From NCBI GenBank assembly GCA_038087875.1, contig CM075977.1, positions 123,566,001 through 123,630,000 on the forward strand: a stretch of DNA of 64,000 bases. The letters are read 5' to 3'. The notes under the pieces were generated by a model. That model did no database searches and was not told where the DNA came from. It was given only the letters and a program-made list of their open reading frames with translations. Position 1 is the first letter of the stretch. Each line of letters opens with the position of its first letter. A program made the position numbers and the translations under genes. Origin of the DNA: Malacoraja senta. Lineage: Eukaryota. This document shows positions 1 to 64,000 of the stretch, in pieces.

Positions 1-59
1 TAACGATGGTAAATCTCTGAAGGACATCATTTTATGACAATGCAGAACATTCCTGGTTA

Positions 60-210
60 CCAATACCAAAAAATACCTTTATTTTTCCTGATTAATTCAA
101 TTACTTGAATTTATATTCCCCATCTGCCGTGGTGGGATTGGAACATTGCTCTGGATCAATGGTTCATTTCTTCTGGCTGCTAGTCCCCTATCGTCACCAT
201 TTTGTTACCA
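60..210 (-). mobile_element. Decayed tRNA-derived SINE head
   Basis: Minus strand ACTAGCAGCCAG...GATCCAGAG...GTTCCAATCCCACCACGGCAG (B-box-like). Confidence 0.45.
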
Positions 211-1320
211 AGCAATGTTGGGTATTTGACCCACAAATGGAATTATAATGTGGCTTGAATTATTTTAAAACAACCTTATTAGGAGCAGAAAAATCTCTCC
301 TTTTTTCAGGATTAACACAGCATTCTCTGGGTCTCATTGCAATGGGTGATTTGACAAGGATTTTCTTACTGTAATACAACAGATATATGCAAAATGGCAA
401 AAGATATCTAATATTTTGAGAAACAGGATAGGAAGAGAAGAAAACCCACCAGTGTTAAGTTACTGCTTAAGGCAAATTTTCATGAATGATGGCACATGCA
501 GTGATAGATCTTGCACGAACCCTAACCCAGTTTTTAAATTTGAAAATACATTAGTCTGAAAACAGCTGTTGGGAGGGAATGCACTTTTGTTCAGCATCAG
601 TTAAATGTTCTGGGTTGTTTTTGGAAATAATGTTTACGGGCTGGATGCCAGGTGGCTTACATCAGGAGAGAGATAGTCACTTGTTGATTGTCTGTCTTAG
701 ATTCTTTTAAAAGAAATTTAAACTTTTAAAAGAAAATTTAAGAGAAAGAAAAGACTAAAATGGTGGGAGAAGCTTAGAAGGGTATTATGTTCAGCTGTGG
801 AGATAATTGAGATGTAAGAAAGGGGAGGGCGTGGTAAGAAAGATGATTGCGTAGTGTCTGAGTTTATTAGTGGCCAGGGGAAGAGGAGGGGCACACAGTA
901 ACCACAAAAACCCAAAAGAAAAACTGAAGGAATTACTAGAACATAACAGAAAACCTGCATGAAAAGAAGTATTTACACCTCAGGCATCCTGGCAGCATTC
1001 CAGATGGGGACACCGAAATGATAATAACAATTAATACCGAAGGAGGCCTCAACACACCAGTTAGAATCTATTCCTGCCTTGGAGACTTCAGCCATTTGTG
1101 AGCCGTGTATGAACTGTACAGTTTCACACAGGGCTCATTAAGATGAGCATTGTTTGTTTAGCAATTGAGTTTTTTTTGAAAAGCCATCTCGTGGCATAGA
1201 AAAACTCAGCACTACAATGATGCATTTCCAGATTTTGTTTTCCTAAACCCATAAGAAAATCAGTGGAGCAGATAAGGCATTTCTTTTATGCAAAATTAGA
1301 AATCAAATTAGGAAAAACAG

Positions 1321-1413
1321 AAGATAGACTCAAAATGCTGGAGTAACTCAGCGGGACAGGCAGCATGTCTGGATAGAAGGAATGGGTGGCGTTTCGGGTC
1401 GAGATCCTTCAGC
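1321..1413 (-). mobile_element. Mini-PLE (pLTR-derived, hammerhead-bearing), tail-less
   Basis: AAGATAGAC...GCTGGAGTAACTCAGCGGGACAGGCAGCAT...GTTTCGGGTCGAGATCCTTCAG, similar to the 7037-7130 pLTR end. Confidence 0.88.
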
Positions 1414-2969
1414 CAGAAAAAGAGAAATTATGAAAAACAAAAATAAAAGTAATTTCTTGGCAAATAAAATTGAAATTACACAACTTTGATCACAGCACAA
1501 TTAGAGCAATGAAGAACGAATAGGTAGTTATATTATTCGGCTGCTTTAACTTCCCCCTTTGTTGCTGAATACATCTGAAAGTGGTCTGAATTGAAACTGG
1601 GTACACTCAAGAATGTTCAATTCCTCACCGACCAAGATCTAGAGATGAGGTTTATCAAATATGTTCACGACAAGGACGATACATAGTGGAGGAAAAACTC
1701 ACATCTGCAATGCTATGACCAATTCCTAACTAAAAAGAAAAGAGATGCTGTAAAGGAATTATGATTTAATACCATTTAGGTTTTCAACAGTCTAATCTGA
1801 GGTTAAACAAACAGAGTAGCGTTATGTATCAAACAGTTTGGCTTTTCCATTATGTTTATATGATCTTTGTGATCAATCTATTTCTTGTTTATCCTCCGTT
1901 ACCTAGTGGTGCAATTATCCTTTCCTATACTAAAGCAACTGAGAGTAAAGGGCCACACATAAAAGATTCAGGACATTTGAGAAGAAAGGTTCTATCAGTG
2001 CCAAAATTCTTCCTGTTCTCCAGGGAACACTGGGTCACCATCAATGCAAATCTCAAAAAACTAAATAATCCTGAAGAGATAAACAAAAACTATTGCTATT
2101 TCCTGATAGATCAGAAACCAACTGGAGAGAAAGTAACTGAGGAACATTTCAGATTGATGAACTTTCATCCAAATGAGATAGAAGGCACCCACAACCAGCA
2201 TTATTTCCAGCATTTTCTGAGGGGTTTTAATGTTAAGTTAAAGTCAGCCATTGTAAATGCCCGTGACTCTCTCAGTCTACCTCATCGCTGAGTTTCCTCT
2301 TCCCGTATCTACGGGAAACTTCACTTGCTAATTTACAGAGGAGCAAATCAACTCACCCCAAACCAACCAATGTTGAATCACCAAAAGCTATGCAAAAATA
2401 TTTGAATTTTTCTCACTCCCAAAACCAGTCACAAATTGTATTCCATTGCACAAGATACAACCTTGACTTTCTTATGAGAATGCATCATAATGTAATTACG
2501 CAATAAAATGAGAATATAGAATGATAATAAATAGTTTCATCTCTCAACATGTTTGGCATGGACATTGTGGGCCGAATGACCTGTGCCTGTGCTAATAAAG
2601 AAACTCCAATAAAATAAGAACTATTTCATAGTGTATGTTATCAGCAATTTAATTACCCTCAACGACTCTTCAGTAGTAGAATGCTAGGAATTCCAATCAT
2701 TGCTTTGAGCTCCATCTGGCCCATACCCAAGTATCAGGCAATAAATCCAAGAGGTGGGGAAGGTAACCTGAACTGGCCATTTATTTAACATGTGCAACCC
2801 AAGGCAGTTAGTGTTTCACCAGCAGTCGTTAAATCGGTGCCAGCAATATAGCCTAAACCCGTGAAAGAGGCCACTTAAATGCATTCAGCTTTCTCAAGAA
2901 AATAGTGAAAATATAAGCATTTTCCATTAGGCTCATTGCCATGCATTGCACAACTCATAACAAACCCAA

Positions 2970-3172
2970 GATTGACACAAAAAGCTGGAGTAACTCAGTG
3001 GGACAGGCAGCATCTCTGGGGAGAAGCAATGAGTTACGTTTTGGGTCAAGACCCTTCCTCAGACCCGAAAAGTTACCCATTCCTTCTCCTCAGAGAAGCT
3101 GCCTGTCCCGCCGAGTTACTCCAGCTTTTTGTGTCTATCTTTGGTTTAAACCAGCATCTGCAGTTCCTTCTT
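2970..3172. mobile_element. Palindromic mini-PLE (two inverted pLTR ends joined at the hammerhead)
   Basis: Inverted arms meeting at ~3062; perfect 17-bp TSD ACTCATAACAAACCCAA at 2953-2969 and 3173-3189; tail only on the right arm. Confidence 0.92.
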
Positions 3173-5196
3173 ACTCATAACAAACCCAAATGGCTCACTG
3201 CACTAAAGAAATGCCTATCGGGATTCAATTCCCTGTCCAGGAGGAGCCAGTTAATCTCAATTAGAGAAGCAATGGGTCAGTTCAATCTGTCTCAGCATCC
3301 TGGGACTGGAGTATCCCACGACCGATCCGTATTACAGAACGTCTCATGATAAATGCTGCTCCATGGACGATGATGAGAGCAGAATTAAGCTCAATTCTGA
3401 TGTCTCCTTTGATAAGATTGCCATTCAACACACACAATACAGACTAAAAATGTGGGAGGAATGACATAGATGAATCTATAATGCTGTTCAGCTTCTGCTT
3501 TCAAAAGGACAGAAAAATATTTTAAGTTTAATCAAAGAATGAGAATAATTGCACATCTTTTTTTGTGAGCAGAGAATGGGTGCCCTGGTTCGACCATACA
3601 TTAGGTAATCATGTCAGGAGACTTAGTTTAAGTATTATTTTTGAATAGGGTCAGTGTTGCATGGCAATTACACATTTAGGAATGTTGGTAAATAAACCAC
3701 ATTAAGCAGTTTCTGTTTCAGCACACACTCCAGAAATGCATAATATCATTGCACGGAATCCTCAGTGTTTATATAAAAACACTGATGTTACACTAACACT
3801 CACAAATTAAAATAATTAGCATCATGCACCCACTGCTGTGTGGATTTAGTCCAGTAGCTTCAAAGTTTAACACTGCCCTCATTTACTCATCCCTTTATGA
3901 CCTTTGACCATGCCCCACCTTGACAATTTTTGAAATAATTGGCTCCTCATTACTGTCTCAGCAGCATTCACTTTTGTTCCTAACAGTGGTGAAAATATAT
4001 TAGTACAAGAGTGCTTCACCATTCCACAATGTACTGCTCCTGTACATTAGAAACAGAATATTATCTACATGAATAACAATACTATTAAGCATACCTCAAG
4101 CAGTTAAAAGAGGATTGATTCCAACCTCTCCCCAAATGAGGAACCAACACAGAACAGAATGAAATATTTCAGATAAATTAGGAAAATCATACTAATGCCC
4201 AATGGACAAATGAATGCAGACATTGTGCTGAATTTCAAAATTCTCATTTCACGGGTGATTTAATTCATGGCCAGTTATGTTAGGAGTTCAGTGCTGAATC
4301 TGTTATCAAAACAGTAATTCTGAGGTTTGGATCAACATGAACAGCTGAAGGTTTTTTTGCAGACTCCTTATCCTCCAAATGTTTTTACTTTTTCAAGTAC
4401 ACATAAATAAGATTATTGATGAAATCAAACAAGAAGTCAGAACAAGAAAGGGGAGCATTTGTGTGAGGTAGCAGCCTCCAGAAAAATTAAACCCTTCATT
4501 TCCAATATGCTCTTAAACTCCTCTCCTAATTACTGGACCTTCCGGGTCTGCCAGCTCTGACAAAAGATACTGACAAGACAACAAACCAAAACTGAAACTG
4601 CAACACATGTTCAGAGCATATTCAAAAACTTTCTCCCAACCTGCGGGAGTATTATCTCGATCGACCAATGAAGAGAAAAGTCGGATTTGAGGCATCGCAG
4701 TCAGGAATGAATATGGGGCCATTCTCACCCATTCCTTGAGAAGGCACATTGCTTTATCATGGCAGGAGCATGTCACAAGTTATGCACATGGTGTGTGATG
4801 ATGAACTGACTTTCTACTCCAGTGTCCACAGTAAGAATAAAAATAGCCATCAATTTTCCTAAAAATGATTTGTGCCAAGTTTCTACTCTCCTTTTCTTTA
4901 TCTGCCATTTCTCTGGCCTTTCATGCACTGCCTTTTCCCGCCATTGTATTGCTCACACATGCTTTCTTCATTAGTAAATCTATAATTCTGTTATCATACT
5001 CAAATGTCTTTCTTTGCATCTTCTCCCTTACAAATTTCCACTTTTGTAAGTTCTTTAGTGTTTCTATTTGACATGTGTCTGATAATAGCACAGTAACAGT
5101 ATAAAATATTCCACAGTATTCACTTAACTAACCTCTATTAATCATTGGTTTATGTTAGATCTCTGCAGCAGGGGCCAGCAATTTACTGAAAGAGTA

Positions 5197-5433
5197 GAAA
5201 TAAAGAACTGCAGATGCTGGTTAATATTCAAACGGACACAAAGTGCTGGAGTAACTCAGCGGGTCAGGCAACATCTCTGGAAAACATGGATAGGTGATGT
5301 TTTGAATTGAGACTCTTGTTCAGACTGAAAAAGGGTCTGAAGAATGGTCTCAACCCAAAACGTCATTTATCCATGTTCTCCATGGATGCTGCCTGACCCA
5401 CTGAGTTACTCCATCAGTTTGTGTCCTTCTGTG
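5197..5433. mobile_element. Palindromic mini-PLE with two divergent hammerhead motifs
   Basis: 13-bp TSD TACTGAAAGAGTA at 5184-5196 and 5434-5446; tail only on the left arm; centre TTCAGACTGAAAAAGGGTCTGAAGAA. Confidence 0.9.
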
Positions 5434-6191
5434 TACTGAAAGAGTAAATACAATTTGATCCAAGCTGACGCATCAATACTCCTATCATTGGGATCATCTG
5501 ACAAGATAAAAGGTGGATCCTTGGATTGTTGGTTCTAAGAATTATCATGAGAGGCAGAATAAAGTACAAGCCCCATTCATGCCAGCACTCCAATTGTACA
5601 CTGCAAAAGAAAAATGGGGCAAGCATCAATCATTGTACTTACTCCTTTTGAAAACTGCTCTCCCACCATGCAAGCAACATATAAAAATATCAGAAGACCT
5701 AAATGTTTTGTTCAGCTTCAAACACTTGTGCTTAAAAGTTTGTCAAATACAGCTGTCAGGCCAAGATTAGTGAAAGCATGCAAGTCATTTCAGGTAGCTG
5801 CCTCAAGTAAAACACCTGCCTTGGTGGGCCACAGAGCAGTCAGCACAAGCGCAGAATATTCCCTCCTGACTACTGGCCAGTCAGTGAATAATAGAAAAAT
5901 ATATGTTTTATTACCTTCACAGTTAAAAACGACCTAAAGTTTGGTTTAGGTAGATAACAAAAGCTCTGCGTAAACCCAAAAAGTAATTTCATGCGTGAAG
6001 GGGCAGGTAAGACTTTGCCATCATGCGCTCCTGAAATAAATCAAACTCAGGTCAGCTTTTGGCAGAAATAAAATATATTTCAGTGTCTACTTAACTATCT
6101 TTTGTTCACTGGTTCACCAAGGGTTCTTAGACTAGGAAAAACTATTCATAAGAAGAGAAATGGACATCATAATTGAGGCAGATGTGTCTTA

Positions 6192-6480
6192 ATCATAATC
6201 GCACTTTATTAGCCAAGTATGTTTTGCAACATACAAGGAATTTGATTTGCCATACAGTCATCATACCAATAAAAAGCAGCAGAACACACAAAATACATTT
6301 TAACATAAACATCCACCACAGTGACTTCTCCACATTCCTCACTGTGAAAAAAAGTTAAATCTCTTCCCTTCTTTGTTCTCCCGCGATCGGGGGCCTCGAG
6401 CCTTCTGTTGACGGGGCGATCTTGACTCCCGTAGCAGGCGGCGTTTGGGCCCTCGCGTCGGGGCGATCTGACCCCGGTTC
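6192..6480 (-). mobile_element. Non-autonomous retroposon, 5'-truncated (same family as 24391-24915)
   Basis: About 170 bp shared with 24407-24582 (CTTTATTAGCCAAGTATGTTTTGCAAC...AATCTCTTCCCTT), then a GC-rich GGGGCGATC repeat segment. Confidence 0.7.
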
Positions 6481-7270
6481 AGGGCTGGTCATGCAGCAGG
6501 AGCCCAATGCTCCCTCAAATATGTCAAACAAAAGATGCTCAGATTATCCAGTTAAGAAATCAAGCATCTGGGCCAGCAAAGCCTGAACTAATGGCAAAGT
6601 CAGATCACCAAATGTAGTGGGCAGATTTTCACCCGAGCACTTCCAACAGTTGGAAACACGCACACAATAGTGGAAGATTGACCAATTCCCATTGATGAAC
6701 TCCACACATATTTCATAGAAACAAGGAACTGCAGTTGCTGATTTGCACTAAAGGACACAAAGTGCTGGAGTAACTCAGCGGGTCAGGCAGCATCTCTGGA
6801 GAATATGGACAGGTTGACGTTTTGGGTTGTGACTTTCTTCAGACCAAAGACATGCTTCAGACTGATTAATGGGGGGGAGGGAGAATGCTGGGAGGAATGA
6901 GGAGGCCGGACAAAGCATGGCAGGTAATAGGTGGACACGGTGGAGGGGATTTTATTAGGCAAATGGTTGGAACAAAAGACAGAGAAGGTGTGAGACAGAC
7001 TGTTAAAGAAGGAACTGCAGATGCTGGAAAATCGAAGGTACACAAAAATGCTGGAGAAACTCAGTGGGTGCAGCAGCATCTATGGAGCGAAGGAAATAGG
7101 TAACGTTCGGGCCGAAACCCTTCTTCAGACTGATAGGGGGTGGGGAGAAGAAAGGAAAAAAGGAAAAGGCGGAGGAGGAGCCCGAGGGCTGGGGGAGGGG
7201 AGGAGACAACCAGATGGCTGATGAAGGGGAGGGGACAGCCAGGGCTAGCAGAATTGGGAGAATTCAACGT

Positions 7271-8855
7271 TCAGGCCACCAGGATGTAGACTGCCCAAGC
7301 GGAATATGAGGTGCATTTCCTCCAATTTACGGTGTTGCTCGCTGTGGCCATGGAGGAGACCCAGGACAGAGAGGTCAGATACGGAATGGGAGGGGGAGTT
7401 GAAGTGCTGAGCCACCGGGAGTTCAGGTTGGTTATTGCGGACCGACCGGAGGTGTTTCGGACGAAACGATCGCCAAGCCTCCGCTTGGTCTCACCGATGT
7501 AGATCAGCTGGCATCTAGAGCAGCGAATGCAATAGATGAGGTTGGAGGAGATGCAGGTGAACCTCTGTCGCACCTGGAACGACTGCTTGGGTCCTTGAAT
7601 GGAGTGGAGGGGGGGAAGTGAAGGGACAAGTGTTGCATCTCATGCGGTTGCAAGGGAAAGTACCAGGGGAGGGGGGTGGTATGGGAGGGAAGGGAAGAAT
7701 TGACAAGGGAGTTACGGAGGGAGCGGTCTTTGCGGAAGGCAGACATAGGGGGAGATGGGAAGATGTGGCGAGTGGTGGGGTCACGTTGGAGGTGGCGAAA
7801 CTGACGGAGGATCACTTGTTGTATGTGACGGCTGGTGGGGTGAAAGGTGAGGACTAGGGGGACTCTGCCTTTGTTGTGAGTGGGGGGATAGGGGAGAGAG
7901 AGCAGTGTTGCGGGGTATGGCAGAGACCCTGGTGCGAGCCTCATCTATGGTGGAGGAGGGGACCCCCGTTCCCTGAAGAATGAGGACATTTCAGATGCCC
8001 TGGTGTGGAACGCCTCATCCTGGGAGCAGATGCGGCGTAGACGGAGGAATTGGGAGTGGGGGATGGAGTCCTTACAGGAAGCAGGGTGGAAGAAGTGTAG
8101 TCCAGATAGCCATGGAGTCGGTGGGTTTGTAGTGGATGTCGGTAAGGAGTCTATCACCTGCGATGGAGATAGTGAGGTCAAGGAATGGTAGGGAAGTGTC
8201 GGAAATGGTCCAGGTGTATTTGAGTGCCGGATGGAAGTTGGTGGTGAAGCGGATGAAGTCAGTCAGTTGTGTGTGGGTGCAGGAATGTGGCACCAAAACA
8301 ATCATCGATGTAGCGGAGGTAGAGGTCGGGGATGGGGCCCTGGTACGCATTGAACAAGGATTGTTCTACGTACCCGACAAAGAGGCAGGCGTAGCTGGGG
8401 CCCATGCGTGTGCCCATAGCTACACCTTGTATTTGGAGGAAATGGGAGGAGTCAAATGAAAAGTTATTAAGTGTAAGTACAGCTCCGCTAGGCGGAGGAG
8501 GGTGTCAGTGGCTGGGTATAGATTGCTTCTACGGTCGAGGAAAAAACGGAGGGCTTTGAGACCATCCTGGTGGGGGGATGGAGGTGTACAGTGACTGGAC
8601 GTCCATGGTGAAGATGAGGGGGTGAGGGCCTAGAGAGTGGAATGCGCGGAGATGACGGAGAGTGTCTGAGGTGTCTTGAACATAGGTGGGGAGGGATTTA
8701 ACCAAGGGGGATAGTATGGAGTCGAGGTAGGTGGAGATGAGTTCGGTGGGGCAAGAACAGGCAGAGACAATGGGTCTACCGGGACAGTCAGGTTTGTGGA
8801 TTTTGGGGAGAAGGTAAAAGCGGGCTGTGCGGGGCTGGGGGAACGATGAGGTTGG
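7271..8855 (-). pseudogene. PLE polyprotein fragment: reverse transcriptase + Cys-rich linker + GIY-YIG endonuclease, frameshifted
   Basis: Minus-strand motifs ARFYLLPKIHKPDCPGRPIVS, FTMDVQSLYTSIP, GVAMGTRMGPSYA (~8390-8430), LYLRYIDD (YIDD ~8301-8312), FLDL, linker PCNRMRCNTCPF, endonuclease NLIYCIRCSRCQLIYIGETKRRL; split across several frames by 1-bp indels. Confidence 0.93.
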
Positions 8856-9167
8856 AGGCTCCGCAATAACCAACCTGAACTCCCGGTGGCTCAGCACTTC
8901 AACTCCCCCTCCCATTCCGTATCTGACCTCTCTGTCCTGGGTCTCCTCCATGGCCACAGCGAGGCAACACCGTAAATTGGAGGAAATGCACCTCATATTC
9001 CGCTTGGGCAGTCTACATCCTGGTGGCCTGAACGTTGAATTCTCCCAATTCTGCTAGCCCTGGCTGTCCCCTCCCCTTCATCAGCCCTCTGGTTGTCTCC
9101 TCCCCTCCCCCAGCCCTCGGGCTCCTCCTCCGCCTTTTCCTTTTTTCCTTTCTTCTCCCCACCCCCT

Positions 9168-9205
9168 ATCAGTCTGAAGAAGGGTTTCGGCCCGAAACGT
9201 TACCT
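9168..9205 (+). ncRNA. Minimal hammerhead ribozyme motif in PLE pseudo-LTR
   Basis: CTGAAGA (9174-9180), extra A, stem II GGGT-TTCG-GCCC, GAAA (9194-9197), loopless palindromic stem III ACGT, NUH triplet GTT (9199-9201). Stem I is only about 2 bp in cis. Confidence 0.75.
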
Positions 9206-9401
9206 ATTTCCTTCGCTCCATAGATGCTGCTGCACCCACTGAGTTTCTCCAGCATTTTTGTGTACCGTGTGAGACAGACTGATAGTTGCAAATTGTGAAG
9301 CCAGAGAAGTAATGCAGGAGGGGGAGGGGAGAAAGTGATGGCAGCTCTGGTGGGTCACAGGGGCGGGGAGAAAGGAGGAGCGTTTGGGAGGAAAGGAAAG
9401 G

Positions 9402-9442
9402 ATTATTGCTCACGTTAAATACAATTTAACGTGAGCAATAAT
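9402..9442. repeat. Perfect 19-bp inverted repeat with 3-nt spacer
   Basis: ATTATTGCTCACGTTAAAT-ACA-ATTTAACGTGAGCAATAAT. Confidence 0.95.
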
Positions 9443-9834
9443 GACCATATATGGTAATTAGATTATTGTTAAAATCGACCTTGATGACCTTCAGGTGAGG
9501 AAATCTGTTCATCCAAAACTTCTCTGGCCTACATGTCACTCTAGATCCACCAATGGGATTAGTGTAAGTGCAAGTCATTTGGTTAACAGGTAATTGGAGA
9601 TGAATAATAAATATTGATCTTGCCAACATCGTCTGCATTTTTTGTTTGATAAAATTAATAATGCAGTTACTTTTTATGGGCAGGATTACAATAAATGGGC
9701 AACTTTCTATTGGATCTTTGAGTTAAGATTCATTCAAGAGGGTTTTAAAGATCGCCTGGTGCAAATTTGAAGACAAACTACATTATTTCTTACTTGACAT
9801 TCCTCACTCAATCAAATCATCAAGGCAGTCCTGT

Positions 9835-9900
9835 TGAAAGGTCTTCAATCTAAAACATTAACTCTGTACAGATGCTGGCTGACATGCTGAGGAATTCCAT
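9835..9900 (+). mobile_element. Old decayed PLE pLTR remnant
   Basis: GAAAGGTCTTCAATCTAAAACATTAACTCTG...CAGATGCTGGCTGACATGCTGAG resembles the pLTR body; a similar remnant lies at ~35530-35615. Confidence 0.5.
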
Positions 9901-9931
9901 TTTAGTTTTTTACATCTGAACTGTTTAACAA

Positions 9932-10248
9932 GCACAGTGGCGCAGTTGGTAAAGCCGCTGCCTCACAACACCAGAGACCCAATCCTGATCTCAGATGCCG
10001 TCTGTGTGGAGTTTGCACGTTCTCCCTGTGACCGCATGGATTTCCTCCAGGTGCTCCGGTTTCCTCCCACATCCTGAAGAAATGCTGTTTTTTAAGTTAA
10101 TTGGCCTCTGTAAATTATCCCTAGTGTGTAGGGAATGGATGCAAAAGAGAGATTGCATAGAACTAATGTGAACAGGTGATCGATGGTCAGCGTGGACTCA
10201 GTGGGCCAAAGGGCCTGATTCCATGTTGTTGTCTCCAAACTTAACTAA
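9932..10248 (+). mobile_element. HE1-like tRNA-derived V-SINE
   Basis: A-box-like GTGGCGCAGTTGG, V-domain TGTGTGGAGTTTGCACGTTCTCCC...TTCCTCCCACA, CR1-type 3' end GGGCCAAAGGGCCTG. Confidence 0.85.
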
Positions 10249-10500
10249 GCAGCCAACTCGTTAGAGGTTATGAGATTTAGATATGTTTGGAAATGGTGAC
10301 TGCACCTGCTACAAACCAACTGTTACTAAATCCTTGTAGACACTGAGATATTTCTGACATAGAATGAGGGATTACAAGGAAGCATGACCTCTTGAAATTA
10401 CATATCAAAGATACATGATTTTGTTATTTGTTATGAAGGCTTTGAATCGTATCCTAACCATCACTGTTCATTGTCATGTGAAGATGTGACGGATAATGTA

Positions 10501-10699
10501 CAGCTGCTCCTCGACCTACGATGGGGTTACGTTCCGATAAACCCATCGTAAATTGGAAATATCGCAAGTCGAAAACGCATTTAATACAATGCGATCACGT
10601 GACCGGAAGTGACGTGCGGCTCGCTGCCGTTGCTGAGCGTTTGCCGATCGTAAAGTCGAAACATCGCAAGTCAAAGCATCGCAAATCGGGGAGCATCTG
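10501..10699. mobile_element. Tigger/pogo-type MITE
   Basis: TA at 10499-10500 and 10700-10701; ~23-bp TIRs CAGCTGCTCCTCGACCTACGATG / CAGATGCTCCCCGATTTGCGATG; subterminal ATCGYAARTC repeats. Confidence 0.88.
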
Positions 10700-13342
10700 T
10701 AATTCCAGAGCATGTATCTGATACATTTTAAATCCCATGAAGCCATATCACTGACAGATTACTAGTGTATGTACAACACTGAACAATTTAACGTAATAGT
10801 AAAAGTATCGGAGCAAATTTTTTTTTCTCAAAACTTCAGATTATCACACATTTTTTCTACTTGCAAATAACCTCCAGTGTAATTGAAGGGCTTTGTTCTT
10901 TACATTCTTCATAATTTTCTTCATTTCATATCACACTCTGAATGCTTGAACTATAGGATCTCAAATATATTTAGATGGAAGATGGAAGAAGGCAGCATAA
11001 ACTAATGATTATTCGGTGCTTCTTGCCAAGTTAATATTGAGTGAGGAAACTGGGAAAATTGAAACACTTTTTATATAGAGTCCACTCTCAGTGAAAGATC
11101 TCCTTGTCACATATAATGGCAGTAGTCTTACAATATTACTAAGTGAAAATGTATTTGTCACTCTCCGATTCTGAATAGGGCACTACCATCGCATCGAAGC
11201 AAACTTGTCAGCTGGCACTGCATTTCAACCTCTGACCCCAGCTCACCAAGGAGTTCTTTCACAGCCACAGCAGTATCAATCGGGGTGGGGGAAATTTCCC
11301 CTGTGCAGCCCACTGCCTTGTTCTCCTTCAATGGTGGCATACAGGCTTGGTCAAGCCTCACAATCCCACAGACTTAATAAACCAACCATTTTTTATGTTG
11401 ATGTGATGGGTCCTCACCCTCGTTTTAAGAACTGCTTTCACATGCATTTAGTTGCCGAGAGCCTTCTATTCTTGCCGTGAATTTGATTAATTTGTGCCAT
11501 TCATGTGTCTATTTTTTCAACATAATGGAAAAGAACTGGCTTTTAGTCAATGTACAAGCAATTTAAATCAGAACCCTTCATACTTTGCAAAGGCATTGCC
11601 AATGGCAGCCGTTACTGACTTGTTCATACTTTTTAGCAACAAAAAGTGGGACTTTTGTCCTGACAATCAAACTGTATCTGTAAGTCTGCAGTTCTGAAAT
11701 TAGATGGAGGCAACACCTGTAATATTCAAACAAGTGGCAGCTACCTTGCGTGCATTCAAATGCAAGTATGTGTTGTATACACACAGGCATACAACACTAA
11801 TATTTTGTCTCTTTATCCATCTGCCTACTCTTTATTTGCAAAACTAATCAGTGCGCCTGCCATTATTTCCTCTCCATCTCGAAAAAAAATCACTTAACTG
11901 TGCCCAGTGTGGTTTAGCAAGATGCGAATGGAGACAAAACATACACATGAGCCTTAAATAGTCTCTAAAGAGGCCGTCAATTGTAGGTTAAGCTCAGCTG
12001 CATATGTAGACTTTTTTCAGAGATGGGTGGATGCATGTTTTTTTTTTTCCTTTGTCAGGGATGTCTTTCAATTCCTTGAAAGAAATGCATTTACCTGATG
12101 TTGAGATTGCTGAAAATAAAAACAGAAATAATCCCCATCTTATGATTTAACAAAAACTTCTAATTCTTTGTCCAATAACCAAGCAAATTTACTTCTGTAA
12201 ATCCTGCAGTACCAGTAGGTTTTGGGGGGGAATTTTCTAATCATTCAGGTTGCTATGCAGCTCACAAGGCAGAGGCTGCTGGCATTTCTTCCTGAGACAA
12301 TCCTATACTCGATGACTATTCTGCATAAGCAGCACTCAGCAGTAAAATAGCCACCGCCAGGCACTTAATTTAGTCTTTAAATCACCCACAATAGCTGGTT
12401 CTGCAACCGGCCTCCAGCACATGTTGTAGTATGTCACATAATTAACTGTGATTAATGCACCATTTTAAATGTCAAACAACAATAATTTCATAAGTGACAC
12501 CATGTTTTAATACATTTAGAAAAGCAGGTGGCTTGCCTCAATGCCTTTACATACCCCGCCTGACGGAACGCAAGAGTGACCTGGCATACACACTGTCAAT
12601 TAGTATGAGGAAGCTGCAATGGCGTCTGGGCAATCATCTCAATCTTTTGTGCTTTCTAATTAAGACACGGAAAAGCATCCACCCACTTTTAGATAATGAC
12701 TAATTATTGATATTATTTCTAGTTTTATTTTTATTTTTTACCCCTAAATTAACAACAGTTAATTAAGAACATGTCATTGATACTCTGTATTGTTGTTTTA
12801 GTTTCAGTAGTATATTATTTATTTAAGCATTTCCTTTTAAATGAATTTTTTGCTCATCATGATAAAGATTATTGGCACAAGTACAGAGAATACTATGTCT
12901 CCCAAGGGTCCTCTCTGGCTCAGTAAAGATGTTTTGAGTAAAGTCATTTTTTGCTTTGTCTTAACAATGCCTCAAATTAAACCTCACTACAGCAGGCCTT
13001 ATTACACCAATGTGACCTTATCCATTTCCCATGCCAACCATTTGCTGACCTTTGAAAGTGAAATTGATATTTAGAATCAAATTAGCAGCATTTTTTGCTA
13101 ATGCCTTATTTTCATTAACAATGCACAAACACAGAAAATACTTCACAACTGACAGTGAGGAGAACTTTCAACACATGGAGACAATTTTAACTCGATTTGC
13201 CCCATGGAAATGGATTAGAGTTATGGTTCATAAACAGAAATCAAACACAGTAATGAAATGCACCTCCTAAAGCCCCACCATCATTCACATGATGAGGTAC
13301 CCGATCTGCGCCCTGAGAAAGATCTCATGGTATCACTGAATT

Positions 13343-13638
13343 TTTAGTTTAGTTTAGAGATACAGCACGGAAATAGGCCCTTCGGCCTGCCGGGTCTGTG
13401 CCGACCAGTGATCCCTGCATATTAACACTATCCTACACACACTAAGGACAATTTTTACATTTACCAAGCCAATTTACCTATATACTTGTACGTCTTTGGA
13501 GTGTAGGAGGAAACCGAAGATCTCGGAGAAAAATTCACACGGTCACGGGGAGAAAGTACAAACTCCGTACAGACAGCACCCGTAGTCGTGGTGCTGCAAG
13601 CGCTGTGAGGCAGCAACTCTACCACTGCGCCACCGTGC
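13343..13638 (-). mobile_element. HE1-like V-SINE
   Basis: Reverse complement of the same family, (CTAAA)n tail. Confidence 0.88.
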
Positions 13639-13791
13639 TGCAGAATGTAGAACAAAGAACTCTTTCGGATATTTATTACTTAACCGCATAATAGTAAAAC
13701 AGATTTTGATGCCTATTATGTAGTATGTCGGGCATGGTGCTCCTCAAATTAATTGCTGCATTTTCCTTGTTAGACAAGTGACTGCACTAAG

Positions 13792-14225
13792 GTCATAAAG
13801 TCATAAGGAATAGGAGTAGATTGAATCATGGCTGATCTATCTCTCCCTCCTAACCCCATTCTCCTACCTTCTCCCCATAACCTCTGACACCTGTACTAAC
13901 CAAGAACCTATCTCTGCCTTAAATATATCCACTGACTTTGCCTCCACAGCCTTCTGTGCCAAAGAATACCACAGATCCACCACCCTCTGACGAAAGAAAC
14001 TCCTCCTCATCTCCTTCCTAAAAGAACATCCTTTAATTCTGAGGCTATGACCTCTAGTCCTAGACTCTCCCACCAGTGTAAACATCATCTCAACATCCAC
14101 TCTATCCAAGCCATTCACTGCTCTGTATGTTTCAATGAGGTCCCCCATCATTCTTCTAAACTGCAGCGAGTACAGGCCCAGTGCCGACAAACGCTCATCA
14201 AAGTTTAACCTACTCATTCCTGGAA
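13792..14225 (-). mobile_element. CR1-clade LINE 3' fragment
   Basis: ORF 13864-14217 LNFDERLSALGLYSLQFRRMMGDLIETY...SRTRGHSLRIKG...FFRQRVVDLW is a CR1 ORF2 C-terminus; (TTATGAC) tail. Confidence 0.9.
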
Positions 14226-14598
14226 TTAACTCATTTTATCTTGCAGGCTGCCACTGTTGCCTTTGCTAGATGTAGTGAAGTATTCCCACTCAGTGAAATC
14301 AGGTAGAAATTTCCAGGCTTTTGGATAACGCGGTATGTCATTAATACTCGGCTGGCTACTGAACCATCCTGTGCATGCGAACTGTGCCCTCCTTGAGACT
14401 GCCGAGTTGCCTTGGGCAGTCACCAATCGTAACCTTATTACATTGAGCAAACTAGAAATCTCCAGCACGCAGGCACCCCCACATTATGGAGAGATTGTCT
14501 TGTTCCCAGGTAAAAACATCCGTATTACGCTTCTCTGTAACACAAACCCTGTTTTATCCGATTGAATCCTGTGTTACGTGGAGATGTGCTCCTACATG

Positions 14599-14697
14599 AA
14601 GATAGACACGAAAAGCTGGAGTAACTCAGCGGGACAGGAAGAATCTCTGGAGAGAAGAAATGGGTGAGGTTTCGGGTCGAGACCCTTCTTCAGGCTG
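14599..14697 (-). mobile_element. Mini-PLE, tail-less
   Basis: Same family; minus strand reads CTGAAGAAGGGTCTCGACCCGAAACCTCACC. Confidence 0.88.
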
Positions 14698-14949
14698 AAA
14701 GTCAACATGATTTTTTTCTACATTATCAAGCTATTTCATTGGCAATGACAAAGTGACTCAATGCTGTCATTTAACAGTCGAGGCTCGCATTAGACCAAGG
14801 GAATGGGCAATGCGTGAGCAAAAGAAACAACACATTTTAATCAATTTTTAATCACTCAGTATTAAGGAAATAAATTTGGATCTGATGTCACCGCATTGAT
14901 TGAGTTAACAGTAATAGCCCAGTCATTCTTTTTAGTTACTTTTTACTTA

Positions 14950-15137
14950 TAGAGATACAGCGTGGAAACAGGCCCTTCGGCCCACCCAATCCACATGGAC
15001 TAGCGATCACCCCCTTACACTAACACTATCTTACACACTAGGGACAGGTTACAATTTTTACTAATGCCAATTAACTTACAAACCTTTGAAGTATTTGGAG
15101 AGTGGGGGGGAAATCAGAGCACCCGGAGAAAACACAG
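14950..15137 (-). mobile_element. HE1-like V-SINE, 5'-truncated
   Basis: AGAGATACAGCGTGGAAACAGGCCCTTCGGCCCA...GAGCACCCGGAGAAAA. Confidence 0.82.
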
Positions 15138-15242
15138 CTATATATCCTAAGCTACCTAATATTGTATTGGCCCACAGACAATGAGCTGCAGTGAGATGCC
15201 TGCTCAAAACAGGTAGCTCTGCAGGACCATTTTAATGAGACA

Positions 15243-16494
15243 CTAGACTAAGTGGGACACGTTGGGTCCCTGTCACACAATATTCCACCACTCACCCATA
15301 GCCCCCAACTGCACAGGCGCTGCTCATTTCCCCTCATCCCGAGCACTCTCTCCCCCTGCTCTTCTCTTCACTCTCCCTCTTTCCCCTCTCCTCCTCCACT
15401 CCCCCAATCCTTCCCTCACCTCTCTCTCCCTCTCCTTTCCCTTACCCTGTCACTCCCTCCCTCCATAACTCCTCTCCCCTCCCTACCCCCCGCCTATCCC
15501 CCACTCACCTCCCTCTATCCACCCCACTATCCCTCCTCACCTCCCCCACTGCCCTCCTCTCTCTGTATTCCCTACTCCCTACCTTCCCCATTCCCCCCTC
15601 CTCTACTCCCCCTTCCTCTCCCTCTATTCCCACTCCTCCCCCACTCTCACTCCTCTTTTCCCTCTCTTCCTACTCTTCCCCAATCCCTACCTCACCTCTC
15701 CTTTCCTTTCCCCTACCCTCAGTCACTCCCTCCATAACTCCTCTCCCGTCCTCTCCCTCTATCCCCTCTCCTCCCCCACACTCCCTCCTCACCTCCCCAG
15801 GATCTTGAGGTTGCTGTTCTTCTCCCTTCTTGCGTGCCCCAGAGGAGCATCAGCCATCGGTGTGAATCCTCGGCTCGGCCCGGAAGCACCAGCAGCCACG
15901 GCCACGCCGACGTGTGGGTGGGGGAGTGGGTTGGAGAGCTCGGAGAAAAGGCGGGGGAAGATCCATGGGGGAGAGGGGGTATCACGGGGGATGGGGCAAT
16001 AGCCAGCGAGGGGAAGGGGCTGGAGCTGTTGGGCATTGCGATGGCGGTGCGTTTGGGACTCTATCCTCCGCTGGGATCAGACTCTCCGCTTTCCGTTTGG
16101 CGACATCTCCGACTCCGCGCCGGGCCGCTTCCGGACCCTCCGAAAATTGTGTCCGGTTGGAGACCTCCGCCGGCCACCCACTGCGTCCCTCAGCTCCAGT
16201 AAAGACACGATGGTGCAGGAAGGGGTGGACCGTCCTGGGGAGTGACAGAACAGACCACTCCGCGCGGCGCTGACTGGCATGATCGATCTGCGCTCGCGCG
16301 GTTTTTAAGATTTTTAAACCTCACTAACTTTTACAATATACTACCGATCGGAACGAAACTTGTTGCACTCGCAGCACAAGAGAACGACGAGTGAGCTGCC
16401 AAAAAAAACGTAGCACTATCACATACCGTTTTTGCGCTAATAGAAAAATCGGGCAAACCGGAAGAGCACAAGATCAGTTTTAGTTATGTATAGA
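15243..16494 (-). mobile_element. Non-autonomous Helitron
   Basis: Minus strand starts TCTATACATAACTAAAA (16494), ends with GGGAC-N7-GTCCC hairpin (15254-15270) then CTAG (15243-15246); sits between host A (16495) and T (15242); no TSD. Confidence 0.88.
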
Positions 16495-16659
16495 TGGACC
16501 GCACTGTAGGCAGTGTTTCCCACCAAGACAAGGTGCTCCATCAGTCAGCTAGTGACCTGAGAATTAAAATCTTCCCTCATGAGTCTGGGATGACTTTAAA
16601 TCCAGATTCCAAAAGTGAAAAGCTCTTGTCCAAACACATGGCCAAGCAGTCTCCATTGG

Positions 16660-16868
16660 AGGACACAACATGCTGGAGTAACTCAGTGGGTCAGCAGACT
16701 GAAGGAGTGTTCCAACCTGAAACGTCAGTCAGAAGAATGATCCCAACTGGAAATAGTGGTCTAGAGAAGGGTCCCGACCCAAAACATCACCTATCCCAGT
16801 TCTACGGTGATACTGCCCCACTCACTGGATTACTCCAGCACTTTGTGTCCTTCTTTGTAAGTTCCTTA
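16660..16868. mobile_element. Inverted mini-PLE with tandem decayed hammerhead units; tail split by a Harbinger MITE
   Basis: GGACACAACATGCTGGAGTAACTCAG on the left, TACTCCAGCACTTTGTGTCC on the right; tail GTTCC-TTA continues as TTTCTAC at 17519-17525. Confidence 0.75.
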
Positions 16869-17515
16869 AGTGCCTGCCCCACTGCGGGGACCTAATTTGC
16901 GAGTGTAGAAGAGTTTAGGAGAGTATGAAAAAGTGTCATGGTCGTGTTGTATCGCCGAAGTAGAATACCTCCTTCAACCTTCCTCGACTATGTAGAGAAC
17001 CTCCTACGAATATGTTGAACACCTCCTTCGACTATGTAGAAGACCTCCTTCGATCTCCTTCGACTATGTTGAAGACTAGCTTCGACTAGCTTCGGGAAAA
17101 TTGGACACCGAATAGTGTAGAGTGAAGACGACCTCCTTCGATCTCCTTCGACCTCTTTCGACTATGTTGAAGACTATCTACGACTATCTACGACTACCTT
17201 CAACTACCTTCGACTACCCTCAATTCCCTTTGATTACTTACGAATAACATGCCGACCTACTTCAACTAAACCTACGAGTAAAAAAAATATTGATTTTTTT
17301 CCATGGCGACATTTTTTTACTTGCGGGCATTTTTCAGCATGCTAAACAAAACGTCGCAACCTAACTGAGGCCTCGAGTACGCGGGGACTACTCTCAAGCA
17401 TGAAGGAGAGTTACAAAGACCCTCCTAGGACCTCATGTTGACCATGCTGCGAGTACGAGTCGAGGGCAAACTCTTCTAAACTCGCCAATTAGGTCCCCGC
17501 AGTGGGACAGGCCCT
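16869..17515. mobile_element. PIF/Harbinger-type MITE
   Basis: TTA at 16866-16868 and 17516-17518; ~48-bp imperfect TIRs AG(T/G)GCCTG(C/T)CCCACTGCGGGGACCTAATT...AGAAGAGTTT; interior of degenerate CCTTCGACTA repeats. Confidence 0.88.
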
Positions 17516-17796
17516 TTATTTCTACTCTAGGCTTTTGCTCAAGTTTGCATCCCAAATTATGTTATGTTATGTTAAAGTGTTCATAGTGTTTGTCATCATA
17601 AGGTTCAGAATGAGTGTTTGGTCCTTGTACAGTCTGTCAGTATCATGCGAAGACAACTGATTTTACGTCTTATATCAAGAATTGGTATTGAAGATGCTAA
17701 ACTATAATCCTTCCATAATTTACCACCGACTACCCGAATCATCTATACACACCTCCAGCTATTTGTATCTAGGGTTCCTGAAATTTTGTGCAGTTA

Positions 17797-18379
17797 AAGG
17801 CCTGTCTCACGGGTATGAGGTATGAGATTAATATTCAAACCACAGAGTGAAATGCAAACAGCCGGGACCGCCGGCACACCGCCGGGACCGTGCGGTGTTG
17901 GTCCCAACATTCAAAAATGTTGTCCTACCGCACAGCCGCCGCCAGTGCAGCACGAGCACCGCCACAGCCGCCGCCAGTGCGCCGTGAACGCCGTGAGCAC
18001 CACTAGCACCGCCACAGCTGCCGCCAGTGCCCCGTGATCACCACTAGCACCGCCACAGCGCCGCGAGCCGAATTGACGTCATCGCGTAGCGCGTTGCGTT
18101 GCGCAATGTCGTCATCACCCGACGCCGCGCTCGTGGGACAGGCCGTGCGGTGATCACCCGGCATACGCGCGGCAACAGCTTCCGGTAAGGTTTAATTTTT
18201 TTTTTACTTACCGCAAGCTGGTGGGACCGGCCTTACGGAGATCACTCGGCACCCGCGCGGCATCCGTGCAGCGCTCCAGCGACATTCGCGCGGCGCTCTC
18301 GCGAGAGCGCCGCGCGGTCCCCGCTTCTGCCAACGCCGCGCTTCACCGCCAGTAACCGCCTGACCGTGGAACAGGGCCA
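17797..18379. mobile_element. PIF/Harbinger-type MITE, GC/CpG-rich
   Basis: TTA at 17794-17796 and 18380-18382; degenerate TIRs AAGGCCTGTCTCACGG / TGGCCCTGTTCCACGG; internal GCACCGCCACAGC repeats and TGACGTCA at 18074-18081. Confidence 0.75.
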
Positions 18380-19077
18380 TTATGCGGCTGAATAGTAGTG
18401 CATGAATTTGTTAGAAGCAGGTACAAATCCATTTTACAAAGGGCATCATTCATATTACTGCAAACAGTGGAGTGTGTATGATAAAATCTGTAGCACGTAT
18501 TCTATCTTAACCGTCTAAGCCTCAGGTTATGCTGATTACATTTTTTCAAAGCCACCGTATGGCCATTCTCCAAATCACCGAGCAATATTTCTTCCTGAGA
18601 AATGACCTAGGTTCAAGGTAGGTGCTGTTTGCATTTCACTCTGTGGTTTGAATATTAATGTTGAACTCATGCTGTTAAATATTTGCTGCCTAAATACGCT
18701 GCTGAAATTTGTCGTAATGCCATTGGCCTCTGGTACGAATAGCAGGAGGCTTTCAAGATGGAAATAACTGAAAACAGGATGATTTAAATATATCTGCCTG
18801 TAAGCCTAAATGACAACTGTCGCATTTCACAGTGGGACAGCCATGGAATACAAAGGATGGCATTTATCATGATGTCAAGAGTGTTAATAAAAACCAAAAG
18901 TGTCAGCGTACCAGGACAATTGCCCACTGAGGATCGATAGAGAGGTGAAATCCACCTTGGGATCATTTCTGATGGTACCTGTGTTCCCTCAACCAGTGTG
19001 TTAAAGTCTTTTCGATAGCAACATAACATGGAGATTAGAGTTGCAAATGCCTCAATACACACCCTGTTCAATAAAAT

Positions 19078-19186
19078 TGTGTAGGAAAGAAAAAAGAAGG
19101 GTCTCGATCCGAAACATCACCCTTACCTTCTCTCCAGAGATGCTGCCTGTCCAGCTGAGTTACTCCAGCATTTTGTGTCTATCTTC
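19078..19186 (+). mobile_element. Mini-PLE with short inverted tail fragment
   Basis: GTGTAGGAAAGAA (inverted tail) followed by GAAGGGTCTCGATCCGAAACATCACC...GTGTCTATCTTC; imperfect 15-bp TSD (13/15) at 19067-19081 and 19184-19198. Confidence 0.82.
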
Positions 19187-21024
19187 AAGAAGATTGTGGC
19201 TGACAGACTGCCACAGCACACTTGAACTTTTAGAGGGGACCCTCCTAGTCTCTAAAACAGTCTCAGGCTGGTTTAGCCTCCAATCTACTCACCAGAGAGA
19301 GGAATTACTGGAGAAGAAATTCAGCTGGGATCAATTCTCACTTGGAAATTCTATTTTAATAAGCAAACTTACCATTTACAAATGGGGTCCATTTATTTCC
19401 TAGCTATCAATTACATATTACAATATACACACCTTTGATTTTTTTATAAACCAAATCCTACTTCATCAGACTGTGTGAAGTATAGCAGAGTGATCAGGTT
19501 CTCGTTGGGCTGACCCTATAATGTCCAATAGCTCACTTAAGAAAAATAATTCAACATTTGCATTTTCCTTCCCACATCCTGACTCCCACCAAATTAATGC
19601 TAACAGTAATTTCTATTCAAACTTTGCACAGTAGAACTTTCACTGGCCATTCAGAACTCATTTTGTAATCTCACAGAGAGCACCTAATCTAGTCTGCATT
19701 GAAAACTCTCATCACATAATGACATTTCACTAAAAACAGATCCAAGAATTAATCGGGATACTCTACACACACCTTGAAGTCCTTAATGAAAGGAAGTTGT
19801 TAAACAACAAAGTCCTCAAACGTGTTGAATCTCAGGGCTGCTGGGATTGATGCCAATCTGATGGCCATACTTTTTTTCCAGCAGTTCTACCTAATTATAG
19901 GATGCTGTCCTGACAAAAGAGCATTTGCTTGATATACTTCATGAATGCAATGCTCCTTAAGCGAAGCAAACAAAATTGGAACATTCCAGGTATTTTCTGA
20001 ATCATTTTATATTTACTGATAAACAAACCTTTAATGTTACTGAATAATATACACAATAAATTGTGGCAATCGTTGGGTCAAATGGTGCTGCATCCAACTT
20101 CAAAGATCAGAAAAGTACTGGACCTACAAAATCTGCTGTTCCCTGAAATGTACACTAGACGGCCATAATAGTGACCTGCCAATGAGTGCTTTGGCCATGG
20201 GCCCGCCACAGAATACTTTAATAGTGCCCAAGACCATGTAACTCTTCTGTAAAATGCTGCCTGAGGTGGAGGCTGGGATGGATGAGAGAGTCAGTGATCA
20301 TTAGTCTGGGGTCAGGTGCATGAGAAGGGTCAGTGGTGACAGGATCAGGGTTAGGAGGTATGTGGTCAGGAGTGGCAATCAAACAAGGGATCAGTGGACC
20401 AGTGGAAGGTAGTTGATGTTGGGAAATTAGGGTAGAGTAGTGGTCTTGGGATAATTGTGGATTTAGGGCAGTGGGTTCATTGGGGCCTACGGGTGTCAGG
20501 TGTCATTGTGTGGTCCCAGTCAGGTGTTGCACTGAGATGGGCGAAGGGTCTGATGATTCCTCCTGGAAGAACATGATCTAATCTCCAGCACATGATCCCT
20601 AATAGAGCTTTGCATGGGGAATGATGCAAGTAGCTGCACATTTGACATTAAAATATTAGCAAATGGGAAGTGGTTGGTTGCATTGCTAGAATGATGCACA
20701 GCAACCTGGAAATGTTTGTTTCACATTTCACTCCATGGCAAGTCCATTTCTACCACTTGGTACTGAAACTAACAGTGTCACATGATCTGATGTCTAGACA
20801 GTTCTCCAATCACTGCCAAATGCAGAATACATGTAAGGGCTTCAGTTGTGCTGGCAAAAGAGTTAAAAATGATCTAATACAAGTAAGGACTTTAATCGTT
20901 GGACTTTCAGTTGGTCTCCTTCCCCAGAGGGTGCGGACGATATCTCTGGCTGGGATGTCCTGTTCCAAAGTGCCCCTTCCCTGCTCCGACTGGCACTGGG
21001 CTGTGGAGAACATGTAGGTTCTGT

Positions 21025-21240
21025 TCAATTCATTCATTCATTATCGTTGAAAACATTAGCGACGCAGTGGTGCTGGTTTCCGACGGGCACGGTGACAAAC
21101 GCACCACACATCTCTGTCCTCCATGCAGCTGGCAAGCTCCTCTGTCTCTACACATGCGTCTTCAGCATCGTCTTGATTGGCCGTCCCGGGTCACGTCATC
21201 CATGGGTGAGTTGGAATGGGTGGATTAGCATTCTGTTCGA
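21025..21240 (-). mobile_element. RTE-X-like LINE 3' end
   Basis: Minus strand encodes THG*RDPGRPIKT and EELASCMEDRDVW, followed by an (ATGA)n tail. Confidence 0.65.
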
Positions 21241-21334
21241 TGCTAAGGTCCTACTGTTGGATTTACCCTCAACTGGTGCTACCTGGCCAAATGACAGACT
21301 GATCTCTGGCTTCCCACTGAGCAAGGGACACAAT

Positions 21335-21605
21335 GGACTTTAAAAAATACATTTGGATGGTGCGCGGAGAGAAAAGGTTTAGAGGAAGATGAACCAAATC
21401 CAGCTCAGGAAGGCACCTTAGTAGGTATGGACGATATGCTGAAGGGCCTGTTTCCATGTTGTATGACTATGGGTGAAGTACACATAAACAAGTAGGAAAT
21501 GGAGAGATATGGATCACATGCAGACAAATGGGATTGGTTTAGATTGACATCATGGTTGCTGCAGACATTGTGGGCCAAAAGACCTGTTCCTATGCTGTAC
21601 CTCTC
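21335..21605 (+). mobile_element. Two adjacent CR1 3' UTR fragments
   Basis: GAAGGGCCTGTTTCCATGTTGTATGACT and GGGCCAAAAGACCTGTTCCTATGCTGTAC ends. Confidence 0.7.
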
Positions 21606-21989
21606 CATTAAATCCCATTCAGTTTGTATGAGTGAAACAGCTAAAATGTGACAAGTGTTCTAGACACAAAATATTGATCTAAAGACAGTGATAGTGAGCT
21701 GGCGACAAAAGTGAAAATGTTTCAGTATCCTCTTCATTAACCCATATAACGTGGGCAAACTGCACACTAAGCAAATACAACAGCATCACCAAGCAGAGAA
21801 ATTTATGCAAAAAACTAAATCCAGCGAATAGTTTTTTTTCTCCTCCTTTTGCTTCTATTATCCATTCAATGGATAAACAATGACGTTTATGATATTGTCC
21901 AGGAATTTGTCCAACTTCCTTGCTATTGCTGCAAGTCTTGATAGACTATCACAGTCATGGGACAATAACCACGTCTCCCAATACATTCA

Positions 21990-22070
21990 GAAGATAGACA
22001 CAAAAAGCTGCAGTAACTCAACGGGACAGGCAGAATCTCTGGAGAGAAGGAATGGGTGACGTTTCGGGTC
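21990..22070 (-). mobile_element. Mini-PLE, tail-less, truncated inside hammerhead stem II
   Basis: AAGATAGACACAAAAAGCTG...GGGTGACGTTTCGGGTC. Confidence 0.85.
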
Positions 22071-24390
22071 ATTCCCACCATTATCATTTAGAGACGCCAC
22101 AGAAACAAAAAAACAGACGCATTATTTCAGTTGAGGCCGCACACTCTCCATGACAAACTGTTCCACCCAAAGCACACATTCGCTACAGACTCCGACCGTG
22201 GATCTTTGATCTTCCCACACTCGGGCAGGAATCCCTGCCATCCCATTGCCCAGCTGGCATCCAGAGCTTCCTGAGCAAACACTCCAATTTTAGTCACACT
22301 GGAGAGCACACTGCTTCATACAGAAACAACATTCCCAGGGATTCAATACCTACTATTTCTTCCCAGCTAATCACTTCAAAGAGTTAAAAAAATAAACCGT
22401 TCAGCAATCAGTGGAGAAATATAATAGGGAATGTGCAATGTGAGTTCATGCTCTGAACATCTTTTGCCACAATGGTCTTATGGCTTTGTCGCAGCAACTT
22501 AGATTCTCTCTTCCTGCTGACTCCCAATAGAATAATAACTACTTGCAGACAGGCAAGGCAGTCATTTTTCTTCCTTATACAGAGTCCTTCATTTTTTTGA
22601 GAAGAGTCTGGCTTTACATTCTTAGGAGTGTCTCTGACAAGTCCTCAGTTGGTATTTACATGATAAATTTTTAATGTAAAAAGAATCTGACAGTTTACAT
22701 AAGGGACGTGACCTCATGACTGCAACCCCTGGCTCTCTGATTTTCCAGATGGAAGCAGATTAGTCTCCAGCTTTCATCCTTGAACGGGAGGGGCTTTTTT
22801 CTTCTGCCGTGGCAAAGCTGGTGGAAAAAGTGATCTTCGTGACTATATAACTCACACAAAAGCATGCATCACGAATGTCTGCTAAAGTCTATTCTCCACA
22901 AAGCCCTCTTAAAAAATCAACAGAAGAAAAAAGTTAATCTCGAAGTGAAAGGGTGATGGCAGAATTTAATTCAATTCAATGCTTTCCTGGAAGTTAACAT
23001 GGAAACTATTCCTCTAGCCGCTGCCCCCAATAGAAAAGGTGTGAAAGTATTTCACAATAATCCCCCAAATGTATCAGAAAAATAGCTTGAGAGCCTGAAG
23101 TTAATTCTTCCTCAATAAAGGAAATGGTAATAGAAAGACATGGGTGGCTAATCAAAGAGGGCCAAAAGGTGAATGCCTACCGTGTGAGCACATTTCCCAC
23201 TCTTCCTAAAGTCATAAACTGAATAATCAGATTAGAACTGGGGGGACAAAAAACGAAGGTTGAGTGGAGACATGTAAGCACCATCCACTCTTTTTAGAAA
23301 AGACATCTTCAAAAGCTGTGAATTTCTCCACTTCCCCACCATAAGCGATTACCTCATTATTCACTCTATTTGCATCACCATGGCAACTCAATACAGAAGG
23401 AAACCATCTCCTAGCATCCTTGCTCACTGAAACACCTCTTGTTGTCACATACCTTGAACATAAATGCGCAATATAAGTTACATTCTTATTTTATTCATTT
23501 TCGTGCCACTTAATTTTTACGTACACAGTTTGTAAACACCAGTGGCCTTTGAAGAACGTTGCCAATAATAAGAACTACTGTCAATGATATTAAAACTCAC
23601 ATTGTGTTTAATGTTCGTGCCAGGTCTGAGAAAAGGTCACCTTAACACACCATTGGCAGGTCAGGAAGATACAAATTACAATTTGACCTTCAAGCATTTT
23701 TTGGTGTAAATGTGCAAAGGGATTTCAAAATTGATTTGAGTTTACTTTGCTGAGTTTAACAATGTCAACCAAAGTTGAAAACAAAGGCCAAAATGTCCTG
23801 CACATTTGGTTGTATTTTTGCCAGGACCTGGTTCCATATTCATTGCATTCACCCGTTGCAGAAATGTGCTTAAATAAAACAGACAGCTGATTGCAGTAGG
23901 CCAGTGACCTTGGTCACTGCTTGCATTGTGTTAGCCCAGTAAATGGACACTTAGAAACAAGACTGTGGGTTCCAGATCAAAGCACTGAGGTCAGTAGCAG
24001 CATAGACACCCGCTCAGTCACTTCCTCAACTTAATGAATTTCCTGTGCTTCAAAAAAAAACTTGCTTAAAGCAGACAAATGTAGTAAATTACAGAACTTC
24101 CTCATTTTCCAATTCATTGTCTTTGCTTTAATGTAAAGACTATCATTTCAATACAGTTCCATTTGTGCTGGCTGCCCAGTGGTATCAATTTGCTTTAGGC
24201 TTGAGCAGTGGGGTTGGAAATTGACAGATTATTTACACCTTCGTTTTGCCCTGGGAAGTAACCCGAGACGCTCATGGTCCAGATGGTTTAAACTCACAAG
24301 GAAGTGTGTTAATAACTAAACCATTAATGGAATTTACAATCTTTGTATTGCTATGTGTCATATAATTCTCATTAGAAGGAAATAGCTTTA

Positions 24391-24915
24391 ATACAATACA
24401 ATAATACTTTATTAGCCAAGTATGTTTTGCAACGCAGGAGGAATTTCATTTGCCAAGTCAGTCATACAAATATAAAGCAACAGAACACACAAAATACATT
24501 TTAACATAAACATCCACCACAGTGACTCCTCCACATTCCTCACTGTGATGGAAGGCGAAAAAAAAGTTAAATCTCTTCCCTTGCGAGCTCTCGATGGTAA
24601 ATCCGCAGGAGCATCGGTCCCAGGCAAGGGATCGGCTCCGATGGTAAGACCACACCCCGCGGTTGGGCTCAGTCCCGAGCGAGGCATCCAGCTTCAAGAT
24701 GTTAGGCCACAGAGCGACCGAAGATAAAATCCAGAAATTAATCGCTTCGGCAGGGTAAGAGATTGATGAAAAAGTTTCCCCCGAACCCCTCCCCCTCATA
24801 AAACAAACCAGAGAACATTAAAACAAACTTTCAAAACACACTAAAAATAACAAAAAAATACGAAAAACCAGACAGATTGTTGATGAGGCTGCTAATCGTA
24901 CGGCGCCCCTGGTGG
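24391..24915 (-). mobile_element. Non-autonomous retroposon, probably end to end
   Basis: AATAAA + (TTGTA)n tail on the minus strand, GC-rich middle, sharp end at CGGCGCCCCTGGTGG. Confidence 0.65.
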
Positions 24916-24954
24916 TATAGTGAGGGATAAACAAGCAATGAAATCCTATACAAA

Positions 24955-25745
24955 GATTCTACATCAATAATTTAGATGTGAATGAGAAGGTATGATAAGT
25001 AAGTTTGCAGATCACACTAATGTAGATGGTATTGTTGTCAGTGAAGATGATTATCAAGAGTTACAGCAGGATCTTAATCAGCTGGCTAAGTGGGTTGAGG
25101 AATGGCTAATGTAGTTTAATTCAGGTAAGTGCAAAATGTTGCATTTTGGGAAGTCAAACCCAAAGGATCTTTGCAGTGAATGGTAGCTCCCTGATGAGTG
25201 TTGTATTGTATAGCAGAGGAATCTTGGAGTTCATGTACATTGTTCCCTGAAAGTGGACATCTCAGATAGATAGTTGGAGTATTGTGATCAGTTTGGTCAG
25301 ATGCCATTTCGCTGAAAAAAGAAGATTTACAAGGATGTTGCCAGGACACAAGGGCCTGAGCTATTGGGAGAGTATGGACAGGTTAGGACTCTAGTCTTTG
25401 AAGTGCAGGAGACTGAGAGTTGATCTACGGGGGGAATAGATAGGATAAATACACAGTCTTTTCCCAGCATAGGGGAATCAAAAATAGAGGTTTAAGGTAA
25501 GCGGAGAAAGATTTACTTGGAACCTAACAAGCAACTTTCTCACATTGAGGGTGGTGAATATCTGGAAAGAGCTGCCAGCAGAAGTAGTTGAAGCAGGTAC
25601 TTACTATAACAGCATTAAAAATATATATTTGTTCATGATAGGAAAGGTTTGGAGGGATATGAGTCAAATGGGAGTAGCTTAGATGAGGCATCTTGGTTGG
25701 GCATGTTGCATCAGAGGCCCTGTTCCTGTTCTGTATTACTCTATC
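24955..25745 (+). mobile_element. CR1-clade LINE fragment (RT core to 3' UTR), decayed
   Basis: TACATCAATAATTTAGAT (YINDLD-like), AGTAAGTTTGCAGATCACACTAA (SKFADDT-like), LQQDLNQLAKW, CR1 3' UTR. Confidence 0.85.
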
Positions 25746-26940
25746 ATCTTGGCATTACCAAAACTGTGACACCTTCTGAATGTTTCAAACATTTGTGGTA
25801 AAAAAAAACATCCTAGCAGAATCCCATCATTCTATAAACCATAATAACTTGACATTAATGTGAATTTGGTATTAATGTGAATATTAACGTGACTGTCAAA
25901 TAGGTTTGTTATTCAGTTCCCAAATATCAGAATTGCTGAACACCATCCAAAAAATTACACAATCGCGTTCAAAAGAATTTTGGCATCCAGCCATCCCGTG
26001 TCAAACTCTGAGAAAAGCCAGTCCTGACACTAACCTCCAGAAAAGAGCAAAGTACACTACAAACCTACACAGGCAAGCAAAGTAGAGTTTTATATTTAGT
26101 CATATGAAAGGAAATAGTTTGGACATTAAAATAGCAGAGTACGCGCTACTCTCAACAACAAACCGGCTGCAAAGCCTCAGTTTACTGTTAATCCAAAGAG
26201 TTGATAAACTCTTCCAAAGAACTTTAAAGCAAAGTATATCTGAGATGTACTTACCTAAAACTATACTGGCCATTTTTCAGAAGTATATTGGCTGTCATTC
26301 TCCAAAGATCATTCTGTGAGATATATTGTAACAAGATCTGTTTACAGCTCTACAACTTTATAGGAAGTGTAGAAATGTACAGATGTAACAGATTAGAAAC
26401 TGAAAACCTTCAATAGGTGCATTGTTGTCAGGTCTCTTGTTTGCAAGCCAGCTTTTTCTTGTATGTTAAAGTACCTGGTTGGCATTTTTTCAAGTCACAT
26501 CAATTCTTGTCTTTTTTTTTTAATGCAATTTTTCAACAGCTTAAAGAGGAGCCGACGGAACTTATACATTGTGATTCAGCAAAATCTTCACAAAATCGAC
26601 AAGCCACAGTGTTTCAGTTAATTGCCAAATAATAGGATAGAGCACAATAGTGTAAAATGATAGTTAAAAATCAGATAAGTTGTAAAAAGAGACAGCTGAT
26701 TCACTGCTACCACTTTCTTCTTCTTCTTCTTCTTCTTCTTCTTCTTCTGCAGTTGCTCAGGGTCAAGGATGACTTCCTTCCAATCCATTCCTACATTTCC
26801 GTGGTGGCTGATGAATAAAATATGGTACCCACACATTCTGCCACAAAGGGGTAAGGTGTTGCTGAACTAGTGAGTGCGCGCGGGTAATTTCATAGATTGG
26901 GAATTCATTCTGTTATTTGCACACATATGACTCTCACTAA

Positions 26941-27880
26941 GCTTAGTATGGGAACTGTGGTGCCCACAACCACAAGAAATTGCAATGTTGTGAACACATA
27001 CAGTCCATCACACAAACCACAGGGCGACACGGTGGTTCACCGGTAGAGCTACTGCCTTACAGCACCAGAGACCTGGGTTCGAGCCTGACTATGGGTGCTT
27101 GTATGTACAGAGTTTGAATTTCTCCCCGTGACTTGCGTGGGTTTTCTCCAAGTTCTTCGGTTTTCTCCCACACTCCAAAGACGTACAGGTTTGTAGGTTG
27201 ATTGGCTTGGTGTAAATGTAAAATTGTTCCGAGTGTGTGTAGGGTAGTGTGAATGTGTAGGGATCGCTGATCGGTGCGGACTCCGGTGGGCTAAAGGGCT
27301 TGTTTCCGCGCTGTATTTCTAAACTAAACTAAACCTGCCCCCATTCTCGACTCCATCTACACTTAACGCTGCTTCAGGAGAGCAGCCAACAAAATCAAGG
27401 ATACTTTTACTCGTCGAGGTGATCCCTTTTTCTCCCCTCTCCCGTCAGGCAGAAAATACAAATGCTTGAAAGCACTTTCAAGAACAGCATTTTCCTCACC
27501 TTTATCAGGTTCTTGAACGGACCTCTCATATGCTAAGGATGAATTACAAACTTCTAATCTATCTCATTGTGGTTCTTCCATTTTGTTATCTGTAGCTGTA
27601 ACAAAATATTCTGCATTTTTTTATTTTCATTTTTGCATGTGTTCATGTATAGTGCAATTGGAAGTGTTGCTTATATTGTGTGGAACGTACCTTGATGAGG
27701 TGGCTGCATCTCACTATGAAACTGACCATGTAAGTACTCAGAGTGGCATTATGCAAGGAAACCTAACACATTTCCACTACCTGACAATAGCATGTATGGT
27801 ATGATTTGCCTGGCTAGCATGCAATAACAATTTTCACTGTATCTCGGTGCACATGACAATACCAGACCAATGCCAGTACC
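26941..27880 (+). mobile_element. Rex1/Babar-type LINE 3' fragment
   Basis: YGNC..HNHKKLQ..V.T.QSITQT-like coding remnant, CTCTCCCGTCAGGCAGAAAATACA motif, TTTTCACTGTATCTCGGTGCACATGACAATA tail. Confidence 0.7.
27022..27334 (+). mobile_element. HE1-like V-SINE, full length, inserted in a Rex-type LINE fragment
   Basis: tRNA head with B-box GGTTCGAGCC, V-domain, (AAACT)n tail. Confidence 0.9.
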
Positions 27881-28811
27881 ATCTGCTGGTTGGGAGTCAA
27901 GTTGTCTGACTTAGTAGTTATTTTTTAGTGGGATCTTTGGATCTTTAAACATTGCCAAAACATTTCAGAGCCAAGTGGAGAGCAGCAAAAATCTAGATTT
28001 AGTGGTTTAATCCAGCAGTTGTTTGCCTTTGTGGTGATGTGACTGATCTGGTCATCCCCACAATCTGTTACTCAGACAACAATGTAATATAGCAGGTGCC
28101 TATCAATGCTGGATCAAGCACATTGCAGGAGGCCTTGTATTTTCTCTGGTGAAATCCCAGTGAAACAAGTCAGTCTTTCAAGTATTTCATCAGGAGCAGA
28201 ACATCACTGGAGATAGATTTCCCTACTCCTTCCTTGCCAATCACACATTTCTGACGTTTCCTTTCTGACTTCTGATATTGTCAGTGAAACCATTAGTCTC
28301 CTGCGAGGGCTCAGGCCAGAATTCAAGATCAGAGTGCAATTCCCCTTTGGCCTTGTGCATCGCTTTCAGGGTTGGAGCATATGCACTAATTACTGCAGCA
28401 TGCTGCTTCCACTTTAGTATGAGCTGGAGGATCATGAGGCATTCTAATAATCAACCGGTGGGAATCGCTGAGGCAACAGACTAGTTCATTCTGATAGCGA
28501 AACCCTCAGGATGCAGCTGCCGTTTTAGCTGGATATGTCCTACCACTTCACGGGAGATGATGACAAAGGAATTTCAGATCTGATGCTGCTGGCAATCTCT
28601 ACTAGGATCCTGACTTTCCAGGTCTCAATCTTTGTTTGAGTCTAGGGTCTAGACATCGGTGCAAGAAATAACTTTAACATGAGGGCGGCTATTGGTGTCC
28701 AGGATGATTGGAGCCCTTGAAGGTCAGACTTTATAGCATAGATCAATACACATAGATAAGTATGCAAAGATGCACACTAGCACACCGAGTGGGCAGAGGC
28801 AAACTGACTCC

Positions 28812-28955
28812 ACGTGTGCACACACACACACAGCGCGCGCACAGAGCGGGCTGACTCAGAGTGCGTACGCACAAAGCGTATCCGGAAACAGCACAAGCAC
28901 ACACACAGCGCACGCATACACACAGCGCATGCACACACACTCACACTGACACACT
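28812..28955. repeat. Degenerate (CA/CG)n alternating purine-pyrimidine tract
   Basis: CACACACACACAGCGCGCGCAC...GCACGCATACACACAGCGCATGCACACAC. Confidence 0.8.
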
Positions 28956-29576
28956 CTTGTTCTCTTCCATGGCCCTTCTCCCTTATTATTGGGGAGTTGA
29001 ATAGGTTGCAATGTTTGGACAACTGATGTGGACAGATTTGTCTTACAGAAGCAGAAACATGCTCAATGGGAGCAATAATGAGTGAAGGCAGAGAGCTTTG
29101 AGATGTGAAAACACCAACAAGCTACGAGTAGTCATTACAATAGAAGGCTATTTTCTGGGGACTTAGTCAGGGATGACACTGAATCAAAGAAACTGAAAGA
29201 CGTGTCACTTAATTGATGCCTGAAGGGTAGGGAACAACTATAAATAAAATTGCAATGGCAATAATAGTGAAATAGCTTCAACATAGCAAACTACCTCAGA
29301 GGAGCATGGGTAAACAAAAATTGCTAACCGCCACAAAGCGCTAACCAAGGCAGCTGCATGTGTCGATATTACAAAATATTTTAAAATAAGAAAATTAGAC
29401 AGCTTGACAGGTTTAGGAAAGGAGATTTAGAGTTTAGTCCCTTACCAGTTAAAGGCACAACTATCATTCGAGCAATAACATTCAGGGATTATAGCTGGAG
29501 GAATAAAGATATCATGAAAAGCTATAGGATGAATGGTCAGAAATAAAGTGGGATGAAGGCCGGAGCAACATTCGTT

Positions 29577-29702
29577 CCGAAGGGTCTCAACCCAAAACAT
29601 CACTTATTCCTTTTCTCCAGAGATGCTGTCTGACCCGCTGAGTTACTCCAGCTCTTTGTGTCTATCTTCGGTTTAAACCAGTATCTGCAGTTCCTTCCTA
29701 CA
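29577..29702 (+). mobile_element. Mini-PLE with tail
   Basis: GAAGGGTCTCAACCCAAAACATCAC...GTGTCTATCTTCGGTTTAAACCAGTATCTGCAGTTCCTTCCTACA. Confidence 0.87.
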
Positions 29703-29831
29703 TGTTCAGGAGCGTTGGGGATCAGGGTGTGGTGCAAAAGGATTCAGGCAACAGAGATTTGGATGAACATATATACAAATGTTAGAAGGAGGAAGTCTGT
29801 TCAACAGTGCAGTAAAACTTTGATAACCTCA

Positions 29832-29924
29832 GACACAAAATGCTGGAGTAACTCAGCGCGTCAGGCAGCATCTCTGGAGGGAAGGAATGGGTGACATTTC
29901 GGGTCGAAAACCCTTTGTCAGACA
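29832..29924 (-). mobile_element. Mini-PLE, tail-less
   Basis: 9-bp TSD ATAACCTCA at 29823-29831 and 29925-29933. Confidence 0.88.
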
Positions 29925-32900
29925 ATAACCTCATATTTTATTGTTTGCAAATCCTGATGGTTTGGCATCCAGTTGGCTGAATGTTCTATTTTTCCTTTTA
30001 AACTCACCACTCAGCCTCCTGCTCTCAATATCCAGTATAACAATTAAAACAGTTAAATAAAAAAGTGTGTTGGGGTATTAACATGAGTAACATCGTGGAA
30101 TATCTGCTGGTCTAACACCACTATAGTCCTGGGGATACTGGATAGTCAGTTTTTATGCACATTATCTAGATTAAGTTGAGGGGTAGCAATATTAAGGATG
30201 AGAGGACATATGCTGAATGGTGGAAATAAGTGGTCTTAGTTATGATCACACATGCTCTGAAAATTTACCCTGGTGTCAATCGTGACCACAGGGCTGAGAA
30301 AAGTCTGGTTTGGTTTTGAATAAAAGTTTGGTTTCTCTGGAAGAGAAGAAAGGAAGCAAGTGGCAGCCACTACAATCTTAAGTATTGATTATTGTTGAAA
30401 ATATTGACTTAAAACTTCCTTTCTTCTTCAATAATATTTCTGATAACAAGATGAGGATTTTTGATGCGATGTAATTCGCATATCACACTGCTCCGTTGCT
30501 GGATTAAAGGTTCAGTTCCCTAAGTCAGAGCTAAGAGTTTTTATTTGCTAGGCTTGTTGTGCTGATTAATGTTAAGGATACCTGCATTTGAAGAATGAAA
30601 GAAACTTTGATATCCAATGTTGGTATCATGCACTGCAAAGTCAGATGATGCTTCCCGGCTTCACTTTCTATTCCACTTTCCAAATCATCTTTATGGCTTT
30701 TCTGAATTAGTCTGTGATTTGTTGCAGCCAATTTCACAACTAAGGGGAACTGGACCTACTCTGACAAACACTACTCTAAGTAAAACTGCCGCAGCTAACA
30801 AGGAAAGTAAATATTTAATTCTAAGTTGGATTCTAATCTAGGAACTGGATATACAAGGGCATGTTCACACAGCTGGTCACAAGTGAGCATACTAGTTTCT
30901 TTAAAAGAAAGTTTAACAGTGATTTATACCACAACAAACATTAACCTCGGTCCTCTAAGTTTCAAATAATATTGTGCCAATTAATTTATGGCTCAGTTCC
31001 ATTCTAGTCACATTAATTTCTTATCAAATAAAACCAAAGAATGATACTCAATTGGATACTATACATAATATTGTACAGATAATACACAATATGGTTTATG
31101 CCCATCCTTTCTGCCAGGTGTCAATCAATGCTGAGACAAGACTTACTCGTTCAAACTGTAGAATAAGACATTCTGCCTGTTCTTGAAGAATTAAAGCTGT
31201 ATTCCAAGAGCACAGACCTCGGAATAACTTGGGTACAGAGTCCTATTCAAGTAAGTCTGACAAGAGGGGGTGACAGATTAGACTTCATTCACATCTCAGA
31301 TGCCAAGGTAGTTAAGGCAAAATTGTGTTTCAGGACACCTGCTGGCTGGGAAATAAGTGAAAAGTAACACTTACTCATTTACGGGGATTCCTCCCTGTGT
31401 ATTCAGAAAATAAACAACTTGCTGAGAGATAGATTGGCTTCTAGTCACTAGACTAACAGCAGCAGGATCTGTGGTGCCAAGGATCAGCAGGCAACCACCA
31501 AGGAGAAGCAAGCCAAATGAAAGTCAGACAACTGCTTTAGCCAGACAATACATGATGTGTCAAGGAAAACAAAACAGTTCGAAATTTCTCCTTCAATAGC
31601 TTGAGGAGAAACAAAGTCAAAAGATATTGGGGTGCAAATTACTATTATAGCAGTGCAGGAGACAAACAGATACTTTGCTCAGGTTGTGGAGGACAATAAA
31701 TATATTTACATGCAAAGACACATGCTTTAAGGATTTGGACTTCTAAGTGTATTTAATATTGGTAGTGGAATGTCTGAAGTATCTGTACTAAAGGTATTTC
31801 AAACTTATCAAACATGATTCCTCACCCACACCCTTATCTTTAATTGCTGCACCCATTCACTATTGGGTAACAGTCTAGTTTTTTTAGTAAGCTTTCAAGT
31901 CATTACAAGCCAAATAAATTCTTCTGAATAATATTCTTTCACATACTTCCTTGTCTGATGGTATTGGAAAACTATTTTCTGTAGGAGTTTGCGTTAACAG
32001 CAAAGCCAAAGCATATTTCCAACTCGTCCCAGGGTTAACTCTCTCCTTACGTCAACTATTCTTCTATCTATTCTTGGCAAAAAAATCAAATATACCACTA
32101 TTTGCTCTAATTGAATGTTTTCCTTTGGTTAAGGTGGAGTGATCAGAGTTTTTCTTTTGTCAGCTTTCTGCTGTTAAATATTTCCAATCTGCTTTAAATT
32201 TTAACCCCAAGAGGAAGAATTCCATCCTTTTGGTACAATGGCTACTGTGACTAGGTGGGGTAAATAACGGATGAATCCCAGATGGACAGAGTAGCAGGAG
32301 AACATAGAAGCCTAGAAACATACACCACTGACAGGAAGAAACATTTCACAGGCAAAAAAATATACTAAATGATCAAAGAAAGGGAATGTGTCTTTAATTT
32401 ACCTTTAACTCAATCTCAACTGAACTGCACCCTAAAAGATCAAGGTGGGATTTTCTTTCCATTAAGGTGTTTCCATGCTAGCTCTCTAGGATGCCCTTTG
32501 CTCTTTTGTAATATGTTACAGATTGTTTCAGGCTTCCATTCAAAAGGCTGGTCACAGCCATTCTCTAGAGTCTTGTTTATTGTTTACATTGGTAATTGCC
32601 ACTACTCTGATGGCATGTGAAAGGGCTTCTGTCAGATATATTTCCAGAGCCAGAAAATTTAGTTTTTGTTTGATTGCAACATCCTTGGTTGGGCAGTTAT
32701 TTTGAGAATCACTTATATTTCAGAAATGTACATGTTTATTATGTTCCTTTGGATTACATCAGTGCCTAGCAGCTCAAAAGCATTGAAAAGTTAACACAAT
32801 TAATTATTTGTCAAACAATATGTTTATTGGGAGTGAACAGTGAGCTGGGAATTAGTCCTTTGTACAGTGAAGGCAGGTGGCCATTTTAAGCAGGTTCTTG

Positions 32901-33617
32901 TGAGTTAAGCCATTGTTGAACAGAAAGAAAATACTAATTCATTTCAAATGAACTTCTGATGTGACAGTGCCCCCAACCATAGTAAAGGAGTAATTCTCTT
33001 AGCGATCTGATCAAAATGCCTGTTTGGCAGAATCCAACATGGCACTAAACTCCAGGTCCACTTTCAATTTTGTTTAATATGTTTGAACTGGGAAAGAGCT
33101 AAATGAAAACCATATTCACAAATCTCTGTGAAAACTGTCACAGAGTTGTAGTCTTGCTCCTTGATCTCATGGTTCCATTTTAAATGCAGAAACCCAAGCT
33201 TGACAGGTGTAATAAGGAAGAAAGTCTTCAAAAAAGCAGACTCGATTCTGTTGCCCATGCTTCTTTAAACAAGCAGTGCACAGTCATTCCTTTAAGGTTG
33301 ATCTATTTCTCAACCTATTTCATGCAAGCCCGTAGGACTATACAAATGGAAACTATTTTAACTTTGAACTTATCCTCACACAGCACCATCCTGAAATACT
33401 GCAGAGGAACTTTGCTCTGAAGTTTCTTTAGGTTTAACATGTTGTATAAAGGGTCAAAGCCTTCATTGTTAAGTTCCCCAGTCTATGAGACTAGTATACT
33501 CATTTTTTAGGTTTGAATGGGTAATTTGTTACCACGTCTAGTCATGACATTGAGCAGCGATAGACATCAACTAATTAACTAAATAGGTGAATTATTTGCC
33601 ATTACAGTTGTAGAAAT

Positions 33618-33918
33618 GGGCGGCATGGTGGTGCAGCGGTAGCGTTGCTGCATTACATCACCAGTGACCCGGGTTTGATCCCGACTATGGGTGCTGTCTG
33701 TACGGAGTTTGTACGTTCTCCCTGTGCCCTACGTGTGTTTTCTCCGAGATCTTCCGTCCTCCCACACTCCAAAGACGTACAGGTTTGTAGGTTCATTGGC
33801 TTGGTACAAATGTAAATTGTCCCTAGTGTGTGTAGGATAGTGTTAATGTGTGGGGATCGCTGGTCGACGCAGACTCGAAGGACCTGTTTCCGCACCATAT
33901 CTCTAAACTAAAACTAAA
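33618..33918 (+). mobile_element. HE1-like V-SINE, full length
   Basis: GGGCGGCATGGTGGTGCAGCGGTAG head, V-domain, CTAAACTAAAACTAAA tail. Confidence 0.9.
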
Positions 33919-34677
33919 TTTAATTTAGGATCAACACATATGTTTACCTGGTTGGTAAGGCCATGAACTGTTGTCTAGAGTACAAAGCTGCAGGTGATCA
34001 ACAATATTGTTGTGCTATTTTTAATAGTGTGTAGAAAATAGAACAAGTTTACTATAACCTATGCTGATTGTAATAATGCCCTCCATTGTTCTGCTTTTGT
34101 TAGCTAGGGTCCAAATAAGGTTTGTTGCCTCCGGCATAAATGAAGAACCAAAAAAAACTCTGAAAACACAGAACATCAGCCAGTACTGTTGGAACCAATA
34201 TGTGAGCATATACCAATGGTGTAAGTTGAGCCTGGATATCCTTGGGCGATTCTGCTTAATCCTCAGTTAGTATTTCTTTCATATAAGCATGCAAACTCCC
34301 TCCACAAAACAGCAGCTAATGGCTGTAACCTGCACAATCTGGTCAAGAACTGAAATACAGCACCATCCTGTTAATGGTTTGGGTTCAAAAGAGCATTGTG
34401 ATGTCAATTCCAAGCACAATTTTCACAACTTACATCTTACCAGCTGCATTTGCAATCAAATACCTGCCAGAATTAGGGCCCAGTGAATCAAACAGCTTTA
34501 TCTCAAGCCACAAAGAAAATGGGAACTCTGATATTACTAGAATAAGATAAATACCTACTTTCCATGATTTCAAGTGTAACGTATGGCGATGAAACATTGT
34601 AAGCACTATCCAGTACATTTTTAAACATAAAGGCATTTTTAAAAGTGCCTATCTCTGTACCCAAATTTTATTAAGGC

Positions 34678-34778
34678 CAAAGGTCGACACAAAATGCTGG
34701 AGTAACTCAGCGGGACAGGCAGCATCTCTGGAGAGAAGGAATGGGTGACGTTTCGGGGTCGAGACCCTTCTTCAGACC
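34678..34778 (-). mobile_element. Mini-PLE, tail-less, hammerhead core retained
   Basis: 11-bp TSD TTTATTAAGGC at 34667-34677 and 34779-34789; minus strand GGT-CTGAAGA-AGGGTCTCGACCCC-GAAA-CGTC-ACC. Confidence 0.9.
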
Positions 34779-35129
34779 TTTATTAAGGCTTCTATCCACA
34801 ATTCTTGCCACGGACGTGTTAAAGTAAACTGATCTCTTACCACAAACTGGAGCACTCTGGATTACTTGTATGCAACCCAAGCTGTCACAGATCTCATTTT
34901 TATTGGAAGTGCTTGTAAATACGTCTTTGCCATCACCACCTGACAGCAATTAACTTGGAGGCTAAAATATGAAACGTCTGTTTGTCTATTAGCACGCAAT
35001 CCCTAGGATGCAGTTTTTAACGTTGTGCTCATCAGAACTTAATAACAATAGGAATTTATTTCTACATGCTTTTCAGAATTATTCCCATCTATTAAAATCA
35101 TTGAATGTCCCCCTTCACCCATCACAAAC

Positions 35130-35470
35130 ATGGGTTCCTCTTTTTAAATTCTTCATTTTACTTTCAAACTCTCAAAGGTCTTGTTCCCTGGTTTCCTTGA
35201 AGTCCATCAGCCTTACACCCTCATATCCTTGATCATCTTCAGATCTGGTTATTTCATGTCTTCAGCTGTCAAGATCCTGAACTACAATTCCTTCTCGAAA
35301 ATCCACCACCTCTCTTTCCTCCTTTAAATCACTTTTGATAACATACTAAATGATCAAGCTGTCGTCATCTTCCCTTATGGTACCCTGTGTGATCCGTGTT
35401 AAATTTTGATTGTTAACACTCCTATGAACTACTTTGGAGTGCGTCGCTTTATTGAAACTTGCCTTGTAAA
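35130..35470 (+). mobile_element. Old L2-clade LINE 3' end
   Basis: TTCAGCTGTCAAG...CTCCTTTAAA...TGATCAAGCT...AACACTCCTATGAACTACTTTGG; a related minus-strand remnant lies at ~29280-29800. Confidence 0.55.
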
Positions 35471-37078
35471 TTATAAATACTCGTAATACCTCTCCCACCT
35501 TCTCTGTTACCTCAACTAATTTGTTTCTCTGATAATCTCAGACCTGTACCATTAACTGTTTCTATTTTTCAGGTGCTGCCTGGCCAGCTGAGTTTTTCCA
35601 GCATGTTTTGTTTTTGTTATAGCTCATGTAAACAATCCTCACATTTTCAATGTTGAATGGACATTTATAGAACAAGGATCTTTCCCCAAAATTAAATTTC
35701 AGCATCTAGTTGCAATAAAACAATCTAATGTAGAAGACTTTGTGGGCAATTTTAAACAGAGCGAGAAAGTGGGGAGGGAGGTGGTGCTGGTGGTAAGGAT
35801 GTTATACACTGGTTTGTTCATCTGATAAAAATTATGCTCGGTAAAACTCCATACTTATTTTCTATATTTCTTCACATTTTACTAAAGAAATAAAATATGA
35901 TATAATGCACATTCATGAAATGGGATCTCAAACGAGACTTTTTTCCACTGGTGATTAATAGCTTTTCAGGGAAGATTTATATGTATCATTTTTCCTACAT
36001 TTAATTTCATCAAACAAGGGGAGTGCCGTATGTAGCAGTGCAGCCTACACTGATTCTTATTTTGTTCCCCGACTGTTCAGGAAAGATAAAGTCTTCAAAG
36101 CGACATCATTAAAATGCAATATTTTTAAGAGCTATTAACTGAGTTATTACCCAAAGAGATAAGAACATAAAGTATGACATATTATACCAACTCAATAAAA
36201 ACATAATACCCAACAGAAAAATAAGGAGCACGAATTCAGAAACAGCATTTACTGCAAGAGAGTTATGGCATTGCCATCATAAGATTGTTTTTTACTGAAT
36301 TTTAAAGCACAATATTATACGGTAATACAAATCAGAACAAAATATTTTCCAGCACTTGAGAGTTGCAGAATACTAAATATACTAAATGTGGAGAGAAGGT
36401 GGCATAATTAAATCAATTTAACTCTTCCAAAGAAATTGATTTGGCAACATTGAATGCTTCCCAATTGGTCCAGATTCAGTCGGTAGATTAGTGACATTTT
36501 CATTTCTCTATTCAGAAGGAACATTTTTAAGCACATTTCCCAGGTGTTGTATACCCACTGACAGACATGGTTCACTTCTAAGACATTCCATATCTGCCAA
36601 CCCCCTTCACCAGCCTATCAGCAGAAATAGGCCATTTATTCAAAATAAATAGTTAAGTGTGAATTTGTTTTAGCTTGAAGCAATTAGGAGTACTTCCTAA
36701 ATGGGACATAGTATAGAATGTTACAAAGAGTTTCAAAGTAACAGGACAACAAGAAAGCAACAAGAATTTAATTCGACTTCTGAATTCCTCACACTGTGCA
36801 GACACCCTGTCTGCAGATAGCTTGTGTGCATTCATGCTGTCTTTGAAGGCTACAAAATATTCTTAAGACTGTTTATAAATTAAAAAATGGAGCAGAATTC
36901 CGCCATGTTACTGCAAATCTTATGAACATACTTGCAGATATCCAACACCTGTGACCAAACTCGAATGGATCATGATGGAAATCTCCGTACATCTACTTCC
37001 TCAACTCTCAGTCAAAGTTGGTCAAAAACTCAGTTAATAATAAAAACCTTGCTTGCGATTTGGATGACTATTTGTTCA

Positions 37079-37143
37079 TTAAAGCGACTTTGAGTCCTGA
37101 AAAGCGCTATATAAATAAAATCTATTATTATTATTATTATTAT
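37079..37143 (+). mobile_element. L2-type 3' tail with (ATT)n
   Basis: TAAAGCGACTTTGAGTCCTGAAAAGCGCTATATAAATAAAATCTATTATTATT. Confidence 0.7.
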
Positions 37144-39718
37144 CTCTTCCCCCGAATCATTCCCTTCTCACGCAGGACACTAAGGTAATTCAGAGCTACT
37201 TTATTTTGAGATACGACAGCCGTGCAATGACAGCAGCATCCTATCTTTACTTAAGAAAAGCAAAAAACTAGCCTGGGCAGCGAGACAAAGCGCAGGAAAT
37301 TGATCCTCTCCTCTTCAAATTGATATTTAGGTCTCCCTTATAACTACGATCCCTTACAAAAATAAGAATTTAAATCAATAAATTTGACCGAGGCCATTGC
37401 TACAAATATCCAGGAGTTTAATTCTCATATTTAATTACATTTTAATACTTCACATACTCTTCTACAATTAATATTCTTTATGACAACAGAAATTAAATTT
37501 GTAATATGATTCCCAACAAACAGATTAGACTCATTGGCTATTATTAGCTCATATTATTATAGGACAGAATATTTTAAATCTATACTTTTTTTCTTAAAAC
37601 CTGTTTTTTTTAAATGCTCTTCATTATAAAAAAAAGTGCTACATCAAGCTTTCGAGGCTGATCCACATATCAGATGTTACAATTTCCATAAGATCATACA
37701 ATTCCGAGTAATTTTTCCAACAATTCTGTGACAATAGAATGCATTTATCCTTCCATGCCTTCCTCCACTCCCACCCTGGATGTGATAAAAGTGCTTTCTA
37801 GTCACATTCTGACAACACTAGTCAGACATTTCAAACAGGACCAGTGTTGTGGTTATTAATTTATCCCATATGGTACCCACTCCCATTGGAGCTGTTCACC
37901 ATTTCCTCCAGAGTTCACTTTGATCCAAAGCAAATAGTTATTGAAAAAAAGGCCGAATTCAGATTGCAGTTAGTTAAGAGTCAGTCTCTCTCCTTCTTCC
38001 TCACTGGTCCTTCTCTTCCAAATCTTAAAGCTACAGAACTGAATCCGGTGAAAAAAATGTGGCCCAATTTGCAGCAGGAGGCCTTTCTCTGACTGAGCAA
38101 AATGAAGAGGGAATGTGAAGAGTAATACAAGATAAAGTTATTATTAAATTGCAAGACAGTGAAGGAAATAGCAAACCAAACAGATTTGTCAAATATAGCA
38201 TTTTCTACTGTCATACATCACAAAAATAATCAGAGCCAATCGGAAAAATCTATTCTGTGGGTATCAAATTATTTCATTTTACTATAAATTAGCAAAGAAA
38301 TCACCCATTCTTTGACATGACAAGCCTAGAAAGTAATGGAGCTTTTGTACCACATATGAACAAATATCTTTCCTAGTTAGTCAGTTTAACAAGTTTATTG
38401 ATGCATTTCTTCTGTTTATAATTTCACTTAAAAGTTAAAATTATATTGTATGCAAACAGCCGTCTTTACATATAGTGACCAGCGAAATTATTACCTCAGT
38501 ACATTTTAGTTAAATATACCACAGTATTAAACGCTTTCAGTACATATCTATAGTTTGTGAATATTCAAATTACAAAATACTCTGCACTGACCCTAGGCTG
38601 TTTCCTTTCTCTGAAACCGACTCTATGCAATTATAAGCTGATGGAAATAGCACCGTACTGAGCAAATACATTTATTGTATCACAATAAACTACACAGTTC
38701 AAACATTTCTGCAAATCATTCATTGAAGACAGCTCCCTTTAAGTGCTATTTTCTTCACATTTGTTTCTTAGGGGTGGATTTGAACTCCATGGAGATTTCT
38801 GCACGTTTTCAATTAAACGATAGATGAGAACATTGCTATTTTGTGTATTTTATCTTTTCACGGGATAATGTCACGTTATAATTGCCAGTGTTATGACATC
38901 ATGAAAGCACACTGCTACCATAAATTGTGCTAGCAATGGAATCATTATCTGGTTTAGAGAAAAAGTAGTGGCTTCTATTTCAAAATTATTTTGGAGTCAT
39001 TCAGGTACATGAGGGATTTAATACAATTGATTTTTTTAAAAGCTCAAGTAGAAGCGAGTGCCATTAAAAAAAATATGGCTGCAAGGAGTCATTTCTGTGC
39101 ACTATGTTGGCGCATTCTGTCTGCTCACATCAAGGAAGGATGGGAGTCATCGGAAATTGTAAATTCTGGAAGATAGACTGAAATCACAACTACAGTTGTC
39201 TTCCAGCCAATTTCAGTTTGGTGTAAGCCTGATGAAACTTCATCCCATCTTCTTGGAAATGCACCAAACTTTGGATCAGCAGTACTAAATAGGATGCTCA
39301 ATTTAGATGTTGGATGCTCTATTTAGAAGTTGTAATTTCTTCCTTTTTCATTCGTTGAACACCGGAGAATGGAGCATCTCTGCTTCTTCTTCTTTTACCG
39401 AAGGGAGGTTTATATTCCGATGTTCTGTCAGTTAGTATTACAAATGACCAGCAATGCAGGCAAAGCCTGCTACTATTAATGAACAGTGGGAATTATTGAC
39501 ATTATTGTTTCAACCGAGATCCTCGAGATAATCTTGTGATGATTTAAACTATATCCCCAAGCATTTCAGGAGAAAGCCTCAATGTGGAAATCTAAAATTG
39601 CAATTTGAAAGTTTAATGTTTCCTTACACAATGTCTGCTTAACTGATTATTAAACAAATATTGTGACTTTGCAGTCTTTTTCTTTGATAATTTGTGGTGT
39701 GTTCATTCAGCTCTCTCT

Positions 39719-39746
<28 letters not shown>
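39719..39746. repeat. (TA)14 microsatellite
   Basis: Read directly. Confidence 0.95.
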
Positions 39747-39749
<3 letters not shown>

Positions 39750-42700
39750 AGTTGCTACTGAACCAAAGTTAGGCATCTTTCATTCCAGGCAAATAAGACA
39801 CAGTTTCTTTAGAGGATCAGAGATTTAATGTGAAGGGAGTCATCTGTCACGTTAAATCTGAATTTTCTCATCAACTTTTTACTTTGTCTTGTGCATTTGA
39901 AAACGAGTGAATTCAGACATTGGTGTAAACAGGGCTGCCTCGTGTCACAGTGGGGAAGGTACTGCTGTGTGCCTATCCCCCGAAAAATAGAAATTATCTG
40001 CCTGCTGGTCACATTCTGTTAATGATTGAAAAGAGCTTGTGGCGTTCCCTCTGCTTTTTAAGCACAGCAGTAGCGATGGTGGTATCAGTCACCTAGATTA
40101 TTTTTTATCAACTTTCAAACTAATTTACTGTCAGGCTTCACACCAGGTGCATTTATTCTGTTATAGATACATGTGTTTTAAAATCATCACTTGCAAGTGG
40201 TACCACTCAGCACAAATTTCAGCACCACTGCGCTTTCATCCAGTTCTGTATTACACTTTGGCACATGGTCAGTGCCCAAGAGAATATTTTACTGATGCCA
40301 AAATAATAAAATAAAATCAGCATTAATAGGTACATTCTGCATTTGATACAGCTCTAATTTTAGGAACTAACAGCCTGAAACTGTCAGTATCAGCAACGGA
40401 TACATTTTCATGAAGTCCCTTTGCCCATTTTTAAAAAAACAAGACATAAATTATACAGGCTAACACTTCATTAAATTAGGAGGGAAAGGAATTTCATCTG
40501 AATGTGTTAATACTGCATAACACAATTTCAACACATATGCAGAATAATTTTCTGCCTGCTGTTTTAACATGCTGAATAATGCATGTGCTAAATTCAATTC
40601 AGTGCTTTTTTTAAATATAGTTAACCCATTTAAAATAAAATGGGTTAATAAAAATATTAAATAGTGCATAGAGAAGTTTAATGCAAATGCCAAAAATAGC
40701 ACAGAGAGGAAATTAAACCCCCAAGTGTTTTTATATTGTAATGAGGTGTGTGCTGCAGTGAATGTCCCAAAACAACACACAACGTAACGTGAGAATATCA
40801 GGAACCACTTCTGGTCGCTTTTTGAATGAAGCCTCTGTTATATTCAATATTTAAAGTGAAGCCAGGGTGAATTTATGAAACAAACTTTCCATCCAAGGTT
40901 TTGACTTTGTAGGCGCAACTTGTTTTCTAAACACATTCACTTGAAACATTTGTTTCGAGTCACTTGGCTTGCATGTTACAAGTCAACCAAAGTGGAAGTT
41001 TTTAAAGGTTTAAAACAAAAGGAAAGAGAAAAATAAGGGGTTATAATGAGTAAAAATGTGTCACTCATCTACACGATTGTTTATTGAGTAGGCAGTGTAT
41101 AAAAGGTGCTTTGTCTTTGCAAAGTCTTAAAATATTATCCTTTAGAATCTAAGCTTGGGGAGTCACAAGGCACCTGTTCTAATGGATGTTCCAGTCTTGG
41201 AGAATTCCTTACTCAAAACATCAAATGTCTTATGATCATTGGCAGCAAAAAGCCCTTTGATCTGTCCTCCATGTTATTAACATTAACTGCCTGACTAGCA
41301 CAGCCAAATCAGACAGAGGCAGATAATTTGGGGTGAAAACTCGCTTCCACACAGCATGGATCTCCGACTTAAGAATACTGTGCTCTGGACTGAATCAAAA
41401 GACTTTATATCCGTTAACCCCGAGGCTGGTGAAGGAGTATTTTGACCGCTATAAAGCCCGAGAAAGATGACACCGTTCACAATTTTTCAAGGGGAAGTGA
41501 GGAATAAAAATAAAGTTCAGGAATTGCACCATTTGTTCTTGTTTGCAATATTCTTTCAATTTTTCTTTTAAATGTAATTTAGAATATGTTCCTTTGCCTT
41601 GGGTCAGGTTAGATGAATAAGATGAGCACATTAACAATTTTGAGTTCCATTCCTTTCAAATGATTTTTAATCAGTGTTTCCTCAATTTGATTAATGGGTT
41701 GCTTGATTGAGACACATCTCAAACTATTTATAGAACATTTCACCTCTGATCAAAATGCAACAGATACGTTTTTTTCCCCTCAATGTAAAAAGTCTATAAA
41801 GTGTCTGTTTAAGATCAGCATCCATCAATGCACTGTTGTTTGGCACAGCAGACATTATTTACAGCTCCTTCTCCAATAGTATATCTGAAACAGCTGCTTA
41901 AGGAGTCCATAGCTTCTAAAGATAGTATCACATAGATGGTTTAGCATATTTTTGGATTAGTATTGGAAAATGCATATCTTGAGGTTCCAGTGCAGGGATT
42001 TTGTCTCTGTTATTTTTGTTGTTGAAAATTGATGATCTGAAAACATTAGCACCACATTTTGATAGCTGTGATTGTCACAAACAAATTAGAATTCAGCAGA
42101 GAACTATGTGATTGCATTCGATGGCTCTGTCACAAGCAGGAAAACTTATCGACTTGGCTGTTCCTAAATATTCAATTTTTCTGCATTTTCTTTGCATAAT
42201 CACACAAGCGTGAAAGAGGAGATACGACAGATAGAAGCCAGCAAAAAAAATACAGACCGAGATTTGCGAGTTGATTCCATGCAGTCGCTCAGTTTGAGAT
42301 GTGCAATAGCAATAATTTATAGCAGCTGATTTTCATTAAATGATTTTTTTCAACACCATATTCGATTTACTTAGATAACTCAATTATTGTTTTTTTTCCA
42401 TTGTGCTTTATAGAATTAGGCAAACCCAAATGCAGACCTTTGTTATGGTCGGAAACAAACGTTGGTTGAATTCATAGTTTTTAAACTGCCCAGTCACTAT
42501 AATCACAGCCTATTTAGGCAACCCTTTTTTCATTAGCAACTGAAGCAAAATAATTCAATTACAGGAGCACAGCCTGGTTCAAGTCAATTTACAATCAAAG
42601 TTCTTCATAAGATCCTCTCTGTTTATTGTCTCATGGTGTTTTCAATTCACTGCCGATGTCAATCGGTTTCAAATCCACCTTCTCTGTGCAAATTACAATG

Positions 42701-45700
42701 ATTTTTGTTAAGGATTCACACCGCGCTTAAAAATTAAATGGGTGTAAAATATCCTGGTTTTGAAAAAGGTACAATGAACAAATAAATGGTTTCCATACAT
42801 TGTTTTGTAATTTTTTAGTTGATAAAATAAAATAAAACTGTCTTTTAGAGTCTCACCTTGCTAATGTGACGATAATCACTAGTTAAATGCATTTTGTTCA
42901 AACAATATTAATTATTTTAACAGATTTCTAGCCTTATACTAATCTATAATTCTCTTTCAATAAAATTAATGAAAAAGTTATTTTTCCAACAAATGAAATT
43001 TGAGTTGACTCAAAATTAAACCACATCTTATCTTAAAATTAAAATCAGTTAACCTCGCGTTAAAGAATAAGGCAGCTTGATAGTTTATTTTGCTCTGAAC
43101 TGAACTGCCTAGCCAGTCTTTCTAAATTCCCATCTCTGCATTATCACTTTCATTAAATTAAATACCTTAAATGCACAGAGAAGATTTTAATTGATTTCAA
43201 TAATGTTTAATTAATCCACTGAAATAACAATTTTATTCTCCTAATATCCTCAAAACAAGGTTTGTGCCTGCTTTTCAAAATCGAATTCTGTTATTACTCA
43301 GTCTGTAAATCAGTTTCTCATTTCCAAATCAGTATTTAAGTGCTACAAATCAGATAACTGATGAACAATCAGAGTAGGAACAGATTTTTCTGCTATAGTA
43401 TTATTCTGTGGATTGCTCTTTTGTACAAATGTAACATGTATATTGACATAGAACATTATTATTTGGTAAACATATATTCATATGGTATCCCAAGGTATAA
43501 CCATTATTCAACTGATTACCTGTGAACAATTATCTGTGAAAAAATTCCCACAAAATGTCAATGATAGGAAAGTGGTTTGTGGATTAAAGTTTTACCATTT
43601 TACAACTGTGCTGCCTTTATGTCTTTTGGAAATAGGCCTTGTGTCATTATATTAATTTTAAAACCAATGCCTTTTGTATGCTTATTTTACTACATTCATG
43701 TTTGCTTGGTTATTGTTTATTTTGTTTTTAAATTTAAAAAGATAAAATCATGAGCTAAACCATGAGTACTTTATTACATGCATCATATAAAAATGTTTAA
43801 ATGTAGCTAATAATTTGTCATTTAACTTAGAAGCCAGGCAGTCTTCAATGGCTCATCACACACGGTACAGTCAAGCCTTGGTTCATGAGATAATTATAAA
43901 TTACCTCCGCTCCTTCGCAAAATGAACAAGAGTGTATATTAAATAATGTTCTTTTATGCTGTAGTTAGGGATATTGTCAAATGAAACCCGATTTAATTGA
44001 AATTTGAGAGTTGAAGCCTGTCAGGGCTGAGTATGTTTTCCACTCCGCCACTTGCGTGCACGCAGCAAGAATTTATAGCACGAGAAATGTTAACGCTCCA
44101 ATGGGTTGAAATGGCAACTCGCGCATCGATCGCGCTGTCTGAAACAAATTTTAAAATGGCTTAATCTACCCTGATAGATGAATGGTTTTGATTTCCCATT
44201 GCAGAGAAACATGATTATAAAACATATTTCAAGTCTTTCTGTGTGTAGATAATGATTCATTAATCAGTGCTTTCATTAACCCCCTACTGTCTCCCCAAAC
44301 ATACACAGTCCTGTTTTCTGAAATGCAATAGGGAAATGAATTCACAGAAAGTGACACATTAATGGCAGCAACTCAGATCCTCCTCCCTGAAACTTAATTA
44401 TCTGCTTGTCTGTTGTGGTTGCTGGGCTATAGTGGGTTTTCAGCCAATTGACATTTTAAAACAGAAGGAAACTGTTTTTAATGGTCTATTAGGACACTTC
44501 ATTCTCAAATCCTCAAAGAACTGGACTATCATTTCTGTGTTGTTCATTGCATAGCAGAAGATTGAAATTAGTCTGAAATTAGATATTTGGTATGTTTTAC
44601 TTCTCATTGCATTTGCTTAAGTCGACAATGAATATTTTACAAATTACATATTTTCTAAATTAATGGGAGGCTTTACCATGTATGCTAAATGAATTCATTA
44701 TTATTCCAGGGAATATAATGGAAGCAAAATCCTGGAAATGTTTACTTTCTTTTAAAAAATACATACTTAATAGATTATTATTTACTGTGTTGTCCAAAGA
44801 ACAAAAACTGAAAGACAATATAATCCTATCTGAATCCTTATATTTTGAGTATTTTTCTTTAATTTCCTCATGATTCTTTCAAAGACATGCTCGTAATTTT
44901 CGTTCCATTGGCTCCTTTCAGTTGCAGTGAATAAGATAGCGCTGCAAACTAATCTCATCTTGAGCAACCAATGGGCATTTTTCTTGACTGCTTGCGATTG
45001 TTCCATCAGACAATATCAAAGCGTGCAGTTATATAGGAAATGGTATCAGGAGGTTGAAGAAAACACTCCTGATGTTTAAGGCTAAGAACACATGCACATC
45101 GAAGCATTTATAGAGGAGATAAGGATGTTGCCCTACTAACGGTTCAGCTATCACTTGTCCTTTCCTGTCACTCTCCAGCACTCGAATCTCAAGATTACAA
45201 TTTATTGTGACGAGGATTGTTGGTGTGTGGTGGTCAAGGCTGCAGAAAACTGCAGATATTCTGATCTATGGCTGTGCGAATCCTTCCTAGCCCTGAAATG
45301 CAAACTTAAAACACATCAGGCAATTTATAAAACGCTTTTTTTGGAAATTGTACAAAATCAATAGCATTATGAAACCTCAAATCAATATTGATATTTTCAA
45401 GGGGGAAAAAAATGAGGCATTTGAACCTTTTTAGGGTGCAATCCACTAACAGTCATTGCACAATCATTTTTCACAATGACCAACCAAAGCCAAATTATAT
45501 CTTGTGCAGGAACTCAACAAAATAAAGTATGGTGTAATTAAAAAAAAGTCTCAAAAATGTTTATATTTTATATTTTGGTGCAATAATTTGACAACATGTA
45601 AAATGGGCTTATTCATGAACAGTAGTTAAATAAGTCACATCTTCACATGGATCTTTTGGTGGAAAAAAGTGGCAAATACTTTTTTATAATATTCTTCTTA

Positions 45701-48700
45701 TGTATTTATTGGAACAAAATTCAAAATCCTACATTATTTGTAAGAAATATTCAATGCCTGTCTTCAACTTCAACATCCTAATCCTGCAATGATTCCCTGC
45801 AAACATAAATTACTGAAATGTAAACTTTTCAATAAAATTATGTCGAGCATTGTGAAAAATATATTTATATGACAATCTCACAACTTGCTTCACATGCTCA
45901 GTTCTGTAAAGTGGAACCGCCAACGAGTTTCTGTTTGTGATTCTCAAAGACTGCTGGGAAAGAGTGACATTTTTAGCAATTGGGTAAAGAATTATCGACT
46001 TATATAAAATGTGTTTTTTCTTCCCTTCATGTTCTCTGCCCCTTCCTAACATTCCTTAATTTGTAACAGTTAATAATAATCTATAGGTTTCCGTAGAGGG
46101 TTTTTAACCTGATAATGTAACACAGATTTGGAACACAATGAGTTCCTGATAAGCAGAGGTCCACATCAGCTATAGACTGAAAATCATTCATATTGAATCT
46201 AGAACCATTTTACTTATCTTTATAAATTTATAGCTGTTTCTTTACACCTTTGATCATCTTCTCACAGCCTCTTTTTGAGCAGAATCTTACTGCCCCATCG
46301 ATCACACTTGCAAGAAACGCAGCAGGAAAAAATACGAAAAAATGGTTATGCCTTCTCAAATTTAAAAAAAAGTTTATTTGTAAGATGATACTGTATTATG
46401 CCTTGATTTTAAGCATTTAGATGTGTTAGTTTGCAACCAATGAAACTTTAATCACCCATTATTTTCATCCGAACTCAGAATAGCAATGGAATACAATCAG
46501 AAAAAAAAGAGTTGCAGAAATTTGTGGGCAGCAGAATTGGGATGGCCACTACTGGAACCATTGCCTCCCCCACTACAAATGGTTTGTAACTATGAACCAA
46601 TACCTTCTGATTTGACTGCCATCCAGTCATTGTTATGTGTCAGGTCCTGTTATATTTGGATGGCTCCTTTCTCTACTTCTAGCTGTGCATGTACAGGCTT
46701 ATACACGCAAACTAGTGATTACTGTACCACCACATCACTGCAGCGCAATGCCAGCTGACTGACTTTCAGCCTCACTGCACATTTGCATCACATTACTTCT
46801 GCTATTCTAACTCTTCCAGTTCTGAACACCATCAATTATGCAAAAGAATAACAGAGCCATGGCTTTGAGATGTAACATAAAGGATGATTATGATTGTAAA
46901 TAATTTAGACACCTGCGTGCCATGCTCCTTTTACCAGTGATACTAGCCCAGTGCAAGTAATGTACCGACAGGGCAGGTTCCTCCTCCTAATGTACTGACA
47001 GCTCCCCGTATACTTTAAAGCCAGCACAAAGTTGCTGCATTATTCAGCCAGTAGTCTCTCTTGTCACTGCTGAATTTCAGTATATACTTTTCCCCATCTC
47101 TTCCTATTCATATTTTAGAGGCACGAATATACATAAGGATTACTCCAAGATGGTTCATTCTGAAATGGAGATCAAATATAACGGTAGCCTTATTGAACAT
47201 CCATAGCAATTTGTCAAAACTATACCAACACCTATCTTTGTTAAGAGACAAAAAGTTAATCCCGTGCCCACATCACAAGGTCCTCAAGTCTCCCCAGACT
47301 TGTGAAATGCAGCTGCAGTCAAGTCACTGAAGCTAATGGGAAGCTTGCGTGTTACTGATCAGTTCACAGATTTTTTTTATCCTGCGCTAAGGTCATCCCG
47401 TGTAGTGACAAAATTTTAATACGAGTTTTTCTCACGCTACCTCAGAAACTAAAAGTACTTAAAACTATTCCATCTCTTTAGAAGTTACAAAGTGAATAGA
47501 TACATTTGCATGAACATTTCAAATTCATAAAAAAAAGATTAATAGCATCAGAGTATTATCACAGCATCTGTAACATCATGTTTTAAGCACTCAACGTAAA
47601 ATTAGCTACCTCTCTTTTTGACAAGTGCAAGGTTTATTGAACCATCCCCAAGAGAATGCCATGATGTGAGAAAGTGTATACTGCTCCTATTTTCATCCTA
47701 GAAAAGCTCAACAATTTCGATAAAAATCCTTGTAAAGGAGCAGAAATTATAGTTCTGAGTGTTTTGTAGCTGATAACCAGTCACATACCATGTGGTTAAA
47801 TATCCAGGAAATGTATGAACCAACGCATAGAATTAGAATTCTATGCTGGATCTTAAATACCACAATATGTTTTTCAGACAATTTAAGAAAATTACAAGCT
47901 CACCTCACATTCTATTTCTGTATAAATATTGTTCTATTAAAAAGATCAGATAATTCTAGAAATGCATTGTACATTTGATAACATTTGTAATGGCATTGTT
48001 GATTAATGATTATAGTGGGGAACTTTAAATCAAACTGGAAATCTGTTAAATGGTTTATACCCAAAAAGCTAACCTCTGATCTTTTTACAGATGCTCTCAT
48101 CTTCTTTCGTTCCTTTAAACCATAGTGGATAAAAATTGCAGATTTATTGGCCTTTGTAAAGGAAATTATAGGTTTAATTGTTATACTATAGACCTATCAA
48201 TAGAGCTAGGATTCTTTTAAATGGGCTAAACCCAAAATTAACATCTCTTTATATATTACGTCAACATTTTATATCATTGCTTTTATGCAAACTGTTATGA
48301 CTTGGGAGAGAATGACAATTTTATCTGCACTTGAATAGATTTCAAAGATTATTTTAGATTACCTCAATTAGAATTTAACCATTATACGAAAAAAATTGTA
48401 ACTGCAAAAATATGGATAATACAGTGGAGGTAACTTTGGCTAATTCATACTGTAGGAAATTTTAAAAAAAATGAAAGCATCATATATACCCAAATGCATT
48501 TCCCTCCCATTCAACCATCAAAAATAAAAAATATTCTCATCATCTAAACAATGCAATATTCTAAAATGTCCACGAATAATTTAGCGGGATAATTTAAACA
48601 TTCATTAAAGGCAATCTGTAATTGTCATGGTGTTTTTATATAAAAGGAACCAAATATTATTGTGAAATAAAGGAAGTACAATGTCCTCAAAAACTCCTGT

Positions 48701-48984
48701 ACTGTCCATGTGAAATTTGCGTGTCCTGTTTAACACCAGCTCACAGGGAATTTTCATGTTTTTTATTGGCCATAAAATACAGAATGGAACATATTTCCTG
48801 GTACGAAATTTGGATCTTTCTTCTGACACAATTCAAGCCAAAGTCCAGGCAAAATTTTAGAAAATGGCGCACGGAGATGGAAAATCAAAAATAAACTGGT
48901 TTCTTTAAAATGTGTTGGTCTCTCTAAAAAATCCTATACAAGGAATGTGTAACTTTGAAGTAATATATAAAAGGTACATGTAAT

Positions 48985-49380
48985 AATATAGCATCTTTCA
49001 CAGCCCTTTCAATACATTACAAAACTAATGAAGTACTTTCAAATGTAGTCGGTGTTGTAATGCCACAGCCAAAAATTGTGAAGAGCAGGCTCCCACAAAC
49101 ACTGAATGTGTAATACAAGATAAACTGCTGAGTGACACTGAATAAGGGATGATCATTGGCAAAGGCATCAGGAATAACTTCCCTTTTCTTCCACAAAGAG
49201 AAGCTCTGGGATCTTTAACATTCAACTAAAAAAAAAATTAATCAGACGCTCAATTTATTTCCTCACCCGAAATACGGCCCCACCCAATTATTTCCTCACC
49301 CAAAATCAGGCTTGATTTTACGTTCATTGGAGTCGACTTGAACACAGACTTAAAGGCATCAGTGCTACCTACTGCGTCAC
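48985..49380 (-). mobile_element. Ancient SacSINE1/DeuSINE-like element
   Basis: AATGAAGTACTTT..TGTAGTC..TGTTGTAATG, CTCCCACAAACA, TGGGATCTTTAACAT, GACTTGAAC..AGTGCTACCTACTG landmarks in the expected order. Confidence 0.7.
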
Positions 49381-51004
49381 AATGAACATTGAAATATTTA
49401 CTGCTTTAGGCTTTGAAGAGGAGAGAAATAAATAATATTCTCTATAACCTAAATTGAAATGTCCGCAAACTTTATAAACAGGTCAGTGAAGGATAACCTG
49501 GATTCTGAATTCTGTAATTTTTCACCTAATATTTACAAAGATACAAATAGTAAATCCAGCTTTGGATGAAGCCTTTGTTGACAATTAAATAAATGTTCAA
49601 TTCGTTGAAATCGGGAACAGTCAGCAGTCAGATGTATGGATTATTATGCATATATGAACTGATTGTATATTCATGTCTGCAGAACATTACATCCATAGCA
49701 ACTTATTCAGGCAGAAGGAATCATTGTTTAAATCTGTAAATCACTGCACAAATTTCTGCAACTACTACTTTCCTAGATATTAGTAGTTATTGTATATTTC
49801 AAAAAAAAGAATTTATTTAAATTAATAGCAAAGAGCTACTTTCATCTAAATTAATATCAGTATATTAATTTTGATTTGTCTGATCAAGACAATTTTCCAA
49901 CATGTACAAGCATAATCTTATGTAACAAAGAGCAAAGGGTTCTGCTAAATCCTTATTACTTGACATTTTTCTTGTTTTTGTTTTTTGTTCAGTTCCAGTG
50001 GCGATTTTAAAAAGACATTTTTACTCTGTGTGTACCAAAATTGATTAGTAATCTACGTTCATATTTTGAATGCCATGTGGAACATTCTTAAAACAAAATG
50101 AGCAAAATTCCATATTCTGCATGATTGACATTTATTGCCAGTTTATCAATGTGGAAAAATCTGAAGACAAGATTTTTTCCAATAGGCATTCTTTCCAGTG
50201 AACCTTTTCTCAGTTTTTATTAAAAACAGTTGAAATTAAAAACATTATGCCAGATAAATCCTCAAATCAGACTTTTCGCTGGATGGATTTCCACTGAATA
50301 TAATTTTTCTAAAGCAGTGATACAGCGGCCACGTTTGCACATTACGGATACTCCAACACCACCACAGAAGTTCCGGTTAAAAGGAATATAAATTAACATT
50401 TCTAACAGACATGTAATTGACTTTGAGATTGAACAAAATTAATTAAATTGCTAAAAAAAAATACATTATAGACTGAACTGTAAGCTAGACTGCTCACTCT
50501 GAACTGTGTTAAAATAATTCAGATCAAATTCGGTCAATCTTACTAGCTACCGGTAATCTTTTTACAGGTAATTTAAAGTTTTTAAGAAACACCATGTTAT
50601 CATTTGGATATCTAAAGCAGTTAAGAAGTCAGAATAAGATCAATATCTGTACATGGATTACAATATTAGATGCATTGTGTAACAACCTCAACCATAAACA
50701 TGACCTAAAACATGAGCACAATTAAATTAATTCAAACATAATTTTTCTATTGACCTAGGGCATACAATGAACTCTTCAGCCGATTTTAAACTCAAGTGCA
50801 GTCAGTTGGTGTTAATGCTAATGAAGAGCAATGATTTAAGGGAGGTTTGGATCCAAGTGTAATTAATTAAATAACTATTCTTGCATCAGTGCAATTCTGA
50901 AACTATTTTACAACGATGATGGTGATTAATACACAAAACTACAATTTCACTGTGACAATGTACCCATATAGTCTAATAACATAATCCTTTCTATTGCCAG
51001 CCAA

Positions 51005-51440
51005 AATTCAGCGGTGGCCCTCCTTACTTTGGGACAGAAGGTTGTGTGATCCACTCCAATGACCTGAGCACATTATCCAGGTAGACTATTCATTGCAGTT
51101 CTGACAGAACACTGTCTTTTTGGAGATTATAACTTTCAAATGTGACCTTTAGTTAATCAAGGTCACTTCTGCCCTCGTAGTTCCATGTGCAGGATCATGA
51201 AGCCGTGTTTGAAGTGTGGCAGCGGGAGCTATCCTAGTGCTCTGCTCAATTTTTAATTCCCCCATCAAATCTAGATAAGATAGTCACCTGAAGTTTATTG
51301 CTGTTTGTACAGCCTTCCTGTACACAAATTGGTATTTCCCTACGACATTCGTCACATCATAATTAAAGATTATTTACTGACAAGGATGCATGTTTGGATA
51401 TCCCAAGGTTGAGAAAGATGCAATTGAAATGCAAGTTCGT
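51005..51440 (+). mobile_element. Ancient SacSINE1/DeuSINE-like element
   Basis: CAGAAGGTTGTG, TGAGCACATTATCCAGG, ATTGCTGTTTGT..CACAAATTGG, GAAAGATGCAATTGAAATGCAAGTT landmarks. Confidence 0.65.
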
Positions 51441-54400
51441 CCTTTCTTAGGGCATCTATATATTGTGCCAAATGATCTGCCACGTACTGTGGTGTTTTGT
51501 TCTTTCACCAGAATATCTACATGGGGTGATATTATGATCTGTCACTGGTGTAACTTCACATGTGCGTGATCTTAGTCAGAGTGCACATTGGGCTGATGCA
51601 TCTGTCCATTGTCGAATTGCAATCGTTCATTGGTGCAGTTACAACCCTGTTATGTTGTAATCTACATGACAGTATGCTGTCATGGGTCACTGCAACCACA
51701 CTTACACAATGTGGTGTTATGATCTATCGTAGATGCACCTACACAATATATTGTTCTGCTGTATCGCCAGCGCACTTTCACAATGTGTTGCAGCAATTTA
51801 TCAGACCCATACTTGAACAATATAACGTTAAGATCTAACACCCTATGCATCGACATATTGGGAAAATACGATATGCCCACTGCAATGGAACAGTACAGAA
51901 GAGTCCCGTATATAAATCTATAAATGCTCTATCTCCACAGGGTTACATGTTTTCTTTTGTTGCTGAAGACTGTGACTAGCTTAACCCATAAGCATATGGT
52001 AGGCTGAAATGGTTCTGACTTCCAGCTGCCATCACCTCCACTGCACTAAGTCCAGCTACTCGCACAGCACCAGAACAAGTACTTCAAGCACTCCAGCTTA
52101 TTAATCCTCTGAGGGCTCAAGGACTTTTCAAGCCTCTGTGAAGAAAATGTGGTTTGTATCGTCTGTCTGTTAATAAAAGAATGTGATAAAGACAAAGCAC
52201 AGAGCACACAAAAGGTGAGTAGTTTTGGATTGAAAAGGAACATTTGGAGCTTTGGCCTTTACTAGATGTGGGGCAAAGAAAACCCCCACAAAAAAAATAA
52301 AATCCCATTGCTCTTCTGACCCAGTTAGAGATCTTCATGGATATTAAGCAACCGCTTATATGAATAAAATCTCCAGCTGCTACCATTTATGAACTGGAGT
52401 GGACAAAGGGGGAAACTAAAGGCTAAAGGGGTAGGTTATTCAAATAGACTTTGCTGATGGCAAGTCAACGGCTAAGTCCCCGGTAACCAGCTCAGTCTTT
52501 CCTGCTTTTCCCATGGTATTTTCCGCCCTAAAAAAGCAAACTAATTCCTTCTTTCATTGTTTCTCAGGCCTCGTCAGCACATGATTGAACAGGGAGGGGG
52601 CTGCCTAATACCCGAGGTAAACCTGAGAATGTGTTGACATCTTAGGAAAACAAGAGCTAGCTTTTCTCTGAAGTCTGATCCACTTTTCCCACCCCCCTCT
52701 ACATACACATAAACTGGCCTCCTTCCCTCACAATCTCTTCAAAACTGCTGATGAGGCGGCCTTGGGACAGTTTGAGGTCCTGCTTAAGATCCATTCATCT
52801 CATTAGTTTTAAGCCGATTAATAAGAATGGCCAGTTTGCCCCCTGGATATTTAAGTGAAGAAGTTAGCTGAAAGATCTTAACAGAAGGGTTTTGTACTCA
52901 GGACAATGATAAGGTGCCTTTCTAAATCCTTCATCGCTCTCCTTAGGATTGTAAATTTGCAACCAAATGAATTGGATTGGTCAAATTGTGTTCTTTGTGC
53001 AATCGATTTAATTTGTCATACATACTGAAAGAGGGAGAAAAAAATCTTTGATTGTTGATTGCAATAGAAACGCTGTTCACGTTTGTCGAACCCCACTTCT
53101 GAAATCTGGTTCCACTTCTATGTAAACTGGTTCTACTAAAGTCAGAGTTCAACCTGCATATGTTACTTCCTAATGCATTTAGCATATACAACAGATAACT
53201 AATTCTTCCTCCAGAATATGTTTGTATCGTATCGTTCAACTTTGAATAGTAATTGTACACAATACAGAAACGTCCGTAGACGCATAAACAGATGGCCTGC
53301 TAATATTTTCCTCCTACGAATCATGAGATTTTTTCTTTAAACTAGGGGAGGTTAGACTAAAATGATTCAAGGATTAAAAGCCGAAAGATACGAGGTCTTT
53401 GGGGCCACTGGAGATGCACACTCCTGAGAAATGCCAGGCACAAGACTAGATAGAGGTGTGAAAATGGGTGCCTAACCACAACATCTAGAATAATTAATAT
53501 TGCAACGTAAAGCTATTGGATACTGAGAACCTGCAATATGACTGCCGTCATAGGCACAGTAAGGGTCACAGATATCTGCAATGTCTCTCTGTTTTAGAAA
53601 TGATCATGCAAATTTCAATACAAAAAAATCCCTATTTCATCAGTACAAAAAATCGCATTTATATACCTGGATATGAAGCTCCATTAATAAAGTAATGCTA
53701 CACTAAAACCTGTAATTTTATAATATAGTACAATACCACAGCAATAACGACTCTTTTCAAAGTACGTAAACAATGCAAGAACATTTAATACGTCTCACAA
53801 GGTGCAGATTTAAAAATTAAAAACTGGAATACATTCAGGGTGCTGTGTATAAATTTAAAATGGCCGCGGCAATTTCTAATTTGCACTATAGGGAGATAGA
53901 GATTTTTTCATTGTCTTCCTCGCTGTCATAGGGTATTGTGGTGCAGGAAGGGAGGAGGGTTTAATTCATCTGCAATAAATGAACATCCAAAGATTTGCAA
54001 TCATCCACCTTTTTCATAATGGAAGAAGCTCAGTGTAACTGCAGCACCTCTGGCACCTTTGCATTCTTTAAGACATTTACATGCACAGGCCCCTAATGGT
54101 TGTGCATTGGATTTTCAATTAACAGCTCGGGTTTACTAAAAAATAACCCATTTTTCTTAAAATACATTGGATCTTTAACAAACAGAACCCAATCGTCAAA
54201 TGGCTGCCTAATATTCACACGGTAAATTGCATATCAATCCCCTCTCCTGCGCCCACCATCTAAAACCCTCGCCGATTGTTGCCGCATCTCTGAAATAAGT
54301 CGAGCAGAATACATTACTTCTCTTCATTCCCTAAGATTTTTCTTCTGTGAGCCGAGTATCTGTCACCGTTTCTGTTATAGAGGTGGATAGGTAGTGAACC

Positions 54401-57400
54401 CTACGTCTTATTTTAACGTACCCCACCAAACATGTTCTACCCCATCTGATTCCAATGTTTCTAACCCAAGATCAACAAATTAGCTGCAAACTGGAGACCG
54501 AGCCCAAGATTCTACCACGCTGTGCAGCTATCCAGTAAACGCACTGGGGAATTTACACTGCCAAAGCTTTCACAGCTGAATAACTACAACGGTGCTGAAT
54601 TATTTTCAGGAAATATTAAGCTATCTCCTGCTAAAAAAAAAATCAAGATGTGCACCAGCTACTGATGCCTGCTTGAGACTTTTCAAACTCAGAGGGTAAA
54701 GCTTATATTTCAAACCATGATTGGCGCAAATCCCTCTGCAGCCTTCACACTCTTCCGCTTGTTGCGATTCAGCTGTAATTCACATCAAATACAAATCTGC
54801 AGCTGCAGCATAAGTGAGGCATTAGGTCTTACGAAGTAAAATATCCAAGATCAATCAGAATTAGATGTGACCTATTTATTTCAAACATATGAACTCTAAA
54901 TCATGTTAGCTCATGTTGCAACAGATGTGTCACAGATATGATCAAACTAAACCTGATCACCCTTAGGTACAATTGGCAATTCTATTGCTAGTTCAATATT
55001 TGCAAATACATAAATTAAAGAGCCAACTGACACCGTGGATTCACATACATTGGTCAACATATTCCTTTCAATTAACAAAATTTAAATTCTCTCACTTATA
55101 GAGAAAACAACAGGAAAAACTCAGTTCCTTAAGGCAAAATATCCAGTGCAACCGAATAAAATTGAAAGATGGGATGAATCGGGAAACTGGGATTATGCAA
55201 CGACAAGTTTAGGTTTTAAGTACACGATGGAAGAAAGGATTAGTGAGTCCAAAAAACATGCAGTTTCAAAATCCATAACTGAAATAGGTTTGTGTAAGGT
55301 GCTATGCAATTGATTTTTAATTCTGAGGAAGTAGGCGAGAGAAAATACATGCAGGACATTTTCTGTAGGAGTAAAAAAAATGAAAAGAAAGCTTTGTAGG
55401 AATAAACTACGACATTTTACAGGAGTTACGATTGCTGCAAAAGTTGGCAATGAAGACAAATTATAGCTTTTATTATGATCATAGCAAAACTTACAAATTT
55501 TACTAGTACCACTTTCTAGAGGCAGAGTTTGTTTGCACAGGAAACAAATCGCATCAAGTAAAAAAAACACAGCAAGCAAGCTAAGCAAGGCAAGTTTAAA
55601 GACGCTTGAATAAATATTTTAAAACAAAGTAATTACTGCATAGCAAACAATCAAAAGATTAGTCAACAGACCAGGATAAATTCAGTATTGAACAGCCACA
55701 TGTCAACATTATTTTGAACAACCGAGGTTAACACCTCGGCAATAAGGAATTCTACATAGTTACAGTACCACTAAATATATTTGCTCTGAATCAAATATAT
55801 TGAGCAAAAGATGAAGCGGATTTGTTTCTAATCCTGTAACAAAAGCAGCATCATGCTTCCATGTATTCATGATGTTGGAAATATCAATAGCTATTCCTTC
55901 AGTTTTCATTTAAATGAACAAAACATTTATTTATTAAAATAGAGATGCCAAAAGGAAAGAGCATGGCCCGCTGCATAAACCACAGCACACAATCACTCTG
56001 TACTTGTCATCCTGCTGTGTAAAGCTGCCATCTCCTATGGACTTCTAGAGGGTTCGTCTTGACATTACAATAAACATAGGATAACACGGTCAATTTTTTT
56101 GGTGCACCCAAATTACATTTACAATTTGCAGGAAATTGTCTTTGCAGCTATTAAATAAATGCTCATTAGCAAGCTTAGTCAAAGCTGAAAGGTAAGGAAA
56201 TAGCTTTTAAATCACTTGCCACTTGCTTGTTCACATCCCCTTGAATTGTTATCCAATAGATTTGTTTAGTAATTGTGACTAACCAGCTCCAATCCAACAA
56301 GGCCCTTGTATTCTGTTGCGTCTTTTCAATTGCAGTATCTGTTCAGCTAGCTCTCAAGTACAAACTCTCATGAGATCGATCATACACAGCTTCAATAGAA
56401 CAATTAACTGAAACAAATCATACTTTGAAGCCTACCAAATTGGAATGCCATGCAAAAACTTCCATAGTATAGGACGTTATTAAATTGGTAGCAAGCCTCA
56501 GTACTCCATCGAATCAGCAGCAGAATTGGCCGTAGAACATGACATCCTGATTGAACACTTTATTTATATTTAAATCTCCTCGCCAGACCACGGCAAATGT
56601 CATGCAAAATAATGTTACTACACCCCACTTCAATTTAAAGGAAATGCACCAATAATACAATTCACCTTTCTACAGAAAATGAGTAAAAGGTACGTCAGAA
56701 AAGTATTCCATACAGGTTCCCATTTATGCCAATGAAAACTAACTGATGATACTTTAAATTTAGCCAAACCTTTCTAACCAGGCTGAACATAGCAAATAAC
56801 CAGGCTTACATGTTTAGAACCCCACTAATAAAACAAAAAAGGGGAAATGTTAAGCAAGACATTTAGCTCCCCATTTATAAATCCCGACTCTCCACGAGGA
56901 TGGAGCTTTTCACTTAACTTTGCGAAAGGTTCAATAATTCTGTACAGGTTTGTGGGTTTTACTTTCCTTCAAATCAAGTATTTACAAATTCCAATGCGTT
57001 GCCTTTTTTAATTCCCACTCTCACTGCCTTGCCTTGTATTATTTTTCTGCCGATTCTCAGCTTTTAACACACACAGGCTCTGGTGTCAGTTATAGAGCAC
57101 AGGCCCAACGAAAAACAGCAGCAGCTTTTAATTTGGCGATTCCACCGCAGTCAATGCTCCGAGACACAGTCAATATTTACCAGACTTTGATGGTACCATT
57201 TTATAGCTCCCTCCAAGTGGAACAACAGCAGGGAGCCAAGTCGGGGGCCTGGGCTTCAAGAAATATCATGGTTAACGGTATTAAACCACAAAAGTACAAA
57301 ATGTAAAAGAAAATACTATCTCAGACAACAACATTCTGAAATACCGTTGCGCTCCTCCCATCATCTCCTAGAGTAGAAATTCAATCTCTACAAACAAAAG

Positions 57401-59369
57401 AGCACCGGGAAAAGATACCAGTGTTGAAATACATTTGCTGGCATGTCAGAAACTGGTCATGTATGTGATCCTTACACTATAAAACTAAAGCAATTTCTCT
57501 GCTTTCTCCGATAAATCTGGAGCATTTTATCAGGTATAATAACAAATTAAGATTTTAAATCACATTGGTTATAGGGAGGTAAATCTACCATAAAAAGACC
57601 AACTTTTCTGATGAGTTCTATACTCCTACAACAGTTGAAACCTAGTGGGATACTTAGAAAGAGAAAAAGTTGTTACATTAATATAATATTGATAAAAATA
57701 GTTCTAAAATATTGAAAAAATACAAAATGAGAACACTATCACGGATCAAAAGGCAAAGGATTATTGCCTTGAACTTCAGACTATTGGCCCTGTTTGTGCA
57801 GAACATCATGCCTGAAAGTCCAGAGTGGAACACAACTGCAACTATTTCCTTACAAATAACATCATTCTGTAAATGTAATTAATTATTTCTAGTAGCAATT
57901 CACCCTCATACCAATGACCCAAATTCCACATCAATGACCCATGGGATGAAGTTATTCACCCTGGAGGGAAACCCAGGAAATTAGGTCAAATTGATCAAAG
58001 GTGCATCTTTCCTGGAACATTGCTACTTCGTTAGGGATCATTCTGGTGAGGGACCGAGGCCGATTTGAAGAATCTAACCCGAGCAGGTTTTGTTCATTTT
58101 CTTTAACTTACGTGGGTCCTTTACTAGTCTCCTTACTAACTCCCACATATCAACGCTACCACCAAGACCATGATTTCTGCCCATTGTCGCCCAACTGAAA
58201 ACTCCAATATCTAGGTTAATTTAAATTGTTTCAAGAGCACTGTGCATATATCAAGCAAAGGGGATTTAATGCAGCAAAATTGTTCTCTTTAATATATCGA
58301 TTTCAGGTGCCTGTAAATATTTCAAATCCAAGGAGAGCCAAATAATCTAATTTATCTATAAAGTGTGAAGTATTGTCTGTGGTAACAAATGCCTTACCAC
58401 CAGTTTCAGCGACTAGATGCTGCTGCCAGTAAGTGACTGTCAATTAAAGGCACAAGTTTACTTTGTGTGGGGTAAAACTTGTCTCATAAAGACAAATCCA
58501 CCTCACTTTCACATACATGAATGAATGTTTTGCTTTGTTTGCAATGCTCTCAAACTGCTTTTTGACAGCTTCAATAAATATGAACTGGCATGACATGTAT
58601 GGGAATTCTGTGCCCACATTACATGCAAAGACTGGTAATTTGAATTCCCTTTTCACATATTTCTTCCTCTCCTCTCGATTTTCTTTTCCTCTCTCATTTC
58701 TCCGAGAATGAAAAAAAGATACTATATTCTCACAGAATGATTGTTGCCCTTAGCCTACTTTAAAACTTTTACTATCTAATCTTGAACCAACAAAATACAG
58801 AATTAACTTATTCTCTAAATGTCTTTCTTGGATAAGTTTACGACCTTTTCAATTATGTCTGCACACACTACTAAGTCCTTTCCAAAAATATACCACAATA
58901 AACACATCGTTGAATATAATAAATGTTCACATCACATGGAGTTTTAACCGCCTTATGTTGACATTACAATTTTCAAGAATCATTCAATTTGCGATGCTTT
59001 TTCCACAATCTGGCAATAAAAAAGAAAATTTGGCAAAATATAAACTTGCAGATTCTACAATAAATTGCAACAAGATTGATAATGACAACAATAGCTGCTC
59101 ATTTAAAGTTGTCCACCACTACCTGCACTTTTACTATTCTAACAAGTCACATCTTTGACTATCTCATTTCATTATGTAGCCATAAACAAACACAATTGGT
59201 CAATTGTTAAACACCAGCATTTTAAAAGCAATATTCTTCCAAGAAAATGTGTAATTAGTATGATAAATATATTACCAACACATAACTTACCAGTGTAAAC
59301 TAATGAAAGAACAGTTGCTTTCTCAGGTTTTATTGTTGAAACGGAATAATTCAAGCTTTGTTTATTAAG

Positions 59370-59848
59370 TTTAGTGTAGATTATTGTCACCTGTACCGAG
59401 GTACAGTGAAAAGTTTTTGTTGTGTGGTAACGAGTCAGCAGAAAGACAATACATGATTACAATTGAGCCATTTACTGTGTACAGATACATGATACCGAGA
59501 ATAATGTGAACGCTTAGTGCAAGATAAAGTCCAGAAAAGTCCGATCAAAGATAGTCCGAGGATCGCCAATGAGGTAGATAGAAGCTCTGGACTGCTCTCT
59601 AGTTGTTGGGAGGGTGGTCCCATAACAGCCTGATAACAGCTGGGGAAAAACTGTCCACCCGAATCTGGAGGTGTGCATTTTCACACTGTTATACTTCTTG
59701 CCCGATGGGAGAGGGGAGTAGAGAGAGTGGCCGGGTGTGATTATGCTGGTGGCCTTGACGAGGCAGTGTGACGTGTAATTGGAGATTGGAGTCAATTGAA
59801 GTGAGGTTAGTTTGCGTGATGGTCTGGGCTGCATACACAATTCTCTGT
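59370..59848 (-). mobile_element. Rex1/Babar-type LINE 3' fragment
   Basis: ORF 59514-59840 KATSII...HSLYSPLPSGKKY; tail TTTTCACTGTACCTCGGTACAGGTGACAATAA on the minus strand. Confidence 0.78.
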
Positions 59849-60374
59849 AAATATTATTACCCGAGTTAGGATTTCACTCCAATTCCAAGTTACAGAATTA
59901 GTTTTTACACAGGAACAATACGAGTTACTCAAAATCTACAAGATAATGTCACAGTATGTGCGCACTCTGATTAACACCCTAGAAATGAGGAATAAATGAA
60001 AACATCTGCATGCGGAGCAGTAACCTCCCTTTCAGTCCTCACCCAACCATTCTCCTGCACTTAATCAGAAATTAGTTATCGGTTCAGAAAGGTATTAAAT
60101 TCAATCGCAAATGCAATGCAACAGCTAAACTGCTCACAAGCTATCAGGAGCTAATTCCAGCTTGTGCAAATGGGAGTCAGCTCTGCTTTATCCTGTTCTG
60201 TGAAGCTACATAAGACCCTCCATTTTGAAAATAGCCACGTACAGTTACCTCAGTCAGATCTGAACATGAGTGCACCTCATAGGTCATTCTGTGCAACTAC
60301 TCTATGTCTGCGATGCCAAAATGCAGTTGAAAACAAGGGCAGTAGCTCCATCCTTCTTTCACATAGATCATATA

Positions 60375-62008
60375 CAGTGCCCTCCAAAATGTTTGGGACA
60401 AAGACCCATAATTTATTTATTTGTCTCTGTACTCCACATTTGAGATTTGTAATAGAAAAAAATCAAGTGATTAAAGTGCACATCGTCAGGTTTTAATAAA
60501 GGCCATTTTTATACATTTTGGGTTCACCATGTAGAAATTACAGCTGTGTTATTACATAGTCCCCCCATTTCAGGGCACCATAATGTTTGGGACACACGGC
60601 TTCACAGGGTGTTTGTAATTGCCCAGGTGTGTTTAATTGCCTCCTTCATGCAGGTATAAGAGAGTTCTCAGCACCTAGTCTTTCCTCCAATCTTCCCATC
60701 ACCTTTGGAAACTTTTATTGCTGTTTATCAACATGAGGACCAAAGTTGTGCCAATGAAAGTCAAAGAAGCCATTATGAGACTGAGAGACAAGAACAAAAC
60801 TGTTAGAGACATCAGCCAAACCTTAGGCTTACCAAAATCAATTGTTTGGAATGTCATTAAGAAGAAAGAGAGCACTGGTGAGCTTACTAATCGCAAAGGG
60901 ACTGGCAGGCCAAGGAAGATCTCCACAGCTGATGACAGAAGAATTCTCTCTATAATAAAGAAAAATCCCCAAACACCTGTCCGACAGATTAGAAACATTC
61001 TTCAGGAGTCAGGTGCGGATTTGTCAATGACCACTGTCCGCAGAAGACTTCATGAACAGAAATACAGAGGCTACACTGCGAGATGCAAGCCACTGGTTAG
61101 CCGCAAAAATAGGATGGCCGGGTTACAGTTTGCCAAGAAGTACTTTAAAGAGCAACCACAGTTCTGGAAAAAGATCTTGTGGACATGAGACGAAGATTAA
61201 CATATATCAGAGTGATGGCGAGCAAAGTATGGAGGAGAGAAGGAACTGCCCAAGATCCAAAGGATACTACCTCATCTGTGAAACACGGTGGTGGGGGTGT
61301 TATGGCCTGGGCTGCTGAAGGACCTGGCTCACTTATCTTCATTGATGATATAACTGCTGATGGCAGTAGCATAATGAATTTTGAAGTGTATAGACACATC
61401 CAATCTGCTCAAGTTCAAACAAATGCCTCAAAACTCAATGGCCGGCAGTTTATTCTACAGCGACAATGATCCCAAACATACCTTTAAAGCAACAAAGGAG
61501 TTTTTCAAAGCTAAAAAATAATCAATTCTTGAGTGGCCAAGTCAATCACCCGATCTGAACCCAATTGAGCATGCCTTTTATATGCTGAAGAGAAAACTGA
61601 ATGGGACTAGCCCCCAAAACAAGCATAAGCTAAAGATGGCTGCAATACAGGCCTGGCAGAGAATCACCAGAGAAGACACCCAGCAACTGCTGATGTCCAT
61701 GAATCGCAGACCAAGCAGCCATTGCATGCAAAGGATATGCAACAAAATACTAAACATGACTACTTTCATTTACATGACATGACATTGCTGTGTCCCAAAC
61801 ATTATGGTGCCCTGAAAAGGGGGGACTATGTATAAGCAATGCTGTAATTTCTACATGGTGAAAGAAAAATGTATGCAAATTACCTTTATTAAAATATGAC
61901 AATGTGCACTTTAACCACATGTGATTTTTTTTTCTTTTACAAATCTCAAATTGTGGAGGCAAATAAATAAATGATGGGTTTTTGTCCCAAACATTTTGGA
62001 GGGCACTG
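60375..62008 (+). mobile_element. Tc1-family DNA transposon, IR/DR type, full length
   Basis: TA at 60373-60374 and 62009-62010; ends CAGTGCCCTCCAAAATGTTTGGGACAAA; ~220-bp inverted repeats, each with an inner AATGTTTGGGACA direct repeat. Confidence 0.96.
60733..61753 (+). pseudogene. Tc1 DD34E transposase, inactivated
   Basis: MRTK.. HTH region, GRPRK linker, FWKKILWT, VKHGGGGVMAW, DPKH, WPSQSPDLNPIEH, KGYATKY*; frameshifts at ~61186, ~61462 and ~61710 and an in-frame stop at ~61519. Confidence 0.92.
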
Positions 62009-64000
62009 TACATTAAAAAATATTATTTCCTGAAATAAAATTCTCAATTTTTCTGGAATAAAAAGACATTAAATATTTCACTTCAGTTTACACGAGCCAC
62101 CCGAGACTCCAATCCTTTGTCCTTTCCTTGTGCCATCATCAAGAAACCCTCCAGCCTCCCCCGGAACTAGACCTGCGGAGATGTAGAACTAAGCTGCTGT
62201 GCCTTTGCAAGCGGCAGCCTCTTTCACAAGGCACAGCACTCTTATTGTCCTCCGCTGGGTTATTGTGAGAAGGAACCTGGTTGCTTGGAAGGAGGAAGTG
62301 CGGTTTAAGGATTCCAATGACATATACTCAAAACTTTATGAAAGAGACAAACTGCTGTTTATATCACGACTTCAGTGAATTAATCATGTATAAACTCACC
62401 CCACTGAAAACAATGCATGACACTTTCAGACTGATTTCTTCCATTTTTCTTATACAGTGCTTTGAAATGTCTTATCTCAGAAGCAATAATTTTTTTTTGC
62501 ACACGTGCTCAACTTAACCAAGATTTGTGCAATTGTTTGTGCTCAATACAAAATGAACAAACTTGAAGTTTGGAAATTCGCATACATTGCCTGGGGTTTA
62601 AATTAGTTAGCAGGTAGTTTATCTCTGGGATCACCACTTCAACAACAGGCAAAGCTGGCATTGGTTACTCTGCACACTTCCTACCTACTTCACCAATGTG
62701 CAGAGGCCGTTCCTGTGTGAATTACGACTCTCAAGAACCATCCACAGTACTTTTTAACAAAACGTCACACACAGTAAATAAAGAGGAGTAAACAAACTCA
62801 AGGCTAGGAAAGGGAAGCAGGCAGGAAAGAGCTGCAGAACAAATCTCTGCATGTGGAAAAGACTGATGGATGAAGAACTTTTTTTCACAAATAAGCACTT
62901 CATCGCTGGTCTTCTCATCATAAACAAGTCATTGGTAGAACACATACTTTGTCATGTTTTTTCCCCCCAAATGACAAGTCTAACAAAAGTGACAGCCCTA
63001 TGTGTAATTAGTTTTCATTGTTCCCCTGACAGTCATTGCTCAGAGCAGACCCTTGTCTTTTCTGTAGTAAGTATTATGGAAAATTCTCCATTGACAAGTA
63101 TTTAATTACTACATAGCCCTAAAAGGCGTGCTGACAGGCCATCATGGGTGCCAAGGAAAGACGGACTGTCACAATGGATTCAGAAACGGGAAGACTGGAC
63201 AAGAAAGCTGTTTCCATTTTTCACAAAAGTCACATTCAATAAGAGCATTTTGTGTTTATGCAGTTACTATGAAGTACAAAATTCCTTGAATATAATTTCT
63301 GGAACAGCAGAGAAAAATGAGATTCGGTGGTGGCAAAAGGTAGGTTTTAAGGATACGGAAAGGCAAATAAATGTATGTACATTATTGGGGCCCAAGCAGT
63401 GGAAGGAACCACAATGAATGATGTAGTGGAGGGAGGGCAGATGTATAAGAAACCAAAATCACAAGAACAAGAGATCAAAGTGAGCGCAACATTGCTGGAG
63501 GAGGTTTCAGAGGTAGATAAGAATAATGTCACACCATCATTCACAAAACAACAGGTTGCTTTTAAATTTGGTTTGGACTATGGCAGTGCTGTGAAGAGGG
63601 TGTAATTATAACCGTAGTGATTCTAAAGGTAATTGCAAAAAATAAAAGCACAGATATTTAGGATGCATCAGCATCATACATAGCCTTTTGAAGAGGAAAG
63701 GGGATTTGGAGAAAGAACAACAGTACACAAACACAAATATCAAGAGGGTTTAAAAAAAAGTTTTAAAAAGAGCTACAGATCATACCAAAAATGTTGATAA
63801 GTAAGAAAGCAGTGCCTGTAAAAAAGCATCCACATGTCAGAGGAATCTTTCTTCTGTCAGTTTCCCTGCCACCTAATTAGAATGCAGGATTTATTTGAAT
63901 CATCAAGCAACTGGATACATTTGTGTCTGATAGTAAAAGTGGCATGGGACTATCAGAACCTACTGTGCAAGTAACTGGAGTATACAATGAACGGCTGTTA

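What the first reader, a model, noticed from the sequence alone, without database searches (positions are those of the whole stretch)
1321..34789. Family of 90-250 bp hammerhead-bearing mini-retroelements derived from the PLE pseudo-LTR, inserted with their own TSDs
Seen: at least nine short copies (1321, 2970, 5197, 14599, 16660, 19078, 21990, 29577, 29832, 34678) made of little more than a minimal hammerhead motif plus ~70 nt of pLTR, several with exact 9-17 bp TSDs. Known: PLEs carry minimal hammerheads with palindromic stem III that are thought to act as dimers, and non-autonomous ribozyme-bearing retrozymes exist. Inference: this is a high-copy ribozyme SINE-like family mobilised by Neptune PLE RT/GIY-YIG, with no tRNA head. 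Its subtypes differ in sequence from the young PLE at 7003, so several masters are involved.
Basis: partly seen in the sequence, partly recalled or inferred. Interest (0 to 1): 0.8.

Follow-up and report, generated by a model that had tools for sequence, protein, structure and literature searches.

The report
Broken-off Penelope retroelement tails with hammerhead motif
The short repeats are real and very abundant, but they are best read as the cut-short tail ends of a Penelope-like jumping gene, carrying the minimal hammerhead motif already described for that class, rather than as a new self-propagating ribozyme element.

Summary
Observation confirmed. Every listed copy exists, and nhmmer finds 19 family hits, all within 1-36 kb. 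Five insertion units have exact 9-17 bp TSDs. The unit is the last 95-130 nt of a Penelope-like element (PLE). The copy at 7003-9266 shows it 121 nt downstream of a GIY-YIG ORF whose linker carries the Neptune-type CX4CxxC motif.

The family consensus matches the published PLE minimal hammerhead. Only one copy in the window (9174-9201) keeps an intact core, and Rfam finds nothing.

Known PLE biology accounts for the anatomy:
- the two 3' ends, tail-less and with a 31-nt tail;
- the head-to-head inverted pairs, each with one long TSD;
- the heavy 5' truncation.

One feature goes beyond ordinary truncation. 5' ends pile up at the 5' edge of the hammerhead (11 of 15 arms within about 35 nt), while depth over the PLE body falls smoothly.

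I found no master copies, no direct tandems, no dedicated transcript and no RNA ends at the cleavage site. Most likely these are dead by-products of PLE reverse transcription, not a SINE-like lineage. That rival is not excluded.

The scan has already noted this family in many other windows of this genome. One follow-up there reached the same verdict.

The parts
1321..1410 (-). Solo short copy, subtype A. Tail-less 3' end (...GAGTCTATCTT). The 5' end lies inside the CTGAAGA box (starts GAAGGATC).
   Evidence: TSD at most 6 bp, not resolvable.
2965..3172 (.). Head-to-head inverted pair, subtype A. The left arm (2965-3065, sense on the minus strand) is tail-less and starts at GGTCTGAGG. The right arm (3062-3172, sense on the plus strand) bears the tail and starts at GACCCGAAAAG. 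The inner junction has a 4-nt overlap. TSD is the 17-bp ACTCATAACAAACCCAA at 2953-2969 and 3173-3189.
   Evidence: Arms are 86.7% alike.
5197..5433 (.). Head-to-head inverted pair, subtype B. The left arm bears the tail and the right arm is tail-less. TSD is the 13-bp TACTGAAAGAGTA at 5184-5196 and 5434-5446.
   Evidence: Arms are 82.5% alike.
6718..6987 (-). Older, longer subtype-B fragment: the terminal unit with tail plus about 130 nt of PLE 3' UTR. The young element at 7003-9266 splits it, and it resumes at 9282 and runs to about 9400.
7003..8860 (-). Young PLE copy, subtype C, 5'-truncated inside the RT. From the 3' end it holds a tail-bearing terminal unit (7003-7140), a 121-nt spacer, GIY-YIG (about 7248-7640), the CNRMRCNTC linker motif, and the RT with YIDD (about 8260-8500). 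The reading frame is broken by several frameshifts.
   Evidence: GIY-YIG, E 0.0058, below the Pfam cutoff; 3432 relatives.
8860..9266 (+). Inverted 407-nt arm of the same insertion. It covers the GIY-YIG C-terminus, the spacer and a tail-less terminal unit, and holds the only intact minimal hammerhead core in the window (9174-9201). TSD of the whole structure is the 15-bp GTGTGAGACAGACTG at 6988-7002 and 9267-9281.
   Evidence: 99.3% identical to the other arm.
14599..14701 (-). Solo copy, subtype A, tail-less. Its 5' end lies 9 nt upstream of CTGAAGA (CTTTCAGCC...), which matches the PLE read-through sequence.
16658..16857 (.). Composite. A short antisense fragment (16658-16696) is followed by sense sequence with three decayed hammerhead-core segments about 31 nt apart and one full subtype-B-like unit (16756-16857). 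No TSD.
19094..19186 (+). Solo copy, subtype A, tail-less (+1 nt). The 5' end lies inside the CTGAAGA box (AAGAAGGG).
21991..22070 (-). Solo copy, subtype A, tail-less. The 5' end lies at the 3' strand of helix II (GACCCGAAACG), so the core is incomplete.
29579..29697 (+). Solo copy, intermediate between subtypes A and B, tail-bearing. The 5' end is at GAAGGGTC.
29831..29925 (-). Solo copy. Its 3' end is even shorter (...GTGTCT) and its 5' end lies 3-4 nt upstream of CTGA. TSD 9 bp.
34680..34778 (-). Solo copy closest to the family consensus (3% divergent), subtype A. It runs from GGTCTGAAGA to ...GACCTTTGG. TSD is the 11-bp TTTATTAAGGC at 34667-34677 and 34779-34789. One extra C in helix II.
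35531..35615 (+). Old copy of a more distant subtype (D: ...GCTGCCTGGCCAGCTGAGTTTTTCCAGCA) with a decayed core. A similar weak relic lies at 9831-9899 (+).

Best explanation
These are terminal fragments of Neptune-type Penelope-like elements, each made in a single insertion event by the PLE's own RT and GIY-YIG machinery. They are dead on arrival.

Inferred from the one PLE studied in vitro: reverse transcription starts at one of two internal sites of the PLE RNA. That would give the tail-less end (...GTGTCTATCTT) or the end bearing the 31-nt tail (...CAGCATCTGCAGTTCCTTC). It then runs only about 65-130 nt before it stops at or near the 5' edge of the hammerhead region.

When both target strands are cut and extended, the two short cDNAs meet head to head. 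The result is an inverted pair inside one long TSD.

The minimal hammerhead is a passenger, inherited from the parent element. In the parent it may act, if at all, as a weak, dimer-dependent and probably protein-assisted ribozyme. It does not define the ends of the inserts.

Why 5' ends pile up at the hammerhead edge is not shown. My preferred guess is that the short products are run-off cDNAs made on the 5' leader of PLE transcripts. In tandem copies the hammerhead and the RT start sites lie just upstream of the ORF, close to the RNA 5' end. An RT stall at helix II is the alternative.
For: Shown here:
- The unit is the 3' end of a PLE. It lies 121 nt downstream of the GIY-YIG stop in both arms of 7003-9266.
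- There are two 3' end classes 31 nt apart. Each is spread over a few nt, and each is directly followed by TSD or unrelated flank.
- Genome-wide, the strongest loose ends in the source organism's contigs and in relatives' RNA reads fall exactly at these ends: 6754-6757, 3170/3174 and 7001. The flanks beyond them are of low agreement.
- Three of three TSD-bounded inverted structures pair a tail-less arm with a tail-bearing arm.
- No copy begins at the predicted cleavage site GUC|ACCC.
- Depth over the PLE body falls smoothly, from about 790k to 57k over 1.4 kb.
- Copy 14599 reads 9 nt upstream into PLE-like sequence.
- RNA reads on the units are strand-symmetric (744/698, 850/808, 962/1061). 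93% of the reads laid run on into unlike sequence. No start or end pile-ups were listed.
- Copies are decayed, 3-24% from the window consensus, with G12 and G16.2 lost at CpG sites.
- In two full-length relatives the hammerhead lies about 70-190 nt upstream of the ORF start.

From the literature:
- A PLE RT initiates at two internal RNA sites that delimit the 'tail'.
- It cuts and extends both DNA strands.
- The product runs to the RNA 5' end.
- RNA downstream of the start site is required.
- Hammerhead cleavage is dispensable (all PMC11167929).
- Heavy 5' truncation, adjacent inverted copies and a 30-40 bp tail at one end are standard PLE features (PMC8557442).
- Dispersed single min-HHRs are 'probably related to truncated PLEs' (PMC4209133).
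Against: - 5' ends are not spread as simple truncation predicts. 11 of 15 arms end within about 35 nt around CTGAAGA. The decay seen over the PLE body predicts about 6% per 35 nt, so the probability of this by chance is of order 1e-10. The comparison is rough because it crosses subtypes.
- Four arms share the same start, (G)GTCTGA.
- No subtype-A or subtype-B body is available, so I could not show that A and B minis have autonomous parents.
- The requirement for RNA downstream of the start site comes from one Poseidon-clade element in vitro, not from this lineage.
- The run-off idea rests on an unmeasured transcription start site.
Confidence: 0.65

Rival explanations
1. A true non-autonomous family, SINE-like or retrozyme-like. 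Short master copies, possibly in tandem elsewhere in the genome, are transcribed and mobilised in trans by PLE RT/EN. The hammerhead helps process or circularise the template.
For: - 5' ends cluster, with four arms starting at the same (G)GTCTGA.
- Copy number is very high: unit depth 1e5-1e6 against about 6 for unique DNA.
- Subtype A is seen here only as short copies.
- In vitro, a roughly 200-nt RNA around the hammerhead and RT start site is a sufficient PLE template (PMC11167929).
- Some contigs and reads show direct tandem joints, such as '6810 goes back 59' and '5302 to 6756'.
- Vertebrate non-LTR retrozymes are reported to derive from PLE terminal repeats, with solo monomers common (bioRxiv 10.64898/2026.07.22.740005).
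Against: - The window has no direct tandem of units.
- 5' ends fall in four sub-clusters over 35 nt, and two arms extend upstream of the supposed start.
- Tail-less solo copies lack everything 3' of the RT start site.
- The hammerhead is the minimal PLE variant, not the canonical type I of retrozymes.
- There is no strand-specific or end-defined RNA signal.
- There is no Pol III head.
Confidence: 0.25
2. Solo pseudo-LTRs, left after recombination between the two terminal repeats of once full-length tandem PLE insertions.
For: Solo repeats keep the original TSD, so TSDs alone do not exclude this.
Against: - The copies have ragged 5' ends over 35 nt and two alternative 3' ends, rather than one fixed repeat unit.
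- Head-to-head inverted pairs inside a single TSD cannot arise this way.
- The units are far shorter than the span between the ORF stop and the element's end.
Confidence: 0.04
3. Host-recruited ribozymes or regulatory RNAs, kept by selection at these positions.
For: The motif is present in many transcripts, in RNA-like runs of several relatives.
Against: - Core positions are decayed in nearly all copies, mainly at CpGs.
- RNA coverage is strand-symmetric, as expected of passengers in host transcripts.
- The hammerhead fold is not the predicted stable fold: -4.2 against an MFE of -9.4 kcal/mol.
Confidence: 0.03

Closest known systems
Minimal hammerhead motifs (min-HHR) of metazoan Penelope-like elements (Cervera & de la Pena 2014, PMC4209133). 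The variant hammerheads with reduced stem III that cleave as dimers are cited from my own knowledge (Lunse et al. 2017); I did not read that paper here.
   Same: - CUGANGA and GAAA boxes.
- One unpaired nucleotide between A9 and G10.1.
- A G10.1-C11.1 pair.
- A 4-bp helix II with a tetraloop.
- No helix III, only the palindrome A-C-G-U followed by the cleavage-site C or U.
- A short helix I.
- Located in the PLE terminal repeat.
- Mostly found as dispersed single motifs, and sometimes as close pairs on opposite strands.
   Different: This is a lineage of a cartilaginous fish, with its own sequence subtypes. Helix I is only 2-3 bp. Cleavage was not tested.
PLE insertion anatomy: 5' truncation, adjacent inverted 5'-truncated copy, and an optional 30-40 bp 'tail' (Craig et al. 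2021, PMC8557442). The tail is explained by two internal RT start sites and by cleavage and extension of both strands (Frangieh et al. 2024, PMC11167929).
   Same: A 31-nt tail present at one end only, head-to-head inverted pairs within one TSD, TSDs of variable length, and hammerhead cleavage not defining the insert ends.
   Different: Here most products are extremely short (about 95-130 nt). Their 5' ends pile up at the 5' edge of the hammerhead. I did not find that detail stated in the papers I read.
Metazoan non-LTR retrozymes (Cervera & de la Pena 2020, PMC7229834; Li, Clavereau & Pollet 2026, bioRxiv 10.64898/2026.07.22.740005)
   Same: Short, non-coding, hammerhead-bearing sequences related to PLE terminal repeats. 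Solo 'monomers' are common and dispersed.
   Different: Retrozymes are defined by direct tandem repeats of about 150-450 bp, carry canonical type I hammerheads, and give circular RNAs. None of this is seen here.
SINEs that share a 3' tail with a partner LINE
   Same: Short, non-coding, very abundant, with a 3' end identical to that of an autonomous retroelement.
   Different: No Pol III promoter head, no single shared 5' end, and no evidence of master copies.

Membership tests
PLE minimal hammerhead (min-HHR) | Conserved boxes CUGANGA ... GAAA ... U-H in type I order | tested here: met
   Present in the window consensus and intact in copy 9174-9201 (shuffles average 0.01 hits). Most other copies have lost G12 or G16.2 at CpGs or lack the 5' half. 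The reference's 1-nt gap at 7105 is filled in 1639 of 3091 RNA reads, so GAAAC is the common family state there.
PLE minimal hammerhead (min-HHR) | Unpaired nucleotide between A9 and G10.1, and a G10.1-C11.1 pair | tested here: met
   CUGAAGA-A-GGGU(CUCG)ACCC-GAAA. Subtype C has GGGU(UUCG)GCCC, where U-A becomes U-G and the pair is kept.
PLE minimal hammerhead (min-HHR) | No helix III; palindromic 15.2-16.2 that allows a dimer | tested here: met
   GAAA-CG-UC, so A-C-G-U is self-complementary. The predicted duplex is worth only -1.7 kcal/mol.
PLE minimal hammerhead (min-HHR) | Helix I between the sequence 5' of CUGA and the sequence 3' of the cleavage site | tested here: inconclusive
   GGU/ACC gives 3 bp in subtype A and GU/AC gives 2 bp in subtype C. 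Helix I of 2-5 bp is reported for PLE motifs (PMC4209133). The predicted MFE fold instead pairs GAAGAAGG with CCUUCU.
PLE minimal hammerhead (min-HHR) | Self-cleavage at the H17 site | not testable with these tools
   No RNA start or end pile-up at the site in one poly(A) RNA-seq run of a relative. This is weak evidence.
Rfam hammerhead families | Score against the curated covariance models | tested here: not met
   No hammerhead match at gathering score or at E up to 10. I attribute this to the missing helix III.
Penelope-like element, Neptune clade | RT followed by a C-terminal GIY-YIG with CCHH | tested here: met
   YIDD-type RT pieces are present. The GIY-YIG region reads ...LIYCIRCSRCQLIYIGET... 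followed by ...HFNSPSH.... The Pfam GIY-YIG match has E 0.0058, below the cutoff. The RT piece has 3432 relatives, and the full-length ones carry RVT_1.
Penelope-like element, Neptune clade | CX2-5CxxC motif in the RT-EN linker (Neptune and Nematis; absent in Penelope/Poseidon; PMC8557442) | tested here: met
   FPCNRMRCNTCPF in the frame spanning 7518-7811, minus strand.
Penelope-like element, Neptune clade | Placement inside the Neptune clade on an RT tree | not tested
Penelope-like element, Neptune clade | Insertion signature: 30-40 bp tail at one end, adjacent inverted truncated copy, variable TSD | tested here: met
   31-nt tail; three inverted structures with TSDs of 13, 15 and 17 bp.
Non-LTR retrozyme | Direct tandem repeats of about 150-450 bp, each with a hammerhead | tested here: not met
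   No tandem array of the unit in the window. Only a few tandem-type joints appear among contigs elsewhere.
Non-LTR retrozyme | Canonical type I hammerhead with loop 1-loop 2 contacts | tested here: not met
   This is the minimal variant, with no loop 1 and no Rfam match.
Non-LTR retrozyme | Unit-length circular RNA | not testable with these tools
   Only contigs and one poly(A) run were available.
SINE | Internal Pol III promoter head (tRNA, 5S or 7SL) | tested here: not met
   ARAGORN found none. No Rfam tRNA, 5S or 7SL match.
SINE | Own master lineage, separate from the autonomous partner | not testable with these tools
   This needs genome-wide copies, and only this window was readable.

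The most novel reading that the evidence does not exclude
The short copies are a discrete product class, not random truncations. In tandem copies the hammerhead and the two RT start sites sit just upstream of the ORF. A PLE transcript therefore carries a second, 5'-proximal start site. Initiation there gives a run-off cDNA of about 100 or 130 nt that ends at the transcript's 5' end.

On this reading the pile-up of 5' ends at the hammerhead edge maps the PLE transcription start. The hundreds of thousands of 'minis' are then a built-in by-product that outnumbers productive insertions. A further, less likely step would be that some of these units have become self-propagating retrozyme-like elements.
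Probability: 0.3. Interest if true: 0.5.

Novelty: new member of a known kind. Interest (0 to 1): 0.3.

Why it matters
Rough depth figures and the density in this window both suggest 1e5-1e6 copies. The family is therefore a sizeable part of this cartilaginous-fish genome and of its relatives. Annotators should file it as PLE tails, not as a SINE or as ribozyme genes.

The anatomy in vivo matches what was recently shown in vitro for one lizard PLE: two internal RT start sites, priming on both strands, and hammerhead cleavage that is dispensable. That extends those findings to a Neptune-type element in a distant vertebrate.

The clustering of 5' ends at the hammerhead edge is the one feature that could teach something new about how PLE transcripts start or where the RT stops.

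Tried and rejected
- Rfam at gathering score and at E up to 10: no hammerhead hit. A hand-written minimal-hammerhead descriptor was used instead.
- Thermodynamic folding of monomer and dimer does not recover the hammerhead fold. That is uninformative about activity, given the published low and protein-assisted activity.
- tblastn of the PLE pieces against the window found no second PLE body. The GC-rich stretch at 14.7-16.6 kb is low-complexity and not a PLE.
- I tried to obtain more copies or a full-length tandem copy. The representative search gave mostly short fragments. Three full-length relatives were fetched (L001-L003). They are too distant to carry this unit, though two show a hammerhead about 70-190 nt upstream of the ORF. 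Three look-ups found nothing on record, and one had no DNA.
- A metagenome scan with a 19-nt word gave one chance hit in a 66% GC contig that looks bacterial.
- Read laying lists only the best-supported loose ends, so a genome-wide histogram of 5' ends could not be extracted.
- Solo-pLTR recombination and host-recruited ribozymes were considered and rejected (see rival explanations).

Full report
**Observation**

The family is real. A 31-nt word from the unit matches 12 times at up to 3 mismatches, against 0 expected. blastn with five copies as queries and an nhmmer profile built from 15 aligned arms find 19 hits. All hits lie in 1-36 kb and none in 36-64 kb.

I orient the unit by the strand that reads CTGAAGA-A-GGGTCTCGACCC-GAAA-CG-TC|ACCC..., which is the PLE sense strand. 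On the window's plus strand most copies are therefore antisense (GCTGGAGTAACTCAG...).

An arm consists of:
- about 30 nt of hammerhead-like core;
- about 65-70 nt ending ...CTCCAGCATTTTGTGTCTATCTT;
- in some arms, a further 31 nt, CGGTTTAAACCAGCATCTGCAGTTCCTTC(TT).

Exact TSDs of 17, 13, 15, 11 and 9 bp bound five insertion units. In 5000 random position pairs a match of 9 bp or more occurred in 0.4%. The other six units show at most 6 bp, which is not informative.

**What the unit belongs to**

The structure at 7003-9266 is one insertion with a 15-bp TSD.

Its minus-strand part (7003 to about 8860) is a PLE copy truncated inside the RT. It has RT pieces with YIDD and a linker with FPCNRMRCNTCPF. 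It also has a GIY-YIG (...LIYCIRCSRCQLIYIGET..., then ...HFNSPSH...), with the ORF ending at 7248. The Pfam GIY-YIG match has E 0.0058, below the curated cutoff. The terminal unit follows 121 nt after the stop.

The plus-strand part (8860-9266) is an inverted copy of the last 407 nt. It is 99.3% identical to the other arm, so the event is recent.

CX2-5CxxC in the RT-EN linker marks the Neptune and Nematis clades and is absent from Penelope/Poseidon (PMC8557442). The RT piece has 3432 relatives in the representative library, and the full-length ones carry RVT_1.

**The hammerhead**

Rfam gives no hammerhead match, even at E up to 10.

The family consensus nevertheless shows the features that Cervera & de la Pena list for PLE minimal hammerheads (PMC4209133):
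- the core boxes;
- one unpaired base between A9 and G10.1;
- a G10.1-C11.1 pair;
- no helix III, only the palindrome A-C-G-U;
- location in the PLE terminal repeat.

Helix II is 4 bp with a tetraloop. Subtype C changes U-A to U-G, which keeps the pair. Helix I is only 3 bp (subtype A) or 2 bp (subtype C).

A strict descriptor finds one intact motif in the window, at 9174-9201, against 0.01 per shuffle. The other copies lack the 5' half, or have lost G12 or G16.2 through CpG decay, or carry small indels.

Predicted folding does not favour the hammerhead shape. It scores -4.2 kcal/mol against an MFE of -9.4, and the ACGU duplex adds -1.7. This agrees with the published low activity of such motifs and with their dependence on dimers and protein (PMC4209133, PMC11167929). 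Cleavage was not and could not be tested here.

**Ends and inverted pairs**

There are two 3' end classes, each spread over a few nucleotides.
- Tail-less: 1321, 14599, 19094, 21991, 34680, 2965, 29831, 5322, 9162.
- Tail-bearing: 3062, 5197, 6718, 7003, 29579.

All three TSD-bounded inverted structures are head to head. Each pairs a tail-less arm with a tail-bearing arm.

This is the published PLE signature. It comprises high 5' truncation, an adjacent inverted 5'-truncated copy, and a 30-40 bp tail often at one end only (PMC8557442). In vitro, a lizard PLE protein:
- starts reverse transcription at two internal RNA sites that delimit the tail;
- cuts and extends both DNA strands;
- copies up to the RNA 5' end;
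- needs RNA downstream of the start site;
- does not need hammerhead cleavage (PMC11167929).

No copy here begins at the predicted cleavage site, in line with that last point.

**Genome-wide and RNA evidence**

In contigs of the source organism (run X1), unique DNA has a depth of about 5-9. The units reach 1e5 to 1.3e6 per reference copy. The tool warns that this is not a copy number.

The window's own density is 19 hits per 64 kb, which points the same way: of order 1e5-1e6 copies if the genome is a few Gb, a size I assume and did not measure.

Depth over the subtype-C PLE body falls smoothly, from about 790k near the GIY-YIG to about 57k 1.4 kb further 5'. This is an ordinary truncation gradient.

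The strongest loose ends lie at the tail-less end (6754-6757) and at the tail ends (3170/3174, 7001). Just outside 6754 the consensus still reads the subtype-A tail-less end TATCTT, and beyond it agreement is low.

In poly(A) RNA reads of a related species (run X41):
- the units are covered equally on both strands (744/698, 850/808, 962/1061);
- the PLE body and a neighbouring repeat show strand bias;
- 93% of the reads laid run on into unlike sequence;
- no start or end pile-ups were listed.

The units thus look like passengers in many host transcripts, not products of a dedicated gene.

Several other species hold about a quarter of the 6-kb stretch's words. Presumed RNA runs of relatives hold about 16-21% of the PLE body's words.

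**What is not ordinary**

Of 15 well-defined arms, 11 have their 5' end within about 35 nt around CTGAAGA:
- -9 to -12: 14599, 5197
- -3 to -4: 34680, 2965, 29831, 5322
- about +1 to +5: 1321, 19094, 29579
- +20: 21991, 3062

The decay seen along the PLE body (half-length about 370 nt) predicts about 6% per 35 nt. The excess is therefore far beyond chance, of order 1e-10. The comparison mixes subtypes and is rough.

The pile-up is a zone, not a single point. Two arms run upstream of the commonest start into PLE-like sequence. This does not fit one master with a fixed 5' end.

My preferred explanation is inferred, not shown. In two full-length relatives the hammerhead lies about 70-190 nt upstream of the ORF start. 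In the lizard element it overlaps the start codon (PMC11167929). A PLE transcript would therefore carry the RT start sites close to its 5' end. Initiation there would give run-off cDNAs of about 100 or 130 nt, which is the size of the short copies. An RT stall at helix II is the alternative.

**Comparison and verdict**

The motif is a member of the PLE minimal-hammerhead kind. The insertions carry the PLE signature.

They do not meet the definition of retrozymes, which requires direct tandems, a canonical type I hammerhead and circular RNA (PMC7229834; bioRxiv 10.64898/2026.07.22.740005). They do not meet that of SINEs either, since there is no Pol III head.

Dispersed single min-HHRs were already attributed to truncated PLEs in 2014 (PMC4209133).

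I therefore rate this as a new member of a known kind:
- dead by-products of PLE reverse transcription, 0.65;
- a self-propagating non-autonomous lineage, 0.25, not excluded for lack of genome-wide copies.

The scan has noted the same family in many other windows of this genome. One follow-up there also judged it real but ordinary. I reached my verdict from the tests above.

Noticed in passing
window 1-36000 versus 36001-64000: All 19 family hits lie in the first 36 kb. If hits fell evenly along the window, the chance of that is about 2e-5. The second half is more AT-rich (GC 0.31-0.41) and almost free of internal repeats. Its only repeat is an element with terminal inverted repeats at 60370-62013, which look Tc1-like to me (...CAGTGCCCTCCAAAATGTTTGGGAC...).
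   Followed up: partly
window 34680, 2965, 5322, 6718, 16752 versus 14599, 5197, 7003, 9162: Arms whose 5' end or internal junction lies just upstream of CTGA read (G)GGT-CTGA there. 29831 has TTGT at that spot. Arms that read through into PLE sequence read CAG(T/C)-CTGA. The G at -3 lengthens helix I by one pair. It could be a subtype marker or a base added at the RNA 5' end. There are too few copies to tell.
   Followed up: no
window 16695-16790 (+): Three decayed hammerhead-core segments in direct succession, about 31 nt apart (CTGAAGGAGTGTTCCAACCTGAAACGTC / CAGAAGAATGATCCCAACTGGAAATAG / CTAGAGAAGGGTCCCGACCCAAAACATC). They lie upstream of one full unit. 6718 shows a similar partial duplication (CTGAAGCATGTCTTTGGTCTGAAGAAAG).
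   Followed up: partly
window 6100-6500: A different high-copy repeat. Contig depth is about 78,000 against about 6 for unique DNA. RNA coverage in a related species is strongly strand-biased (226-342 against 33-38). Not identified.
   Followed up: no
window 3174 joined to 5237/5239/6763 in contigs (table 5): Several contigs join a tail-bearing 3' end directly to the tail-less end of an antisense unit. This is a 3'-to-3' arrangement that the window itself does not show. The tail (..CCAGCATCTGCAG..) also resembles the unit's own ..CCAGCATTTTGTG.., so it may be a partial duplication.
   Followed up: no
window 14700-16600 and 16976-18051: A GC-rich (about 0.5), strongly C-over-G skewed, low-complexity stretch with proline- and serine-rich pseudo-ORFs and no Pfam match. 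It is followed by short tandem arrays with periods of 22, 32 and 50 nt.
   Followed up: partly
L002 1124-1148 and 5075-5099: A distant full-length PLE relative on a metagenome-assembly contig. It has two identical hammerhead-like motifs of the U3-A8 type (TTGATAA...GAAA), 3951 nt apart. The first lies 72 nt upstream of the ORF start at 1221.
   Followed up: partly
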